Shown here: piece after piece, positions 1 through 64,000 of the stretch | Layout of the letters: every line of letters starts with the position of its first letter | How positions within the stretch are numbered: the stretch's first letter is position 1 | Assembly (NCBI RefSeq): GCF_964355755.1 | Contig: NC_092673.1 | Coordinates: 16,861,648-16,925,647, forward strand | Reading direction: 5' to 3' | Source of the DNA: Antedon mediterranea | Lineage: Eukaryota; Animalia; Echinodermata | Length of the DNA stretch: 64,000 nucleotides | The notes under the pieces: model-generated | Database searches by the model: none | What the model saw: the letters and a program-made list of their open reading frames with translations, nothing else | Told to the model about the DNA's origin: nothing | Translations under genes and position numbers: made by a program

Positions 1-188
1 AAGAATTGGCTTGTATTTTAGAATATTATTTACTTTTGTTTCTCATTGTATTTATTTTGTGGTTTTCAGGACCATACTGATCTCTATTGTTATGCTAAAA
101 ACAAATTAAAACCAAATACACCACCGGACCGTGGTAAAAGTGAGAAAAGGCGTGTTTTTCCTTTTGTGTTGTCGTCCACATCCTTACA
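1..188 (+). repeat. 5' LTR (3' part only)
   Basis: Matches 6060-6247, ends ...CTTACA, and is followed 3 nt later by the PBS. Confidence 0.95.
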
Positions 189-191
189 ATT

Positions 192-209
192 TGGTGTCAG
201 AAGTGGGAT
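192..209 (+). promoter_or_regulatory. Primer binding site complementary to the tRNA-Leu 3' end
   Basis: TGGTGTCAGAAGTGGGAT is the reverse complement of ...ATCCCACTTCTGACACCA, the 3' end of eukaryotic tRNA-Leu(CAA). Confidence 0.85.
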
Positions 210-243
210 CGTGGATCGTATTTGGCTTTAACATTAGAGATCA

Positions 244-1170
244 GTGATGGCAAGCAAGGCATCGTTGCGAGATGTGCAGAGGACGGTTGATGAGCTAAGA
301 GCCGAACTAGAAGCAACTAGGCGTGCTGCCCATGGGAATGGAAACACAGTATATGTTCTCCCAGAGAAGAAGATGAGACACTTTGTGGGAGCCGAAGGGG
401 AATGTGTAGAGTCCTTTGTTGAAGACATCAAGGCAGCTATAAAAGTCAGAAAACTGCGAGGACAGAATGCAGCTGATTTTGTTGTTTCTCACCTAGAAGG
501 CGCCGCACGAAGAGAAATTAGGCATCGTCCACGGGTAGCAGATGACTCGGAGCTAATACTTAGGACCTTACAAGATACCTTTGGCGAGCGGATGTCACTA
601 AATACCATTATGAGGCAGATATATAATGCCATTCAGAAGAGAGGACAATCCATTTCGGATTATGCATTCGTTTTGCTAGGATTTTCAGAGAAGTTGGGTA
701 GAATTCCAAATGCTCCAGATCCTGAACGAACAATTCGAGACCAGTTTTGTGAGGGTTTAGCCGATAGCGTGTTACGAAGAGAGCTGAAAAAGATGTTAAA
801 GGACGATCCAGGTGTTACTTTCTTTAGGTTAAGGGATTGGGCGATGGATATGGAGGAGGAAGATGGCCTTCATCGAAAACCTGTAAAAGCTTATTCTTAC
901 GTCACCGAAGCAGATGATCAGATTTTGAAAACATTAGAAAATCTCTCGCTGGCAGTAAAGATGCAAACGGAGATTACAGAAGACATTCGTAATAAACAGG
1001 AAGAATTCACTAACCGGCTAGAAAAGTTAGAGAACCAATCCAAAGAAAGAACACAGAGAAAATCTACAAGGCGAGACAAATCCACTGTTCAGTGTCACCG
1101 ATGTAAACAGATGGGACATTATGCTAGCGAATGCCCTAGTCCATGTGTAGTATCGAGTTCGGAAAACTAA
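244..1170 (+). CDS. gag: Gag with CCHC zinc knuckle
   Basis: 308 aa ORF after the PBS; CHRCKQMGHYASEC knuckle; capsid-like motifs (HLEGAAR, DQFCEGL). Confidence 0.93.
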   Translation: MMASKASLRDVQRTVDELRAELEATRRAAHGNGNTVYVLPEKKMRHFVGAEGECVESFVEDIKAAIKVRKLRGQNAADFVVSHLEGAARREIRHRPRVADDSELILRTLQDTFGERMSLNTIMRQIYNAIQKRGQSISDYAFVLLGFSEKLGRIPNAPDPERTIRDQFCEGLADSVLRRELKKMLKDDPGVTFFRLRDWAMDMEEEDGLHRKPVKAYSYVTEADDQILKTLENLSLAVKMQTEITEDIRNKQEEFTNRLEKLENQSKERTQRKSTRRDKSTVQCHRCKQMGHYASECPSPCVVSSSEN

Positions 1171-4100
1171 CATCACCCAGCTACAAGAGCCGTGTCCTGG
1201 GTGAGTGTGAGAGTGAAAATGGCTCAGTGGAGCCCAACGTATCTAATTTAATTGGAACCTGTCCAACTGTAAATATCAAACTATTTGGGAGACAAGTGGA
1301 AGCGATACTAGACACCGGTTCTCAAGTTACCACATTGTCTGAAGACTACTTCCATGAACATTTCAACCATATCTCATTGGAAAAGCTAAATTGGCTTACA
1401 ATTCGGGCTGCAAATGGGTCATCTATACCCTATGCAGGTTATTTCATATCCGACATCGAGTTGAACGGAGCGGTTATTTCGAACTGTGGTATACTAGTAG
1501 TAAAGACGTCAACTAGGTTTCCAATGTTATTGGGGATGAATGTCATCAAACACTTCACATCTGACATAGAGAAGCAACTTAATTTTACCAAACCACCAAT
1601 CAATCTGTCGCAAGCCATTCAAGGCTTATTACGAGTTGATATACCAAAAAGCCTAGTCGTTCCACCTACAAGCGCTATTTACGTTCCAGTAACTGGTCCT
1701 ATGTGCTCCGAGAGTGAAGTGCTCATAGAACCAATCGAAAATACTCCGAAAGGACTTGTCACCAGTTGTTCCCTGGCAAGTATAAAGAATGGACGCCTTA
1801 ATGTACAAGTAGTAAATGTAACTGATGAGGTGATATGGCTGAAACCGAGAACACCTGTTGGTAAAGTTCAAACTGTTGTTATGGTCGACGATGGAAGTGT
1901 GTGTATGGACAGAATCAGCGTGGATAGTAATGATGTATATTCTCTATCTCTGGAAACATCCTGTAAAGAACAAGTTTTTAAACAGCTTTGGAATGGACTA
2001 AGCAATGAAGAAGAAAAATCAGCTAAAGCCTTTCTGTTAAAGCATGCAGATATATTTGCTGAAAATGATGAAGACCTTGGCCATACAGATAAAGTAAAGC
2101 ACCCCATTCAACTTTCCGATGAAACTCCAATCAAACAGCCATATCGGCGCATACCACCATCACAATTGGAAGAAGTACGAGAGCATATTAGGAAGTTGCT
2201 GAAGAAAAATGTTATTCGAGAGAGTACCAGTCCGTTTGCCTCGCCAATTGTTCTTGTTCGTAAACCAGATGGTTCATTAAGATTGTGCGTTGATTATCGC
2301 CAGTTAAATAAGAAGACAATCAAAGATAGTTATCCCATTCCACGTATTGATGAGTCTTTGGATGCTCTTCATGGCGCTAAATGGTTCACTTCAATTGACT
2401 TAATTTCCGGTTATCATCAGATAGAAATGGAAGACAAAGACAGAATAAAAACCAGTTTCACTACTCCTTTTGGATTATTTGAATATAACCGTATGCCATT
2501 TGGACTGTGCAACGCTCCTGGCACTTTTCAACGACTTATGCAAGCCTGTCTTCGTGATCAATTTTTCAAATCCGTTTTGTGTTATTTAGATGACATACTG
2601 ATTTATTCTAGTAGTTTTGAGGATCATCTAGAACACCTTGATGTTGTTTTCAATCGACTACGAGAATTTGGACTGAAGATAAAACCAAGTAAATGTGACT
2701 TATTTTGTCCAAAAGTTAAATATCTAGGACATATTGTAACCAGAGATGGAGTTGCAGCAGATCCAGAAAAGCTGACTGCAGTAAAAGATTGGCCTGTACC
2801 TTCCACTGTGAAAGAGTTGCGTTCATTTTTAGGTTTTTGTTCGTTTTACCGACGATTTGTACCTGGTTTCTCGCAGATAGCTGGACCTCTACACAACCTA
2901 GTTGCAGAGTCTTTGAAAGAGATTAAGGAGAAGAAATTTGTTAATTTTAAATGGAGGCCCAAACACCAAAGTGCATTTGAGGTGTTGAAGACCAAGCTCT
3001 GTTCAGAACCAGTACTTGCTTATGCAGATTTTACCTTGCCTTTCGAAGTAGAAATAGATGCATCATTTATTGGGTTGGGAGCGGTGTTGTCACAAGTACA
3101 GGATGGGAAAAGACGTGTAATCGCATATGCAAGCCGAACGTTACGAGGTGCAGAACGAAATATGAAAAAGTATTCTAGTATGAAGCTGGAGATGCTGGGA
3201 ATGAAGTGGGCAATTTCAGACAAGTTTCGTGATTATCTTTTAGGAAACAAATTTATTGTGTTTACAGACAATAATCCGTTGGCTCACCTTAACTCTGCCA
3301 AGTTAGATGCAGTTAGTCAGCGATGGATTAGCGAGTTGTCATCTTTTAATTTTGAAGTTCATTACAAGCCGGGGAAAAACAATCAAGCAGCAGACGCTCT
3401 ATCTCGAAGAGCTCACAGAGAAGACCCCGTTATAACTTCCGAAGACTTCCGACAGACAGCTGGAATGACCAGTCTCCCTGAATGTTTAGCTAATCACAAT
3501 TCCAGTTCTATAAACATCCAAACACATGTACAAGCACTCAAGGCGGTACCCGTATTTCCTGGCTACGACAACCAACAGCTGGCTGAATTTCAACGGAAAG
3601 ATTCATCCATTGCAAGACTTTGGCACTACATTAGTCTCAACCGTAAACCTAACCCTGACGAGAGAAGCAATGAAACCGAGGAAGTTCGACTACTTCTACG
3701 ACAGTTAGATCGTATACAAGTCAGAGATGATCTACTTTACCGAGTGAGTGCTGATGGCGACCAGTGGCAATTCATTCTACCTGACGTATTAAGAGAAGAT
3801 GTCATGAAAGCCTGTCATGATCAAACAGGTCACCAAGGAGCAAACCGAACTTTAGGTTTAATACGCAAACGTTGTTTCTGGCCGAAGATGTATGAGAACA
3901 TAACTTCATGGTGTGAACAGTGTGACCGATGTTCAAAGGCTAAAGTTGGTCCTAAAGTCCGGGAACCGTTAAGAAGTATCGTCGCTTCAAAACCAAATGA
4001 AGTTGTTGCTGTTGACTTTACTTTACTTGAGAAGGACTCTACCGGAAAAGAAAACGTGCTCGTGATCACCGATGTCTTCTCCAAGTACACATTAGCTGTT

Positions 4101-5087
4101 GCAACCAAAAACCAAACCGCAGAGACAACAGCAAAGATACTGGTAAGGGAATGGTTCACCAAGTTTGGTATTCCTCAAAGACTCCACTCCGACCAGGGAC
4201 GGAATTTTGAATCTTCACTTATTCGTTCACTTTGTACAATGTATGGAGTAACCAAGACAAGAACAACACCGTACCATCCTGAGGGAAACGGACAAGCAGA
4301 ACGATTCAACAGAACTCTGCATGATCTATTGAAATCACTACCATGCAATCAGAAACGAAGATGGTCCGAACATTTGCCTGAAGTACTTTATGCCTACAAT
4401 GTAGCTGAACATTCATCAACTGGCTTTTCTCCATTCTTCTTGATGTTTGGAAGACAACCTAAACTACCTATCGATTTTCTGTTAAATAACCACCCAGAAC
4501 AAATAGTAGCGGTACCTGAAGAGATAAATGATTGGTTAGCCTCGAGTATGGAAACCATGAAGATGACGTATGAGAAAGCAGGGGAGCGTCTCAAACAGGA
4601 AGCAGAGAACCGGAAGAAGATCTACGACCAGAAAGCTAAAGAGAAACCGTTGGCAACGGGTACAAAAGTCTTTACCAAGTCGCATCCACTAGGGAGACAC
4701 AAGATTGCTGATGAATGGGACCCAGCAATTTTTGAAATTATATCCAGACCTGGAGGTAACACTTCTTACACTGTTAAACGTGCAGATGGTACTGGTGGAG
4801 AGAGAACTGTTCATCGTCGCGAAATAAAACCATGTCCTTTGGTGTACCAACAACCAGAGCAAGAAAATCAACAACCAATGTCCTATGTGTTCGGTAACTC
4901 GCAGTCCGATTCTGATGGCGTTAGTTCAGACGATACACCTCGACGCAGCATCCGACTAAGGAAGAAGTTTAATCAAAGATGTCAATCAGTACATGGATCC
5001 AATGATATGCTCAACCAACGTCTAGTTAATATTAATGATATTTTGATAAGTGTGCGTACCAAATGTAAAATGTTTCTGCATATTTAG
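1143..5087 (+). CDS. pol: Pol polyprotein (protease, RT, RNase H, integrase), probably made by -1 frameshift from gag
   Basis: LDTGS protease; RMPFGL and YLDD RT motifs; DAS/TDNNPL RNase H; H-H-CEQC plus VDF/SDQG/AERFN integrase. Lies in the -1 frame relative to gag. Confidence 0.96.
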   Translation: MCSIEFGKLTSPSYKSRVLGECESENGSVEPNVSNLIGTCPTVNIKLFGRQVEAILDTGSQVTTLSEDYFHEHFNHISLEKLNWLTIRAANGSSIPYAGYFISDIELNGAVISNCGILVVKTSTRFPMLLGMNVIKHFTSDIEKQLNFTKPPINLSQAIQGLLRVDIPKSLVVPPTSAIYVPVTGPMCSESEVLIEPIENTPKGLVTSCSLASIKNGRLNVQVVNVTDEVIWLKPRTPVGKVQTVVMVDDGSVCMDRISVDSNDVYSLSLETSCKEQVFKQLWNGLSNEEEKSAKAFLLKHADIFAENDEDLGHTDKVKHPIQLSDETPIKQPYRRIPPSQLEEVREHIRKLLKKNVIRESTSPFASPIVLVRKPDGSLRLCVDYRQLNKKTIKDSYPIPRIDESLDALHGAKWFTSIDLISGYHQIEMEDKDRIKTSFTTPFGLFEYNRMPFGLCNAPGTFQRLMQACLRDQFFKSVLCYLDDILIYSSSFEDHLEHLDVVFNRLREFGLKIKPSKCDLFCPKVKYLGHIVTRDGVAADPEKLTAVKDWPVPSTVKELRSFLGFCSFYRRFVPGFSQIAGPLHNLVAESLKEIKEKKFVNFKWRPKHQSAFEVLKTKLCSEPVLAYADFTLPFEVEIDASFIGLGAVLSQVQDGKRRVIAYASRTLRGAERNMKKYSSMKLEMLGMKWAISDKFRDYLLGNKFIVFTDNNPLAHLNSAKLDAVSQRWISELSSFNFEVHYKPGKNNQAADALSRRAHREDPVITSEDFRQTAGMTSLPECLANHNSSSINIQTHVQALKAVPVFPGYDNQQLAEFQRKDSSIARLWHYISLNRKPNPDERSNETEEVRLLLRQLDRIQVRDDLLYRVSADGDQWQFILPDVLREDVMKACHDQTGHQGANRTLGLIRKRCFWPKMYENITSWCEQCDRCSKAKVGPKVREPLRSIVASKPNEVVAVDFTLLEKDSTGKENVLVITDVFSKYTLAVATKNQTAETTAKILVREWFTKFGIPQRLHSDQGRNFESSLIRSLCTMYGVTKTRTTPYHPEGNGQAERFNRTLHDLLKSLPCNQKRRWSEHLPEVLYAYNVAEHSSTGFSPFFLMFGRQPKLPIDFLLNNHPEQIVAVPEEINDWLASSMETMKMTYEKAGERLKQEAENRKKIYDQKAKEKPLATGTKVFTKSHPLGRHKIADEWDPAIFEIISRPGGNTSYTVKRADGTGGERTVHRREIKPCPLVYQQPEQENQQPMSYVFGNSQSDSDGVSSDDTPRRSIRLRKKFNQRCQSVHGSNDMLNQRLVNINDILISVRTKCKMFLHI

Positions 5088-5139
5088 TGTAATCTTACAT
5101 TTTATTTCATAATATTAAGTTTGAGGACAAACTCGGCTT

Positions 5140-5150
5140 AAACAGGGGAG
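5140..5150 (+). promoter_or_regulatory. Polypurine tract
   Basis: AAACAGGGGAG immediately before the TGT start of the 3' LTR. Confidence 0.8.
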
Positions 5151-6247
5151 TGTGGGGATTAATCTAATCATGTGATAATTAAATACTGCCCCCTATAGGT
5201 GTTGCTGCCCCCTATAATTGTAACAGTCTTTTTCAAATGATTTGCTTTCTTTTGTATTCATGAACCGGTCAAGGAAGCAGATAGTTTTGTCTCTTACTTA
5301 ATTAAAGATCTGATTAAAAGGTAATTACTCTACTTTATACATATATTACTTTGTTATACATTTATAAGATTCTGTTATGTTTAAGAAACATTAATGTTGT
5401 ATTTTAAGATGATTGCATTCATAGGCCTAGACATTTGTTTTGGGTTAACCTTGACTCATGGAATGTGCAGTTAGGAAGCCTATTGAATAGTATTGTGTTA
5501 CAATCTTTGAACTAGGATTTTATGCCATATAATGTTATAATATATACTTTTGTGATAAACCTTCTTTGTATTAACAAAATATGTTTAGATAGATTTAGTA
5601 ATGTTTAGTTTATAGAAGATAGTTTCTAGTTAACAGTTTGTATAAAATAGTTCATCCTACAGTTCACACTTGATTAATTTGTACACACGAGGCTACCATG
5701 CTCGTGATAGATCGTCATGTAGTGCGCCCTCTATTTATCATACAAAATGGCTGCGCCCATGGATTTGTTATTGTTTATATATTTTACACAAACCTAAGAT
5801 TATAACTCCTTGATTCAATGAATAGACTAAGTTTAGTATTCAAATAGTGTGAGTAAATTCCAACATGCATTTGTTCTAGTAATATAATAGTAATATTCAG
5901 GCACTTATGATGCAATTGTGTAGGTAATTAATTAGGTATTTGTATACTCTAACAAAGTATACAGAGGCTGTTTAGGTAGACGTGCCGTTTGACGTAATAG
6001 TCGCAGTCCTCAGAGAGAATCCTTTTTATTAGAGTCGCCTGTTAGTTGAGGTCGTTACTAAGAATTGGCTTGTATTTTAGAATATTATTTACTTTTGTTT
6101 CTCATTGTATTTATTTTGTGGTTTTCAGGACCATACTGATCTCTATTGTTATGCTAAAAACAAATTAAAACCAAATACACCACCGGACCGTGGTAAAAGT
6201 GAGAAAAGGCGTGTTTTTCCTTTTGTGTTGTCGTCCACATCCTTACA
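5151..6247 (+). repeat. 3' LTR (~1097 bp, TG...CA)
   Basis: Starts TGTGGG after the PPT and ends CTTACA; last 188 bp match 1-188. Confidence 0.9.
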
Positions 6248-7767
6248 TAAATATATTATTTTATCCAAGGGGTTGCAAACACAAGTGTTCACATGTCTTG
6301 TTAAGTATTGCACCTTTGTCCTGTCCTGTAAACGAGCTTCGCTCTTACGGTTATCCATCCATATAAGTTGTTCATCTCTTATGTTCAGAAATTGAAATGG
6401 TAAATAAACTGAAACTGAAACTGTGCTTATGTGGTACAGGTTGACGAGCCAGGAATGATGGTAGTGCCAGTATACCGTGTAGTTTAGCCTCAAGGCAATA
6501 CAATGTAGCTGGAGTAGCTTGGACAAATACAGTAGAGATTTATGAGACTTGGTGTGTGATGATTCAGTATGATAAATTTGTGCTGTGAAAGACAAAATTG
6601 TAGAATTAGGAAGAAAATATTGTAAAATATAACAAGGAAATTATACTATAGTATAATTAAGGGGTAACCGTATAATACATAATTAATAGTAATAAAGGCA
6701 ATGGCAATTACTTATATTATGTATACATTACAATATTACAAATAAATTCATATATTATTTTATTTATGATAAGGAAATCTGTTTTAGAGTGAGAAAAAGC
6801 CGTCCCAACCCAGATTTGAACCCAGCTATCAATAAAGCTATAAAACAAAATAGACCATATTGTAGCCGGACTGGGTAGCGTAGACTTACTTGAGGCCTAG
6901 GCATAGTACGATTAGCAAGAAGGATACAGGTCAACCCGTACCCATGCCATGCCAACACGCTCGTACCGAAATTTTGGTTTACATATATCCAAAATTTTGG
7001 CTTACTCGTACCCATCATGGGCTGCCTAGTAGTAGTAGTAGTAGCCTAGCCTAAGGCAGCAGGCCCGGCCCTAGCCTACTACAACTTAAGTCTAGGCCTA
7101 GCCTAGTACTAGTAGGCCTCTAGGCCTAGCCTAGGCCCTAGAAGTTAACATCATACATACGCCCTAGAGCCTAGTAGTAGCTACCTACTACTCACTAGCT
7201 AGGCCTAGGTAGTAGCAGTAGTAGTTATTGTAGTAGTATTATTGTATTGTAGTATTAGTTGTAGCTGTCCGGTGATCCTAGGCTAGGCCTAGTACGTAGT
7301 TATTCTTCAACAGTCACACAATTCAGATTCTGCCGGCCGCTGATTGCTAGTGAACAGGGGGAGGGAGAGAAAGAGTTAGAAGAACTGAAATAAGCCGTGA
7401 CGTATAATAAAAATCATACAAAATAATAATATAACTAACGAATCCGTATAATATAATAATGTTGTATGTTATAAAGTAAAGTAAATGCGTTTAATATAAT
7501 ACAATTATATTATAATATAATGTATTTTATTAATAATATAATATTAAATGTTCATAATATAATGCTAAAACCAAATAATATAATACAAAAAGTCAATAAT
7601 TTGTTACATTTTTCACATAATATATTAGAAATAGATATAATATAATGCTAAAACCAAGTAATATAATGCAAAACGTATAATTCATTACAATACAATATAT
7701 AATATAATAAAAAAATGATATAATAATATAATATTTTGAATACTTCAGACAGCTGAGGCTTGCCATA
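6248..7767. mobile_element. Outer part of one arm of a second foldback-element copy, interrupted by the Gypsy element
   Basis: Near-identical to 16389-17990 (direct) and ~10744-12333 (inverted), with two small deletions; same terminus ...GCTTGCCATA. Confidence 0.88.
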
Positions 7768-7813
7768 ATGGGGTATAACCTGCATGCACTGATTAACCAC
7801 ATTAGGCTAAAAA

Positions 7814-9198
7814 CTAGATTTGAACTCGTCACTTTGACGAGTTAGTTATCCGCACGACAAACGGCACGCGCACGTCATACGTTGGAATTTTGCACACGGA
7901 AAAAGATTATGGCATTATGACCTGAATTTAAGAATATCATATGCTGTTAGTGCTGAATTCTGTCAATTTTGTGTCATATAGTATATACAGTGCAAACGGT
8001 ATAATCTGTATACATGTTACATACAGTGTAGAATAGGTGAAATTACGGGACCCCACGTTTATTCTTATTTTTAACATGGCGACGGTATCAAAATGAAACA
8101 CTAAGATAGCAATTTCGGAAAGACATTATCTCAGCAACCACATATTAATGTGTAGAAGAAATTTGAGTACGTAAAATATAGATGTGCAGCCTTTTAAATG
8201 TGATGAACTATTACGCGAAATATGAAAATACGACTTTTTTTATTCAACTGGCCACATGATGACGTCACAACATCCGATTGGAAAAATGTTTGACGTCATA
8301 AAAATTAAAATATGTTTAACTCAAGTGAAAGATAGTTGATTGACCTAGATAATATAAAAATCGGGGTGAAAATGGAAAACAGATAATTGGAGATGCGCTC
8401 TATTAAATGTGATGAGCTATGATGAAAGATACAAAAATCCTATATTTTATATTCGCGTGGCCCCACGATGACGTCACAATGTCCGGTTAGCCATATTAAT
8501 GCATGATCCAATATCTACAATTCATCAACTTCCAGAATATGTAATAAAAACAACTTTCACCGTTTAGTTTAGGAACTACGACTGTTTAAAAAAAGGCATA
8601 ATTTTGAAGAATTTTTGAACTTTTTCATCAAAAACCTGGGCAAATTATCAAATTCTACGTGCTCGTATGACATGATTTTAAGTCGAAATTGTTTAAAAAT
8701 TGGTAAAATTACTAGAAAAGGCTGGAAAAACATAAATCGTGAGAAAAAATATTTTCTCTTGCGCTACGTGCGCACGCGCGCGTAAAAAAATTGCTCGCGC
8801 TTGGGAATTTTTTAAATGCTTAAAATGACATGAAACGCATAGAAAGTTGATTAGAAATTGATTTTTCGCATTTTCAAATTTTAAATGCGCGTGCCATTTT
8901 TTTTCTACATACAGTTAGCGCAAGATATAAATTAAACTTTTGCTAAGTTTCAATTTAAATTGTTGAATGGTTTTTGATCTATGTTAAAAACGCGAAATTC
9001 ATAAAAACGCACGTAAGTCACATTGCGCAACTCTGACGTCATTCAAAAATAGGAGGTGCACAACTTCACGTGAATGCCCATATGTCGACAAAGTTATGAA
9101 ATGTTATGTTAACACGTTTTAGAGATATGCTCTGCACAAAAAGTGAGAGAGAAAGACCGAAGAATAATGTGAAAAACTAGATTTGAACTCGTCACTTT
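7814..9198 (-). mobile_element. Non-autonomous Helentron-type element (HINE) plus the truncated end of a second one
   Basis: CTAG terminus next to an A/T run, ACTCGTCA-ctt-TGACGAGT hairpin and GTTATCCGC subterminal repeat; same family as the 20.3-33.7 kb array. Confidence 0.8.
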
Positions 9199-9455
9199 AT
9201 AGAAAAATAGAAACTTTTTTCAAAAAATTACCATAAATTAAGCTTTTTTGACCCTTGACCTCTAATGTTTGAATATGTCAATATCTCGGTAACTATTTGT
9301 CCTAAAAAGTTCAGTTTGGTGTCAAATTGTTTAGATATACACATTTATATTTGCTGTAACAAAATATTTTGTCAGAATTCAATTGGAAATGTCATTTTGA
9401 GCTATGACCCATCGTTTTGCATATAATAGCAATTAATAATCTATAAAAAGAGATC

Positions 9456-9711
9456 GAGAGAGGGGAGGGGGTTGGGGTGGATGGAGAGACACATATTTTT
9501 GTTACATGTTACACAAATGTTAAACTCTGTCTACACTATAACATTTTTATGCGACAAAAAAATGTGATGTGCCCATATATGGACACGATGAATGACATAT
9601 CACTACCATATTTGGGCACATCACACCTTTTTTGTTAAACTAGTTTATAGTGTAGACAAACATGTAAAAAATATGTTTCTCTCCATCACCCCAACCACCT
9701 CCCCCTCTCTC
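9456..9711. repeat. Palindromic MITE-like sequence with an inner ~140-bp MITE (~9523-9662)
   Basis: TGTCTACACTATA...TATAGTGTAGACA inverted pair, flanked by inverted G-rich (9456-9500) and C-rich (9666-9711) arms. Confidence 0.55.
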
Positions 9712-10329
9712 GCTTTTCCAATGCTACTGCATGCATCTATACACATCAAAATGACCGGAATTGTACTGGAAAGTTTTTAGCTACATTTGAAAATAAGTCC
9801 CAGAGGATGGGTGTATTGTAATGTTATCAGAATTATGGCAATTGTTTGTAGTGGGAAAGTTTTAAAACTACATTTGAAATATTTGCTAATAATATCACAT
9901 GCTATTAAAGATATACTTATTTTCCCCCTGACAAAAGTAATTTTGACAAATATTTTGGTTGAATATGCAATTTTAATGTCACACATAATAGTTTCACCAA
10001 AAATTGGATTGAAAAAAAATGATATAGTGCATACCCAAAAAAACTGTAATTCAAAGCAAAAAATAGGCTGGAAGTCAATAGTGGGGTTCACATGGAACTA
10101 TGTCTAGAAGAAGTGGATTTAACAATTTTCTACTAACTGGACTAACCTTGACAAATCCCGTTCTTTGGTACAATTACCGGTATGTCTAGTTAATTAAATT
10201 TCATAAAATCCTGGTATTGGAGATTTTAAATGCTATTTTATGTAAAAAAAAAATCATCTATTTCTTTTATTTATCCCGATGTTGTTTACTTTTAACTTCT
10301 GATTACAAACAATTGGTCATTTTACTTTC

Positions 10330-10670
10330 TGTGTTAAATTTTGTATTCTATTTTTCAGTATAGTAAATATTTTAGGCCTACCATCTTCTAATATCTATTA
10401 GACCTCTGTCCTCGTCAGACATAGTTCATTTAATTTTTTAGGACATTTTATGGGGTACACAATGAAGAATGACCATATTCTTTGCAATTCAAATGTTAAA
10501 TATGAAAATGAAATGGGTTAAAAAATTCTTCAATTTCATTGGTGCAAATGAGGCTAAAGGCCACCCGCTGGGTTGTTAATTGGATTACCCTCATAAAATA
10601 ACTGGCTATCCTTGGATTTACTTCTAAATCCAAGCAGCAATAATTGTCCAGAAAAAAAACATCATCCGGA
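10330..10670 (-). pseudogene. Decayed RTE-like LINE, 3' portion
   Basis: Degenerate RT C-terminal-like motifs on the minus strand (FLGQ-like, RRW-like); appears to continue the 18010-18900 fragment across the foldback insertion. Boundaries approximate. Confidence 0.45.
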
Positions 10671-10743
10671 CATAATTGAGCGTTCACATCCAAATTATGG
10701 TGAGATCATGTAGATAATCTACTTAAATTAACTAGCCATAGTT

Positions 10744-13700
10744 TATGGCAAGCCTCAGCTGTCTGAAGTATTCAAAATATTATATTATTATATCATTTTT
10801 TTATTATATTATATATTGTATTGTAATGAATTATACGTTTTGCATTATATTACTTGGTTTTAGCATTATATTATATCTATTTCTAATATATTATGTGAAA
10901 AATGTAACAAATTATTGACTTTTTGTATTATATTATTTGGTTTTAGCATTATATTATGAACATTTAATATTATATTATTAATAAAATACATTATATTATA
11001 ATATAATTGTATTATATTAAACGCATTTACTTTACTTTATAACATACAACATTATTATATTATACGGATTCGTTAGTTATATTATTATTTTGTATGATGT
11101 TTATTATACGTCACGGCTTATTTCAGTTCTTCTAACTCTTTCTCTCCCTCCCCCTGTTCACTAGCAATCAGCGGCCGGCAGAATCTGAATTGTGTGACTG
11201 TTGAAGAATAACTACGTACTAGGCCTACTAGGGGATCTAGACAAGTGACCAAGGATCACCGGACAGCTACAACTAATACTACAATACAATAATACTACTA
11301 CAATAACTACTACTGCTACTACCTAGGCCTAGCTAGTGAGTAGTAGGTAGCTACTACTAGGCTCTAGGGCGTATGTATGATGTTAACTACCTAGGGCCTA
11401 GGCTAGGCCTAGTAGAGGCCTACTAGTACTAGGCTAGGCCTAGACTTAAGTTGTAGTAGGCTAGGGCCGGGCCTGCTGCCTTAGGCTAGGCTACTACTAC
11501 TACTACTACTACTACTAGGCAGCCCATGATGGGTACGAGTAAGCCAAAATTTTGGATATATGTAAACCAAAATTTGGGTACGAGCGTGTTGGCATGGCAT
11601 GGGTACGGGTTGACCTGTATCCTTCTAGCTAATCGTACTATGCCTAGGCCTCAATTAAGTCTACGCTACCCAGTCCGGCTACAGTATGGTCTATTTTGTT
11701 TTATAGCTTTATTGATAGCTTGGTTCAAATCTGGGTTGGGACGGCTTTTTCTCATTCTAAAACAGATTTCCTTATCATAATAAAATAATATATGAATTTA
11801 TTTGTAATATTGTAATGTATACATAATATAAGTAATTGCCATTGCCTTTATTACTATTAATTATGTATTATACGGTTACCCCTTAATTATACTATAGTAT
11901 AATTTCCTTGTTATATTTTACAATATTTTCTTCCTAATTCTACAATTTTGTCTTTCACAGCACAAATTTATCATACTGAATCATCACACACCAAGTCTCA
12001 TAAATCTCTACTGTATTTGTCCAAGCTACTCCAGCTACATGGTATTGCCTTGAGGCTAAACTACACGGTATACTGGCACTACCATCATTCCTGGCTCGTC
12101 AACCTGTACCACATAAGCACAGTTTCAGTTTCAGTTTATTTACCATTTCAATTTCTGAACATAAGAGATGAACAACTTATATGGATGGATAACCGTAAGA
12201 GCGAAGCTCGTTTACCGGTCACCCTTTAGTGCAGTGACATTACAGAAAACATAAAGACAGGACAAAGGTGCAATACTTAACAAGACATGTGAACACTTGT
12301 GTTTGCAACCCCTTGGATAAAATAATATATTTATATAAAGGAGAAAGTTAGATATTATAATATTTCTTTTTGATCATACAATGATAATTTTTAAATTACT
12401 TCTTAAGAAGTCATACTACTGATTCAAAATAGTGACTTACACCCTGTGGTCAAGGCTTTCTTTGCTCTTATGCTTATTTCCTCCAACATACAGAGTACAT
12501 AGGACTTTTTTTATTCATAACTGTTGAATTGTTTCCCAATACATAGTACCTATTGGTATTATATCTAAAAATACAAATGCGACTAACACAGATAGTTCCA
12601 TATATACAGTACTCTTTTATAAATAAATGTATCTCTCCAAACTACTCCCAACTACCTAATCTAATAATAGTACTATTAGCATACTACTATACACTTTGTA
12701 GACAAGAAATAAGTTGTATACACTACTAGAGGACTTATGGTAGTACAGTCGATCGCCCTCTCACTGGTCCGGTCAACATAATCTATACCTAGATTATTAC
12801 AGTAATTAAAGTACATTATTACAGAGTTTTTTTTTTTTTGCAGAAATCAAAGTTATGTGTATAGAAAGCAGTACTCGTATTAAAAACTAAGCAGGTTGCA
12901 GGTCTTGAACGCAAACTGACAGGATATTTTGAATATTTTTTGTTGTTGAAATGATGGAATTCTAACTTCAATTTCCACGAACTGGAGACGAAGACATATT
13001 ATGACCCTTTTATTTAAATTTATTTGAATAGACCTCCATGTAAACTCATTAAAGGCTACATGATTGTTTTATATTTTAATATGTGATAGTAGAAAATCAT
13101 TGTGTATAATGAGGACTATGAATCTGATATTTACTTGCATTCTTATCTTTTTAAAATATTATTTATAATGCCGGTAATGAGTTTAAAATTTAATTATATT
13201 GACTATTTTTTATAATCATCATGTCCTTATAAATTCATTTATACTTTTTTTGTGTAATATAGTTCATATATTATGTATTAAATAAATTGGTAAGGCCCTA
13301 TACTGTTATTTTTTAAGAAAAGTTTATATACACTATTATTTTATGCCTACCAATATTAGTATTAATTGTTTATGTAAATATTTTGTCTAATTACCTTGAT
13401 TTTTGTATAGGCCAATGGCATCAATGTTTTTCTCAAAGCAAATTAGCCTAATAATGCCACATTTAGACACATGATTCATTGATTTCTGATATTCTGTACT
13501 TGTGTATGCATTACTAAAATAGTAGTTAATATATTTCATTTATAATGTATGTAGAAACATATATTCATATTTTGTTTAACATTTTTAAATTTAAAAATTA
13601 TTACAATACCTATCTACCTTTCTGATATTGTTACTATTATATAATATTTTTTGAGGCAGCAATAAAAAAAAATTAAAAAATTTATTTGACTTATACTGCA

Positions 13701-16700
13701 CTATGTTAGTTCAGGAGATGAAGTGTGTGTGGGCAGAAACTAGTGTGTTGGAGGTTGGTGGTGTGAGGTGTATAGTTGTCACTTTAAGACCTAAATTAGA
13801 TGTTTTCTGAAGAAAAGAAGTAAGCGGATACGCTTTCAAACAACTCCAAGAAGATTCACACAAAAATAATTACTTTCCAATAAAATAGTATAACAGTGTA
13901 TATTACAGTACATTGAATAAACTCGAGCGGAATAATAACGCACATAAAAAACATTCATTTTCTTGTCGAAAAGTGCCCTCTCTAGTTTTCTATTAATTTA
14001 TTAATAATTATTATCAATTAATGAGTAATATAAACATATTTTTAACATTTAATGCTTGAAACTGTATCTACTCCTAACAAAGTTTCATATCTCCAAATTT
14101 CATCAACGTATTCAAAGCACTTAAATAAATTACATTTAACATTACAAATTCAGGTTTTGGATATAATTTTGCTTAAAAACATATACAAAAAACATCGATA
14201 AAAAATACTTTTCGTATTCAAAAACATTTGATACTTGGTATAAATGTTCAATATAGGTTGCTCCATCCATATTGCAAACAAAAAGTAACTATCAAGCCAT
14301 ATCACTGATTTTTTAAATTTACGTTTTTACAAAATGTACACTTATGAAAGACCATACAATTCCAACTCATTTTTTTCAATCTAATAACTATTTTGAAAAA
14401 ACAAACCAACAAAAAACGTTCATGAATGCAATTTATTTCTGTGAATAGAGCAACCTATAGTGAACATTTATACCAAGTATCAAATGTTTTTGAATACGAA
14501 AAGTATTTTTTATCGATGTTTTTTGTATATGTTTTTAAGCAAAATTCTATCCAAAACCCGAATTTTTATGTTAAATGTGATATTTAATATTGAAGTGCTT
14601 TGAATACGTTAATGAAATTTGGAGATATGAAACTTTGTTAGGAGTAGAACCAGCTTCCAGCATTGAATGTTAAAAATATGTTCATATTACTCATTAATTA
14701 ATAATAATTATTAATAAATTAATAGAAAACTAGAGAGGGCACTTTTCGAAAAGAAAATGAATGTTTTTTTATGTGCGTTATTATTCCGCTCGAGTTTATT
14801 CAATGTACTGTAATATACACTGTTATACTACTTTATTGGAAAGTAATTATTTTTGTGTGAATCTTCTTGGAGTTGTTTGAAAGCGTATGCGCTTACTTCT
14901 TTTCTTCAGAAAACATCTAATTTAGGTCTTAAAGTGACAACTATACACCTCACACCACCAACCTCCAACACACTAGTTTCTGCTCACACACACTTCATCT
15001 CCTGAACTAACATAGTACAGTATAAGTCAAATTAATTGTTCTAATTTTTTTTTTTATTGCTGCCTCAAAGAATATTATATAATAGTAACAATATCAGAAA
15101 GGTAGATAGGTATTGTAATAATCTTTAAATTTAAAAATGTTAAACAAAATATGAATATATGTTTATACATACATTATAAATGAAATATATTAACTACTAT
15201 TTTAGTAATGCATACACAAGTACAGAATATCAGAAATCAATGAATCATGTGTCTAAATGTGGCATTATTAGGCTAATTTGCTTTGAGAAAAACATTGATG
15301 CCATTGGCCTATACAAAAAAATTAAGGCAATTAGACAAAATATTTACATAAACAATTAATACTAATATTGGTAGGCATAAAATAATAGTGTATATAAACT
15401 TTCCTTAAATAATAACAGTATAGGGCCTTACCAATTTATTTAATACATAATATATGAACTATATTACAAAAAAAAACTATAAATGAATTTATAAGGACAT
15501 GATGATTATCAAAAATAGTCAATATAATTAAATTTTAAACTCATTACCGGCATTATAAATAATATTTTAAAAAGATAAGAATGCAAGTAAATATCAGATT
15601 CATAGTCCTCATTATACACAATGATTTTCTACTATCACATATTAAAATATAAAACAATCATGTAGCCTTTAATTACTTTCAATGGAGGTCTATTCAAATA
15701 AATTTAAATAAAAGGGTCATAATATGTCTTCGTCTCCAGTTCGTGGAAATTGAAGTTAGGATTCCATCATTTCAACAACAAAAAATATTCAAAATATCCT
15801 GTCAGTTTGCGTTCAAGACCTGCAACCTGCTTAGTTTTTAATACGAGTACTGCTTTCTATACACATAACTTTGATTTCTGCAAAAAAAAAAAAACTCTGT
15901 AATAATGTACTTTAATTACTGTAATAATCTAGGTATAGATTATGTTGACCGGACCAGTGAGAGGGCGATCGACTGTACTACCATAAGTCCTCTAGTAGTG
16001 TATACAACTTATTTCTTGTCTACAAAGTGTATAGTAGTATGCTAATAGTACTATTATAAGATTAGGTAGTTGGCAGTAGTTTGGAGAGATACATTTATTT
16101 ATAAAAGAGTACTATATGGAACTATCTGTGTTAGCCGCCTTTGTATTTTTAGATATAATACCAATAGGTACTATGTATTGGGAAACAATTCAACAGTTAT
16201 GAATAAAAAAAGTCCTATGTACTGTACTCTGTATGTTGGAGGAAATAAGCATAAGAGCAAAGAAAGCCTTGACCACAGGGTGTAAGTCACTATTTTGAAT
16301 CAGTAGTATGACTTCTTAAGAAGTAATTTAAAAATTATCATTGTATGATCAAAAAGAAATATTATAATATCTAACTTTCTCCTTTATGTAAATATATTAT
16401 TTTATCCAAGGGGTTGCAAACACAAGTGTTCACATGTCTTGTTAAGTATTGCACCTTTGTCCTGTCTATATGTTTTCTGTAATGTCACTGCACTAACGGG
16501 TGACCGGTAAACGAGCTTCGCTCTTACGGTTATCCATCCATATAAGTTGTTCATCTCTTATGTTCAGAAATTGAAATGGTAAATAAACTGAAACTGAAAC
16601 TGTGCTTATGTGGTACAGGTTGACGAGCCAGGAATGATGGTAGTGCCAGTATACCGTGTAGTTTAGCCTCAAGGCAATACCATGTAGCTGGAGTAGCTTG

Positions 16701-17204
16701 GACAAATACAGTAGAGATTTATGAGACTTGGTTTGTGATGATTCAGTATGATAAATTTGTGCTGTGAAAGACAAAATTTTAGAATTAGGAAGAAAATATT
16801 GTAAAATATAACAAGGAAATTATACTATAGTATAATTAAGGGGTAACCGTATAATACATAATTAATAGTAATAAAGGCAATGGTAATTACTTATATTATG
16901 TATACATTACAATATAACAAATAAATTCATATATTATTTTATTATAAGGAAATCTGTTTTAGAATGAGAAAAAGCCGTCCCAACACAGATTTGAACCCAG
17001 CTATCAATAAAGCTATAAAACAAAATAGACCATATTGTAGCCGGACTGGGTAGCGTAGACTTACTTGAGGCCTAGGCATATTACGATTAGCTAGAAGGAT
17101 ACAGGTCAACCCGTACCCATGCCATGCCAACACGCTCGTACCAAAATTTTGGTTTACATATTATATCCAACATTTTGGCTTACTCGTACCCATCATGGGC
17201 TGCC

Positions 17205-17237
<33 letters not shown>

Positions 17238-17990
17238 CCTAGCCTAAGGCAGCAGGCCCGGCCCTAGCCTACTACAACTTAAGTCTAGGCCTAGCCTAGT
17301 ACTAGTAGGCCTCTAGGCCTAGCCTAGGCCCTAGTAGTTAACTACGCCCTAGAGCCTAGTAGTAGCTACCTACTACTCACTAGCTAGGCTTAGGTAGTAG
17401 CAGTAGTAGTTATTGTAGTAGTATTATTGTATTGTAGTATTAGTTGTAGCTGTCCGATGATCCTTGGTCACTTGTCTAGATCCCCTAGTAGGCCTAGCCT
17501 AGGCCTAGTACGTAGTTATTCTTCAACAATCAACAGTCACACAATTCAGATTCTGCCGGCCGCTGATTGCTAGTGAACAGGGGGAGGGAGAGAAAGAGTT
17601 AGAAGAACTGAAATAAGCCGTGACGTATGATAAACATCATACAAAATAATAATATAACTAACGAATCCGTATAATATAATAATGTTGTATGTTATAAAGT
17701 AAGGTAAGTGCGTTTAATATAATACAAATATATTATAATATAATGTATTTTATTAATAATATAATATTAAATGTTCATAATATAATGCTAAAACCAAATA
17801 ATATAATACAAAAAGTCAATAATTTGTTACATTTTTCACATAATATATTAGAAATAGATAAAATATAATGCTAAAACCAAGTAATATAATGCAAAACGTA
17901 TAATTCATTACAATACAATATATAATATAATAAAAAAATGATATAATAATATAATATTTTGAATACTTCAGACAGCTGAGGCTTGCCATA
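10744..17990. mobile_element. Foldback-type element: ~3.5-kb inverted arms (10744-14263 and 14448-17990), 184-bp spacer, 6-bp TSD ATAGTT
   Basis: Arms are reverse complements along their whole length. Termini TATGGCAAGCCTCAGCTG / CAGCTGAGGCTTGCCATA. ATAGTT at 10738-10743 and 17991-17996. Confidence 0.9.
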
Positions 17991-18009
17991 ATAGTTCGAT
18001 GTGAACGCC

Positions 18010-18900
18010 ACTACTGTTTATTTTGTCTTTAAAGTGATATTTACTCTATTTTTTAGATTAGCTCTTTGATTAAACACCTCTTCCAATGCAGTGAAGATCT
18101 TAAGTGTCGCCTTACTAATCTTCCTTAACTTCTCTTTGAACGATCGTAATCAATATTTGTTGAGGTATAATATTTCCCTCTAATATGGTAATGCCTGTTT
18201 TATTGAGTCAAATGCTTTCTGATAATCTCTAAATCAAAGATTTGGTGATATTCATTTCCTTTTTATTTTAGTTGATTGACAAACTGTATAAGATGGTACT
18301 GTATAAAGCCTTATATATTGGTTTATTTACTTCTAGTCGGTCTCTGATTTTGTTTTTTGATTACTTTTGTAAATTATGTGTGTACATGTGATAATGTTCG
18401 TTTGGTCGGTAATGGTTGATGTCAGTTTTGTCATGTTTTTGTGGATTAAAGTATAATTATCATTGCTTCTCTTAATTTCTTCTGGTTTCAAAGATTTTGT
18501 TGTATAGTGTTATGAGCTGGATGTGTTATTGCCTCATCAAGCCAAGATGGTAATTTTGACTGCTCACTGGTTTGTTTTCCTTTTATATTCCACTACAGTA
18601 TGTTCTTGAAAAGAAATCAGTTTTGTAATTAATTTGTCTTTGATCCTTTTCAGATTTCTAATATTTTAAACATATGTTTTTCTTTTCTTCGCTTTTTCCT
18701 CACTGTTTAAACATTTTATTTTTTCAGCATACTTCAAGCAATTAATTGATAATTAGGTCATATGTTTTATGAGTATCAAATCACATTGGTTAATTATTCT
18801 TTTCTTTCTTTAAGATCCTGATTTTCTTTCTTTTTTTAAAATGTTATTTAAGTTTTAAGTTTATCTAATTTTTTGTTGATATTAAGTGTTGCTCTTACGG
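18010..18900 (-). pseudogene. Decayed non-LTR (RTE-like) reverse transcriptase fragment
   Basis: Minus strand reads DYQKAFDSI (~18202-18228) and GDT..KIFTA-LEE (~18077-18110); many stops and frameshifts. Boundaries approximate. Confidence 0.65.
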
Positions 18901-19058
18901 TGTAGGCCTACCATGCGATGGAATTATATATTGAAATTAAATTAAACATTAAGTTTTAAGAAAATTGTAAAAGGCTAAATAGGATATTGAATGTAGTTCT
19001 GGTCCATTAAATCTATATTTTAGGTATATTATTATAAGTATGACACACGCACGCTTAA

Positions 19059-19684
19059 AGCCCCATTCCCTACGTTTTTTAGATCTAATTTAAGATCACA
19101 AACTATATTTAATGTAAAAATAATACTATATGGTCCTATTGCAATAACTTTTTTCGTTTTTAAACGGTTAAAAATGTGAAAAATAAATCGATTCTAATAA
19201 TTATAGCGGCCCGCTATAAATCCCAAAATGCATTGCGCGCGGATTGATATTTTTGTTTTTCACCTGTAATTCGCCCACTTTTCGATCGATCGTGAAGCCA
19301 AAACAAATGGAAGACTCCTAACTTTTCAGCGAAAATACCGGGTTTTCCCCAATTTGTATCAACGGAGTCTGGCAAAAATAGAAAGACAATTAATGCAGCA
19401 ACTATACAACGTCAGGCTAGGTATATAGCTAGCGTACGATGTTCGTATGTTATCGATGTTTACCAGCTAGGCCTACAAAACTAAGCCTAGCTAGGCTAGG
19501 CCTAAGACCGTCCACGAGAGGTCGATCGCCGCGAGCTATTTAGGTAGTGCATTGTTTCTCACTTTTTATCATAATTTACCATAAAACGTACATTTAAGAC
19601 AAGGAATGACATGGTTTAATGTTTTTAAAGTGATATATATGTATTATTTTTCAAAAAACGTCCAAAATTGCAGGGAAGGGGTCT
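19059..19684. mobile_element. Non-autonomous DNA transposon with TTAA TSD (Kolobok-like)
   Basis: TTAA|AGCCCCATTCCCT ... AGGGAAGGGGTCT|TTAA; AG termini with a TTAA target. Confidence 0.7.
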
Positions 19685-20298
19685 TTAACAGTATATCCTG
19701 GTCATACCTCAAACTGGCATTTCCAGTAAAAATATGATAACATCTTCTATTAGAGCTAATATAAATGTTTACATTTTGAACATTTTGACACCAAATTGAA
19801 CTTTTTATGACATTTGGTTACAGAGATACAGACATATTTAAACATTAAAGGTCAAAGGTCAGTAAATGACATTTCCTGTGGATTTGGAAGAACATGTTTA
19901 ATTAGAGTATATATAAATATGTATGCTCTTAACAATTTGAAACAAATTTCAAGAAATTTTGACCAGTAGTTATTGAGATATAGTAAGCCGAGGTCAAAGG
20001 TCAAAACATTGAGAAATTACATTTCCGGTCGTTTTTTTGAAAAAAGTTCTATTAGAGCGAATATAAATATGTACCCTCTGATCTATTTGACATCAATATC
20101 ATTTCAATTGTCAAACCCGTTGCGGAGATATGGCTGTTTAAAATAGAAATATAAAAATTGAGGTCAGAGGTCACAGAGGTCAAATCAGATTTCCAGTAAC
20201 TTTGTTTTGGTATCTCCATATCATGTTCTATCAACATGCCAAAGGGCACACTTGTATCCACTATGGTAACATCATTTCCCCTTAGGGACTGGACTATA

Positions 20299-23200
20299 TA
20301 TCTACAACTCATCACCTTCCAGAATATGTAAGTAAAAAAAAGTTTACCTCGTAGTTTAGAATCTATGATTGTTTAAAAAAAGGCATAATTTTGACGAATT
20401 TTTGAATTATTTCTTTAAAAACACACACAAATTGTATAATTCGACGTGCTCGTATGACGTAATTTTAAGTCTAAATTGTTTTAAAATTTGATAAAAATAC
20501 TATAAAAGGCTGGAAAGACATAATTCACGCAAAAAAAGATGTTTTTAGCGCTACGTGTGGACCACGCGCGTAAAATTGTACGCGCGTGGGAATTTTTGAC
20601 ATGCTCAAAATGTCATGATCAGCGTAGAAAGTTGATTAGAAATTAATTTTGCGCATTTTAAATTTTAAATGCGCGTGCGCGTAACTTCGTTTAAAAAATG
20701 CCATTTTTAGTGCACAAAAAGTTAGCGCAAGATATAAATTAAACTTTTGCTAAGTTTCAACTTACATAGTTATATGGTTTTCAAAATAGAGGAGAAATGC
20801 GCGTGCGCGCGTAACGTCTTGTAAAACATGGCATTTTTAATCCACAAAAAGTTTGCCCTTGATATGACTTAAATTTTCAGAAAGTGTCAAAATAAAATTA
20901 TGCTTGGTTTTTAGCCTATGATCAATCATAAAAAATCATAAAATCGCACGTAAGTCACATTGCGCAACTCTGACGTCATTCAAAATAGGAGGTTCACAAC
21001 TTCACGTAAATTCCCATATGTTGACAAAGTTATGAAATGTTATGTTTACAAGTTTTTGAGATACGCGAGACACAAAAATGGAGGAGAAAGAAAGAAGAAT
21101 AATATAAAGAAAAAAAAAAGATCCAGGACGATTACAAGGAGTTATCCGCTACTAAGCGGATAACTAATAAAGAAAAAAAAAAGAAAAGATCCTTACAATA
21201 ACAAGGGCTTATCCGCTTGAGGCGGATAACCAACTAGATTTGAACTCGTCACTTTGACGAGTTCAGGTTATCCGCGCAAACGCAATATGCACATACTTAA
21301 CCATATGAACCTCGACAATTATTATGCCATCCTATGACATGAAATACATGTTTACAGTACTGAATTGTACCTATTATATAGCATACATTATATTACAGTA
21401 TTTTACAGAATAAACTGTATATGTTATATACAGTGTAGCATAGACAAAATTACGAGACCCATCTTTTAAATCCAATTATTAACACGATGACGTCATCAAA
21501 TTGACATATAAAGATAACAATTTTAGAAGATAATTATCTAATTAATTACATTAAAACAAATTTGAAAAATTTTGGCCACGTAAAAGTGAGATGCGCTCTA
21601 TTTAATGTGATGAGCAATAACGAAAGAGTAAAACATCCTATATTTTACATTCGTGTGGCCATACGATGACGTCATAACATCCGAGGGGTAAATATTCTGC
21701 ATGAATTCATATCTACAACAAATCTGCTTACATATCAAATTAAAAAAATTGGGGGTCATGGATGATCCTGAGGAGCTATAATAGATTTAAAAAAAGCATA
21801 ATTTTGACAATATTTTGTCACTTTTGCAACTAAAATGCGCGCAAATTGTCTAAATCAACGTGTTCGTATGACGTCATTTTAATTTGAAATGATGTCAATC
21901 TTTTTTAAAATGACTAGGAAAGGCTGTAAAATTATAATTCAAGAGAAAAACACACGATTTTTATGCTCCGTGCGCACCTTACGCGTAATTTTTTTCGCGC
22001 GCGTGGGAATTTTTGACATGCTCAAAATGTCATGATCAGCGTAGAAAGTTGATTAGAAATTAATTTTGCGCATTTTGAAATTTTAAATGCGCGTGCGCGC
22101 GTAACTTTTTGTGAAACATGCCATTTTTAATCCATAGAAAGTTTGCTCTTGATATGACTTAAATTTTCACCAAGCGTCAATATTAAATGACTTTTGGTTT
22201 TTAATCTATGATCAATCATTGAAATTCATAAAATTGCGCGTAACTTACGCTGCGCGACTCTAAAGTAAAAAAACGAAATGTCCTGCACTTCTACAGTTAA
22301 AGGTCAATCTTCTGACAAAATTATACGATGTAATGTTGATAAGAATTTGAGATACACGTGACACAAAATTCTGGGAAAGAAAGAAGAACTAGACATGAAA
22401 CTCGTCACTTTGACGAGTTAGTTATCCGCACGACAAACGCCACGTGCACGTCATACGTTGGGATATTGGACACAGAAAAAGATTATGGCATTATGACCTG
22501 AACTGAAGAATATGATATGTTGTTATTACTGAATTCTGTTATTTTGTGTCATATAGTATACACAGTACAATCTGTATACATATCACATACAGTGTAGAAT
22601 AGATGAAATTGCGGGACCTGCTATTTATTCCAATTTTTAAAATGTTGACGGTTTCAAAATGAAACGTGAATGTAGCAATTTCGGAAGGAAATTATCTCAG
22701 CAGAAACATATTAACGTGTAGAAGAAATTTGAATACGTGAAATATTAATGCGCGCTCTTTTAAATGTAATGAACTATAACGCAAAAGATGAAAATATGAC
22801 TTTGTTTATTTAACTGGCCATATGTTGACGTCACAACATCTGATTGGCAAAAAGTTCACATGATTTTGTATCTACAATACAATAGCTTCCTGAAAACGTT
22901 TTAATCGTGATTATCACATTTTATTCTTACGAGCTATAACAGATTAAAATTTACTGTAAAGATGAAATTAATGACCAACGTAATTTAAATTTTTAGGCAT
23001 GATGACGTTAAAAAAATTAAAAAAATTTTAATTCATGCAAAAGATAGTTGATTGACCAAGATTATATTAAAATCGGGGTGAAAATGGACAACGAATAAGT
23101 GGAGATGTGCTCTATTAAATGTGATGAGCAATAACGAAAGAGACAAAAATCCTATATTTTACATTCGTGTGGCCATACGATGACGTCACAATGTCCGGTT

Positions 23201-26200
23201 AGCCATATTAATGCATGATCCGATATCTACAACTCATCAACTTCCAGAATATGTAATTTAAAAAAAAGTTCTGTTTAAAAATAGGCATAATTTTGACGAA
23301 TTTTTGAACTTTTTCATAAAAAAAGCACGTAAAGTATCCAATTCAACGTGCCCGTATGACGTAATTGTAAGTCGAAATTGTTTTAAAATTGGTAAAATTA
23401 CTATAAAAGGCTGGAAAAACATAATTCAATAAAAAAAAATACTTTTAGCGCTACGTGCGCACCACGCGCATACAATTGTTCGCGTGCGTGAGAAATTTTG
23501 ACATGCTCAAAATGTCATGATCAGCGTAGAAAGTTGATAAAAAATTAATTTTGCGCATTTTGAATTTTAAATGCGCGTGCGCGCGTAACTTTGTGTAAAA
23601 CACGCAATTTTTTTTCCACAGAAAGTTAGCGCATGATATAAATTAAACTTTTGCTAAGTTTCAATTTAAATTGTTATATGGTTTTCAATCTATGTTAAAT
23701 ACGCGAAATTCATAAAATCGCGCGTAAGTCACGTTGCGCATTTCTGACGTCATTCACAATAGGAGATGCACAACTTCACGTGAATGGCCATATGTTGACA
23801 AAGTTATGCAATGTTATGTTTACACGTTTTTGAGATACGCGAGACACAAAAGTAGAGGAGAAATGCGCGTGCGCGCGTAACGTCTTGTAAAACATGGCAT
23901 TTTTAATCCACAAAAAGTTTGCCCTTGATATGACTTAAATTTTCACAAAGTGTCAAAACAAATTTATGCTTGGTTTTTAGTCTATGATCAATCATAAAAA
24001 ATCATAAAATCGCACGTAAGTCACGTTGCGCAACTCTGACGTCATTCAAAAATAGGAGGTGCACAACTTCACGTAAATGCCCATATGTTGACAAAGTTAT
24101 GAAATGTTATGTTTACAAGTTTTTGAGATACGTGAGGCACAAAAATGAGGGAGAAAGAAATAAGAAAAAAAAAAAAAAAAAAAAAAAAAAGTAACAGGAC
24201 GATTACAAGGAGTTATCCGCTACTAAGCGGATAACTAATAAGATAGAAAAACTAGATTTGAACTCGTCGAGTTCGGGTTATCCGCGCATACGCAACATGC
24301 ACATACTTTAAACTATATGAACCTCGACAATTATTATGCCATCCTATGACATGAAATAAATATTTTTACAGTGCTGAATTGTACCTATTTTGTAGCATAC
24401 ATCATGTTACAGTATTTACAGAATACACTGTATGTTATATACAGTGTAGCATAGACGGAATTTCGAGACCCATCTTTTAAATCCAATTATTAACACGATG
24501 ACATCATCAAATTGACATAAAAATAACAATTTTAGAAGATAATTATCTAATTAATTACATTAATACAAATTTAAAGAATTTTGGTCACGTAAAAGTGAGA
24601 TGCGCTCTCGTTTAAACGCAATGAACTTTTACGCAAGAGGTGAAAATATGACTTTTTGAATTCAACTGGCCATATGATGACGTCACATTTTTTTCCACAG
24701 AAAGTTAGCGCATGATATAAATTAAACTTTTGCTAAGTTTCAATTTAAATTGTTATATGGTTTTCAATCTATGTTAAATACGCGAAATTCATAAAATCGC
24801 GCGTAAGTCACGTTGCGCATTTCTGACGTCATTCACAATAGGATATGCACAACTTCACGTGAATGGCCATATGTTGACAAAGTTATGCAATGTTATGTTT
24901 ACACGTTTTTGAGATACGCGAGACACAAAAGTAGAGGAGAAATGCGCGTGCGCGCGTAACGTCTTGTAAAACATGGCATTTTTAATCCACAAAAAGTTTG
25001 CCCTTGATATGACTTAAATTTTCACAAAGTGTCAAAACAAATTTATGCTTGGTTTTTAGTCTATGATCAATCATAAAAAATCATAAAATCGCACGTAAGT
25101 CACGTTGCGCAACTCTGACGTCATTCAAAAATAGGAGGTGCACAACTTCACGTAAATGCCCATATGTTGACAAAGTTATGAAATGTTATGTTTACAAGTT
25201 TTTGAGATACGTGAGGCACAAAAATGAGGGAGAAAGAAATAAGAAAAAAAAAAAAAAAAAAAAAACTAGACATGAAACTTGTCACATTGACGAGTTAGTT
25301 ATCCGCACCACGACAAACGCCACGTGCACGTCATAAGTTGGAATATTGCACACAGATAAAGATTATGGAATTATGACAAGAACTGAAGAATATGATATGC
25401 TGTTAGTGCTGAATTCTGTCAGTTTTGTGTCATATAGTATATACGGTACATGCAAACAGTATAATCTGTATACATATTACATACAGTGTAGAATAGGTGA
25501 AATTACGGGACCCGCCATTTATTGCAATTTTTAACATGGCGACGGTATCAAAATGAAACACTTAGATAACAATTTCAGAAGGAAATAATCTCAGGAACAA
25601 CATATTAACGTGTAGAAGAAATTTGAATACGTAAAATATAGATGCGCACCCTTTTAAATGTGATGAACTATTACGCAAAATATGAAAATATGACTTTTTT
25701 TATTCAACTGGCAATATGATGACGTCACAACATCCGATTGGCAAAATGTTTACATGAATTCGTATCTACAATCCTATAGCTTCCAGAAAACGTTTTAATC
25801 GTGATTATCACATTTTATTCTGATGAGCTATAACAGATTAAAATTTACTGTAAAGATAAATATAAGTGACCCACGTTATTTACATTTTTAGACATGATGA
25901 CGTCATAAAAATTAAAAAATTTTTACTCTTGCGTAAGATAGTTGATTGACCTAGAAAATTTCAAAATCTGGGTTAAAATGGAATACGGTTAAGTGGAGAG
26001 GCGCTCTATTAAATGAGATGCGCTATGACGAAAGATACAAAAATCCTATATTTTATATTCGCGTGGCCACACGATGACGTCACAATGTCCGGTTTGCCAT
26101 ATCAATGCATGATTCCTTATCTACAACTTATCATCTTCCTGGATATGTAATTTAAACAAAGTTCACCTCGTAGTTTAGAATCTATGATTGTTTAAAAAAA

Positions 26201-29200
26201 GGTATAATTTTGACAAATTTTTGAACTTTTTCCTAAAAAACGCACATAAATTATCCAATTCGACGTGCCCGTATGACGTAATTTGAAGTCGAAATTGTTT
26301 CAAAGTTGGTAAAATTACTTAATAAAAGGCTTGAAAACATAAATCACGAGAGAAAAATTGTTTTCAACGCTACGTTCGCACCGCGCGCGTAAAAAAAAGC
26401 GCGCGCGTGGGAATTTTTTACATGCTTAAAATGACATGAAACGAGTAGAAAGTTGATTAGAAATTGATTTTTCGCAATTTGAAATTTTAAACGCGCGTGC
26501 GCGCGTAACTTCGTGTGAAACATGCCATTTTTTCCCCATAGTCAGTTAACGCAAGATATAACTTAAACTTTTTTTCAGTTTCAATTTAAATAGTTATATT
26601 GTTTTCGATCTATGTTAAAAACGCGAAATTCGGAAAAACGCGCGCAAGTCATGTTGCGCAACTCTGACGTCTTTCAAAAATAGGAGGTGCACAATTTCAG
26701 GTAAATGCCCACATGTTGACAAAGTTATGAAATGTTATGTTTACACATTTTTGAGTTACGCGAGACACAAAAATGACAGAAAGAAAGAAGAATACAGAAA
26801 AAAAAAAAAAAAAAAAAGATGATGAAACAGGACAGTTACAAGGAGTTATCCGCTCAATGCGGATAACTAAAAAGTAACAGGACGATTACAAGGAGTTATC
26901 CGCTACCAAGCGGATAACTAATAAGATAGAAAAACTAGATTTGAACTCGTCGAGTTCGGGTTATCCGCGCATACGCAACATGCACATACTTTAAACTATA
27001 TGAACCTCGACAATTATTATGCCATCCTATGACATGAAATAAATATTTTTACAGTGCTGAATTGTACCTATTTTGTAGCATACATCATGTTACAGTATTT
27101 ACAGAATACACTGTATGTTATATACAGTGTAGCATAGACGGAATTTCGAGACCCATCTTTTAAATCCAATTATTAACACGATGACATCATCAAATTGACA
27201 TAAAAATAACAATTTTAGAAGATAATTATCTAATTGATTACATTAATACAAATTTAAAGAATTTTGGTCACGTAAAAGTGAGATGCGCTCTCGTTTAAAC
27301 GCAATGAACTTTTACGCAAGAGGTGAAAATATGACTTTTTGAATTCAACTGGCCATATGATGACGTCACAACATCTGATTGACAAACTATTCACATGAAT
27401 TCGTATCTACAATCCAATAGCTTCAAGAAAACGTTTTAATAATGATTATCACTTATAACTCTGACGAGCTATAACCGATTGAAATTTACTGTAAAGATAA
27501 AAATAAGTGACCCACGTTATTTACATTTTTAGACATGATGACGTCATAAAAATTAAAATATTTTTAACTCATGCGAGAGATAGTTGATTGACCTAGACAG
27601 TATTAAAATATATGAGGAAATGGAATACGTATAAGCGATATGCGCTCTATTTAATGTAATGAGCAATAACGAAACAGTAAAAAAACCAATATTTTACATT
27701 TGTGTGGCCATACGATGATGTCATAACATCCGAGGGGTAAAGATTCTGCATGAATTCATATCTACAACATATCTGCTTACATATTAAATTTAAAAAAATG
27801 GGGGAAACGGTTGATCCTGAGGAGCTATAATAGATTCAAAGTAGGCATAATTTTGACAATATTTTGTCTTTTTTGCAACTAAAACGCACGCAAATTGTCT
27901 AAATCAACGTGTTCGTATGACGTCATTTTAATTTGAAATGATGTCAATCTTTTTTAAAATGACTAGGAAAGGCTGGAAAATCATAATTCAAGAGAAAAAA
28001 ACATGATTTTCATGCACCGTGCGCACCATACGCGTAAATTTTTTCGCACGCGCGGGAATTTTTGACATGCTCAAACTGTCATGATCAGCGTAGAAAGTTG
28101 ATTAGAAATTAATTTTGCGCATTTTGAAATTTTAAATGCGTGTGCGCGCGTAACTTCTTGTAAAACATGTCATTTTTAATCCATAGAAAATTGACCCATG
28201 ATATGAATTATAATTTTATTAAGTTTCATGAAACAATATTTGTTGGTTCTAAAGTTATGATCAGTTATAGAAATTCATAAAGCTTGGCTGCACATCTACC
28301 CTTCAATGTCAATCTTTTTACCAAGTTATACAAAGTTATGTTCACAAGCAATAGAGATATGCTGGTCACAAAATCCGGGAAAGAAAGAATAACAAAGAAG
28401 ATGAAAAAAAAAGATATTTACAATCACATGGGTTATCCTGCAACTAAGTTGCGGATAACCAAAAAAAAGATATTTACAATCACATGGGTTATCCTGCAAC
28501 TAAGTTGCGGATAACCAAAAAGAAGATGAAACAGGACAGTTACAAGGAGTTATCCGCTGAATGCGGATAACTAACTAGAACTTAAACTCGTCACTATACA
28601 CTATATACTGTATACGTACTACATACAGTGCAGAATAGGTGAAAATAAGTGACCAAAGTTATTGACGCTTTTAAACATGATGACGTCATAACAATTTTAA
28701 ATATTTTAACTCATGCGAAAGATAATTTATTGACCTAGACAATATAAAAAAATTGAGTGAAATGGAATACGGATAAGTAGAGATGCGCTCTATTAAATTT
28801 GACGAGCTATGGCGAAAGAGAAAAAAATCCTATTTTTATATTTGGGTGGCCATACGATGACGTCACAATGTCCGGTTAGCAATATCAATGCATGATTCGA
28901 TATCTACAACTCATCATCTTCCAGAATATGTAATTTTAAAAAAGTTCACCACATAGTTTAGAATTTATGACTGTTTAAAAAAATGTCTAATTTTGACGAA
29001 TTTTTGAAGTTTTTCATCAAAAACGTGCCTAAATTGTTCAATTCTACGTGCTCGTATGACGTGATTTTAAGTCGAAATTGATTGAAAATTGGTAAATTTA
29101 CTAGAAAAGGCTGAAATAACAAAAATCAAGCAAAAAAAAGACGTTTTTGCGCTACGTGCGTACGCGCGCGTAAAAAAATTGCGAACGCGTGGGAATTTTT

Positions 29201-32200
29201 GAAATGCTCAAAATGACATGAAACGCGTAGAAAGTTGATTAGAAATTGAATTTTCGCATTTTGAAATTTTAAACGCGCGTGCGCGCGTAACCTTTTGTGA
29301 AACATGCCATTTTTAGTCCATAGAAAGTTGGCGCATGATATGACTTAAATTTTCACAAAGTTTCAACACAAAATGACTTTTTGTTTTTAATCTATGATCA
29401 ATCAATGAAATTCATAAAATCGCGCGTAACTTACGCTGCGCAACTCCGAAATCATCCAAAAGCTTGGCTGCACATCTACAGCTATCGGTCAATCTTATGA
29501 CAAAGTTATACAATCTTATGTTGGCCAAAATTAAAGATATGCGACCAACAAAATTCGTGGAAAGAAAGAAGAACATAGAAAAACTAGATTTGAACTCGTC
29601 ACTTTGACGAGTTCGGGTTATCCGCGCATACGCAACATGCACATACTTTAAACTATATGAACCTCGACAATTATTATGCCATCCTATGACATGAAATAAA
29701 TATGTTTACAGTGCTGAATTGTACCTATTTTGTAGCATACATCATGTTACAGTATTTACAGAATACACTGTATGTTATATACAGTGTAGCATAGACGGAA
29801 TTTCGAGACCCATCTTTTAAATCCAATTATTAACACGATGACATCATCAAATTGACATAAAAATAACAATTTTAGAAGATAATTATCTAATTAATTACAT
29901 TAATACAAATTTAAAGAATTTTGGTCACGTAAAAGTGAGATGCGCTCTCGTTTAAACGCAATGAACTTTTACGTAAGAGGTGAAAATATGACTTTTTGAA
30001 TTCAACTGGCCATATGATGACGTCACAACATCTGATTGACAAAATATTCACATGAATTCGTATCTACAATCCAATAGCTTCAAGAAAACGTTTTAATAAT
30101 GATTATCACTTATAACTCTGACGAGCTATAACCGATTGAAATTTACTGTAAAGATAAAAATAAGTGACCCACGTTATTTACATTTTTAGACATGATGACG
30201 TCATAAAAATTAAAATATATTTAACCCATGCGAGAGATAGTTAATTGACCTAGACAGTATTAAAATATATGAGGAAATGGAATACGTATAAGCGATATGC
30301 GCTCTATTTAATGTAATGAGCAATAACGAAACAGTAAAAAATCCAATATTTTACATTTGTGTGGCCATACGATGACGTCATAACATCCGAGGGGTAAAGA
30401 TTCTGCATGAATTCATATCTACAACATATCTGCTTACATATTAAATTTTAAAAAATGGGGGTAACGGTTGATCCTGAGGAGCTATAATAGATTCAAAGTA
30501 GGCATAATTTTGACAATATTTTGTCTTTTTTTGCAACTAAAACGCACGCAAATTGTCTAAATCAACGTGTTCGTATGACGTCATTTTAATTTGAAATGAT
30601 GTCAATCTTTTTTAAAATGACTAGGAAAGGCTGGAAAATCATAATTCAAGAGAAAAAAACATGATTTTCATGCACCGTGCGCACCATACGCGTAAATTTT
30701 TTCGCACGCGCGGGAATTTTTGACATGCTCAAAATGTCATGATCAGCGTAGAAAGTTGATTAGAAATTAATTTTGCGCATTTTGAAACTTTAAATGCGCG
30801 TGCGCGCGTAACTTCTTGTAAAACATGTCATTTTTAATCCATAGAAAATTGACCCATGATATGAATTATAATTTTATTAAGTTTCATGAAACAATATTTG
30901 TTGGTTCTAAAGTTATGATCAGTTATAGAAATTCATAAAATCGCGCGTAACTTACGCAACGCGTATCTGACATCGTCCAAAAGCTTGGCTGCACATCTAC
31001 CCTTCAATGTCAATCTTTTTACCAAGTTATACAAAGTTATGTTCACAAGCAATAGAGATATGCTGGTCACAAAATCCGGGAAAGAAAGATTAACAAAGAA
31101 GATGAAAAAAAAAGATATTTACAATCACATGGGTTATCCTGCAACTAAGTTGCGGATAACCAAAAAAAAAAAGATCCTTACAATAACAAGGGGTTATACG
31201 CCAAGTGCGGATAACCAACTAGATTTGAACTCGTCACTTTGACTAGTTCGGGTTATCCGCGCAAACGCAACCATGCACATACTTAACCATTTGAACCTCG
31301 ACAATTATTATGCCATCCTATGACATGAAATAAATATGTTTACAGTGCTGAATTGTACCTATTATGTAGCATATCATATTACAGTATTTTACAGAATAAA
31401 CTGTATATGTTATATACAGTGTAGCATAGACGAAATTACGAGACCCATCTTTTAAATCCAATTATTAACACAATGACGTCATCAAATTGAAATTTTAAAC
31501 GTGCGTGCACGCGTAACTTTTTGTGAAACATGCCATTTTTAATCCATAGAAAGTTTGCTCTTGATATGACTTAAATTTTCACCAAGCGTCAATATAAAAT
31601 GACTTTTGGTTTTTAATCTATGATCAATCATTGAAATTCATAAAATTGCGCGTAACTTACGCTGCGCGACTCTAAAGTAAAAAAACGAAATGTCCTGCAC
31701 TTCTACAGTTAAAGGTCAATCTTCTGACAAAATTATACGATGTAATGTTGATAAGAATTTGAGATACACGTGACACAAAATTTTGGGAAAGAAAGAAGAA
31801 CTAGACATGTAACTCGTCACTATGACGAGTTAGTTATCCGCACGACAAACGCCACGTGCACGTCATACGTTGGAATATTCCACACAGAAAAAGATTATGG
31901 CATTATGACCTGAACTGATGAATATGATGTGTTGTTAGTGCTGAATTCTGTCAATTTTGTGTCATATAGTATATAGTACTTGAAACGGTATAATCTGTAT
32001 ACATATTACATACAGTGTAAAATAGGTGAAATTACGGGACCCCCGTTTATTCCTATTTTTAACATGGCGACGGTATCAAAATGAAACACTAAGATAGCAA
32101 TTTCGGAAGGATATTATCTCAGTAATAACATATTAACATGTAGAAGAAATTAGAATACGTAAAATATAGATGCGCGCTCTTTTAAATGTGATGAACTATG

Positions 32201-33666
32201 ACGCAAAAGATGAAAATACGACTTTTTTTATTCAACTGGCCATATGATGACGTCACAACGTCGGATTGGAAAAATGTTGACATGAATTTGTATTTACAAT
32301 ACAATAGCTTCCAGAAAACGTTTTAATCATGATTACCGCTTTTTATTCTGACGAGCTATAACAGATTGAAAGTTACTGTAAAGATGAAAATAAGTGACCC
32401 ACGTTATTTACATTTTTAGACATGATGACGTCAAAAAAATTAAAATATTTTTAACCCATGCGAAAGGTAGTTGATTGACCTAAAAAATATCAAAATCTGG
32501 GTTAAAATGAAAAAAGGGTAAGGGGAGATGCGCTCTATTAAATGTGATGCTCTATGACGAAAGATACAAAAATCCTATATTTTATATTCGCATGGCCATA
32601 CGATCACGTCAAAATATCCTGTTAGCAATATTGATGCATGATACGATATCTACAACTCATCATCTTCCAGAATACGTAATAAAAATAACTTTTACCGTTT
32701 AGTTTAGAAACTAAGACTGTTTTAAAAAAGGTATAATTTTGACAAATTTTAAGGAATTTTTGAACTTTTTCATCAAAAACGTACGTAAATTATCCAATTC
32801 GACGTGCTCGTATGACGTTAATTTTAAGTCAAAATTGTTTAAAAGTTGGTAAAAGTACTTGAAAAGGCTGGAAAAACATAAATCACGAGAACAAAATTGT
32901 TTTCAACGCTACGTGCGCACAGCGCGCGTAAAAATATGCGCTCGTGTGGGAATTTTTGACATGCTTAAAATGACATAAAACGCGTAGAAAGTTGATTAGA
33001 AATTGATTTTTCGCACTTTGAAATTTTAAACGCGCGTGCGCGCGTAACTTCGTGTGAAACATGCCATTTTTTTCCCACAGTCAGTTAGCGCAAGATATAA
33101 CTTAAAGTTTTTCTAAGTTTCAAATTAAAATGTTATATGGTTTTCGATCTATGTTAAATACGCGAAATTCATAAAAACGCGCGTAAGTCACGTTGCGCAA
33201 CTCTGACGTCATTCACAATAGCAGGTGCACAAATTCACGTGAATGCCCACATGTTGACAAAGTTATAAAATGTTATGTTTTTGAGTTACGCGTGACACAA
33301 AAATGACAGAAAGAAAGAAGAATACAGAAAAAAAAAAGATGATGAAACAGGACAGTTACAAGGAGTTATCCGCTGAATGCGGATAACTAATAACATAGAA
33401 AAAAAAAAAAAAAAAAAAAAAGATCCTGACAATAACAAGAGGTTATCCGCCAAGTGCGGATAACCAAAAAAAAAAAAAAGATCCTTACAATAACAAGGGG
33501 TTATCCGCCAAGTGCGGATAACCAAAAAGATGATGATGATGATTTCGTACAATCACAAGGAGTTATCCTGCAACTTTGTTGCGGATAACTAACAAAGAAG
33601 ATGATGAAGAAAAAAAAAGATATTTACAATCACATGGGTTATCCTGCAACTAAGTTGCGGATAACC
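20299..33666 (-). mobile_element. Tandem/nested array of non-autonomous Helentron-type (HINE/DINE-1-like) elements
   Basis: Nine CTAG 3' ends, most with the hairpin (21234, 22389, 24252, 25266, 26935, 28575, 29584, 31219, 31801). Fifteen GTTATCC(T)GC-n-GCGGATAAC 5' hairpins, A-rich tracts at junctions, no TSDs, no long ORF. Confidence 0.85.
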
Positions 33667-34724
33667 AATTAAAAACCTGCTCCCTCCCTTACCTTACAAA
33701 AAATGCTTCTGTCAGTCTATCCACCTAATTATGAACATGGCCTTAAAGAAATCCTTTTCCAACCTAGGGTCTTTTTGTGCAAACATTTTGCCACAAAATG
33801 AAGAGAAATGTAAACAATGTTTTGTTAGTTTTCAAAATCTAAATTGTTTGAGTAATGCAATTTAAAAAAGAAAGGTAATATGAAATTATTCTTTTCAAAC
33901 TGAATGCTTTTAAGAAAAGTTCCGTCTTTTATCTTATGACTTTTTTGGAAAAATGATTTCTCGTTAAAATATAATATACTAGTAAGTGCTCACAGATGCT
34001 TCTCGAATACATAAACTTTGGTAAATAACTGAAAATTGCACTGTACACAAGGCAAATGAATACAGATATGATGGAATTTATGTAGTCAAATATAATTGTC
34101 ATCCTGAGAATTACCTTAATGTTGTTTATTACATGGTATTGTTCACCAAATTCCTGTCTTGGTACATTTGATGATGGGATGGTATCAGGCTTCATGATAT
34201 CATATGATTTTCATCGAGGCAATATGGTTCAAACTAAATTTGTTATCGTTAATATCTAACTTAACTTAATTATGATATTGGTTTCATTGGGTGTTAAAAA
34301 TCAGTACTGAAAGTATTTACCAACTTTCTCTACCATTGAGTATAAATTCTAGAAGTTGCACTTAATTTACTGAAATTTCCCATTACCTAAATTTATATGT
34401 AAATTCATTATACTGTACTGCTTATTGGCCTCATATTTTTAACATCTAAACATTTGTTTGTACAATTTTATGTAATATGTATTTTATTAAGGTTTACATT
34501 TTGTGATTGATATTGTACAGTAAGTAGATTTTAATGATTACTTACATTAAGTAATAGGCTAACAATTACTAGATCTGATCCATGGTAATATATTATATTT
34601 GTTTTCATTTATCAATAGTTAACAATTAGGATTATTTACCACATTATTTACAGCAGCAAAAAACAAACAGTTCACATAATGTCTGTTGTCAGTATTTATA
34701 AACTTCATTATGATTCCTTTCCAG

Positions 34725-34835
34725 GATGGTGACACTCTATTACATTCATATCTGGGGAATGAATATACACCTATTACCTTAGAGATAGTGATGTGTCTCA
34801 TTCAGCATGGGGCACCAGTAGCATTGCAAAATAAG
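34725..34835 (+). CDS. ANK exon 1 (37 aa): DGDTLLHSYLGNEYTPITLEIVMCLIQHGAPVALQNK
   Basis: TTTCCAG acceptor, AAG|GTAAAT donor, phase 0-0; G-x-T-[PL]-LH...LEIV..L..HGA ankyrin consensus. Confidence 0.88.
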
Positions 34836-36603
34836 GTAAATGTACAGGGATTTGCTAGTGTAATAAGCTAACATTCTATAGATATGCTGAAGTAAACCAT
34901 TTAATGAGAGAAAAAAGTAAGCACATTAACAAAAATCAAATTTGATGTAAACAAACCAAATAAAAAAATAACTCAATAGTTTATATGATTTATGATAACA
35001 AACAAATTTAAAGTATACAGTTACCTATCACATAACATACATCTTTAATTTTCTTAATGAACAAAAAAATCTACTTTTTTTATATGTTCAGGTGAATCAG
35101 TATAATTTTGTTTACATATTTTTGACCGTAAAACAAATATAAATTGCTCATATGTAGCTGTAAAGATAGCAATGATTGACAATGGTCTAAACAACTAAAA
35201 ATGTTTATGTTAAAAAAATTAATAGAATCTGATTTTAATAAAAAATAATTATTAATTAAAAACCTGCTCCCTCCCTTACCTTACAAAAAATGCTTCTGTC
35301 AGTCTATCCAGCTAATTATAAACATGGCCTTAAACTACATCTGGAGATCCGTTTCCAACCAGGATCTTTTTGTGAAAACATTTTGCCACAAAAGGAAGAG
35401 AAATGTAAATAATGTTTAGCCTTTAGTTTGTGGTTTCCAAAATGCAATTTAAAAAAGAGAGCTAAAATGAAATTATTCTTTTCAAACTGAATGCTTTAAG
35501 AACAGTTCCGTCTCTTATCTTATGACTTTTCGGGGAAAAATGACATTATTAAAGTTGATATATAAAATTTGATACTAGTAAGTGTCAATAGATGGTTCTT
35601 AAATACATGACCTTTGGTAAATAACTGAAAATTGTTTAAGTACAAAGCAAATAAATACAGATATGTTGGAATTTATGTATAGATTATTAATTGTTAATAA
35701 CCTGCTCCCGCCCTTTACTTACTTTACAATAAAATACTTCTGTCAGTCTTATCACATACAGCCAGTATGAATATGGCCTTAAAGAGATCCTTTTCCAAAC
35801 AAACATTTTGCACAAAAGGAAGAGAAATGTAAATAATGTTTAGTTTAGTAAAAATGTTTGAGCAATGCAATTTCAAAAAGAAATTTAATATGAAATTATT
35901 CTTTTCAAACAGTGCCGTATCTTATCTTTTGTCTTTTTGGAAAAAAATTATTCTATTAAAGTTGCCAGTTAAAATTTGATATACTGGTAATTAAGTGCCC
36001 ACAGATGGTTCTTTCGAATACATAAACTTTGGTAAATAACTGAAAATTGTCTAAGTCGCACTGTACACAAAGCAAATAAATACAGATATGATGGAATTTA
36101 TGTATTCAAATATAATTGTCATCCTGAGAATTACCTTAATTTTGTTTATAACATGGTATTGTTCAACAAATTCCTGTCTTGGTACATTTGATGATGGGAT
36201 GGTATCGGGCTTCATGATATGATATGATTTTCATCGAGGCAAATGATTTAAACTAAATTTGTTATCGTTAATATCTAACTTAGCTTAATTTACTGAAATT
36301 TCCCATTACCTAAATTTATATGTAAATTCATTAAACTGCTTATTGGCCTCATATTGTTAACATCTAAACATTTGTTTGTACAATTTTATAAAATACGTAT
36401 TTTATTAATGTTCACATTTTGTGATTGATATTATACAGTAAGTAGATTTTAATGATTACTTACATTAAGTAATAGGCTAACAATCACTAGATCTGCTCCA
36501 TATTATATTTTGTTTTCATTTATCAATAATGATAATTAGGATTTTATCACATTATTTAGCAGTAATTGTTGTTGTTTGTATTAACAAAAAAACAATTTCA
36601 CAA

Positions 36604-37291
36604 GGCCATGTAAAAAAAAAATTGTTGATCATCCTTTTTTTTTTAAAAAAAGTCAGGAGGAAGGGAGGCTTTTTTTTTTTTTTTTTTTTATTATTATCTT
36701 TAATTTTTTATTATTATCGACTCAGCTTAGACTGGGCCGATACTTTGATCATACCATCTCCCTTTCCGGGCTTCCTATCACTGGCGTACACTGTAGGCAA
36801 CGTAGGCTTATCGCCCACGACGGATTCACCGTCGAACTTCCTCGTGTACAATTCAACATACAACTCTGATAATGTTACAACAGCCGTAACTTCGCAGCCA
36901 AACCAATCTTTAATCGGCGAACTACTACCCTCGCGGGTAATAGAAAGTACCACAAAAGACATTTAAGCTGCATAAATACGTATCAATAAAGATCTATTGT
37001 TCGCAAATCACGTGTAAAAAGAACCCACGCTGTACAGCAGGCCAGCGAAAAAAATAAACAAAATCAAGCTAGATACCCGTATCTTGCACATGCGCATATT
37101 GATACTATCAATAGAGGGCCAGATAATCGCGATGAATTTCTGAATTTTGTGATCGCGACGACTGATCTGAGGTTGAAAAACGGGATTTTCATCCGGATTT
37201 TCACGGTTTAAAAAAAAAAAATAAATAAATGAGGCGGGCCGATTTTCGATGTCGGGCGAGGACGATCAACAACCTTTTTTTTTACATGGCC
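36604..37291. mobile_element. Non-autonomous TIR element with GGCC termini (Zator-like; superfamily tentative)
   Basis: GGCCATGTAAAAAAAA ... TTTTTTTTACATGGCC, inserted at the CACATAATG site that is empty in the other units; TAA on the right, imperfect on the left. Confidence 0.7.
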
Positions 37292-37342
37292 TAATGTCTG
37301 TTGTCAGTATTTATAAACTTAATGATTATTATTCCTTTCCAG

Positions 37343-37453
37343 AATGGTGACACTCCATTACATTCATATCTGGGGAGTATATATATTGCACCTACCTTAG
37401 AAATAGTGACATGTCTCATTCAGCATGGGGCACCAGTAGCATTGCAAAATAAG
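37343..37453 (+). CDS. ANK exon 2 (37 aa): NGDTPLHSYLGSIYIAPTLEIVTCLIQHGAPVALQNK
   Basis: AG/GT sites, phase 0-0, TPLH motif. Confidence 0.9.
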
Positions 37454-38214
37454 GTAAATGTACAGGGATTTGCTAGTGTAATAAGCTAACATTCTATAGA
37501 TCTGCTGAAGTAAACCATTTAATGAGAGAAAAAAGTAAGCACATTAACAAAAATGAATTTTGATTAAAACAAACCAAATAAAAAAATAACTAAATAGTTA
37601 TATATGATTTATGATAACTGATTAAAAGTGTACAGTTACCTATCATATAACATAAATCTTTAATTTTCTTAATGAACAAAAAAATCTATTTTTTTTATAT
37701 ATTCAGTTATTAATTAACAATTATTGACAATGGTCTAATTAATTGTAAATATGAAATAAAATGTGACAACTACTAAACAACTAAAAAATGTTTATGATAA
37801 AAAAATTAATAGAATCTGATTTTAATAAAAAATGATTATTAATTAATAATGTGCTCCTTCCCTTATCTTACAAAAAAATGCTTCTGTCAGTCTATCCAGC
37901 TAATTATGAACATGGCCTTAAAGAAATCCTTTTCCAACCTAGGATCTTTTTGTGCAAACATTTTGCCACAAAATGAAGAGAAATGTACACAATGTTTTGT
38001 TAGTTTTCAAAATCTAAATTGTTTGAGTTATGCAATTTAAAAAAGAAAGGTAATATGAAATTATTCTTTTCAAACTGAATGCTTTTAAGAAAAGTTCCGT
38101 CTCTTATCTTATGACTTTTTTGGAAAAATTATTTCTTGTTAAAATATAATATACTAGTAAGTGCTCACAGATGCTTCTCGAATACATAAACTTTTGTAAA
38201 TAACTGAAAATTGC

Positions 38215-39994
38215 CGACACTAAGTACTTGAGTCACAGCCCCACCATGGTTGGGGCTTTGGCGAAGCGATTTTTGGTAATTTACCCCCTAGATGGCTGGA
38301 AATGGTACTCTCGCACATAACATTTATGTTGAATGACACCTCTGGTTTGGCCGGAAATAACACTTATAGCGCGCTAGCAAACAACAAAACGATCGTAGCC
38401 AACTTTTTCCGCCGGTAAACATACGCGAAGAAACATTTTTTGCGTTCATTACGAACGTCAGGGGGAAGCCCCAATGAAAAAAATAGGCCTAATCTATTAG
38501 CCTACTCATCAGTAGGACAACTCTAGTTGGCCGGAAACGAAACTTTATAGCGCACTAGCAAACAGTAAAACCATCGTAGCATACTTTTTCCGCCAGTAAA
38601 CATACGCGATAAAAAAATGTTTTTGCGTTCAATACGAACGTCAAGGGGAATTCCCCGATGAAATAAAACTAGGCCTACTCATGAGTAGAACAACTCTGTA
38701 GTTGGCCGGAAAGACACTTCATAGCGCGCTAGCAAACCGCACGATCGTAGCCTGCTTTTTCCGCCGGTAAACATACGCGATAAGAAACATTTTTTGCGTT
38801 CATTACGAACGTCAAGGGGAATTCCCCGATGAAATAAAAAATGCCTACTCATCAGTAGGACAACTCTGTAGTTGGCCGGAAAGGACACTTCATAGCGCGC
38901 TAGCAAACAGCCCGATTGAGCCTACTTTTGCGCAGGTAAACATACTGTACGCGATATATGAAAAAAAAATATGCCTCATCAGTAGGCAACTGTAGTTAGC
39001 CGGAAACGACACCTCATAGCGCGTTAGCAAACATTAAAAACGATCGTAGCCTACTTTTTTTTTCGCCGGCGGGTAAACATATGCGATAAAAAAACATTTT
39101 TTGCGTTCAAATACAAATATCGGGGGCAAGTCCCGATGAAATAAAACTAGGCTTACTCATTAGTAAGACACCTCAAGTTGCCCGGAAATAAGACTTCATA
39201 GCGCACAAGGAAATAGGAAAACATTCGAAAGAGAGACATGGCAGTAACAAAACACGTGCTTACATCTCTCGGCGGCGGCCGGTGAAAGCACCATGTGACA
39301 TACAGTATCGCAGTACTGATATCACAATACCATGTGACATCCCTTGTCACTCGACTTTCTCACGAAGTAGGGCCTAAAACATTCTAGCACCGATGTACAA
39401 ATGTACCTTAAGTTAAGTGAAATAAGACTTTAGCACACTAGCAAATAGGAAAACGATCGTAGCCTTCTTGAATGTATTATACGATCAAAGCAGCTAGCAT
39501 TGAATTGCGCCTAGAAATCATTTGATGACGTCATCGATATTTATTTTTAATACACATAACATTTTTACAAGAAAAACAATACAATCAATCATTTACTTTA
39601 TTTACAATATACAAGTTACTACACTTTAGACAACAGCCAAATACTAGAGATCGAAAGAGAGACATGGCAGTAACAAAACACGTGTTTACATCTCTCGGCG
39701 GCGGCGGCCGGTGAAAGCGAGTCTCAGTTGTTTAACACTTTGTTACGCAGTCTTTTGTTTTTCGTCTAGTGGTCATGTCACGTGTCTCGTATGCATTAGG
39801 CTCTTTATGCATGCCGCGCCTCAGCTCTAGAAAAGTACCGTACCTGCCTGTTAATCTATTTTTAGATTGTTGTGGTTGATATTTTTAAGCGTCACGGATA
39901 AGGTTTTAAGCGTCACGGCCGACCGTAAAGCGTCACGGTAGAGAACCCAAGCGTCACGGTACCGTGATGCTTCAAAGGCCTGGGGAGAACACTG
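38215..39994. mobile_element. Truncated hAT-like non-autonomous element with ~180-bp internal tandem repeats
   Basis: Right end CTGGGGAGAACACTG (reverse complement CAGTGTTCTCCCCAG) and clustered GCGTCACGG subterminal motifs. The other end and adjacent intron DNA are deleted. Confidence 0.65.
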
Positions 39995-40453
39995 CTGGTT
40001 TTCATTAGGTGTTAAAAATTAGTACCGAAAGTATGTACCAACTTTCTCTACCATTGGGTAAAAATTATAGAAGTTGCACTTAATTTACTGAAATTTCCCA
40101 TTACGTAAATTTGTAAATTCATTAAACTGCTTATTGGCCTCATATTTTTAATATCTGAACATTTGTTTGTACAATTTTATGAAATATGTATTTTATAACG
40201 TTCAAATTTTGTGATTGATATTGTACAGTAATTAGATTTTGATGATTACTTACATTAAGTAATAGACTAACAATCACTGAATCTGATCCATGGTAATATA
40301 TTATATTTTGTTTTCATTTATCAATAATGATAATTAGGATTTTATCACATTATTTAGCAGTAATTGTTGTTGTTTGTATTAACAAAAAAACCCAATTTCA
40401 CATAATGTCTGTTGTCAGTATTTATAAACTTCATGATTATGATTCCTTTCCAG

Positions 40454-40564
40454 TATGGTAACACTCTATTACATTCATATCTGAGGAATGTATATACTGC
40501 ACCTACCTTAGAAATAGTGACGTGTCTCAAGCAGCATGGGGCACCAGTAGCATTGCAAAATAAG
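40454..40564 (+). CDS. ANK exon 3 (37 aa): YGNTLLHSYLRNVYTAPTLEIVTCLKQHGAPVALQNK
   Basis: AG/GT sites, phase 0-0. Confidence 0.88.
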
Positions 40565-42025
40565 GTAAATGTACAGGGATTTGCTAGTGTAATAGGCTAA
40601 CATTATATAGATCTGCTGAAGTAAACCATTTAATGAGAGAAAAAAGTAAGCACATTAACAAAAATCAAATTTGATTAAAACAAACCAAATAAAAAAATAA
40701 CTAAATAGTTATATATGATTTATGATCTGATTTAAAGTGTACAGTTACCTATCATATAACATAAATCTTTAATTTTCTTAATGAACAAAAAAATCTATTT
40801 TTAAAATATATTCAGTTATTAATTAACAATTATTGACAATGGTCTAATTAATTGTAAATATGAAATAAAATGCGACAACTACTAAACAACTAAAAATGTT
40901 TATTAAAAAAAATAATAGAATCTGATTTTAATAAAAAATAATTATAAATTAAAAACCTGCTCCCTCCCTTACCTTACAAAAAATGCTTCTGTCAGTCTAT
41001 CCAGCTAATTATGAACATGGCCTTAAAGAAATCCTTTTCCAACCTAGGATCTTTTTGTGCAAACATTTTGCCACAAAATGAAGAGAAATGTAAACAATGT
41101 TTTGTTAGTTTTCAAAATCTAAATTGTTTGAGTAATGCAATTTTAAAAAGAAAGTTAATATGAAATTATTCTTTTCAAACTGAATGCTTTTAAGAAAAGT
41201 TCCGTCTTTTATCTTATGACTTTTTTGAAAAAATGAATTCTCCTTAAAATATAATAAACTAGTAAGTGCTCACAGATGCTTCTCGAATACAAGAACTTTG
41301 GTAAATAACTGAAAATTGTCTAAGTCACAGTGTACACAAAGCAAATGAATACAGATATGTTGGAATTTATGTAGTCAAATATAATTGTCATCCTGAGAAT
41401 TACCTTAATTTTGTTTATTGCATGGTATTGTTCACCAAATTCCTGTCTTGGTATATTTGATGATGGGATGGTATTAGGCTTCATGATATGATATGATTTT
41501 CATTGAGGCAATATGGTTTAAACTAAATTTGTTATCGTTAATATCTAAATTAGCTTAATTATGACATTGGTTTCATTGGGTGTTAAAAATCAGTACCGAA
41601 AGTATGTACCAACTTTCTCTACCATTGTGTAAAAATTCTAGAAGTTGCACTTAATTTACTGAAATTTCCCATTACCTAATTTTAAATTTATATGTAAATT
41701 CATTTAACTGCTTATTGGCCTCATATTGTTAACATCTAAACATTTGTTTGTACAATTTTATGAAATATGTATTTTATTAATGTTCAAATTTTGTGATTGA
41801 TATTGTACAGTAAGTAGATTTTAATGATTACTTACATTAAGTAATAGGCTAACAAAATCACTAGATCTGATCCATGGTAATATATTTCATTTATCAATAA
41901 TGATAATTAGGATTTTATCACATTATTTAGCAGTAATTGTTGTTGTTTGTATTAACAAACAAAAAACAATTTAACATAATGTCTGTTGTCAGTATTTATA
42001 TTGCTTCATTATGATTCCTTTCCAG

Positions 42026-42133
42026 TTTGGTGACACTCCATTACATTCATATCTGGGGAGTAGATATACACCTACCTTAGAAATACTGACGTTTCTCATT
42101 CAGCATGGGGCACCAGTAGCATTGCAAAATAAG
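42026..42133 (+). CDS. ANK exon 4 (36 aa): FGDTPLHSYLGSRYTPTLEILTFLIQHGAPVALQNK
   Basis: AG/GT sites, phase 0-0; not in the ORF track. Confidence 0.88.
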
Positions 42134-42864
42134 GTAAATGTACAGGAATTTGCTAGTGTAATAGGATAACATTATATAGATCTGTTGAAGTAAACCATTT
42201 AATGAGAGAAAAAAGTAAGCACATTAACAAAAATCAAATTTGATTAAAACAAACCAAATAAAAAAATAACTAAATAGTTATATATGATTTATGATCTGAT
42301 TTAAAGTGTACAGTTACCTATCATATAACATAAATCTTTAATTTTCTTAATGAACAAATAATCTTTTTTTTTTATATATTCAGTTATTAATTAACAATTA
42401 TTGACAATGGTCTAAATTAATTGTAAATATGAAATAAAATGCGACACCTACTAAACAACTAAAAATGTTTATGTTAAAAAAATTAATAGAATCTGATTTT
42501 AATAAAAAATAATTATTAATTAATAACCTACTCCCTCCCTTACCTTACAAAAAATGCTTCTGTCAGTCTATCCAGCTAATTATAAACATGGCCTTAAACT
42601 ACATCTGGAGATCCTTTTCCAACCTAGGATATTTTTGTGCAAACATTTTGCCACAAAAGGAAGAGAAATGTAAATAATATTTAGCCTTTTAGTTAGTGGT
42701 TTCCAAAATTTAAAATGTTTGAGCAATGCAATTTAAAAAAGAAAGCTAATATGAAATTATTCTTTTCAAACTGAATGCTTTAAGAACAGTTCCGTCTCTT
42801 ATCTATGACTTTTCTGGGAAAAATGACATTATTAAAGTTGCTATATAAAATTTGATACTAGTAA

Positions 42865-43905
42865 GACCCCATTTACACTTCATCGACGATTTCTTAGCCG
42901 GCCCGAAGTCGGCCCGACGCCGGCTTTCTTTTTAGCCCGCAATGTGTTTACACTTACCCAAAAAGCCGGCCTCGGGCCCTTACTATTGTGTTTACACTTG
43001 CTCTCGCGGAAGAGTGCTCGATGATACGATTTCGCTACATTCACGTCATATCCGCTCATGTGCGTCTTAAAAAGTTAATATTATAAGCGTTGTCGATCTA
43101 CACTAGGCCTAGGCCTATCAACTTTATCAAAAAAGAATCAAATAACGGTATTTAATATGGATCAAAACAATTGTATTATTGCTTTACTACTAATGTTTGC
43201 GTCTCGTTTTCTAAAGAATAGTAGTAGATCATACGCCTTTTTCACGAAACGGAAGACATCTTCGATCGATGACGACACAAACAATGCCGTTCAACGAAGC
43301 GTAACCAACAGAAATAACATAGCGTTTTCAGCCTATTTTCGGAGGACAAGTTACTTAAAAATTCGTAAACGCCTCAACGGACAGTCGTATGGACAAAATT
43401 TTTACTGTAAAATGTTCTTTAAAGATTAGCCTATAGAACTGTGTGATTAAAAAAAATTATAATTTTTTTTTCACTTCTTAAGTCCATCGAAAAAAACTCC
43501 ACAGTTTATAAGCATAGGCGATGGTGTCCTGAAATCCCCTGAAAACGCTATGTTATTTATGTTGGTTACGCTTCGTTGCACGGCATTGTTTGTCATAGAT
43601 CGTGAAAAAGGCGTATACATCTTCACCAATTTAATTTCAATGAAGAATTTCCGATTCATCAGCAATAAGTTTCGTAAACTTAAAGCTATAGTTGACCCAG
43701 AACGTTCATTTTATGACCGCGAGTGTTTGCACTATACGAAGTGCCGGCCCGAAGCCCGCAATTGCCGGCCCGAAGCCTACTCTAGACTAGGCTCAAAATT
43801 GAGCCGGCTCGAGGCCGGCTCGGTTGTTCCCAGAGTGTTTACACTTGTGCACTTTTGGCTCGAGCCGGCCTCGGGCTCGCTAAAAGCTGAAGTGTAAATG
43901 GGGTC
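42865..43905. mobile_element. PIF/Harbinger-type MITE, TAA TSD
   Basis: TAA|GACCCCATTTACACTTCA ... TGAAGTGTAAATGGGGTC|TAA; empty site at ~48585; internal inverted repeat ~43280/43540. Confidence 0.88.
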
Positions 43906-44688
43906 TAAGTGTCAATAGATGGTTCTTAAATACATGACCTTTGGTAAATAACTGAAAATTGCACTGTACACAAGGCAAATAAATACAGATATGATGGAAT
44001 TTATGTAGTCAAATATAATTGTCATCCTGAGAATTACCTTAATTTTGTTTATTGCATGGCATTGTTCACCAAATTCCTGTCTTGGTACAATTGATGATGG
44101 GATGGTATAAGGCTTCATGATATGATATGATCTTCATCGAGTCATGATATGATATGATCTTCATCGAGGCAAATGGTTTAAACTAAATTTGTTATCGTTA
44201 ATATCTAACTTAAATTAATTATGATATTGGTTTCATTGGGTTTTAAAAATCAGTACCGAAAGTATGTACCAACTTTCTCTACCATTGAGTATAAATTCTA
44301 GAAGTTGCACTTAATTTACTGAAATTTCTCATTACCTAAATTTATATGTAAATTCATTAAACTGCTTATTGGCCTCATATTGTTAACATCTAAACATTTG
44401 TTTGTACAATTTTATGAAATATGTATTTTATTAATGTTCAAATTTTGTGATTGATATTGTACAGTAAGTAGATTTTAATGATTACTTACATTAAGTAATA
44501 GCCTAACAATCACTAGATCTGATCCATGGTAATATATTATATTTTGTTTTCATTTATCAATAATGATATAATTAGGATTTTATCACATTATTTAGCAGTA
44601 ATTGTTGTTGTTTGCATTAACAAAAAATACCAATTTCACATAATGTCTGTTGTCAGTATTTATAAACTTCATTATGATTCCTTTCCAG

Positions 44689-44796
44689 GATGGTTACACT
44701 CCATTAAATTCATATCTGGGGAGTGTATATACACCTACCTTGGAAATAGTGACGTGTCTCATTCAGCATGGGGCACCAGTATCATTGCAAAATGAG
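44689..44796 (+). CDS. ANK exon 5 (36 aa): DGYTPLNSYLGSVYTPTLEIVTCLIQHGAPVSLQNE
   Basis: AG/GT sites, phase 0-0. Confidence 0.88.
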
Positions 44797-45484
44797 GTAA
44801 ATGTACAGGGATTTGCTAGTGTAATAAGCTAACATTATATAGATCTGCTGAAGTAAACCATTCAATGAGAGAAGCACATTAACAAAAATCAAATTTGATT
44901 AAAACAAACCAAATAAAAAAATAACTAAATAGTTATATATGATTTATGATAACTGATTTAAAGTGTACAGTTACCTATCATATAACATAAATCTTTAATT
45001 TTCTTAATGAACTAAAAAATCTATTTTTTTTATATATTTATTAATTAACAATTATTGACAATGGTCTAATTAATTGTAAATATGAAATAAAATGTGACAA
45101 CTACTAAACAACTAAAAAATGTTTATGTTAAAAAAATTAATAGAATCTGATTTTAATAAAAAATGATTATTAATTAATAATGTGCTCCTTCCCTTATCTT
45201 ACAAAAAAATGCTTCTGTCAGTCTATCCAGCTAATTATGAACATGGCCTTAAAGAAATCCTTTTCCAACCTAGGATCTTTTTGTGCAAACATTTTGCCAC
45301 AAAATGAAGAGAAATGTACACAATTTTTTGTTAGTTTTCAAAATCTAAATTGTTTGAGTTATGCAATTTAAAAAAGAAAGGTAATATGAAATTATTCTTT
45401 TCAAACTGAATGCTTTTAAGAAAAGTTCCGTCTCTTATCTTATGACTTTTTTGGAAAAATTATTTCTTGTTAAAATATAATATA

Positions 45485-45888
45485 CTAGTAAGTGCTCACA
45501 GATGCTTCTCGAATACATAAACTTTGGTAAATAACTGAAAATTGCACTGTACACAAGGCAAATAAATACAGATATGATGGAATTTATGTAGTCAAATATA
45601 ATTGTCATCCTGAGAATTACCTCAATTTTGTTTATTGCATGGTATTGTTCACCAAATTCCTGTCTTGGTACATTTGATGATGGGATGGTATAAGGCTTCA
45701 TGATATGATATGATCTTCATCGAGGCAAATGATAAATTTGTTTTGATCGTCAATATAGTACACTGGTTTTCATTAGGTGTTAAAAATTAATAGCGAAAGT
45801 ATGTACCAACTTTCTCTACCATTGGGTAAAAATTATAGAAGTTGCACTTAATTTACTGAAATTTCCCATTACGTAAATTTATATATAA
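45485..45888 (-). mobile_element. Helitron relic in the ANK intron unit (representative copy; one per unit)
   Basis: Reverse complement aligns with both ends of the Helitron at 53445-54719; CTAG terminus retained. Confidence 0.7.
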
Positions 45889-46222
45889 ATTCATTAAACT
45901 GCTTATTGGCCTCATATTTTTAATATCTGAACATTTGTTTGTACAATTTTATGAAATATGTATTTTATAACGTTCAAATTTTGTGATTGATATTGTACAG
46001 TAATTAGATTTTAATGATTACTTACATTAAGTAATAGGCTAACAATCACTAGGTCTGATCCATGGTAATATATTATATTTTGTTTTCATTTATCAATAAT
46101 GATAATTAGGATTTTATCACATTATTTAGCAGTAATTGTTGTTTGTATTAACAAAAAAACCCAATTTCACATAACGTCTGTTGTCAGTATTTATAAACTT
46201 CATGATTATGATTCCTTTCCAG

Positions 46223-46333
46223 TCTGGTAACACTCTATTACATTCATATCTGAGGAATGTATATACTGCACCTACCTTAGGAATAGTGATGTGTCTCATT
46301 CAGCATGGGGCACCAGTAGCATTGCAAAATAAG
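46223..46333 (+). CDS. ANK exon 6 (37 aa): SGNTLLHSYLRNVYTAPTLGIVMCLIQHGAPVALQNK
   Basis: AG/GT sites, phase 0-0. Confidence 0.88.
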
Positions 46334-47785
46334 GTAAATGTACAGGGATTTGCTAGTGTAATAGGCTAACATTATATAGATCTGCTGAAGTAAACCATTT
46401 AATGAGAGAAAAAAGTAAGCACATTAACAAAAATCAAATTTGATTAAAACAAACCAAATAAAAAAATAACTAAATAGTTATATATGATTTATGATCTGAT
46501 TTAAAGTGTACAGTTACCTATCATATAACATAAATCTTTAATTTTCTTAATGAACAAAAAAATCTATTTTTAAAATATATTCAGTTATTAATTAACAATT
46601 ATTGACAATGGTCTAATTAATTGTAAATATGAAATAAAATGCGACAACTACTAAACAACTAAAAATATTTATTTAAAAAAATAATAGAATCTGATTTTAA
46701 TAAAAAATTATTATAAATTAAAAACCTGCTCCCTCTCTTACCTTACAAAAAATGCTTCTGTCAGTCTATCCAGCTAATTATGAACATGGCCTTTAAAGAA
46801 ATCCTTTTCCAACCTAGGATCTTTTTGTGCAAACATTTTGCCACAAAATGAAGAGAAATGTAAACAATGTTTTGTTAGTTTTCAAAATCTAAATTGTTTG
46901 AGTAATGCAATTTTAAAAAGAAAGTTAATATGAAATTATTCTTTTCAAACTGAATGCTTTTAAGAAAAGTTCCGTCTTTTATCTTATGACTTTTTTGAAA
47001 AAATGAATTCTCGTTAAAATATAATAAACTAGTAAGTGCTCACAGAACTTTGGTAAATAACTGAAAATTGTCTAAGTCACAGTGTACACAAAGCAAATGA
47101 ATACAGATATGTTGGAATTTATGTAGTCAAATATAATTGTCATCCTGAGAATTACCTTAATTTTGTTTATTACATGGTATTGTTCACCAAATTCCTGTCT
47201 TGGTATATTTGATGATGGGATGGTATTAGGCTTCATGATATGATATGATTTTCATTGAGGCAATATGGTTTAAACTAAATTTGTTATCGTTAATATCTAA
47301 ATTAGCTTAATTATGACATTGGTTTCATTGGGTGTTAAAAATCAGTACTGAAAGTATGTACCAACTTTCTCTACCATTGAGTATAAATTCTAGAAGTTGC
47401 ACTTAATTTACTGAAATTTCTCATTACCTCAATTTATATGTAAATTCATTTAACTGCTTATTGGCCTCATATTGTTAACATCTAAACATTTGTTTGTACA
47501 ATTTTATGAAATATGTATTTTATTAATGTTCAAATTTTGTGATTGATATTGTACAGTAAGTAGATTTTAATGATTACTTACATTAAGTAATAGCCTAACA
47601 ATCACTAGATCTGATCCATGGTAATATATTATATTTTGTTTTCATTTATCGATAATGATAATTAGGATTTTATCACATTATTTAGCAGTAATTGTTGTTG
47701 TTTGTATTAACAAAAAAAAAACAATTTGATTTCACATAATGTCTGTTGTCAGTATTTATATTACTTCATTATGATTCCTTTCCAG

Positions 47786-47893
47786 TATGGTGACACTCCA
47801 TTACATTCATATCTGGGGAGTGGATATACACCTACCTTAGAAATACTGACGTTTCTCATTCAGCATGGGGCACCAGTAGCATTGCAAAATAAG
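47786..47893 (+). CDS. ANK exon 7 (36 aa): YGDTPLHSYLGSGYTPTLEILTFLIQHGAPVALQNK
   Basis: AG/GT sites, phase 0-0. Confidence 0.88.
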
Positions 47894-49333
47894 GTAAATG
47901 TACAGGAATTTGCTAGTGTAATAGGATAACATTATATAGATCTGCTGAAGTAAACCATTTAATGCGAGAACAAACCAAATAAAAAAATAACTAAATAGTT
48001 TATATGATTTATGATAACTGATTAAAAGTGTACAGTTAGCTATTATATAACATAAATCTTTAATTTTCTTAATGAACAAATAATCAATTTTTTTTATATA
48101 TTCAGTTATTAATTAACAATTATTGACAATGGTCTACTTCATTGTAAATATGAAAAAAAATGCGACAACTACTAAACAACTAAAAATGTTTATGTTAAAA
48201 AAATTAATAGAATCTGATTTTAATAAAAATTAATTATTAATTAATAACCTACTCCCTCCCTTACCTTATTACAAAAAATGCTTCTGTCAGTCTATCCAGC
48301 TAATTATAAACATGACCTTAAACTACATCTTGAGATCCTTTTCCAACCTAGGATATTTTTGTGCAAACATTTTGCCACAAAAGGAAGAGAAATGTAAATA
48401 ATATTTAGCCTTTTAGTTAGTGGTTTCCAAAATTTAAAATGTTTGAGCAATGCAATTTAAAAAAGAAAGCTAATATGAAATTATTCTTTTCAAACTGAAT
48501 GCTTTAAGAACAGTTCCGTCTCTTATCTTATGACTTTTCGGGGAAAAATGACATTATTAAAGTTGCTATATAAAATTTGATACTAGTAAGTGTCAATAGA
48601 TGGTTCTTAAATACATGACCTTTGGTAAATAACTGAAAATTGCACTGTACACAAGGCAAATAAATACAGATATGATGGAATTTATGTAGTCAAATATAAT
48701 TGTCATCCTGAGAATTACCTTAATTTTGTTTATTGCATGGTATTGTTCACCAAATTCCTGTCTTGGTACAATTGATGATGGGATGGTATAAGGCTTCATG
48801 ATATGATATGATCTTCATCGAGGCAAATGGTTTTTAAACTAAATTTGTTATCGTTAATATCTAACTTAACTTAATTATGATATTGGTTTCATTGGGTGTT
48901 AAAAATCAGTACCGAAAGTATGTACCAACTTTCTCTACCATTGAGTATAAATTCTAGAAGTTGCACTTAATTTACTGAAATTTCTCATTACCTAAATTTA
49001 TATGTAAATTCATTAAACTGCTTATTGGCCTCATATTGTTAACATCTAAACATTTGTTTGTACAATTTTTATGTATTTTATTAATGTTTACATTTTGTGA
49101 TTGATATTGTACAGTAAGTAGATTTTAATGATTACTTACATTAAGTAATAGCCTAACAATCACTAGATCTGATCCATGGTAATATATTATATTTTGTTTT
49201 CATTTATCAATAATGATAATTAGGATTTTATCACATTATTTAGCAGTAATTGTTGTTTGTATTAACAAAAAAACCCAATTTCACATAATGTCTGTTGTCA
49301 GTATTTATAAACTTCATTATGATTCCTTTCCAG

Positions 49334-49441
49334 GATGGTGACACTCCATTAAATTCATATCTGGGGAGTGTATATACACCTACCTTAGAAATAGTGACGT
49401 GTCTCATTCAGCATGGGGCACCAGTAGCATTGCAAAATAAG
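49334..49441 (+). CDS. ANK exon 8 (36 aa): DGDTPLNSYLGSVYTPTLEIVTCLIQHGAPVALQNK
   Basis: AG/GT sites, phase 0-0. Confidence 0.88.
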
Positions 49442-50445
49442 GTAAATGTACAGGGATTTGCTAGTGTAATAAGCTAACATTATATAGATATGCTGTGGTA
49501 AACCATTCAATGAGAGAAGCACATTAACAAAAATCAAATTTGATTAAAACAAACCAAATAAAAAAATAACTAAATAGTTATATATGATTTATGATAACTG
49601 ATTTAAAGTGTACAGTTACCTATCATATAACATAAATCTTTAATTTTCTTAATGAACAATAAAATCTTTTTTTTTTTATATATTCAGTTATTAATTAACA
49701 ATTATTGACAATGGTCTAATTAATTGTAAATATGAAATAAAATGGGACAACTACTAAACAACTAAAAAATGTTTATGATAAAAAAAATTAAAAGAATCTG
49801 ATTTTAATAAAAAATGATTATTAATTAATAATGTGCTCCTTCCCTTATCTTACAAAAAAAATGCTTCTGTCAGTCTATCTAGCTAATTATGAACATGGCC
49901 TTAAACTACATCTGGAGATCCTTTTCCAACCTATGATCTTTTTGTGCAAACATTTTGCCACAAAATGAAGAGAAATGTACACAATGTTTTGTTAGTTTTC
50001 AAAATCTAAATTGTTTGAGTAATGCAATTTAAAAAGAAAGGTAATATGAAATTATTCTTTTCAAACTGAATGCTTTTAAGAAAAGTTCCGTCTCTTATCT
50101 TATGACTTTTTTGAAAAAATGATTTCTTGTTAAAATATAATATACTAGTAAGTGCTCACAGATGCTTTTTGAATACATGAACTTTGGTAAATAACTGAAA
50201 ATTGCACTGTACATGCCTTAAGGCATATAAATACAGATATGATGGAATTTATGTAGTCAAATATAATTGTCATCCTGAGAATTACCTTAATTTTGTTTAT
50301 TGCATGGTATTGTTCACCAAATTCCTGTCTTGGTACAATTGATGATGGGATGGTACTGTATCAGGCTTCATGATATGATATGATCTTAATCGAGGCAAAT
50401 GATAAATTTGTTTTGATCGTCAATATAGTACACTGGTTTTCATTA

Positions 50446-52060
50446 CCGTATATTTCGGTATATAAGTCGCACTTTTGACACGCAAATTTGACCTCTAAAT
50501 TAAGGGTGCGTCTTATACACCGAACATAAATGCCTCACCACACAGTGTACATATCGTCACCTCGTTGGCTAGGCTAGGCCTAGCTACAGTGTACTAACGT
50601 AACGGCAACCTGCTTCTGCCTAGTTTTCAAGGCATTTTAGCGTGATGTTATACTAAATATGATGAAAAGATTTGTTTATTATGGAGCTGTTTTAGGCGCT
50701 CCGAGAAAATTTCATTTGTAAACGTTTACGATTGGAATAGATAGTATTTATTTATAGTTATACGCACGATCGCCGACCGCCGTACCCCCAGCGCAAGCCC
50801 TTCTTGGCGGCCACATGTTGTACGGTATTCGACTAGTATATTCTCCAGGTGATTATAGCATGGACCTAGCGTACACACTTCTCGGATACATAGATACTAA
50901 TCGAATACGATTGTCCGTGAAAACGTGCGCCCTCTTGAAATGATCGAGCGAGGCTAGCCCACACACGTGCGTGTTACACACACGGTCATGCACTCGATGT
51001 TGCGGGTGCGAAACTCATGAATAACAAGTTAGAAACAACTTGTTGAGGCTGGCCGCGGCCGAGCCTAGGTAAGAAAAAACCTAAATAAAGGACGCCGTTG
51101 TAGATATAACAAAATATATTATTACAATAAGATTGATTCCGGGATTGATTACAATATAAAAAAAACATTGTTTTGATGAAATATAAGGTGCGTCTTATAC
51201 ATCGACGATACAAAAAACACCGTGGTTAGGATTCCGGCACCGGAACCCAACTGCCCAGCGTTAGGGAATCCGACACGCTATTGCGCATGCCCAGAGCGAG
51301 GTAATCGGCGACTCTATACTATACCAATTCTTTGACTATACAGCGATGGATCATTTCATAGCTACGCCACACGGCGAACTAGCCTAGATGCCTACTAATG
51401 CGGGATCCACTAATCTAGGCTAGGGCTACCAGTTAGACGTGACCAGTGGGCCTATTTATTTTGTAATTAAAAAATGGTTGCTTCATTCATATATAAACTT
51501 TTCATATCATTATGAATTATATAATTACATGACTAGTTTTATGATTTTTCATAACGCATTTAATATACTGTACATAACATGCAATCACAAGTTGATTTGT
51601 TGACGGCAGCCACCGCGTGGATGTGAAAAAACTGTTCGGGAATTCGGGGTCGCAACGTTAAAAACAGCATTACGATTCTTAGATAGATACTGATTCTTAT
51701 TAATATCATTATAATTATTTTAACGCGTGGCGTAGTCGTATTTTAATTATTAATTCATGTATGGCATAGGCCAAGTTTCATCCATCTCTCGCTCGCGCAA
51801 CGACTCGACTATCTAGGCTACAGTAAATCCCTATAACACTCCGACTCTCGGTGGTGTGGTGTGTGGCACTATTAGTGCAAGCTATAATTCACTTCCCAGA
51901 GCTCTGGGCATGCGCAATATCGTGTCGGATTCCCTAACGGTGGGCAGTTGAGTTCCGGTGCCGGAATCCTAACCACGGCGTACAAAAAATACCGATATTT
52001 TACTCTCAGTTAGGGGGTGCGTCTTATACACAGGTGCGACTTATACACCGAAATATACGG
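50446..52060. mobile_element. Tc1/mariner(pogo)-type MITE, TA TSD, carrying a nested element
   Basis: TA|CCGTATATTTCGGT ... ACCGAAATATACGG|TA; second copy at 56998-57846. Confidence 0.88.
51218..51980. mobile_element. Mutator-like MITE, 9-bp TSD TACAAAAAA
   Basis: ~80-bp TIRs (CCGTGGTTAGGATTCCGGCACCGGAAC...); TSD at 51209-51217 and 51981-51989; absent from the 56998-57846 copy. Confidence 0.85.
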
Positions 52061-52515
52061 TAGGTGTTAAAAATTAGTACCGAAAGTATGTACCAACTTT
52101 CTCTTCCATTGAGTAAAAATTCTAGAAGTTGCACTTAATTTACTGAAATTTCCCATTACCTAAATTTATATGTAAATTCATTTAACTGCTTATTGGCCTC
52201 ATACATTATGTTAACATCTAAACATTTGTTTGTACAATTTTATGAAATATGTATTTTATTAATGTCAAAATTTTGTGATTTGATATTGTACAGTAAGTAG
52301 ATTTTAATGATTACTTACATTAAGTAATAGGCTAACAATCACTAGATCTGATCCATGGTAATATATTATATTTTGTTTTCATTTATCGATAATGATATTT
52401 AGGATTTTATCACATTATTTAGCAGTAATTGTTGTTGTTTGTATTAACAAAAAATACCAATTTCACATAATGTCTGTTGTCAGTATTTATAAACTTCATT
52501 ATGATTCCTTTCCAG

Positions 52516-52620
52516 TCTGGTGACACTCTATTACATTCATATCTGGGGCGTGGAGACCCTACCTTAGAAATAGTGACGTGTCTCATTCAGCATGGGGTAC
52601 CAGTAGCATTGCAAAATAAG
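52516..52620 (+). CDS. ANK exon 9 (35 aa): SGDTLLHSYLGRGDPTLEIVTCLIQHGVPVALQNK
   Basis: AG/GT sites, phase 0-0; not in the ORF track. Confidence 0.88.
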
Positions 52621-53444
52621 GTAAATGTACAGGGATTTGCTAGTGTAATAGGCTAACATTATATAGATCTGCTGAAGTAAACCATTTAATGAGAGAAAAA
52701 AGTAAACACATTAACAAAAATCAAATTTGATTAAAACAAACCAAATAAAAATAATAACTAAATAGTTATATATGATTTATGATAACTGATTTAAAGTGTA
52801 CAGTTATCATATAACATAAATCTTTAATTTTCTTAATGAACAAAAAAATCTATTTTTAAAATATATTCAGTTATTAATTAACAATTATTGACAATGGTCT
52901 AATTAATTGTAAATATGAAATAAATGCGATAACTACTAAACAACTAAAAATGTTTATTAAAAAAATTAATACAATCTGATTTTAATAAAAAATAATTATT
53001 AATTAAAAACCTGCTCCCTCCCTTACCTTACAAAAAATGCTTCTGTCAGACTATCCAGCTAATTATGAAAATGGCCTTAAAGAAATCCTTTTCCAACCTA
53101 GGATCTTTTTGTGCAAACATTTTGCCACAAAATGAAAAGAAATGTAAACAATGTTTTGTTAGTTTTCAAAATCTAAATTGTTTGAGTAATGCAATTTAAA
53201 AAAGAAAGGTAATATGAAATTATTCTTTTCAAACTGAATGCTTTTAAGAAAAGTTCCGTCTCTTATCTTATGACTTTTTTGGAAAAATGATTTCTCGTTA
53301 AAATATAATATACTAGTAAGTGCTCACAGATGCTTTTTGAATACATGAACTTTGGTAAATAACTGAAAATTGCACTGTACACAAGGCAAATAAATACAGA
53401 TATGATGGAATTTATGTAGTCAAATATAATTGTCATCTTGAGAA

Positions 53445-54719
53445 TCTATATATAAATTTACGTAAGGGCAAAATTCGGTAAATCGCGCCTTACTTCTAGA
53501 ATTTTTACTCGATGGTATATAAAGTTGGTTCGTACTTTCGGTACTGATTTTAACCACCTGATGTAACCCTGTTTACTAATTAAATTAAGTTAGATAATTA
53601 GTTATTGACGATTTAAACGAATTTAGGTTCAACGATTTGCCCCAAATAGGGGTGTTTTCCGATCGGGGTATACACTGTCTAATGGATGTCCATCTTGATA
53701 AATACCCGCCACAAAAATGCGAGGAGGCTTCGCATTTTCCTATCTCCTCCTACGATAATTGTTTTTAATAGCTGAAAACTGGTTGAACAGCTAGAGTACA
53801 GCATCATAATGTTGAAGACAGGCCGATTTTCTTTAAAAAATACTATTTTGATAGATTTAATATACGATTATACAAATGTATTGATTTGCGATGAATGGAA
53901 CATCCCAATCTCTCAGTCTGCCAGAGTTTGGTTTAACACAAGTAGGTAGATTTATGAGCCCTTGGTTTAACACATACGGTAGGTAAATATATGGGCCCTT
54001 TGAGAATAAACTTGAGCAATACTGTAAATACCTATTAACTATTTTTTTTTTTTTTTTTCTTACTGTGAATGTTCGTACTGTTGGATGTAATATAAAAATA
54101 TATACAAATAAACGTTATTACTGAGATTGTGGATAGGCTCTACTGTTAGATATATAAACACATTATTATATACACATAAACTTTATACTGACAGTTCTTT
54201 CTCAACGTTTGTATTAATTAATAATTACCAACAATATAAACGTCGTAGTGGTGTATCGTGACATGTACTTTAATATTTCAATCGATTATGACAGTGACAG
54301 TTTTAACAAAGTATTAAATCGCAAATGTTTTACTGTATTTAGAGGTATATTATTTATAGGCGTATAAAACATGAAAAAAATATTTCGTTACTGAGTGGAT
54401 AAAGAATATATTTAAAAATTGTTCCTCTTTGCACCTATCCGCTTTCCCATCCCTCAACCCTAATGTTACATAAAAAACACAAATTGGGTTTCTTTAAATG
54501 AGTCCAAATCAAAAATTTGGACTCATTTTGTGATAAGTTTCTCCTTCGGAAGTAATTCCCAGGGTGCTAATTTTAGTTGACTACATAAATCATTGTGTCT
54601 ATTTATACGTTTCTGTATACGACAATTATAGTATTATAGTCCTGCGGAACGTACTTTGAAATCGCCAGTTTTGTTACGCTGAAGTTTCTGTGTATTCGAG
54701 AACCATCTGTACCATCTAG
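53445..54719 (+). mobile_element. Non-autonomous Helitron
   Basis: 5' TC and 3' CTAG, inserted between A and T of GAGAA|TTACC with no TSD; the site is empty in other units. Confidence 0.85.
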
Positions 54720-55325
54720 TTACCTTAATTTTGTTTATTATATGGTATTGTTCACCAGTTCCTGTCTTGGTACATTTGATGATGGGATGGTATGGCTTCA
54801 TGATATGATATGATCTTCATCGAGGCAAATGATAAATTTGTTTTGATCGTCAATATAGTACACTGGTTTTCATTAGGTGTTAAAAATTAGTACCGAAAGT
54901 ATGTACCAACTTTCTCTACCATTGGGTAAAAATTATAGAAGTTGCACTTAATTTACTGAAATTTAATTCCCATTACGTAAATTTATATATAAATTCATTA
55001 AACTGCTTATTGGCCTCATATTTTTAATATCTGAACATTTGTTTGTACAATTTTATGCAATATGTATTTTATAACGTTCAAATTTTGTGATTGATATTGT
55101 ACAGTAATTAGATTTTGATGATTACTTACATTAAGTAATAGGCTAACAATCACTAGATCTGATCCATGGTAATATATTATATTTTGTTTTCATTTATCAA
55201 TAATGATAATTAGGATTTTATCACTTTATTTAGCAGTAATTGTTGTTGTTTGTATTAACATAAAAAACAATTTCACATAATGTCTGTTGTCAGTATTTAT
55301 AAACTTCATTATGATTCCTTTCCAG

Positions 55326-55361
55326 AATGGTGACACTCTATTACATTTATATGTGAGGAGT
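55326..55361 (+). pseudogene. Truncated ANK exon 10 (NGDTLLHLYVRS)
   Basis: Intact acceptor, then a deletion junction into intron sequence; a further remnant with only the donor end lies at ~55786-55820. Confidence 0.7.
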
Positions 55362-56997
55362 TTTCATTGGGTGTTAAAAATCAGTACCGAAAGTATTTAC
55401 CAACTTTCTCTACCATTGAGTAAAAAATTCTAGAAGTTGCACTTAATTTACTGAAATTTCCCATTGCCTAAAATTCATTAAACTGTTTATTGGCCTCATA
55501 TTTTTATTTGCTGAACATTTGTTTGTACAATTTTATGAAATATGTATTTTATTAATGTTCAAATTTTGTGATTGATATTGTACAGTAAGTAGATTTTAAT
55601 GATTACTTACATTAAGTAAATAACAATCACTAGATCTGCTCAATGCTAAGATATTCTATTTTGTTCTCATTTATCAATAGTCGACAATTATGATTATTGA
55701 CCACATTATTTAGCAGTAATTTTTGCTATGGTTTGGGTTGACAAAGAAAACCCAAATTCACATAATGTTTGTTGTCAGTATTATACACCAGCAACATTGC
55801 AAATAAGGTAATGTACAGGGATTATACAGGGATATTTCATTTGTTTCTGGATAGTATCCAAATATTATTTGCTTTGAAAGTTTATATTAAAACTATTTGT
55901 TGTTTTATATTATGGCTCAAACATTTTAACACATCTACCTACTGTTCCAAAGTAAACTTTTATTCAATTTATCTCTCTCTCTCTCTTCCATCTTTCAATG
56001 TTGAAGGAGGTAGGCTTAAACAGTAACACTCAAGTTTTTGTTTGGATACAGGAGTTATAATTGGCGCACTGTACAAGTTGATGTCATTTATTGGCAAATA
56101 GTAATTTCTATTCACGTCCTAATTTATGTTAAAAAATAGTAAATCTATGTGTTATCACGTGATGCTCTTTCATCCAATCTCTAGATGGTAAATGTTTGAG
56201 CCATGACATAATACTGTATGTATGTGATGCGTAATTAAAGTGTGTTATATTGTATATCAATAATTTCTCAAAACTACTAATAACTAAACCCATTTTTTTA
56301 ATAGGATGGAAATACACCTGTCTCAGTTTTAGAAAATAACGGGTGGATAAGGGACCAGGGTAAAACTGAAATTTTAAACTTCTTTAAAAGTAAGTGAAAT
56401 TTTAATTATTAAAATTTTGGAATCAACTAGTTTTCATTACAAACGATAAAGATTTGATTTCTTGTCCCAAATGAAGAAGAATGCCCATATCAAAACTAGA
56501 AAATTAGCATTTATGATATCATTCACATGTTCAGATGGCAATAGATTAAATAATCCACTGGGATTGTAGTATACATGGAAGTTGTGATATGTTGCAAGAT
56601 GTAAAAACCTTATTTTTTATGATTTGAAAATTGCAAATAAATTAGAAAAATTATTTTGCCATTACGATAAAAATACACAAAAATGCAAACTTTAAAATTC
56701 CTTTGAATTAACAATATTGAATAAATTAGGCCACACTTTTTTTTTTATGGAACGTCATTTTTCACATCAAATCAATCTCTTTATTCATCAATACATCAAA
56801 ACAATTATACATAAACAAAATAAAGATGTGAAGATGAAAGGGACCTCCAAGAAACCCAAAGGGACTTGTGATACAAGGCCCACTATAAGCTAGTTACAAA
56901 AAAGACATACAAAAAATAAATTAATAAAATTAATAAAAAATCCAGTATAGACAAATACACGGGATGCGCATTGTTAAGGAATATTTGAACTTTATTA

Positions 56998-57846
56998 CCG
57001 TATATTTCGGTGTATAAGTCGCACTTTTGACACGCAAATTTGACCTCCAAATTAAGGGTGCGTCTTATACACCGAACATATGCCTCACCACACAGATTGT
57101 ACATAAGGCCTAGGCTATCGTCACCTCGTTTGCTAGGCCTGAGTAGGCTAGGCCTATAGCTACAGTAACTAACTAACGTAACGGCAACCTGCTTCTGCCT
57201 AGGCCTAGTTTTCAAGTCATTTTAGCATGATGTTATACTAAATATGATGAAAAGATTTGTTCATTATGGCGCTCCGATAAAATTTCATTTGTAAACGTTT
57301 ACGTCGTACGATTGGAATAGTATTTATTTATACAGTAGTTATACGCACGATCGCCGTACCCCAAGCGCGAGCCCTTCTTTTGGTGGCACATGGTGTGCGG
57401 TATTCGACTAGTATATTCTCCAGGTGATTATAGCATGGACCTAGCGTACACACTTCTCGGATACATAGATACTAATCGAATACGATTGTCTGTGAAAACG
57501 TGCGCCCTCTCGAAATGATCGAGCGAGGCTAGCCCACACACGTGCGTGTTACACACACGGTCATGCACTCGATGTTGCGGCGAAACTCATGAATAACAAG
57601 TGAGAAAGAACTTGTTGAGGCTGGGCGCGGCCGAGCCTAGGTAAGAAAAAACCTAAATAAAGGACGCCGTTGTAGATATAACAAAATATATTATCACAAT
57701 AATATTGATTACAATTTAAAAAAACATTGTTTTGATGAAATATAAGGTGCGTCTTATACATCGACGATATAAAAAATACCGATATTTTACTCTCAGTTGG
57801 GGGTGCGTCTTATACACAGGTGCGACTTATACACCGAAATATACGG
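56998..57846. mobile_element. Tc1/mariner(pogo)-type MITE, TA TSD
   Basis: Same TIRs and body as 50446-52060, without the nested insert. Confidence 0.88.
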
Positions 57847-58619
57847 TAATTGCATATAAATGTAAATGTATATTTTTTTTTTAATGTAATCTATTTTATA
57901 TATACCGTAATGGTAATATTTAAAATATGTATTCGCAATCGAGGCAAACAATTTACGATAGGAGGAGATAAATATTGAATTTAACAAGGCCATATAGATG
58001 GCTGCAGTCGCTTGCTCAAGTTAGTGTTTACCAACCGACCGACATTGTGAGTTGTAGAGTGGCGTTGCACATGACTAAAAATCTAATTTTCTTGTTAATC
58101 CCATTTTTTGTTTCCACAATGAATGAATTTTCTTCACATACTTTTAAGCCAGATTAAGAATACTATTTCTCTGTATGTAAAATTAAGCATCATACATAAT
58201 GTATTTTACCTTGGCTCCTATAATTGTATTATCTTACGACTTACCTCCCATGCAAATAGGCACAAAATAATAAGTAATATTTGAGCATAAACGCTTAAAT
58301 AATTGTAAAAGTTGTTATAAATTAATGAGCTTTCAGTAGAGTACTTACACACAGAATAATAGAATATAAAGTTTTATACTTATAAGGTTTCCTTCCACAC
58401 ATACTATGTTTTATTAATTATTATCTTACATGTTTATATAATTATTATTATATGTATTTTTAATATGTGTGGAGAATATTTATTCAATATCTATTGAATA
58501 TTGCATAAACAAATTGAATTGAATTGCAAATATTTATCCTTGGCTTGGTGTAGGCCTACTAAAAAAGGTTGAGAATACAGAACCAAAACTGATAGTAATG
58601 TATGACAAAGTGAACAAAC

Positions 58620-59640
58620 TTTTATAGTCTAAGGAACTTTCTTAGCCAATACATACAAGATTAAACCATTAGGTAAGAGTTCAAAATCTATTTCAAAGAC
58701 CCATCCCTATAATTTTCGACTTTTTGTAAAAATAATGCAATATTACTTTAAAAACATTAAACCAGGTTATTCCTTGTCTTAGATGTACGTTTTATGGTAA
58801 ATTATGATAAAATGAAAGAAACAATGCACTACCTAAGTAGCTCGCAGTTTATTTATTATTATAAAGTTGATTAAAATCATTAATAAACTTATATTAGTTT
58901 TCAACTTTCTGATCGTACCAGACGTAGCCATAGCCAGTGGAACAAAGCAAATCATTAACTTGTTTAGCCCAACAATGTTCATTTCTATTAGTTTTTCTTA
59001 GTTGAAACATGTAACGTTTAAAAGGAAATCTATTTTGATCCATTTCAATGATTTGTAACCAATAATGAATAATAGAAATAAAGCAATCAATGTTTAAGGA
59101 TAGTCTGCCTAATTCTGATTTGACAGCCACGCTGGATGCGCTGTTTCCAATGCCTAAAATAAATCTTGAAAAACGTGTCCGTAAATGATCAATTGGTGAT
59201 AAATTCGAAAATCCCCATGTCTCCCGTAAATTAAAATTGGTAAAACTTTGTCAAAAATGTGTTTCCATATATTCTCTGGTAGGTATTTTGTTTTGCTATT
59301 AATTGATTGTAAATAGTTACCATACGTTGTTTGCTTTTTGACAATTGTGTTCAATTGTGTTATTCCACTGACCATTTGAATTGAAAACCACTTCCAAGTA
59401 AGTATACGATTTAACAACTTCCATTTTAATGTTTATGTAATACCATTTTTCATATTTCCTTAATTTTTCACCTTTTTTAAATACCATTATTTTTTATTTG
59501 TTTACATTTACACTAAGACCCCATATGTCACAAAATATTTCCAATATAATTATTAAATTTTGTAAGCCTTTACTGTGTCTGCAAATAGTAATAAATCAGC
59601 AGCATATAGCAGATGGTTTATAAAGCAATCCGGCTCGAGT
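58620..59640 (-). pseudogene. Decayed non-LTR retrotransposon RT/C-terminal fragment
   Basis: LYAADLLLFADTVK (degenerate YADD), IFDKVLPILIYG and AVKSELGR...IIHYW motifs, with frameshifts. Boundaries approximate. Confidence 0.75.
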
Positions 59641-60215
59641 TATCTTTATTGTGTTTTGACAAACAGGTATAAAAACAAAATTGATTTCTGGTCATAAAAC
59701 AGAATATAAATAAAAACATTCAAAAAGTTCAAAGCATATTGAAAACTTACGATAGATGTTTTTAATCGCATTTCCTACTGCCTAATTCTGAATCATACCA
59801 GTTATTCATTTCAGAATTACTTTATTTGCACTTTACCCATTGAAACCATGCTAATCAACCATATGTTGCTATAATTTCAACGATTTAGATTCAGGATCGC
59901 TGTCAAAAAATGTTGCATTTACGTCTATATGTTTGGATGAGTTTGAGTTCCACAATTTTTTTTGGACATAATTTAAATTAATAACTGTAGTTGTTAACTG
60001 TATACATTGTAGTTAAAAATATACATTATTATTATAGTATATTTAGAATGAATGATTGCTTGTACACAGTCACCCACAAGTGTTTGTAAGGCTTTGTATC
60101 ACACAGAGCCTTATATAACCTTATACCATTGAAAAAAAAAAGCTATGACTTTTAATATAGTGTTTTTTATGAAAATATATAATATGTAATATTTTTGTTT
60201 TGTGCATTTTTTTAG

Positions 60216-60308
60216 ATTTACCAAGTACTGTTGATGAGCAATTTCAAACACAATTTCAGAAACAGACAAGTGACGAACAGAAAACAAAACTTCTTAAGCC
60301 AGAGAGTG
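60216..60308 (+). CDS. Linker exon (phase 1-1): (D)LPSTVDEQFQTQFQKQTSDEQKTKLLKPES
   Basis: TTTTTTTAG acceptor, G|GTAAGT donor, open frame, phase-compatible with the next exon. Confidence 0.7.
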
Positions 60309-60559
60309 GTAAGTTTAAGAATAAGAGCTGCTGTATGTTTTATGATTGTATCTATATATAATTTAACAGAATTGTGATTAAAATGGGATTTCAGTAAAGA
60401 GAGAATTAGACGCTAATGTTATTTAAAAAATCATTTCTGAGCAGTACTGTAAAAAGGCGAAAAAGGGTGCAACTGATAACAAATAACAAATGGAGAGATT
60501 TTATTTATCATAAATAACAGTTGATTGTTTCCATTTAAAATACTGTAATAATGGAATGA

Positions 60560-61385
60560 AGCTAGTTTGCAGATTTATGTGGCATGCTTGCTTGATTTTT
60601 GCTTGATTGTTGATTTTTAGGTTATAATTATGCATTATCATGCGATCACGCGATCTACGCGCGATTTAATGAAATCACGTTTGTAATCTTCACAAGCATG
60701 AATCACTTTTTTAAACAAAATTTGGTACTCATAAATTTCAGGTCATTATTTCATCATATGACAATACAATTACGTGCGTAGCGCATATAACGCATGCGTA
60801 CGCGCGCTTAAAATTTCCAAAATCGTCAACATTTATTTTCGATGAAATTAGACACTGCTTGTTAAACGTTAATGCGCACTCTTTTTTGTCCGATTTCTGT
60901 TGTACAACCTTTCTTTATATAATATCATCATATTTTATTCACTTTTCAACTCGAATTTGCGTTTTCTTACGAGCATGTCAAAAGTGACAGGCTACGCACG
61001 TGTAAGTTAACAAAATGGTGAAAATATGCTAAATTTAAAAAATAATATAGATCGTAAGAATGCTCGGGAACACATATTTTTTATTTCATTTTCTTGAAGT
61101 GTATGTATCATATGTATGATTTATTATGAAATTAAGAGTACAAAAGTTGATAAAGTCATCATTAATTGCATTTTAAATTAAAAAAAATTTATTTCGACAA
61201 TCAAAAATTTATGACATTTTCTTAGGCCGAAATAACAAACTTTAACTTTCTTCCTTCAAAATAAAAGTTCATATATTAAAGTTAAAAGTATATAGAATAC
61301 AATGTGGTTAATGATATTATACGCAGAGGGATCTTTAATCGGATTGTGATACCGGCTATTGTATTCGCGTTAGCAAGATCCTATA
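60560..61385 (+). mobile_element. Degenerate HINE-like repeat
   Basis: Internal blocks (CGCGCTTAAAATTTCCAAAATCG) resemble the reverse complement of the HINE array core; ends unclear. Confidence 0.35.
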
Positions 61386-61548
61386 TTATAAATAATTAAA
61401 GATTCTGAGAAAATCAATCAATCAATATATCTTTTAAAAATCAATTATCTTTATTTAAATCAATGCATATAACCTAATTCTAGTTTTTTTTTACTTTATT
61501 TACTCCAGATGTTTAAAAAATCTATTAAAATCTTGATTCAATTTTCAG

Positions 61549-61696
61549 ATATTGCTGCACGTGAATTAGATTTTCAGAAAGCATACAATGAAGCCTTGAA
61601 AGATGGATCCGTTCCAGTCAATCTTGGAATGCTTAAAGTGATTGGGCAAGAAGGAGTGGGTAAAACATGCCTCATCAATGCATGTCTTGGAAAAGA
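61549..61696 (+). CDS. Roc-type GTPase exon with P-loop GQEGVGKT
   Basis: TTTTCAG acceptor, GA|GTAAGT donor. AYNEALKDGSVPV...LKVIGQEGVGKTCLINACLG is a typical pre-Roc helix plus G1. Confidence 0.88.
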
Positions 61697-62099
61697 GTAA
61701 GTAGTAGTAGTAGGACAGTGAAATGAACATTACAAAATATTTGTGAGTCAACTAAGAATTACAAACCAGCCAACTTTATTGATTTGTTTTTGATAAACTA
61801 CCACTTTTTAAATATTGCAGTGATAGATAACAATAGTTGAATAAAAACGTCTATAAATATATAAATCGGTTTCTACATTAATCATAACACCATCAAATTT
61901 TCTATTGATTATAGAATTTACTTTTAGGCTTGTATTTAAAAAAAAGATCATACGAATGGTCGGATAACTTGACTTCCTAAATGTATAATTAATGAATATA
62001 TTAAAATGGTTTTGAAGTAAAAGGAGAAAAGTGCATGTTTTACAATACCTGTACTTAAAATGACTGAAGTTCATAATTGGTTTCAAATATTTTTGCCAG

Positions 62100-62185
62100 A
62101 TTTGAGGAAAAGCATGTAGTTACAGATGGCATAGCGGTAATAAGAACAGCAAGCACAACATGGACAGAGGCTAAAGCTGATAGTG
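62100..62185 (+). CDS. Roc exon with switch-I-like motif: (E)FEEKHVVTDGIAVIRTASTTWTEAKADS
   Basis: Phase 2 to phase 1, in frame with the previous exon; TDGI at the expected G2 spacing. Confidence 0.82.
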
Positions 62186-62518
62186 GTAAACATGAATACA
62201 TTTAGCATATTACTCTTCCCACCATCATACGTTATGTAACAATATTATCAATAATAATTATTATCATAGACACAGACAAGTTCACAATGAAATGGAGACA
62301 TAGAATTGAATTCAATGCATACAACTGTAGTATGTGTCACATACATTACAATTGTTACTCTATGATCCCTTTATAACGCGCAAGTTACTGTATGTTACAT
62401 TTTATGATGATGTACTGTAATTGTAATTTTACATTGACAGTGGTAAAATATCCAAAGTATAGTCACATATGAACGTATCTACTGAAATAATATGTACACA
62501 CTTTCTCTTTCTCTACAG

Positions 62519-62583
62519 GTAATACAATACAACAGTATACAAAAATGGTCACTGACAAATTGAGAAAAAAGAAAACTGTAAAC
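62519..62583 (+). CDS. Following exon: (G)NTIQQYTKMVTDKLRKKKTVN
   Basis: Strong polypyrimidine tract and CAG acceptor, GTATGT donor, phase 1 to 0, open frame. Confidence 0.72.
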
Positions 62584-62610
62584 GTATGTCAGTAATAGTG
62601 TAATGAAAAC

Positions 62611-62756
62611 GGGTCTAGGACAACTACCCCCTGGACAGCTACCACCCGGACAATCACCCTCCTAGGACAACTACCCTCTTAGGACAACTACCCTCTTAGG
62701 ACAATTACCCTCTTAGGACAATTACCCCTAGGACAACTACCCCCTAGGACAACTAC
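62611..62756. repeat. Minisatellite of GGACAA(C/T)TACCC(T)CTTA units, probably a TE end
   Basis: About 9 copies of a 14-17 bp unit. Confidence 0.75.
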
Positions 62757-63035
62757 TAACTTCAAAACATAGGGAGAGAGATTGATCTTAAATGAAAGAC
62801 TGTTTGATTGACTGGTGCAGCTAGGAAAACTGTATGTTCCTAGATTTATATACGGCATCTTCATGTCACACAAGAATAAAATAAGCCACCCCTTTATTTT
62901 TCAAGATTGGAATACATTTTAATAATTTTATCAATTCTCGTTTAATGTAAAATAACTGCTGACGATACGCATATTAAAAAATTGAAAAGCTTTCATATAA
63001 GATCAATCTCTCTCCCTCTGTTTTGAAGTTCAGTA
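62755..63035. repeat. ~45-bp inverted repeat pair (MITE-like)
   Basis: AACTTCAAAACATAGGGAGAGAGATTGATCTTA ... TAAGATCAATCTCTCTCCCTCTGTTTTGAAGTT. Confidence 0.6.
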
Positions 63036-63119
63036 AGTTTTACAAGATCGTAATTATAACCTACGGTGTAGGTGTCATGATATAGGTGTGGCTGTTCAGA
63101 GGGTGTTGTTTTCCTAGTA

Positions 63120-64000
63120 GACCGGCAGCCCAGAGACATTTGGTTAGATGAGCTAGGTACCAATATCTGACTATTTGAGTGTGTTGGGGGTCACTTGAAG
63201 TGAATGAAAATGGGAGTCTGCCGGGTACCCCCTGCTGCGTCTAGACCGGGGGGACCCCGAAACGTGCTAAAAAATCGGCACAGGTTAGATGAGAGAGATA
63301 CCACCTAATTTTACCACCATGGGATGCCCATTGGCATCCTTATAACAGTATCACAAACGACAGACTTTTTCTCTGCTGCAAAAGGCCCGCCAGACCCCCC
63401 GAGGGAGGGCCTAAAATGGGGTTAGCATAGATGAGTGAGGTACCACTCAAAATCAATTCCAAACGAACAAGTTGTGTTCATACAATACTAAATGGATAAC
63501 AACAGACTAATTGTCTGCTGCACCGCAAGTGCCAGACACCCTAAAGTTAGGCCCCCCTTCCCCCAACTAACCCAGCTTAGATATTGTAGATACCACCAGC
63601 AACCAATGTTATATGATTTAGCACATGTAGGCAATACCAAATGACCTATAATTACAGACTATCTGAACACTGCCCTGGCCCTGGCAGACCCCTCTAAAGT
63701 TAGACTAGAGACCCCTCTTTCCCCAACTAGCCCAGCTTAGATATTGTAGATACCACCAGCAACCAATGTTATATGATTTAGCACATTGTAAGCAATCACC
63801 AAATGACCTATTACAAACTATCTGTACACTGCCTTGGCCCTGGCAGACCCCTCTAAAGTTCGACTAGAGACTCCATTCCCCCAACTGGCCTAGCTTAGAT
63901 ATTGTAGATACCACCAGCAACCAATGTTATAATTATGATTTAGCACATTGTAAGCAATATCAAATGACCTATAACAGACTATCTGTACACTGCCTTGGCA
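63120..64000. repeat. ~140-160-bp tandem repeat running off the window end
   Basis: TTAGATATTGTAGATACCACCAGCAACCAATG at ~63577, 63737, 63895; diverged TAGATGAG..ACCA copies at ~63143, 63284, 63427. Confidence 0.75.

Follow-up and report, generated by a model that had tools for sequence, protein, structure and literature searches.

A block-duplicated array of one-repeat ankyrin exons in frame with Roc GTPase exons in Antedon mediterranea: a candidate immune-sensor gene

A stretch of 64,000 nucleotides of the genome of the feather star (crinoid) Antedon mediterranea, analysed here and called the window, carries nine ankyrin exons that were copied in blocks and vary most on the predicted binding face, and that lie in frame with exons of a Roc GTPase and with likely cell-death domains further on; from this combination we infer that the gene is likely a fast-evolving immune sensor, a candidate identified from its sequence. 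The reading to which we incline, with somewhat more belief than doubt, is an NLR-like cytosolic ANK-Roc-COR-DED sensor, in which blocks of ankyrin exons were duplicated in tandem and whose family diversifies in the germline. The features concerned are as follows.

33667..55810, plus strand: tandem array of exon-plus-intron units (by blastn with unit 5 as query)
34725..34835, plus strand: ankyrin exon 1, class A, 111 nt, phase 0-0
37343..37453, plus strand: ankyrin exon 2, class B, 111 nt
40454..40564, plus strand: ankyrin exon 3, class C, 111 nt
42026..42133, plus strand: ankyrin exon 4, class A, 108 nt
44689..44796, plus strand: ankyrin exon 5, class B, 108 nt, with several private changes
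45485..45890, minus strand: decayed Helitron-like relic in the intron of unit 5, both ends recognisable
46223..46333, plus strand: ankyrin exon 6, class C, 111 nt
47786..47893, plus strand: ankyrin exon 7, class A, 108 nt
49334..49441, plus strand: ankyrin exon 8, class B, 108 nt
52516..52620, plus strand: ankyrin exon 9, class C, 105 nt
53445..54719, plus strand: younger insertion of the relic's family, 1,275 nt, TC...CTAG, between A and T
55326..55359, plus strand: broken tenth ankyrin exon, keeping its acceptor and ~11 leading codons before a deletion that runs into the intron
55786..55812, plus strand: remnant of an eleventh ankyrin exon, 3' end with donor, acceptor absent
56305..56389, plus strand: C-terminal capping ankyrin exon, phase 0-1 (61% to the P0007 cap, 54% to the P0042 cap)
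59090..59180, plus strand: first exon of the public models P0004 and P0005 (100% tblastn match)
60216..60308, plus strand: linker exon, phase 1-1
61549..61696, plus strand: Roc exon with the G1/P-loop GQEGVGKT, phase 1-2
62100..62185, plus strand: Roc exon with the switch-I-like TDGI, phase 2-1
62519..62583, plus strand: next Roc exon, phase 1-0, the gene running past the window end

As the first-pass annotation had stated, the nine intact exons each encode one ankyrin repeat in symmetric phase, 0-0 in all nine. Four are of 111 nt, four of 108 nt and one of 105 nt, with no stop codon and with AG/GTAAAT splice signals throughout. Pfam Ank spans the whole exon in 9 of 9 (E 3e-5 to 0.034), three attaining the gathering score. 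Any subset of the nine keeps the frame in silico, which upholds the proposed in-frame modularity. The near-identical splice flanks described earlier are present in every exon, but the similarity is not limited to the flanks, the whole unit of ~1.5 kb having been duplicated. In the broken tenth exon, a donor-like GTGAGG at 55353 would delimit a candidate in-frame mini-exon of 27 nt. The capping exon, the linker exon and the two broken units, absent from the earlier description, extend this anatomy.

Splicing of fourteen exons in silico (nine ankyrin, cap, linker and three Roc) yields 486 aa with no stop, of which the last 130 are identical to P0004 and to P0005, Antedon mediterranea models either of which may represent the window locus. 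The ankyrin exons are missing from both of these public models of the window Roc, and the 59090 exon with which they begin is probably the gene-finder's substitute for the overlooked ankyrin exons. The exons with the Roc G1 and G2-like motifs lie on the ankyrin strand, as had been reported. In the 33.7 kb upstream, tblastn and a profile of the N-cap gave no match better than E 0.1, and no credible start or N-cap exon was found; the paralogues have such an exon.

COR and DED fall beyond the window; the evidence for them is by proxy, through the two models identical over 130 aa. In both, Pfam Roc is followed by COR-A (E 2.5e-12 in P0004 and 2.7e-12 in P0005), in agreement with the Roc and COR predicted beforehand. 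Residues ~80–745 of the AlphaFold model of P0004 match the Roc-COR of LRRK1, LRRK2 and C. tepidum (Z 17–18.6), and residues 801–973 match the caspase-8/cFLIP tandem DED (Z 15.7, rmsd 3.3, 164 aligned); Pfam DED scores below gathering in P0004, and the tail of P0005 is 36–40% identical to the DED regions of P0006. No kinase domain was found in either model. Both have the G3 motif DxxG as WDHGGQ. The canonical G4 motif carries a guanine-reading Asp, which is missing from the GTHKG of this Roc; GTHKG or GTHKA occurs in 11 of 11 Antedon proteins of the window Roc lineage that were checked, GTHRD in two Anneissia relatives, and ATHMD in P0042 and in the first Roc of P0008. A G4 without Asp is compatible with ROCO membership and does not bar it. 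On the strength of these models, the window gene likely goes on to encode Roc-COR and, by prediction, a tandem DED resembling that of caspase-8. The first-pass annotation had mentioned neither this predicted DED output, nor the lack of a 5' end, nor the nearly neutral change of the framework described below.

The array consists of units of ~1.53–1.57 kb (exon plus ~1.5 kb intron), nine intact and two broken, mostly 87–96% identical to unit 5 by blastn in the window and diverging from one another by 1–13%; the first unit is cut at unit position ~484, abutting a transposon-like array (33667). The intron tree groups (e1, e4, e7) with support 100/100, (e2, e5, e8) with 100/98 and (e3, e6, e9) with 89/87, and 499 of 2211 informative-site pairs are incompatible, a recombination signal. 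This shows that a three-unit block was triplicated, ABC-ABC-ABC, with recombination, by ordered tandem duplication rather than free shuffling. The exon duplication proposed earlier is thereby supported as the tandem copying of exon-plus-intron units, whereas "shuffling" was too strong a word, the order being regular and six-frame profile and blast searches of the 64-kb window having found no inverted or scattered ankyrin exons and no copies on the non-coding strand.

The repeats show high internal conservation with few hypervariable sites, and the concentration of their variation at the likely binding surface lends support to the modular surface envisaged earlier. Nine of the 20 nonsynonymous changes fall in codons 1, 3, 8, 11 and 12 (5 of 32 codons; P = 0.0018, with the groove set fixed after the alignment had been viewed), against 2.6 expected at the intron rate (P = 0.0016, sites partly post hoc). 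These are mutation counts that rest on 23 changes in total; pairwise pN/pS values of 2.5 (4.6 in codons 1–17), inflated by non-independent pairs, were dropped in their favor. Codons 1–12 hold 11 nonsynonymous and no synonymous changes, and the loop between helix 1 and helix 2 occurs among the nine exons in seven distinct forms of three lengths, all in frame (P 0.02–0.08 only for the in-frame indels). The overall ratio of 20 nonsynonymous to 3 synonymous changes is not a significant excess (P = 0.17). Purifying selection was undetected on the framework codons (11 changes versus 13.6 expected, P = 0.30), framework and synonymous change both being near the intron rate, and chance suffices for the absence of stops (P = 0.30) and the invariant splice dinucleotides (P = 0.41). 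Exon divergence exceeds intron divergence in 8 of 36 pairs, four of which involve exon 5, and does not do so in the sister pairs e4/e7 and e5/e8. The arrays of P0042 and P0047, independently homogenised, vary at the same positions as the window array, and these positions align with those differing among DARPin repeats; framework identity is 0.85 (window), 0.81 (P0042) and 0.78 (P0047) within arrays, versus 0.42–0.63 between them.

The earlier proposal of an animal ankyrin-ROCO gene is further supported by paralogues, whose ankyrin-Roc joins are those of automated gene models. About 24–25 related Antedon models, many fragmentary, all lie on a single 36.2 Mb contig. P0007 joins the ankyrin repeat type to Roc (80% in the repeats, the same cap, 88% in the G1 exon), P0042 is modelled as eight repeats-Roc-COR-DED and P0047 as six repeats-Roc, and P0008 also joins window-type repeats to Roc; the P0013 model folds as an ankyrin stack (pLDDT 91.8) with DARPins as top matches. 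P0042, P0047 and the first Roc of P0008 share the repeat type (45–58%) with a distant Roc (31–36% over the G1 exon), and P0011 and P0034 have the window Roc lineage (74–77%) but ordinary ankyrin repeats, so that the window gene looks like a chimera, in sequence, of repeat type and Roc lineage. Ankyrin and DED modules appear to have been swapped among family members, and the distant paralogue P0012 has a kinase domain. Among the best 150 matches in 1.84 billion proteins, only Antedon P0042, P0047 and P0014 stand out by identity, and four others of those 150, domain-scanned, are plain ankyrin proteins; an exact 24-nt exon/donor stretch had no match in metagenome contigs, and Rfam gave no match. 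The relatives P0007, P0013, P0014, P0008, P0042, P0047 and Anneissia P0034 and P0032, which have the repeat type, the cap and/or the Roc-COR-DED layout in common with the window gene, are annotated solely as uncharacterized proteins, and the literature searched (mostly open papers) yielded no account of an ankyrin-ROCO family in crinoids or other echinoderms.

Two alternatives concern the introns, which carry five or six insertions. Helitrons are recognised by a 5' TC, a 3' CTAG, insertion between A and T, and a 3' hairpin; the 53445 insertion has such ends and target, and the 3' hairpin is weak (−1.9 kcal/mol). It would be quite improbable, in our estimation, that the array grew by rolling-circle read-through of the relic, copying exon plus intron, instead of by unequal crossing-over: each unit does contain a minus-strand counterpart of the unit 5 relic with recognisable ends, and a younger copy of its family sits within the array, but the relic is internal to the unit, the ~25% divergence between relic and young copy is older than that between units, the 3' hairpin is weak, and mosaic sites and period-3 block copies are consistent with crossing-over. 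The insertion also bears on the strong form of the modular idea, in which alternative splicing skips or combines cassettes to give many receptors per gene, as reported for Ectocarpus LRR-ROCOs. In silico, the inverted insertion can pair with the relic that precedes eight of the exons (about −118 to −128 kcal/mol, versus about −30 kcal/mol for a shuffled control), a geometry that could loop out exons; the frame-keeping subsets, the uniform splice signals and the ROCO splice variants of brown algae (PMC11378527) point the same way. Against this, the symmetric phase is an automatic outcome of duplicating one phase-0 exon, the paralogue models take in their repeats consecutively, and the pairing partner is locus-specific, the insertion being missing from other copies and a joint bypassing it occurring in 4 of 4 sequencing runs; we hold splice combinatorics to be quite improbable. 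These runs, four of five, compared over 52300–56600 (4.3 kb; fragmented contigs, two samples), each cover 30 of 30 bins, introns included, so that the one supposed to be RNA looks like DNA. No exon-to-exon joint is among the 15 joints listed for this region, where 218 more occur, and the eleventh-exon remnant is overlain by high-depth contigs in all four.

The window copy may itself be decaying. That it is a 5'-truncated or silenced birth-and-death member, with units amplified passively and drifting while function resides in other paralogues, is in our view a rather unlikely prospect that nevertheless deserves weight: the start exon was not found, the array is cut mid-unit beside 13 kb of repeats, inverted duplications at 6–18 kb and a gypsy element, the framework changes near the intron rate, two units are broken, insertions have accumulated and the public models skip the ankyrin exons. 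However, the nine ankyrin exons, cap, linker and three Roc exons are all intact and in frame, the changes are clustered rather than uniform (P ~ 0.002) with every loop indel in frame, and the start exon may lie past a transposon-swollen intron. Characterised ROCO proteins act in trafficking, chemotaxis, morphogenesis and death, according to PMC11378527, and the gene could accordingly be a developmental or trafficking scaffold, LRRK/DAPK-like, expanded through a recombination-prone region and not through host-pathogen conflict; the lack of a kinase domain in P0004 and P0005, and a lineage-specific expansion with many fragments, swapped modules and a hypervariable face, atypical of conserved housekeeping genes, make this very improbable.

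In the predicted working of the NLR-like sensor, splicing would unite all repeats, as it does in the models of the paralogues, in a single solenoid, whose variable face is predicted to bind a ligand; binding would shift the Roc-COR nucleotide or dimer state and cluster the DEDs, and the clustered output would set off cell death of the caspase-8 type. Whole repeats would be added, dropped or mixed without frameshift through unequal crossing-over and gene conversion, the units being 90% alike, selection would favor changes at hairpin and helix-1/loop positions, and diversity would come not from splicing but from germline change in paralogues and alleles. More tentatively, and as a conjecture we rate below an even chance, marine invertebrates, among them a deuterostome, may possess a GTPase-based counterpart of NLRs, in which "natural DARPin" arrays of one-exon cassettes, diversified at the binding face by unequal crossing-over and conversion (perhaps splicing) and swapped between Roc-COR lineages, act through interchangeable tandem DEDs on which caspase-8 filaments nucleate.

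The immune receptors of echinoderms are usually tallied as TLRs, NLRs and scavenger receptors. An expanded ANK-Roc-COR-DED family, if true, would add a class of intracellular sensor, one that automated annotation hides because mini-exons are dropped and models are fragmentary. It would also provide a kinase-less direct link from a Roc-COR switch to caspase-8-type assembly, and natural ankyrin binders varied at the positions that engineers randomise; the family is a testable system for the role of kinase-less ROCO proteins.

The gene is worth comparing with other repeat-bearing receptors. The LRR-ROCOs of the brown algae Ectocarpus and Saccharina (PMC3341825, PMC11378527) likewise place before Roc-COR a domain of repeats, each encoded by a single symmetric-phase exon, and have clustered paralogues with broken copies and variable sites on the concave face, whereas the window gene is ankyrin instead of LRR, animal, and predicted to end in a tandem DED, and its exons follow an ordered ABC ×3 block duplication without opposite-strand or scattered copies. 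Fungal NLRs (HNWD/HET-E, NACHT-ANK) combine high internal conservation and few hypervariable positions, in repeats ~85% alike within a gene, with concerted evolution, repeat gain and loss, an NTPase switch and a cell-death effector (PMC13449251), and the conserved repeats with hypervariable sites and the NTPase of the algal proteins follow a like pattern (PMC3341825, PMC11378527). In contrast to fungal NLRs, the switch in the window gene is a Roc GTPase and not NACHT/NB-ARC, the order is reversed (sensor N-terminal, effector C-terminal), and each repeat has its own exon and a 1.5 kb intron. The product would work like an NLR but is not one, having a Roc GTPase and no STAND ATPase. LRRK and DAPK contain ankyrin repeats, and differ in having the kinase that models of the window locus lack. 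The Roc-COR fold is common to LRRK1/2, DAPK1 and the ROCOs of Trichoplax, Aplysia and anemone, and fusions with death-fold or TIR domains are published for invertebrates: Trichoplax ROCOs with CARD or death domains (PMC4104024) and Roc-COR-TIR proteins of Aplysia and anemone (PMC9334734, PMC5094078). A homogenised, hypervariable ankyrin cassette array with a tandem DED is not described in those portions of the animal ROCO literature that were compared; if true, an expanded family of this kind would extend the pattern of brown-algal ROCOs and fungal HIC-NLRs to animals by convergence.

The gene in the window is a ROCO by its Roc and COR domains, COR being recognized by proxy. The nine intact ankyrin exons (e1–e9) reported by the first-pass annotation are present where it placed them, with lengths in order of 111, 111, 111, 108, 108, 111, 108, 108, and 105 nt, and each has an AG acceptor, a GTAAAT donor, phase 0-0, and no stop; its assignment of one repeat per exon is confirmed by Pfam Ank, which spans all nine end to end (3/9 exceeding the gathering score). 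The exons analyzed are as follows.

Exons of the ankyrin array and the Roc end
34725–52620, plus strand, ankyrin exons e1–e9
56305–56389, plus strand, capping-repeat exon downstream of the array
60216–60308, plus strand, linker exon downstream of the array
61549–61696, plus strand, Roc exon 1, downstream of the array
62100–62185, plus strand, Roc exon 2, downstream of the array
62519–62583, plus strand, Roc exon 3, downstream of the array

In-silico splicing of these 14 exons gives 486 residues without a stop. Five NCBI protein models of this crinoid (Antedon mediterranea) match the Roc G1 exon at 100% identity, and the final 130 residues of the product equal residues 32–161 of two of the five, P0004 and equally P0005, which start in the 59090–59180 stretch and skip the ankyrin exons. 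Roc and COR-A are present in both, and the profile check suggested earlier for Roc and COR thus found the two domains, COR by proxy in these models. The AlphaFold structure predicted for P0004 from a 24-row alignment (mean pLDDT 60.7) matches LRRK1, LRRK2, and C. tepidum Roco over residues ~80–745 (Z up to 18.6) and the caspase-8/cFLIP tandem DEDs over residues 801–973 (Z 15.7, rmsd 3.3, 164 aligned). On the basis of the exon frame and the domain content of P0004/P0005, in which no kinase domain was found, we infer the predicted layout ankyrin(n)-cap-Roc-COR-tandem DED. P0005 is identical to P0004 in the first 161 residues and 98% identical in the Roc-COR core; their DED-like tails differ (31% alike), that of P0005 being nearer to P0006, reflecting either an effector swap or a very recent duplicate. 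Automated paralogue models appear to support the ankyrin-to-Roc join: in P0007, two repeats 80% like e7 precede the same cap and linker and a Roc; P0042 runs from an N-cap through eight repeats and a cap to Roc, COR, and DED; and P0047 has six repeats and Roc. At least 25 related models (one an isoform, many fragmentary) lie on a single 36.2 Mb contig and others on at least four further contigs, with relatives also in Anneissia japonica. Another model, P0008, combines ankyrin repeats with two Roc-COR units of distant lineages, and is either a genuine tandem ROCO or the product of gene-model fusion. Tandem repeats of 17 and 160 nt occupy 62615–62756 and 63553–64000, in the intron past the last Roc exon.

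The duplicated unit (~1.53–1.57 kb) consists of an ankyrin exon and its entire intron; units are mostly 87–96% identical to the e5 unit, some spacings are lengthened by transposon-like insertions, and two broken copies lie beyond e9. A tree of the 800 nt 3' of each ankyrin exon has three clades, (e1,e4,e7), (e2,e5,e8), and (e3,e6,e9), and therefore the array is a three-unit block in three ordered copies. Among eight units (unit 2 omitted, its upstream flank being replaced by an insertion), 499/2211 informative-site pairs do not pass the four-gamete test, a sign of recombination or conversion between units. Such growth fits unequal crossing-over with concerted evolution, as treated in parts of PMC5100051 and PMC13449251. 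The proposed shuffling as in Ectocarpus did not hold, the block copies being ordered and none inverted or dispersed; neither on the minus strand nor outside the array were ankyrin exons found in the 64-kb window. The intron of every unit carries an old relic, which we take from its hallmarks to be Helitron-like; it is older than the duplications and more likely travelled with the units than drove the growth of the array. Further insertions in the introns occur at 36603–37291, ~42865–43905, 50446–52060 and ~56990–57845, and 38215–39994, of which three are MITE-like, with terminal inverted repeats, and one holds a tandem repeat of 171 nt; the MITE-like element at 50446 has a shorter copy 3' of the cap exon.

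Minimum-change counts on 32 gap-free codons (loop codons 13–17 excluded) gave 20 nonsynonymous and 3 synonymous changes among e1–e9 (P=0.17 overall), with 11 versus 0 in codons 1–12 (P=0.043). Codons 1, 3, 8, 11, and 12, a set picked with the alignment already seen, hold 9/20 nonsynonymous changes (P=0.0018 for this clustering), and at the intron rate 2.6 would be expected. They lie around the TPLH motif and the helix 1 end, and in alignments the same positions differ among DARPin repeats, the exact numbering of the randomised positions being our assumption. DARPin binding relies on randomised concave-face positions, according to the relevant part of PMC8229355. The loop past helix 1 takes seven forms of three lengths in e1–e9, and sits between helices in the P0013 model, an ankyrin stack (pLDDT 91.8). 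Repeat identity is 0.78–0.85 inside and 0.42–0.63 across the arrays of the window, P0042, and P0047; the repeats of the latter two were homogenised separately, and their variable positions are those of the window array. Set against its flanking intron, the exon is the more diverged in just 8/36 exon pairs, strongly in e2/e5 (7/96 versus 6/649) and e3/e6 (5/96 versus 12/962), with no excess in e4/e7 and e5/e8.

The window repeats are 45–58% like those of P0042/P0008/P0047, in which the adjoining Roc is distant from the window Roc (31–36% over the G1 exon; long branch); P0011 and Anneissia P0034 have a Roc 74–77% like that of the window, and ordinary ankyrin repeats. Most simply, one would infer a transfer of the cassette-type ankyrin domain, and likewise of the DED tails, between Roc lineages, a pattern that gene-model fusions could partly mimic. 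The G4 motif is GTHKG/GTHKA, without Asp, in P0003–P0006, the second Roc of P0008, P0012, P0018–P0020, P0022, and P0028, whereas Anneissia relatives keep Asp (GTHRD); the nucleotide specificity of the Antedon clade may therefore differ.

Paralogues open with an N-cap exon; none was found in the 33.7 kb upstream of the array, which begins at unit position ~484. Directly adjoining it, hairpin-ended repeats form an array of 13 kb, and upstream of these come inverted duplications and a gypsy element. Either the first exon lies farther upstream, across a swollen intron, or it is lost. The hairpin-ended repeats are related 1–2 kb elements in an irregular tandem array (~20300–33666, plus one copy at ~7800–9150) that abuts and truncates the ankyrin array; they end in short GTTATCC...GCGGATAAC hairpins (13 found) and, by their hallmarks, are presumably rolling-circle-like. 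The nested inverted duplications (~6300–18000, 98–100% alike; e.g., 11777–13409 versus 15312–16945, and 10743–11227 versus 7284–7768 and 17530–17991) contain many TAGGCCTA, resemble a gene 5' end, and are a recent rearrangement or an assembly feature. The apparently intact coding region of a gypsy-type LTR retrotransposon (238–5087, plus strand) has 310-aa gag-like and 1315-aa pol-like frames, with protease, RT, RNase H, and integrase motifs recognized by eye.

We moderately favor a germline-diversified, NLR-like sensor whose domains run in reversed order. In this reading, a microbial or altered-self ligand would be bound by the ankyrin solenoid, Roc-COR would serve as a switch for nucleotide-dependent dimerisation (a model discussed in part of PMC4104024), and clustered tandem DEDs, judged from their fold, would seed caspase-8/FADD filaments; new specificities would arise as one-exon repeats are gained, lost, and converted in the germline, together with point changes at the binding face. 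That the window copy is truncated and decaying is a tentative, rather unlikely alternative, itself compatible with a functional family. Framework codons changed at about the intron rate (11 changes versus 13.6 expected), and thus no purifying selection was detected on this copy, in which the absence of stops and the intact splice sites are expected by chance. Receptor diversity through splice combinations of the exons seems improbable, and a non-immune scaffold is more doubtful still.

Four sequencing runs from two samples gave DNA-like coverage over 52300–56600, and the insertion at 53445–54719 is missing from other copies in both samples. The insertion is young and lies in the orientation opposite to that of the relic in each unit, and its predicted RNA duplexes with eight upstream relic sites reach about −118 to −128 kcal/mol; the docking/selector-like geometry is probably incidental.

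Invertebrate Roc-COR fusions to death or TIR domains have been published (portions of PMC4104024, PMC9334734, and PMC5094078). The literature searched (main texts outside subscription) yielded no description of ankyrin-ROCO cassette genes forming a family in crinoids, nor is such a family mentioned in the portions covered of PMC6321704 and PMC8195603. The window gene would work like the fungal HIC-NLRs without itself being one, and like the brown-algal LRR-ROCOs, as far as the pertinent part of PMC11378527 describes them, without being a member of that group. In Ectocarpus, the shuffled exons are dispersed and partly inverted, according to the corresponding part of PMC3341825, whereas the window array is ordered and confined to the plus strand.

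What the first reader, a model, noticed from the sequence alone, without database searches (positions are those of the whole stretch)
34725..52620. Variation concentrated at DARPin-like binding positions, mostly non-synonymous, in-frame indels only
Seen: residue 1 is D/N/Y/F/D/S/Y/D/S and residue 3 is D/N/Y. The segment after helix 1 reads GNEYTPI, GSIYIAP, RNVYTAP, GSRYTP, GSVYTP, GSGYTP or GRGDP. The QHGAPVALQNK end is nearly fixed, and exon lengths are 111/108/105 bp. My count across sister pairs 3/6, 4/7 and 5/8 is 9 amino-acid-changing codons versus 1 synonymous, which is suggestive but a small sample. Known: residues flanking the hairpin Gly and following helix 1 form the ankyrin binding face randomised in DARPins. 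Inference: diversifying selection.
Basis: partly seen in the sequence, partly recalled or inferred. Interest (0 to 1): 0.8.

Follow-up and report, generated by a model that had tools for sequence, protein, structure and literature searches.

The report
Feather-star ankyrin exon array under diversification
Nine near-identical exons, each coding one ankyrin repeat, sit in frame ahead of a Roco GTPase domain in a feather-star gene, and protein-changing differences pile up in the first third of the repeat faster than the neighbouring introns change, likely because selection keeps varying the predicted binding surface of what is likely an immune sensor.

Summary
They are the sensor end of an ANK-ROC-COR (Roco) gene of the crinoid Antedon mediterranea: nine repeats, cap, linker and ROC exons form an open 486-codon frame, and paralogues join the same parts, some with a C-terminal DED. 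The 9:1 count alone is not significant (P about 0.2). Over all nine copies selection is moderately supported: pN 0.111 against pS 0.041 and introns 0.05-0.06; 23 replacement to 3 silent variants; codons 1-13 hold 14 variants, none at third positions; M0 omega 3.5-4.6, reached by 1 of 76 and 1 of 83 neutral simulations with recombination. The site test is fragile (6 of 83 with hotspots; lost without codons 1 and 13). The DARPin match is partial: four of six positions vary, and much variation lies in an inserted inter-helix loop. The C-terminal half evolves at the intron rate. Two broken copies exist, no N-cap exon lies in the window, and expression is untested. It parallels brown-algal one-repeat-per-exon LRR-Roco genes; I found no such report for an animal ankyrin Roco.

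The parts
34725..34835 (+). ankyrin exon e1 (111 bp, phase 0/0), most divergent copy
   Evidence: (Pfam Ank E 0.0013)
37343..37453 (+). ankyrin exon e2 (111 bp)
40454..40564 (+). ankyrin exon e3 (111 bp), sister of e6
42026..42133 (+). ankyrin exon e4 (108 bp), sister of e7
44689..44796 (+). ankyrin exon e5 (108 bp), sister of e8 (e2 groups with them)
46223..46333 (+). ankyrin exon e6 (111 bp)
47786..47893 (+). ankyrin exon e7 (108 bp)
   Evidence: (E 3e-05)
49334..49441 (+). ankyrin exon e8 (108 bp)
52516..52620 (+). ankyrin exon e9 (105 bp); its short GDPT-type loop also occurs in paralogue P0017
55326..55361 (+). broken copy 10: acceptor and first 12 codons kept, rest and donor deleted
55787..55807 (+). 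broken copy 11: only the exon's 3' end and donor remain, acceptor lost
56305..56389 (+). C-terminal capping repeat exon (85 bp, phase 0 to 1)
   Evidence: (61% to the cap of P0008)
60216..60308 (+). linker exon (93 bp, phase 1/1)
   Evidence: (100% to P0005/P0006)
61549..61696 (+). ROC exon 1 with the P-loop (GxxxxGKT)
62100..62185 (+). ROC exon 2
62519..62583 (+). ROC exon 3; the gene continues beyond the window
33667..55820 (+). whole tandem array of exon-plus-intron units (about 1.55 kb each without insertions), with a three-unit block duplication e3-e5 / e6-e8
   Evidence: self-BLAST; 95% over 2.9 kb and 94.5% over 1.5 kb

Best explanation
The nine exons are tandem one-repeat cassettes that read in frame into a Roco GTPase gene of a feather star, and their replacement changes crowd into the hairpin, the end of helix 1 and the following loop, likely because positive selection keeps varying the predicted ligand-binding surface of what is likely an intracellular immune sensor. 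Shown: the exon anatomy, the open 14-exon frame, the identity of cap/linker/ROC with Antedon Roco proteins, the excess of replacement variants, and recombination among units. Inferred steps: (1) whole exon-plus-intron units multiply by unequal crossing-over and swap pieces by conversion, and because every exon is phase 0/0 any gain, loss or skip keeps the frame; (2) this homogenises introns, silent sites and framework, while selection retains new residues at codons 1, 3, 11-13 and loop-length changes; (3) ligand binding to the ankyrin stack would switch the ROC-COR module and signal through the C-terminal DED-like domain seen in the matching and paralogous proteins, probably to cell death or inflammation. 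The ligand is unknown; microbial or parasite proteins are the likeliest.
For: Open frame of 486 codons, all AG/GT. Post-ankyrin part 99.2% identical over 131 aa to P0005/P0006 (Roc + COR-A; P0005 weak DED E 0.0014) and 77% over 163 aa to P0008, which joins two such repeats, cap, linker and ROC; P0016 and P0180 are ANK-Roc-COR-DED. Mean pN 0.111, pS 0.041, introns 0.060 and 0.050 over 36 pairs (28 upstream). Tree-free counts on 33 unambiguous codons: 23 replacement, 3 silent; codons 1-13 have 14 replacement variants against 6.1 expected from the intron spectrum (P 0.004) and none at third positions (P 0.003); six DARPin-equivalent codons 10 against 3.2 (P 0.0016). M0 omega 3.5-4.6 (P 0.003-0.018), M2a/M1a P 0.0001-0.003 in 6 of 6 tree and frequency settings, M8/M8a P 0.0001-0.0007 in 2 of 2. 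M0 omega of 3.52 or more in 1 of 76 and 1 of 83 neutral simulations. Recombination among units P 0.0005. The same positions are the most variable among 24 distinct paralogous repeats (rho 0.56, P 0.002, 28 positions). AF2 model of paralogue P0017 (pLDDT 91.7) puts 11-12 at the end of helix 1 and 13-17 in the inter-helix loop; it matches DARPins at TM about 0.78.
Against: Only 26 variants; the tests are not independent and the region 1-13 was chosen after seeing the data. Replacement-to-silent ratio alone is P 0.07. M2a/M1a statistic is reached by 6 of 83 neutral runs with hotspots and falls to P 0.08 without codon 1 and P 0.27 without codons 1 and 13. Codons 18-37 evolve at the neutral rate (omega 1.3; 9 seen, 9.4 expected), so purifying selection on the framework is not shown. 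No N-cap exon or further ankyrin exon in the 34.7 kb upstream, where a satellite-like array cuts into the first unit. The RefSeq models that match this locus (P0005/P0006) start at 59090 and leave the ankyrin and cap exons out, and none of the three protein searches returned a protein with these exact repeats. COR and DED lie outside the window. No ligand or immune data.
Confidence: 0.65

Rival explanations
1. The array is now a 5'-truncated or silent remnant that evolves neutrally; the excess in codons 1-13 is chance plus local mutation hotspots plus segments converted in from functional paralogues, which carry the marks of selection elsewhere.
For: No N-cap exon in the window; two broken copies; RefSeq skips the exons; codons 18-37 at neutral rate; hotspot simulations reach the site statistic in 6 of 83 runs; recombination is significant and the e9 loop type occurs in paralogue P0017.
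Against: Hotspots and imports should hit third positions too, yet 0 of 14 variants in codons 1-13 do; no simulation of 83 matched both the omega and the site statistic; nine of nine intact exons have no stop or frameshift, and the last 12 and first 13 intron bases are invariant (P 0.04-0.13 for 18 columns); cap, linker and ROC exons are intact.
Confidence: 0.2
2. The gene is functional but the pattern is only relaxed constraint: surface and loop positions drift while the framework is held, and silent sites and introns look slow because they are constrained or homogenised.
For: D, N and Y before the hairpin Gly also occur in an unrelated ankyrin protein (P0181), so this may be a tolerated set; loops are commonly tolerant (own knowledge); significance depends on codons 1 and 13.
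Against: Relaxation caps the rate at neutral, but replacement divergence is about twice intron and nearly three times silent divergence, two baselines that agree with each other; the framework half is not slower than introns.
Confidence: 0.1
3. Part of the array is an assembly artefact: e3-e5 and e6-e8 are two haplotypes laid end to end, so the sister pairs are alleles and the true array has six repeats.
For: The blocks are adjacent and about 95% alike; sister intron divergence 0.7-2.9% could be heterozygosity; an insertion at 42866-43905 is in one block only.
Against: e2 is as close to e5 downstream (5 of 544) as sisters are, and e9 to e3 (8 of 544), so near-identical units occur outside the block. 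Alleles would still show the same replacement excess, so this changes the copy number, not the selection reading.
Confidence: 0.05

Closest known systems
Brown-algal LRR-ROCO genes (Ectocarpus, Saccharina; PMC3341825: abstract, sections 15 and 19 read; PMC11378527: abstract and passages read)
   Same: Roco GTPase with an N-terminal repeat sensor, one repeat per symmetric exon, recombination among exon units, inactivated exon copies in introns, positive selection at a few predicted binding-face residues, recent gene duplication, proposed immune receptor.
   Different: Here an animal, ankyrin repeats of 35-37 aa in phase-0 exons rather than 72-bp phase-2 LRR exons; loop length varies; no reversed exons on the other strand in this window; relatives carry a DED-like domain; splicing variants not shown.
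Fungal NLRs with high internal conservation of WD40, ANK or TPR repeats (PMC13449251: passages read)
   Same: Near-identical repeats homogenised by crossing-over or conversion while a few positions are hypervariable under diversifying selection; ANK versions exist, some with non-canonical lengths of 33-36 aa.
   Different: Those have NACHT or NB-ARC ATPases with the repeats C-terminal; here the switch is a ROC GTPase, the repeats are N-terminal, and the duplicated unit is exon plus about 1.4 kb of intron.
DARPins (PMC8229355, PMC8683736: passages read; PDB hits)
   Same: Same fold; the positions equal to residues 3, 11 and 12 differ among DARPin repeats in the alignments; randomised positions lie on the concave face.
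   Different: Engineered, fixed 33 aa. Here 2-4 extra residues between the helices vary in sequence and length, and the positions equal to DARPin 33 and 2 (residues 35, 37; numbering recalled from Binz 2003) are almost fixed.
Roco family with ankyrin repeats (LRRK1/2, DAPK1 from own knowledge; ANK-ROCO of Gonium and oomycetes, PMC11378527 passages; AP-GTPase/COR conflict proteins, PMC8195603 passage)
   Same: ROC-COR core with repeat domains and death-fold or other effector domains.
   Different: No kinase in the matching proteins; a lineage-specific cluster of recent duplicates with a fast-changing ankyrin array.

Membership tests
Ankyrin repeat | Profile match to the Ank repeat | tested here: met
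   9 of 9 exons hit PF00023 (E 3e-05 to 0.034), 3 of 9 above the curated cut-off
Ankyrin repeat | Helix-loop-helix-hairpin stack | tested here: met
   On paralogue P0017, not on the window's own spliced product: pLDDT 91.7, DARPin matches TM about 0.78
Roco proteins | ROC GTPase domain | tested here: met
   P-loop exon identical over 98-100% of its length to 5 of 14 hits, all 14 with PF08477; only the first ROC exons lie in the window
Roco proteins | COR domain directly after ROC | tested here: inconclusive
   Outside the window; present in P0005/P0006, which match the window at 99.2% over 131 aa
Brown-algal exon-shuffling ROCO | One repeat per frame-symmetric exon | tested here: met
   Nine phase 0/0 exons
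Brown-algal exon-shuffling ROCO | Repeats are LRRs | tested here: not met
   Ankyrin; so it works like these genes but is not a member
Brown-algal exon-shuffling ROCO | Inactivated or reversed repeat exons in introns | tested here: inconclusive
   Two truncated copies on the same strand; none on the minus strand
Brown-algal exon-shuffling ROCO | Positive selection at binding-face residues | tested here: met
   Moderately; weakened
Brown-algal exon-shuffling ROCO | Alternative splicing of repeat exons | not testable with these tools
   No run on record as RNA was listed
Fungal HIC NLRs | Near-identical repeats with few hypervariable sites and recombination | tested here: met
   72-81% aa identity to e1, 85% mean column identity; recombination P 0.0005
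Fungal HIC NLRs | NACHT or NB-ARC STAND ATPase | tested here: not met
   ROC GTPase instead
Fungal HIC NLRs | Repeat-number polymorphism among individuals | not testable with these tools
   One assembly; laid contigs are short

The most novel reading that the evidence does not exclude
A crinoid has a natural DARPin library: a cluster of Roco-DED genes whose ankyrin cassettes are duplicated, converted between paralogues, positively selected and combinatorially skipped or rearranged, giving each animal or cell its own repertoire of intracellular binders wired to a GTPase death switch, convergent with the brown-algal LRR-Roco system.
Probability: 0.2. Interest if true: 0.85.

Novelty: new variant of a known kind. 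Interest (0 to 1): 0.6.

Why it matters
Most Roco proteins have no known function. If this holds, a third repeat type (ankyrin) in a third kingdom has converged on the design seen in brown-algal LRR-Roco and fungal NLR genes: homogenised repeats with a diversified binding face on a nucleotide switch. It would add a candidate intracellular receptor family to echinoderm immunity, one that the matching RefSeq models leave out, and it offers natural evidence that the loop between the two helices is a usable diversity site that standard DARPin libraries do not vary. The nine variants on one framework make specificity directly testable.

Tried and rejected
No whole genome is held for this window, so other loci and the gene's 5' end could not be read as DNA. 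The sister-pair count as a test: rejected, P about 0.2. MAFFT's loop alignment (codons 14-17) mixes separate indels, so I dropped those four codons from all counts; the pN/pS means still include them. e1 has a poorly homologous intron patch that inflates the intron rate; I kept it, which is conservative; with it 12-16% of 39-base intron windows reach 14 variants, without e1 the maximum is 10-11 against 13 in codons 1-13. e2 was left out of upstream-intron figures and of the recombination test because an insertion replaces its upstream flank. Codon 23 (T/M) is a CpG site and is better read as mutation than selection. N-cap exon: not found by tblastn with four paralogue caps. My first exon coordinates for the linker and ROC exon 2 were two bases off and were corrected. 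Codon models are my own GY94 script with branch lengths fixed from M0, 5 beta classes and naive empirical Bayes, not codeml or MEME. Literature: searches (listings) found no paper on crinoid or animal ankyrin-Roco exon arrays; most subscription papers and all supplements were not seen. The two DARPin papers' passages did not give position numbers, so positions 2, 3, 5, 13, 14, 33 are recalled. No earlier scan finding by sequence or place.
Full report
Observation. A motif scan and BLAST found nine intact exons between 34725 and 52620, each flanked by the same acceptor and donor, and two truncated copies at 55326-55361 and about 55787-55807. Each exon hits Pfam Ank (9 of 9; 3 of 9 above the cut-off). 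The repeated unit is exon plus intron, about 1.55 kb where no element has inserted; the array runs from 33667 to about 55820 and includes a three-unit block duplication (e3-e5 / e6-e8, about 95% alike).

What gene it is. Downstream lie a capping-repeat exon (56305-56389), a linker (60216-60308) and ROC exons (61549-61696, 62100-62185, 62519-62583). All 14 exons have AG/GT ends, matching phases and give 486 codons without a stop. The P-loop exon found 14 proteins among 18 candidates, all named Antedon mediterranea and all with Pfam Roc; five match it at 100% over 98-100% of its length and 11 lie on one 36.2-Mb record. The part after the ankyrins is 99.2% identical over 131 aa to P0005 and P0006 (Roc, COR-A, weak DED in P0005), and 77% over 163 aa to P0008, which joins two repeats of this class to cap, linker and ROC. 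P0016 and P0180 are full ANK-Roc-COR-DED proteins. A profile of the nine exons against 1.84 billion representatives gave 513 hits; of the nine whose clusters I looked up, the six with this repeat class were all from A. mediterranea. P0005/P0006 begin with a reading frame at 59090 rather than with the ankyrin exons, so those models omit the array. No N-cap exon and no other ankyrin exon was found upstream in the window: the gene either starts more than 34 kb away, beyond a satellite-like array, palindromes and an LTR element, or has lost its 5' end.

Selection, tree-free. Mean pairwise pN is 0.111, pS 0.041, downstream intron 0.060, upstream intron 0.050. On 33 codons that align without doubt (14-17 dropped) there are 23 replacement and 3 silent variants; expectation from the intron mutation spectrum is 15.5 and 5.3 (P 0.045 for the replacement excess; P 0.07 for the ratio). 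Codons 1-13: 14 against 6.1 (P 0.004), 0 silent; codons 18-37: 9 against 9.4; codons 27-37: 3 against 5.6 (P 0.19). All 14 variants in codons 1-13 are at first or second positions (P 0.003; whole exon P 0.036). The six DARPin-equivalent codons (1, 3, 11, 12, 35, 37) carry 10 variants against 2.2 for intron column pairs (P 0.0003) and 4.0 for random codon sets (P 0.011); nine of the ten are at 1, 3, 11, 12. These counts ignore homoplasy and so are not inflated by recombination, which is present (neighbour incompatibility 0.14 against 0.24, P 0.0005).

Selection, codon models (own script). M0 omega 3.5-4.6 (P 0.003-0.018 against omega 1); M2a/M1a P 0.0001-0.003 in six of six settings; M8/M7 P 0.0003-0.002 and M8/M8a P 0.0001-0.0007 in two of two; codons 1 and 13 always, 12 on the intron tree. 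Dropping e1 or e9 leaves P about 0.01. Dropping codon 13 leaves P 0.008, codon 1 P 0.08, both P 0.27; codons 18-37 alone give omega 1.3. Neutral simulations with recombination reached the observed omega in 1 of 76 and the site statistic in 1 of 76; with added codon-level rate variation, 1 of 83 and 6 of 83, both together 0 of 83, and 22 of 83 passed the nominal 5% level. So the overall replacement excess is robust at about P 0.01-0.03, while naming single sites is not.

Where the changes lie. An AF2 model of paralogue P0017 (same framework; pLDDT 91.7) has helix 1 at repeat positions 5-10/12, a loop of variable length, then helix 2 from position 19; the long loop has the lowest internal confidence. 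It matches DARPins at TM about 0.78. In PDB alignments the DARPin positions equal to residues 3, 11 and 12 differ from repeat to repeat, and DARPins lack the 2-4 extra loop residues; that randomised positions lie on the concave face is from passages of PMC8229355 and PMC8683736, the numbering is recalled. Among 24 distinct repeats from nine Antedon paralogous proteins, positions 1, 3, 8, 11, 12, 13 are again among the most variable, lengths run from 34 to 40 aa, and the profile correlates with the window's (rho 0.56, P 0.002). That supports the location, not the sign of selection.

Mechanism. Best reading (0.65): symmetric exon units are gained, lost and converted; this keeps introns, silent sites and framework alike, while selection keeps new residues at the hairpin, helix-1 end and loop; ligand binding would switch ROC-COR and signal through a DED-like domain. 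Anatomy, frame, excess and recombination are shown; expression, ligand, immunity and signalling are inferred. Rivals: silent remnant with hotspots and imports (0.2), relaxed constraint only (0.1), false duplication of e3-e5 (0.05).

Comparison. It works like the brown-algal LRR-ROCO genes (PMC3341825: abstract, sections 15 and 19; PMC11378527: abstract and passages) and like fungal NLRs with highly conserved repeats (PMC13449251: passages), but is a member of neither: the repeat is ankyrin and the switch a ROC GTPase. It is filed as a Roco gene on ROC and on the matching proteins' COR. Eight library searches (listings) showed no report of an animal ankyrin-Roco exon array; the library lacks most subscription papers and I read no supplements. 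One earlier scan note describes a similar LRR pattern in a microbial eukaryote Roco gene; I did not test it.

Verdict. Real feature, moderately supported diversifying selection, new variant of a known kind; interest 0.6.

Noticed in passing
window 238-5087 (+): Two long overlapping ORFs (310 and 1315 aa) that read like gag and pol of a Ty3/Gypsy LTR retrotransposon (label from own knowledge, not searched); they look intact.
   Followed up: no
window 6243-17992: A 7.3-kb palindrome (10743-17991, 95% identity) whose ends are also copied at 6243-7768.
   Followed up: no
window 20298-33667 (and 7809-9198): A 13-kb mosaic array of diverged 0.3-2.5 kb repeats with poly-A and short GAA-rich tails; it ends exactly where the first ankyrin unit's intron begins.
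   Followed up: partly
window 36603-37291, 42866-43905, 50446-52061, 56998-57847: Insertions with terminal inverted repeats in the unit introns; the one at 50446 has a relative at 56998.
   Followed up: partly
window 53446-54719: A segment with very high summed contig depth in the laid runs whose first 200 bases match the unit intron in reverse at about 74%, suggesting part of the unit intron is an old copy of a high-copy element.
   Followed up: no
window 58894-59432 (-): Broken minus-strand ORFs that look like a LINE reverse-transcriptase end (label from own knowledge); RefSeq models P0005/P0006 use its antisense frame at 59090 as their first exon.
   Followed up: partly
proteins P0007, P0009, P0011, P0013, P0016: The Antedon Roco family shuffles domains: DED-Roc-COR, ANK with two Roc-COR units, Death-Roc-COR, kinase-Roc-COR-Death, ANK-Roc-COR-DED.
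   Followed up: partly
first base of each ankyrin exon: The most variable codon directly follows the splice acceptor (first base G x3, T x5, A x1); it might also tune exon inclusion. Speculative.
   Followed up: no
window 38500-38945, 62615-62756, 63553-63999: Tandem repeats of period 171, 17 and 160.
   Followed up: no
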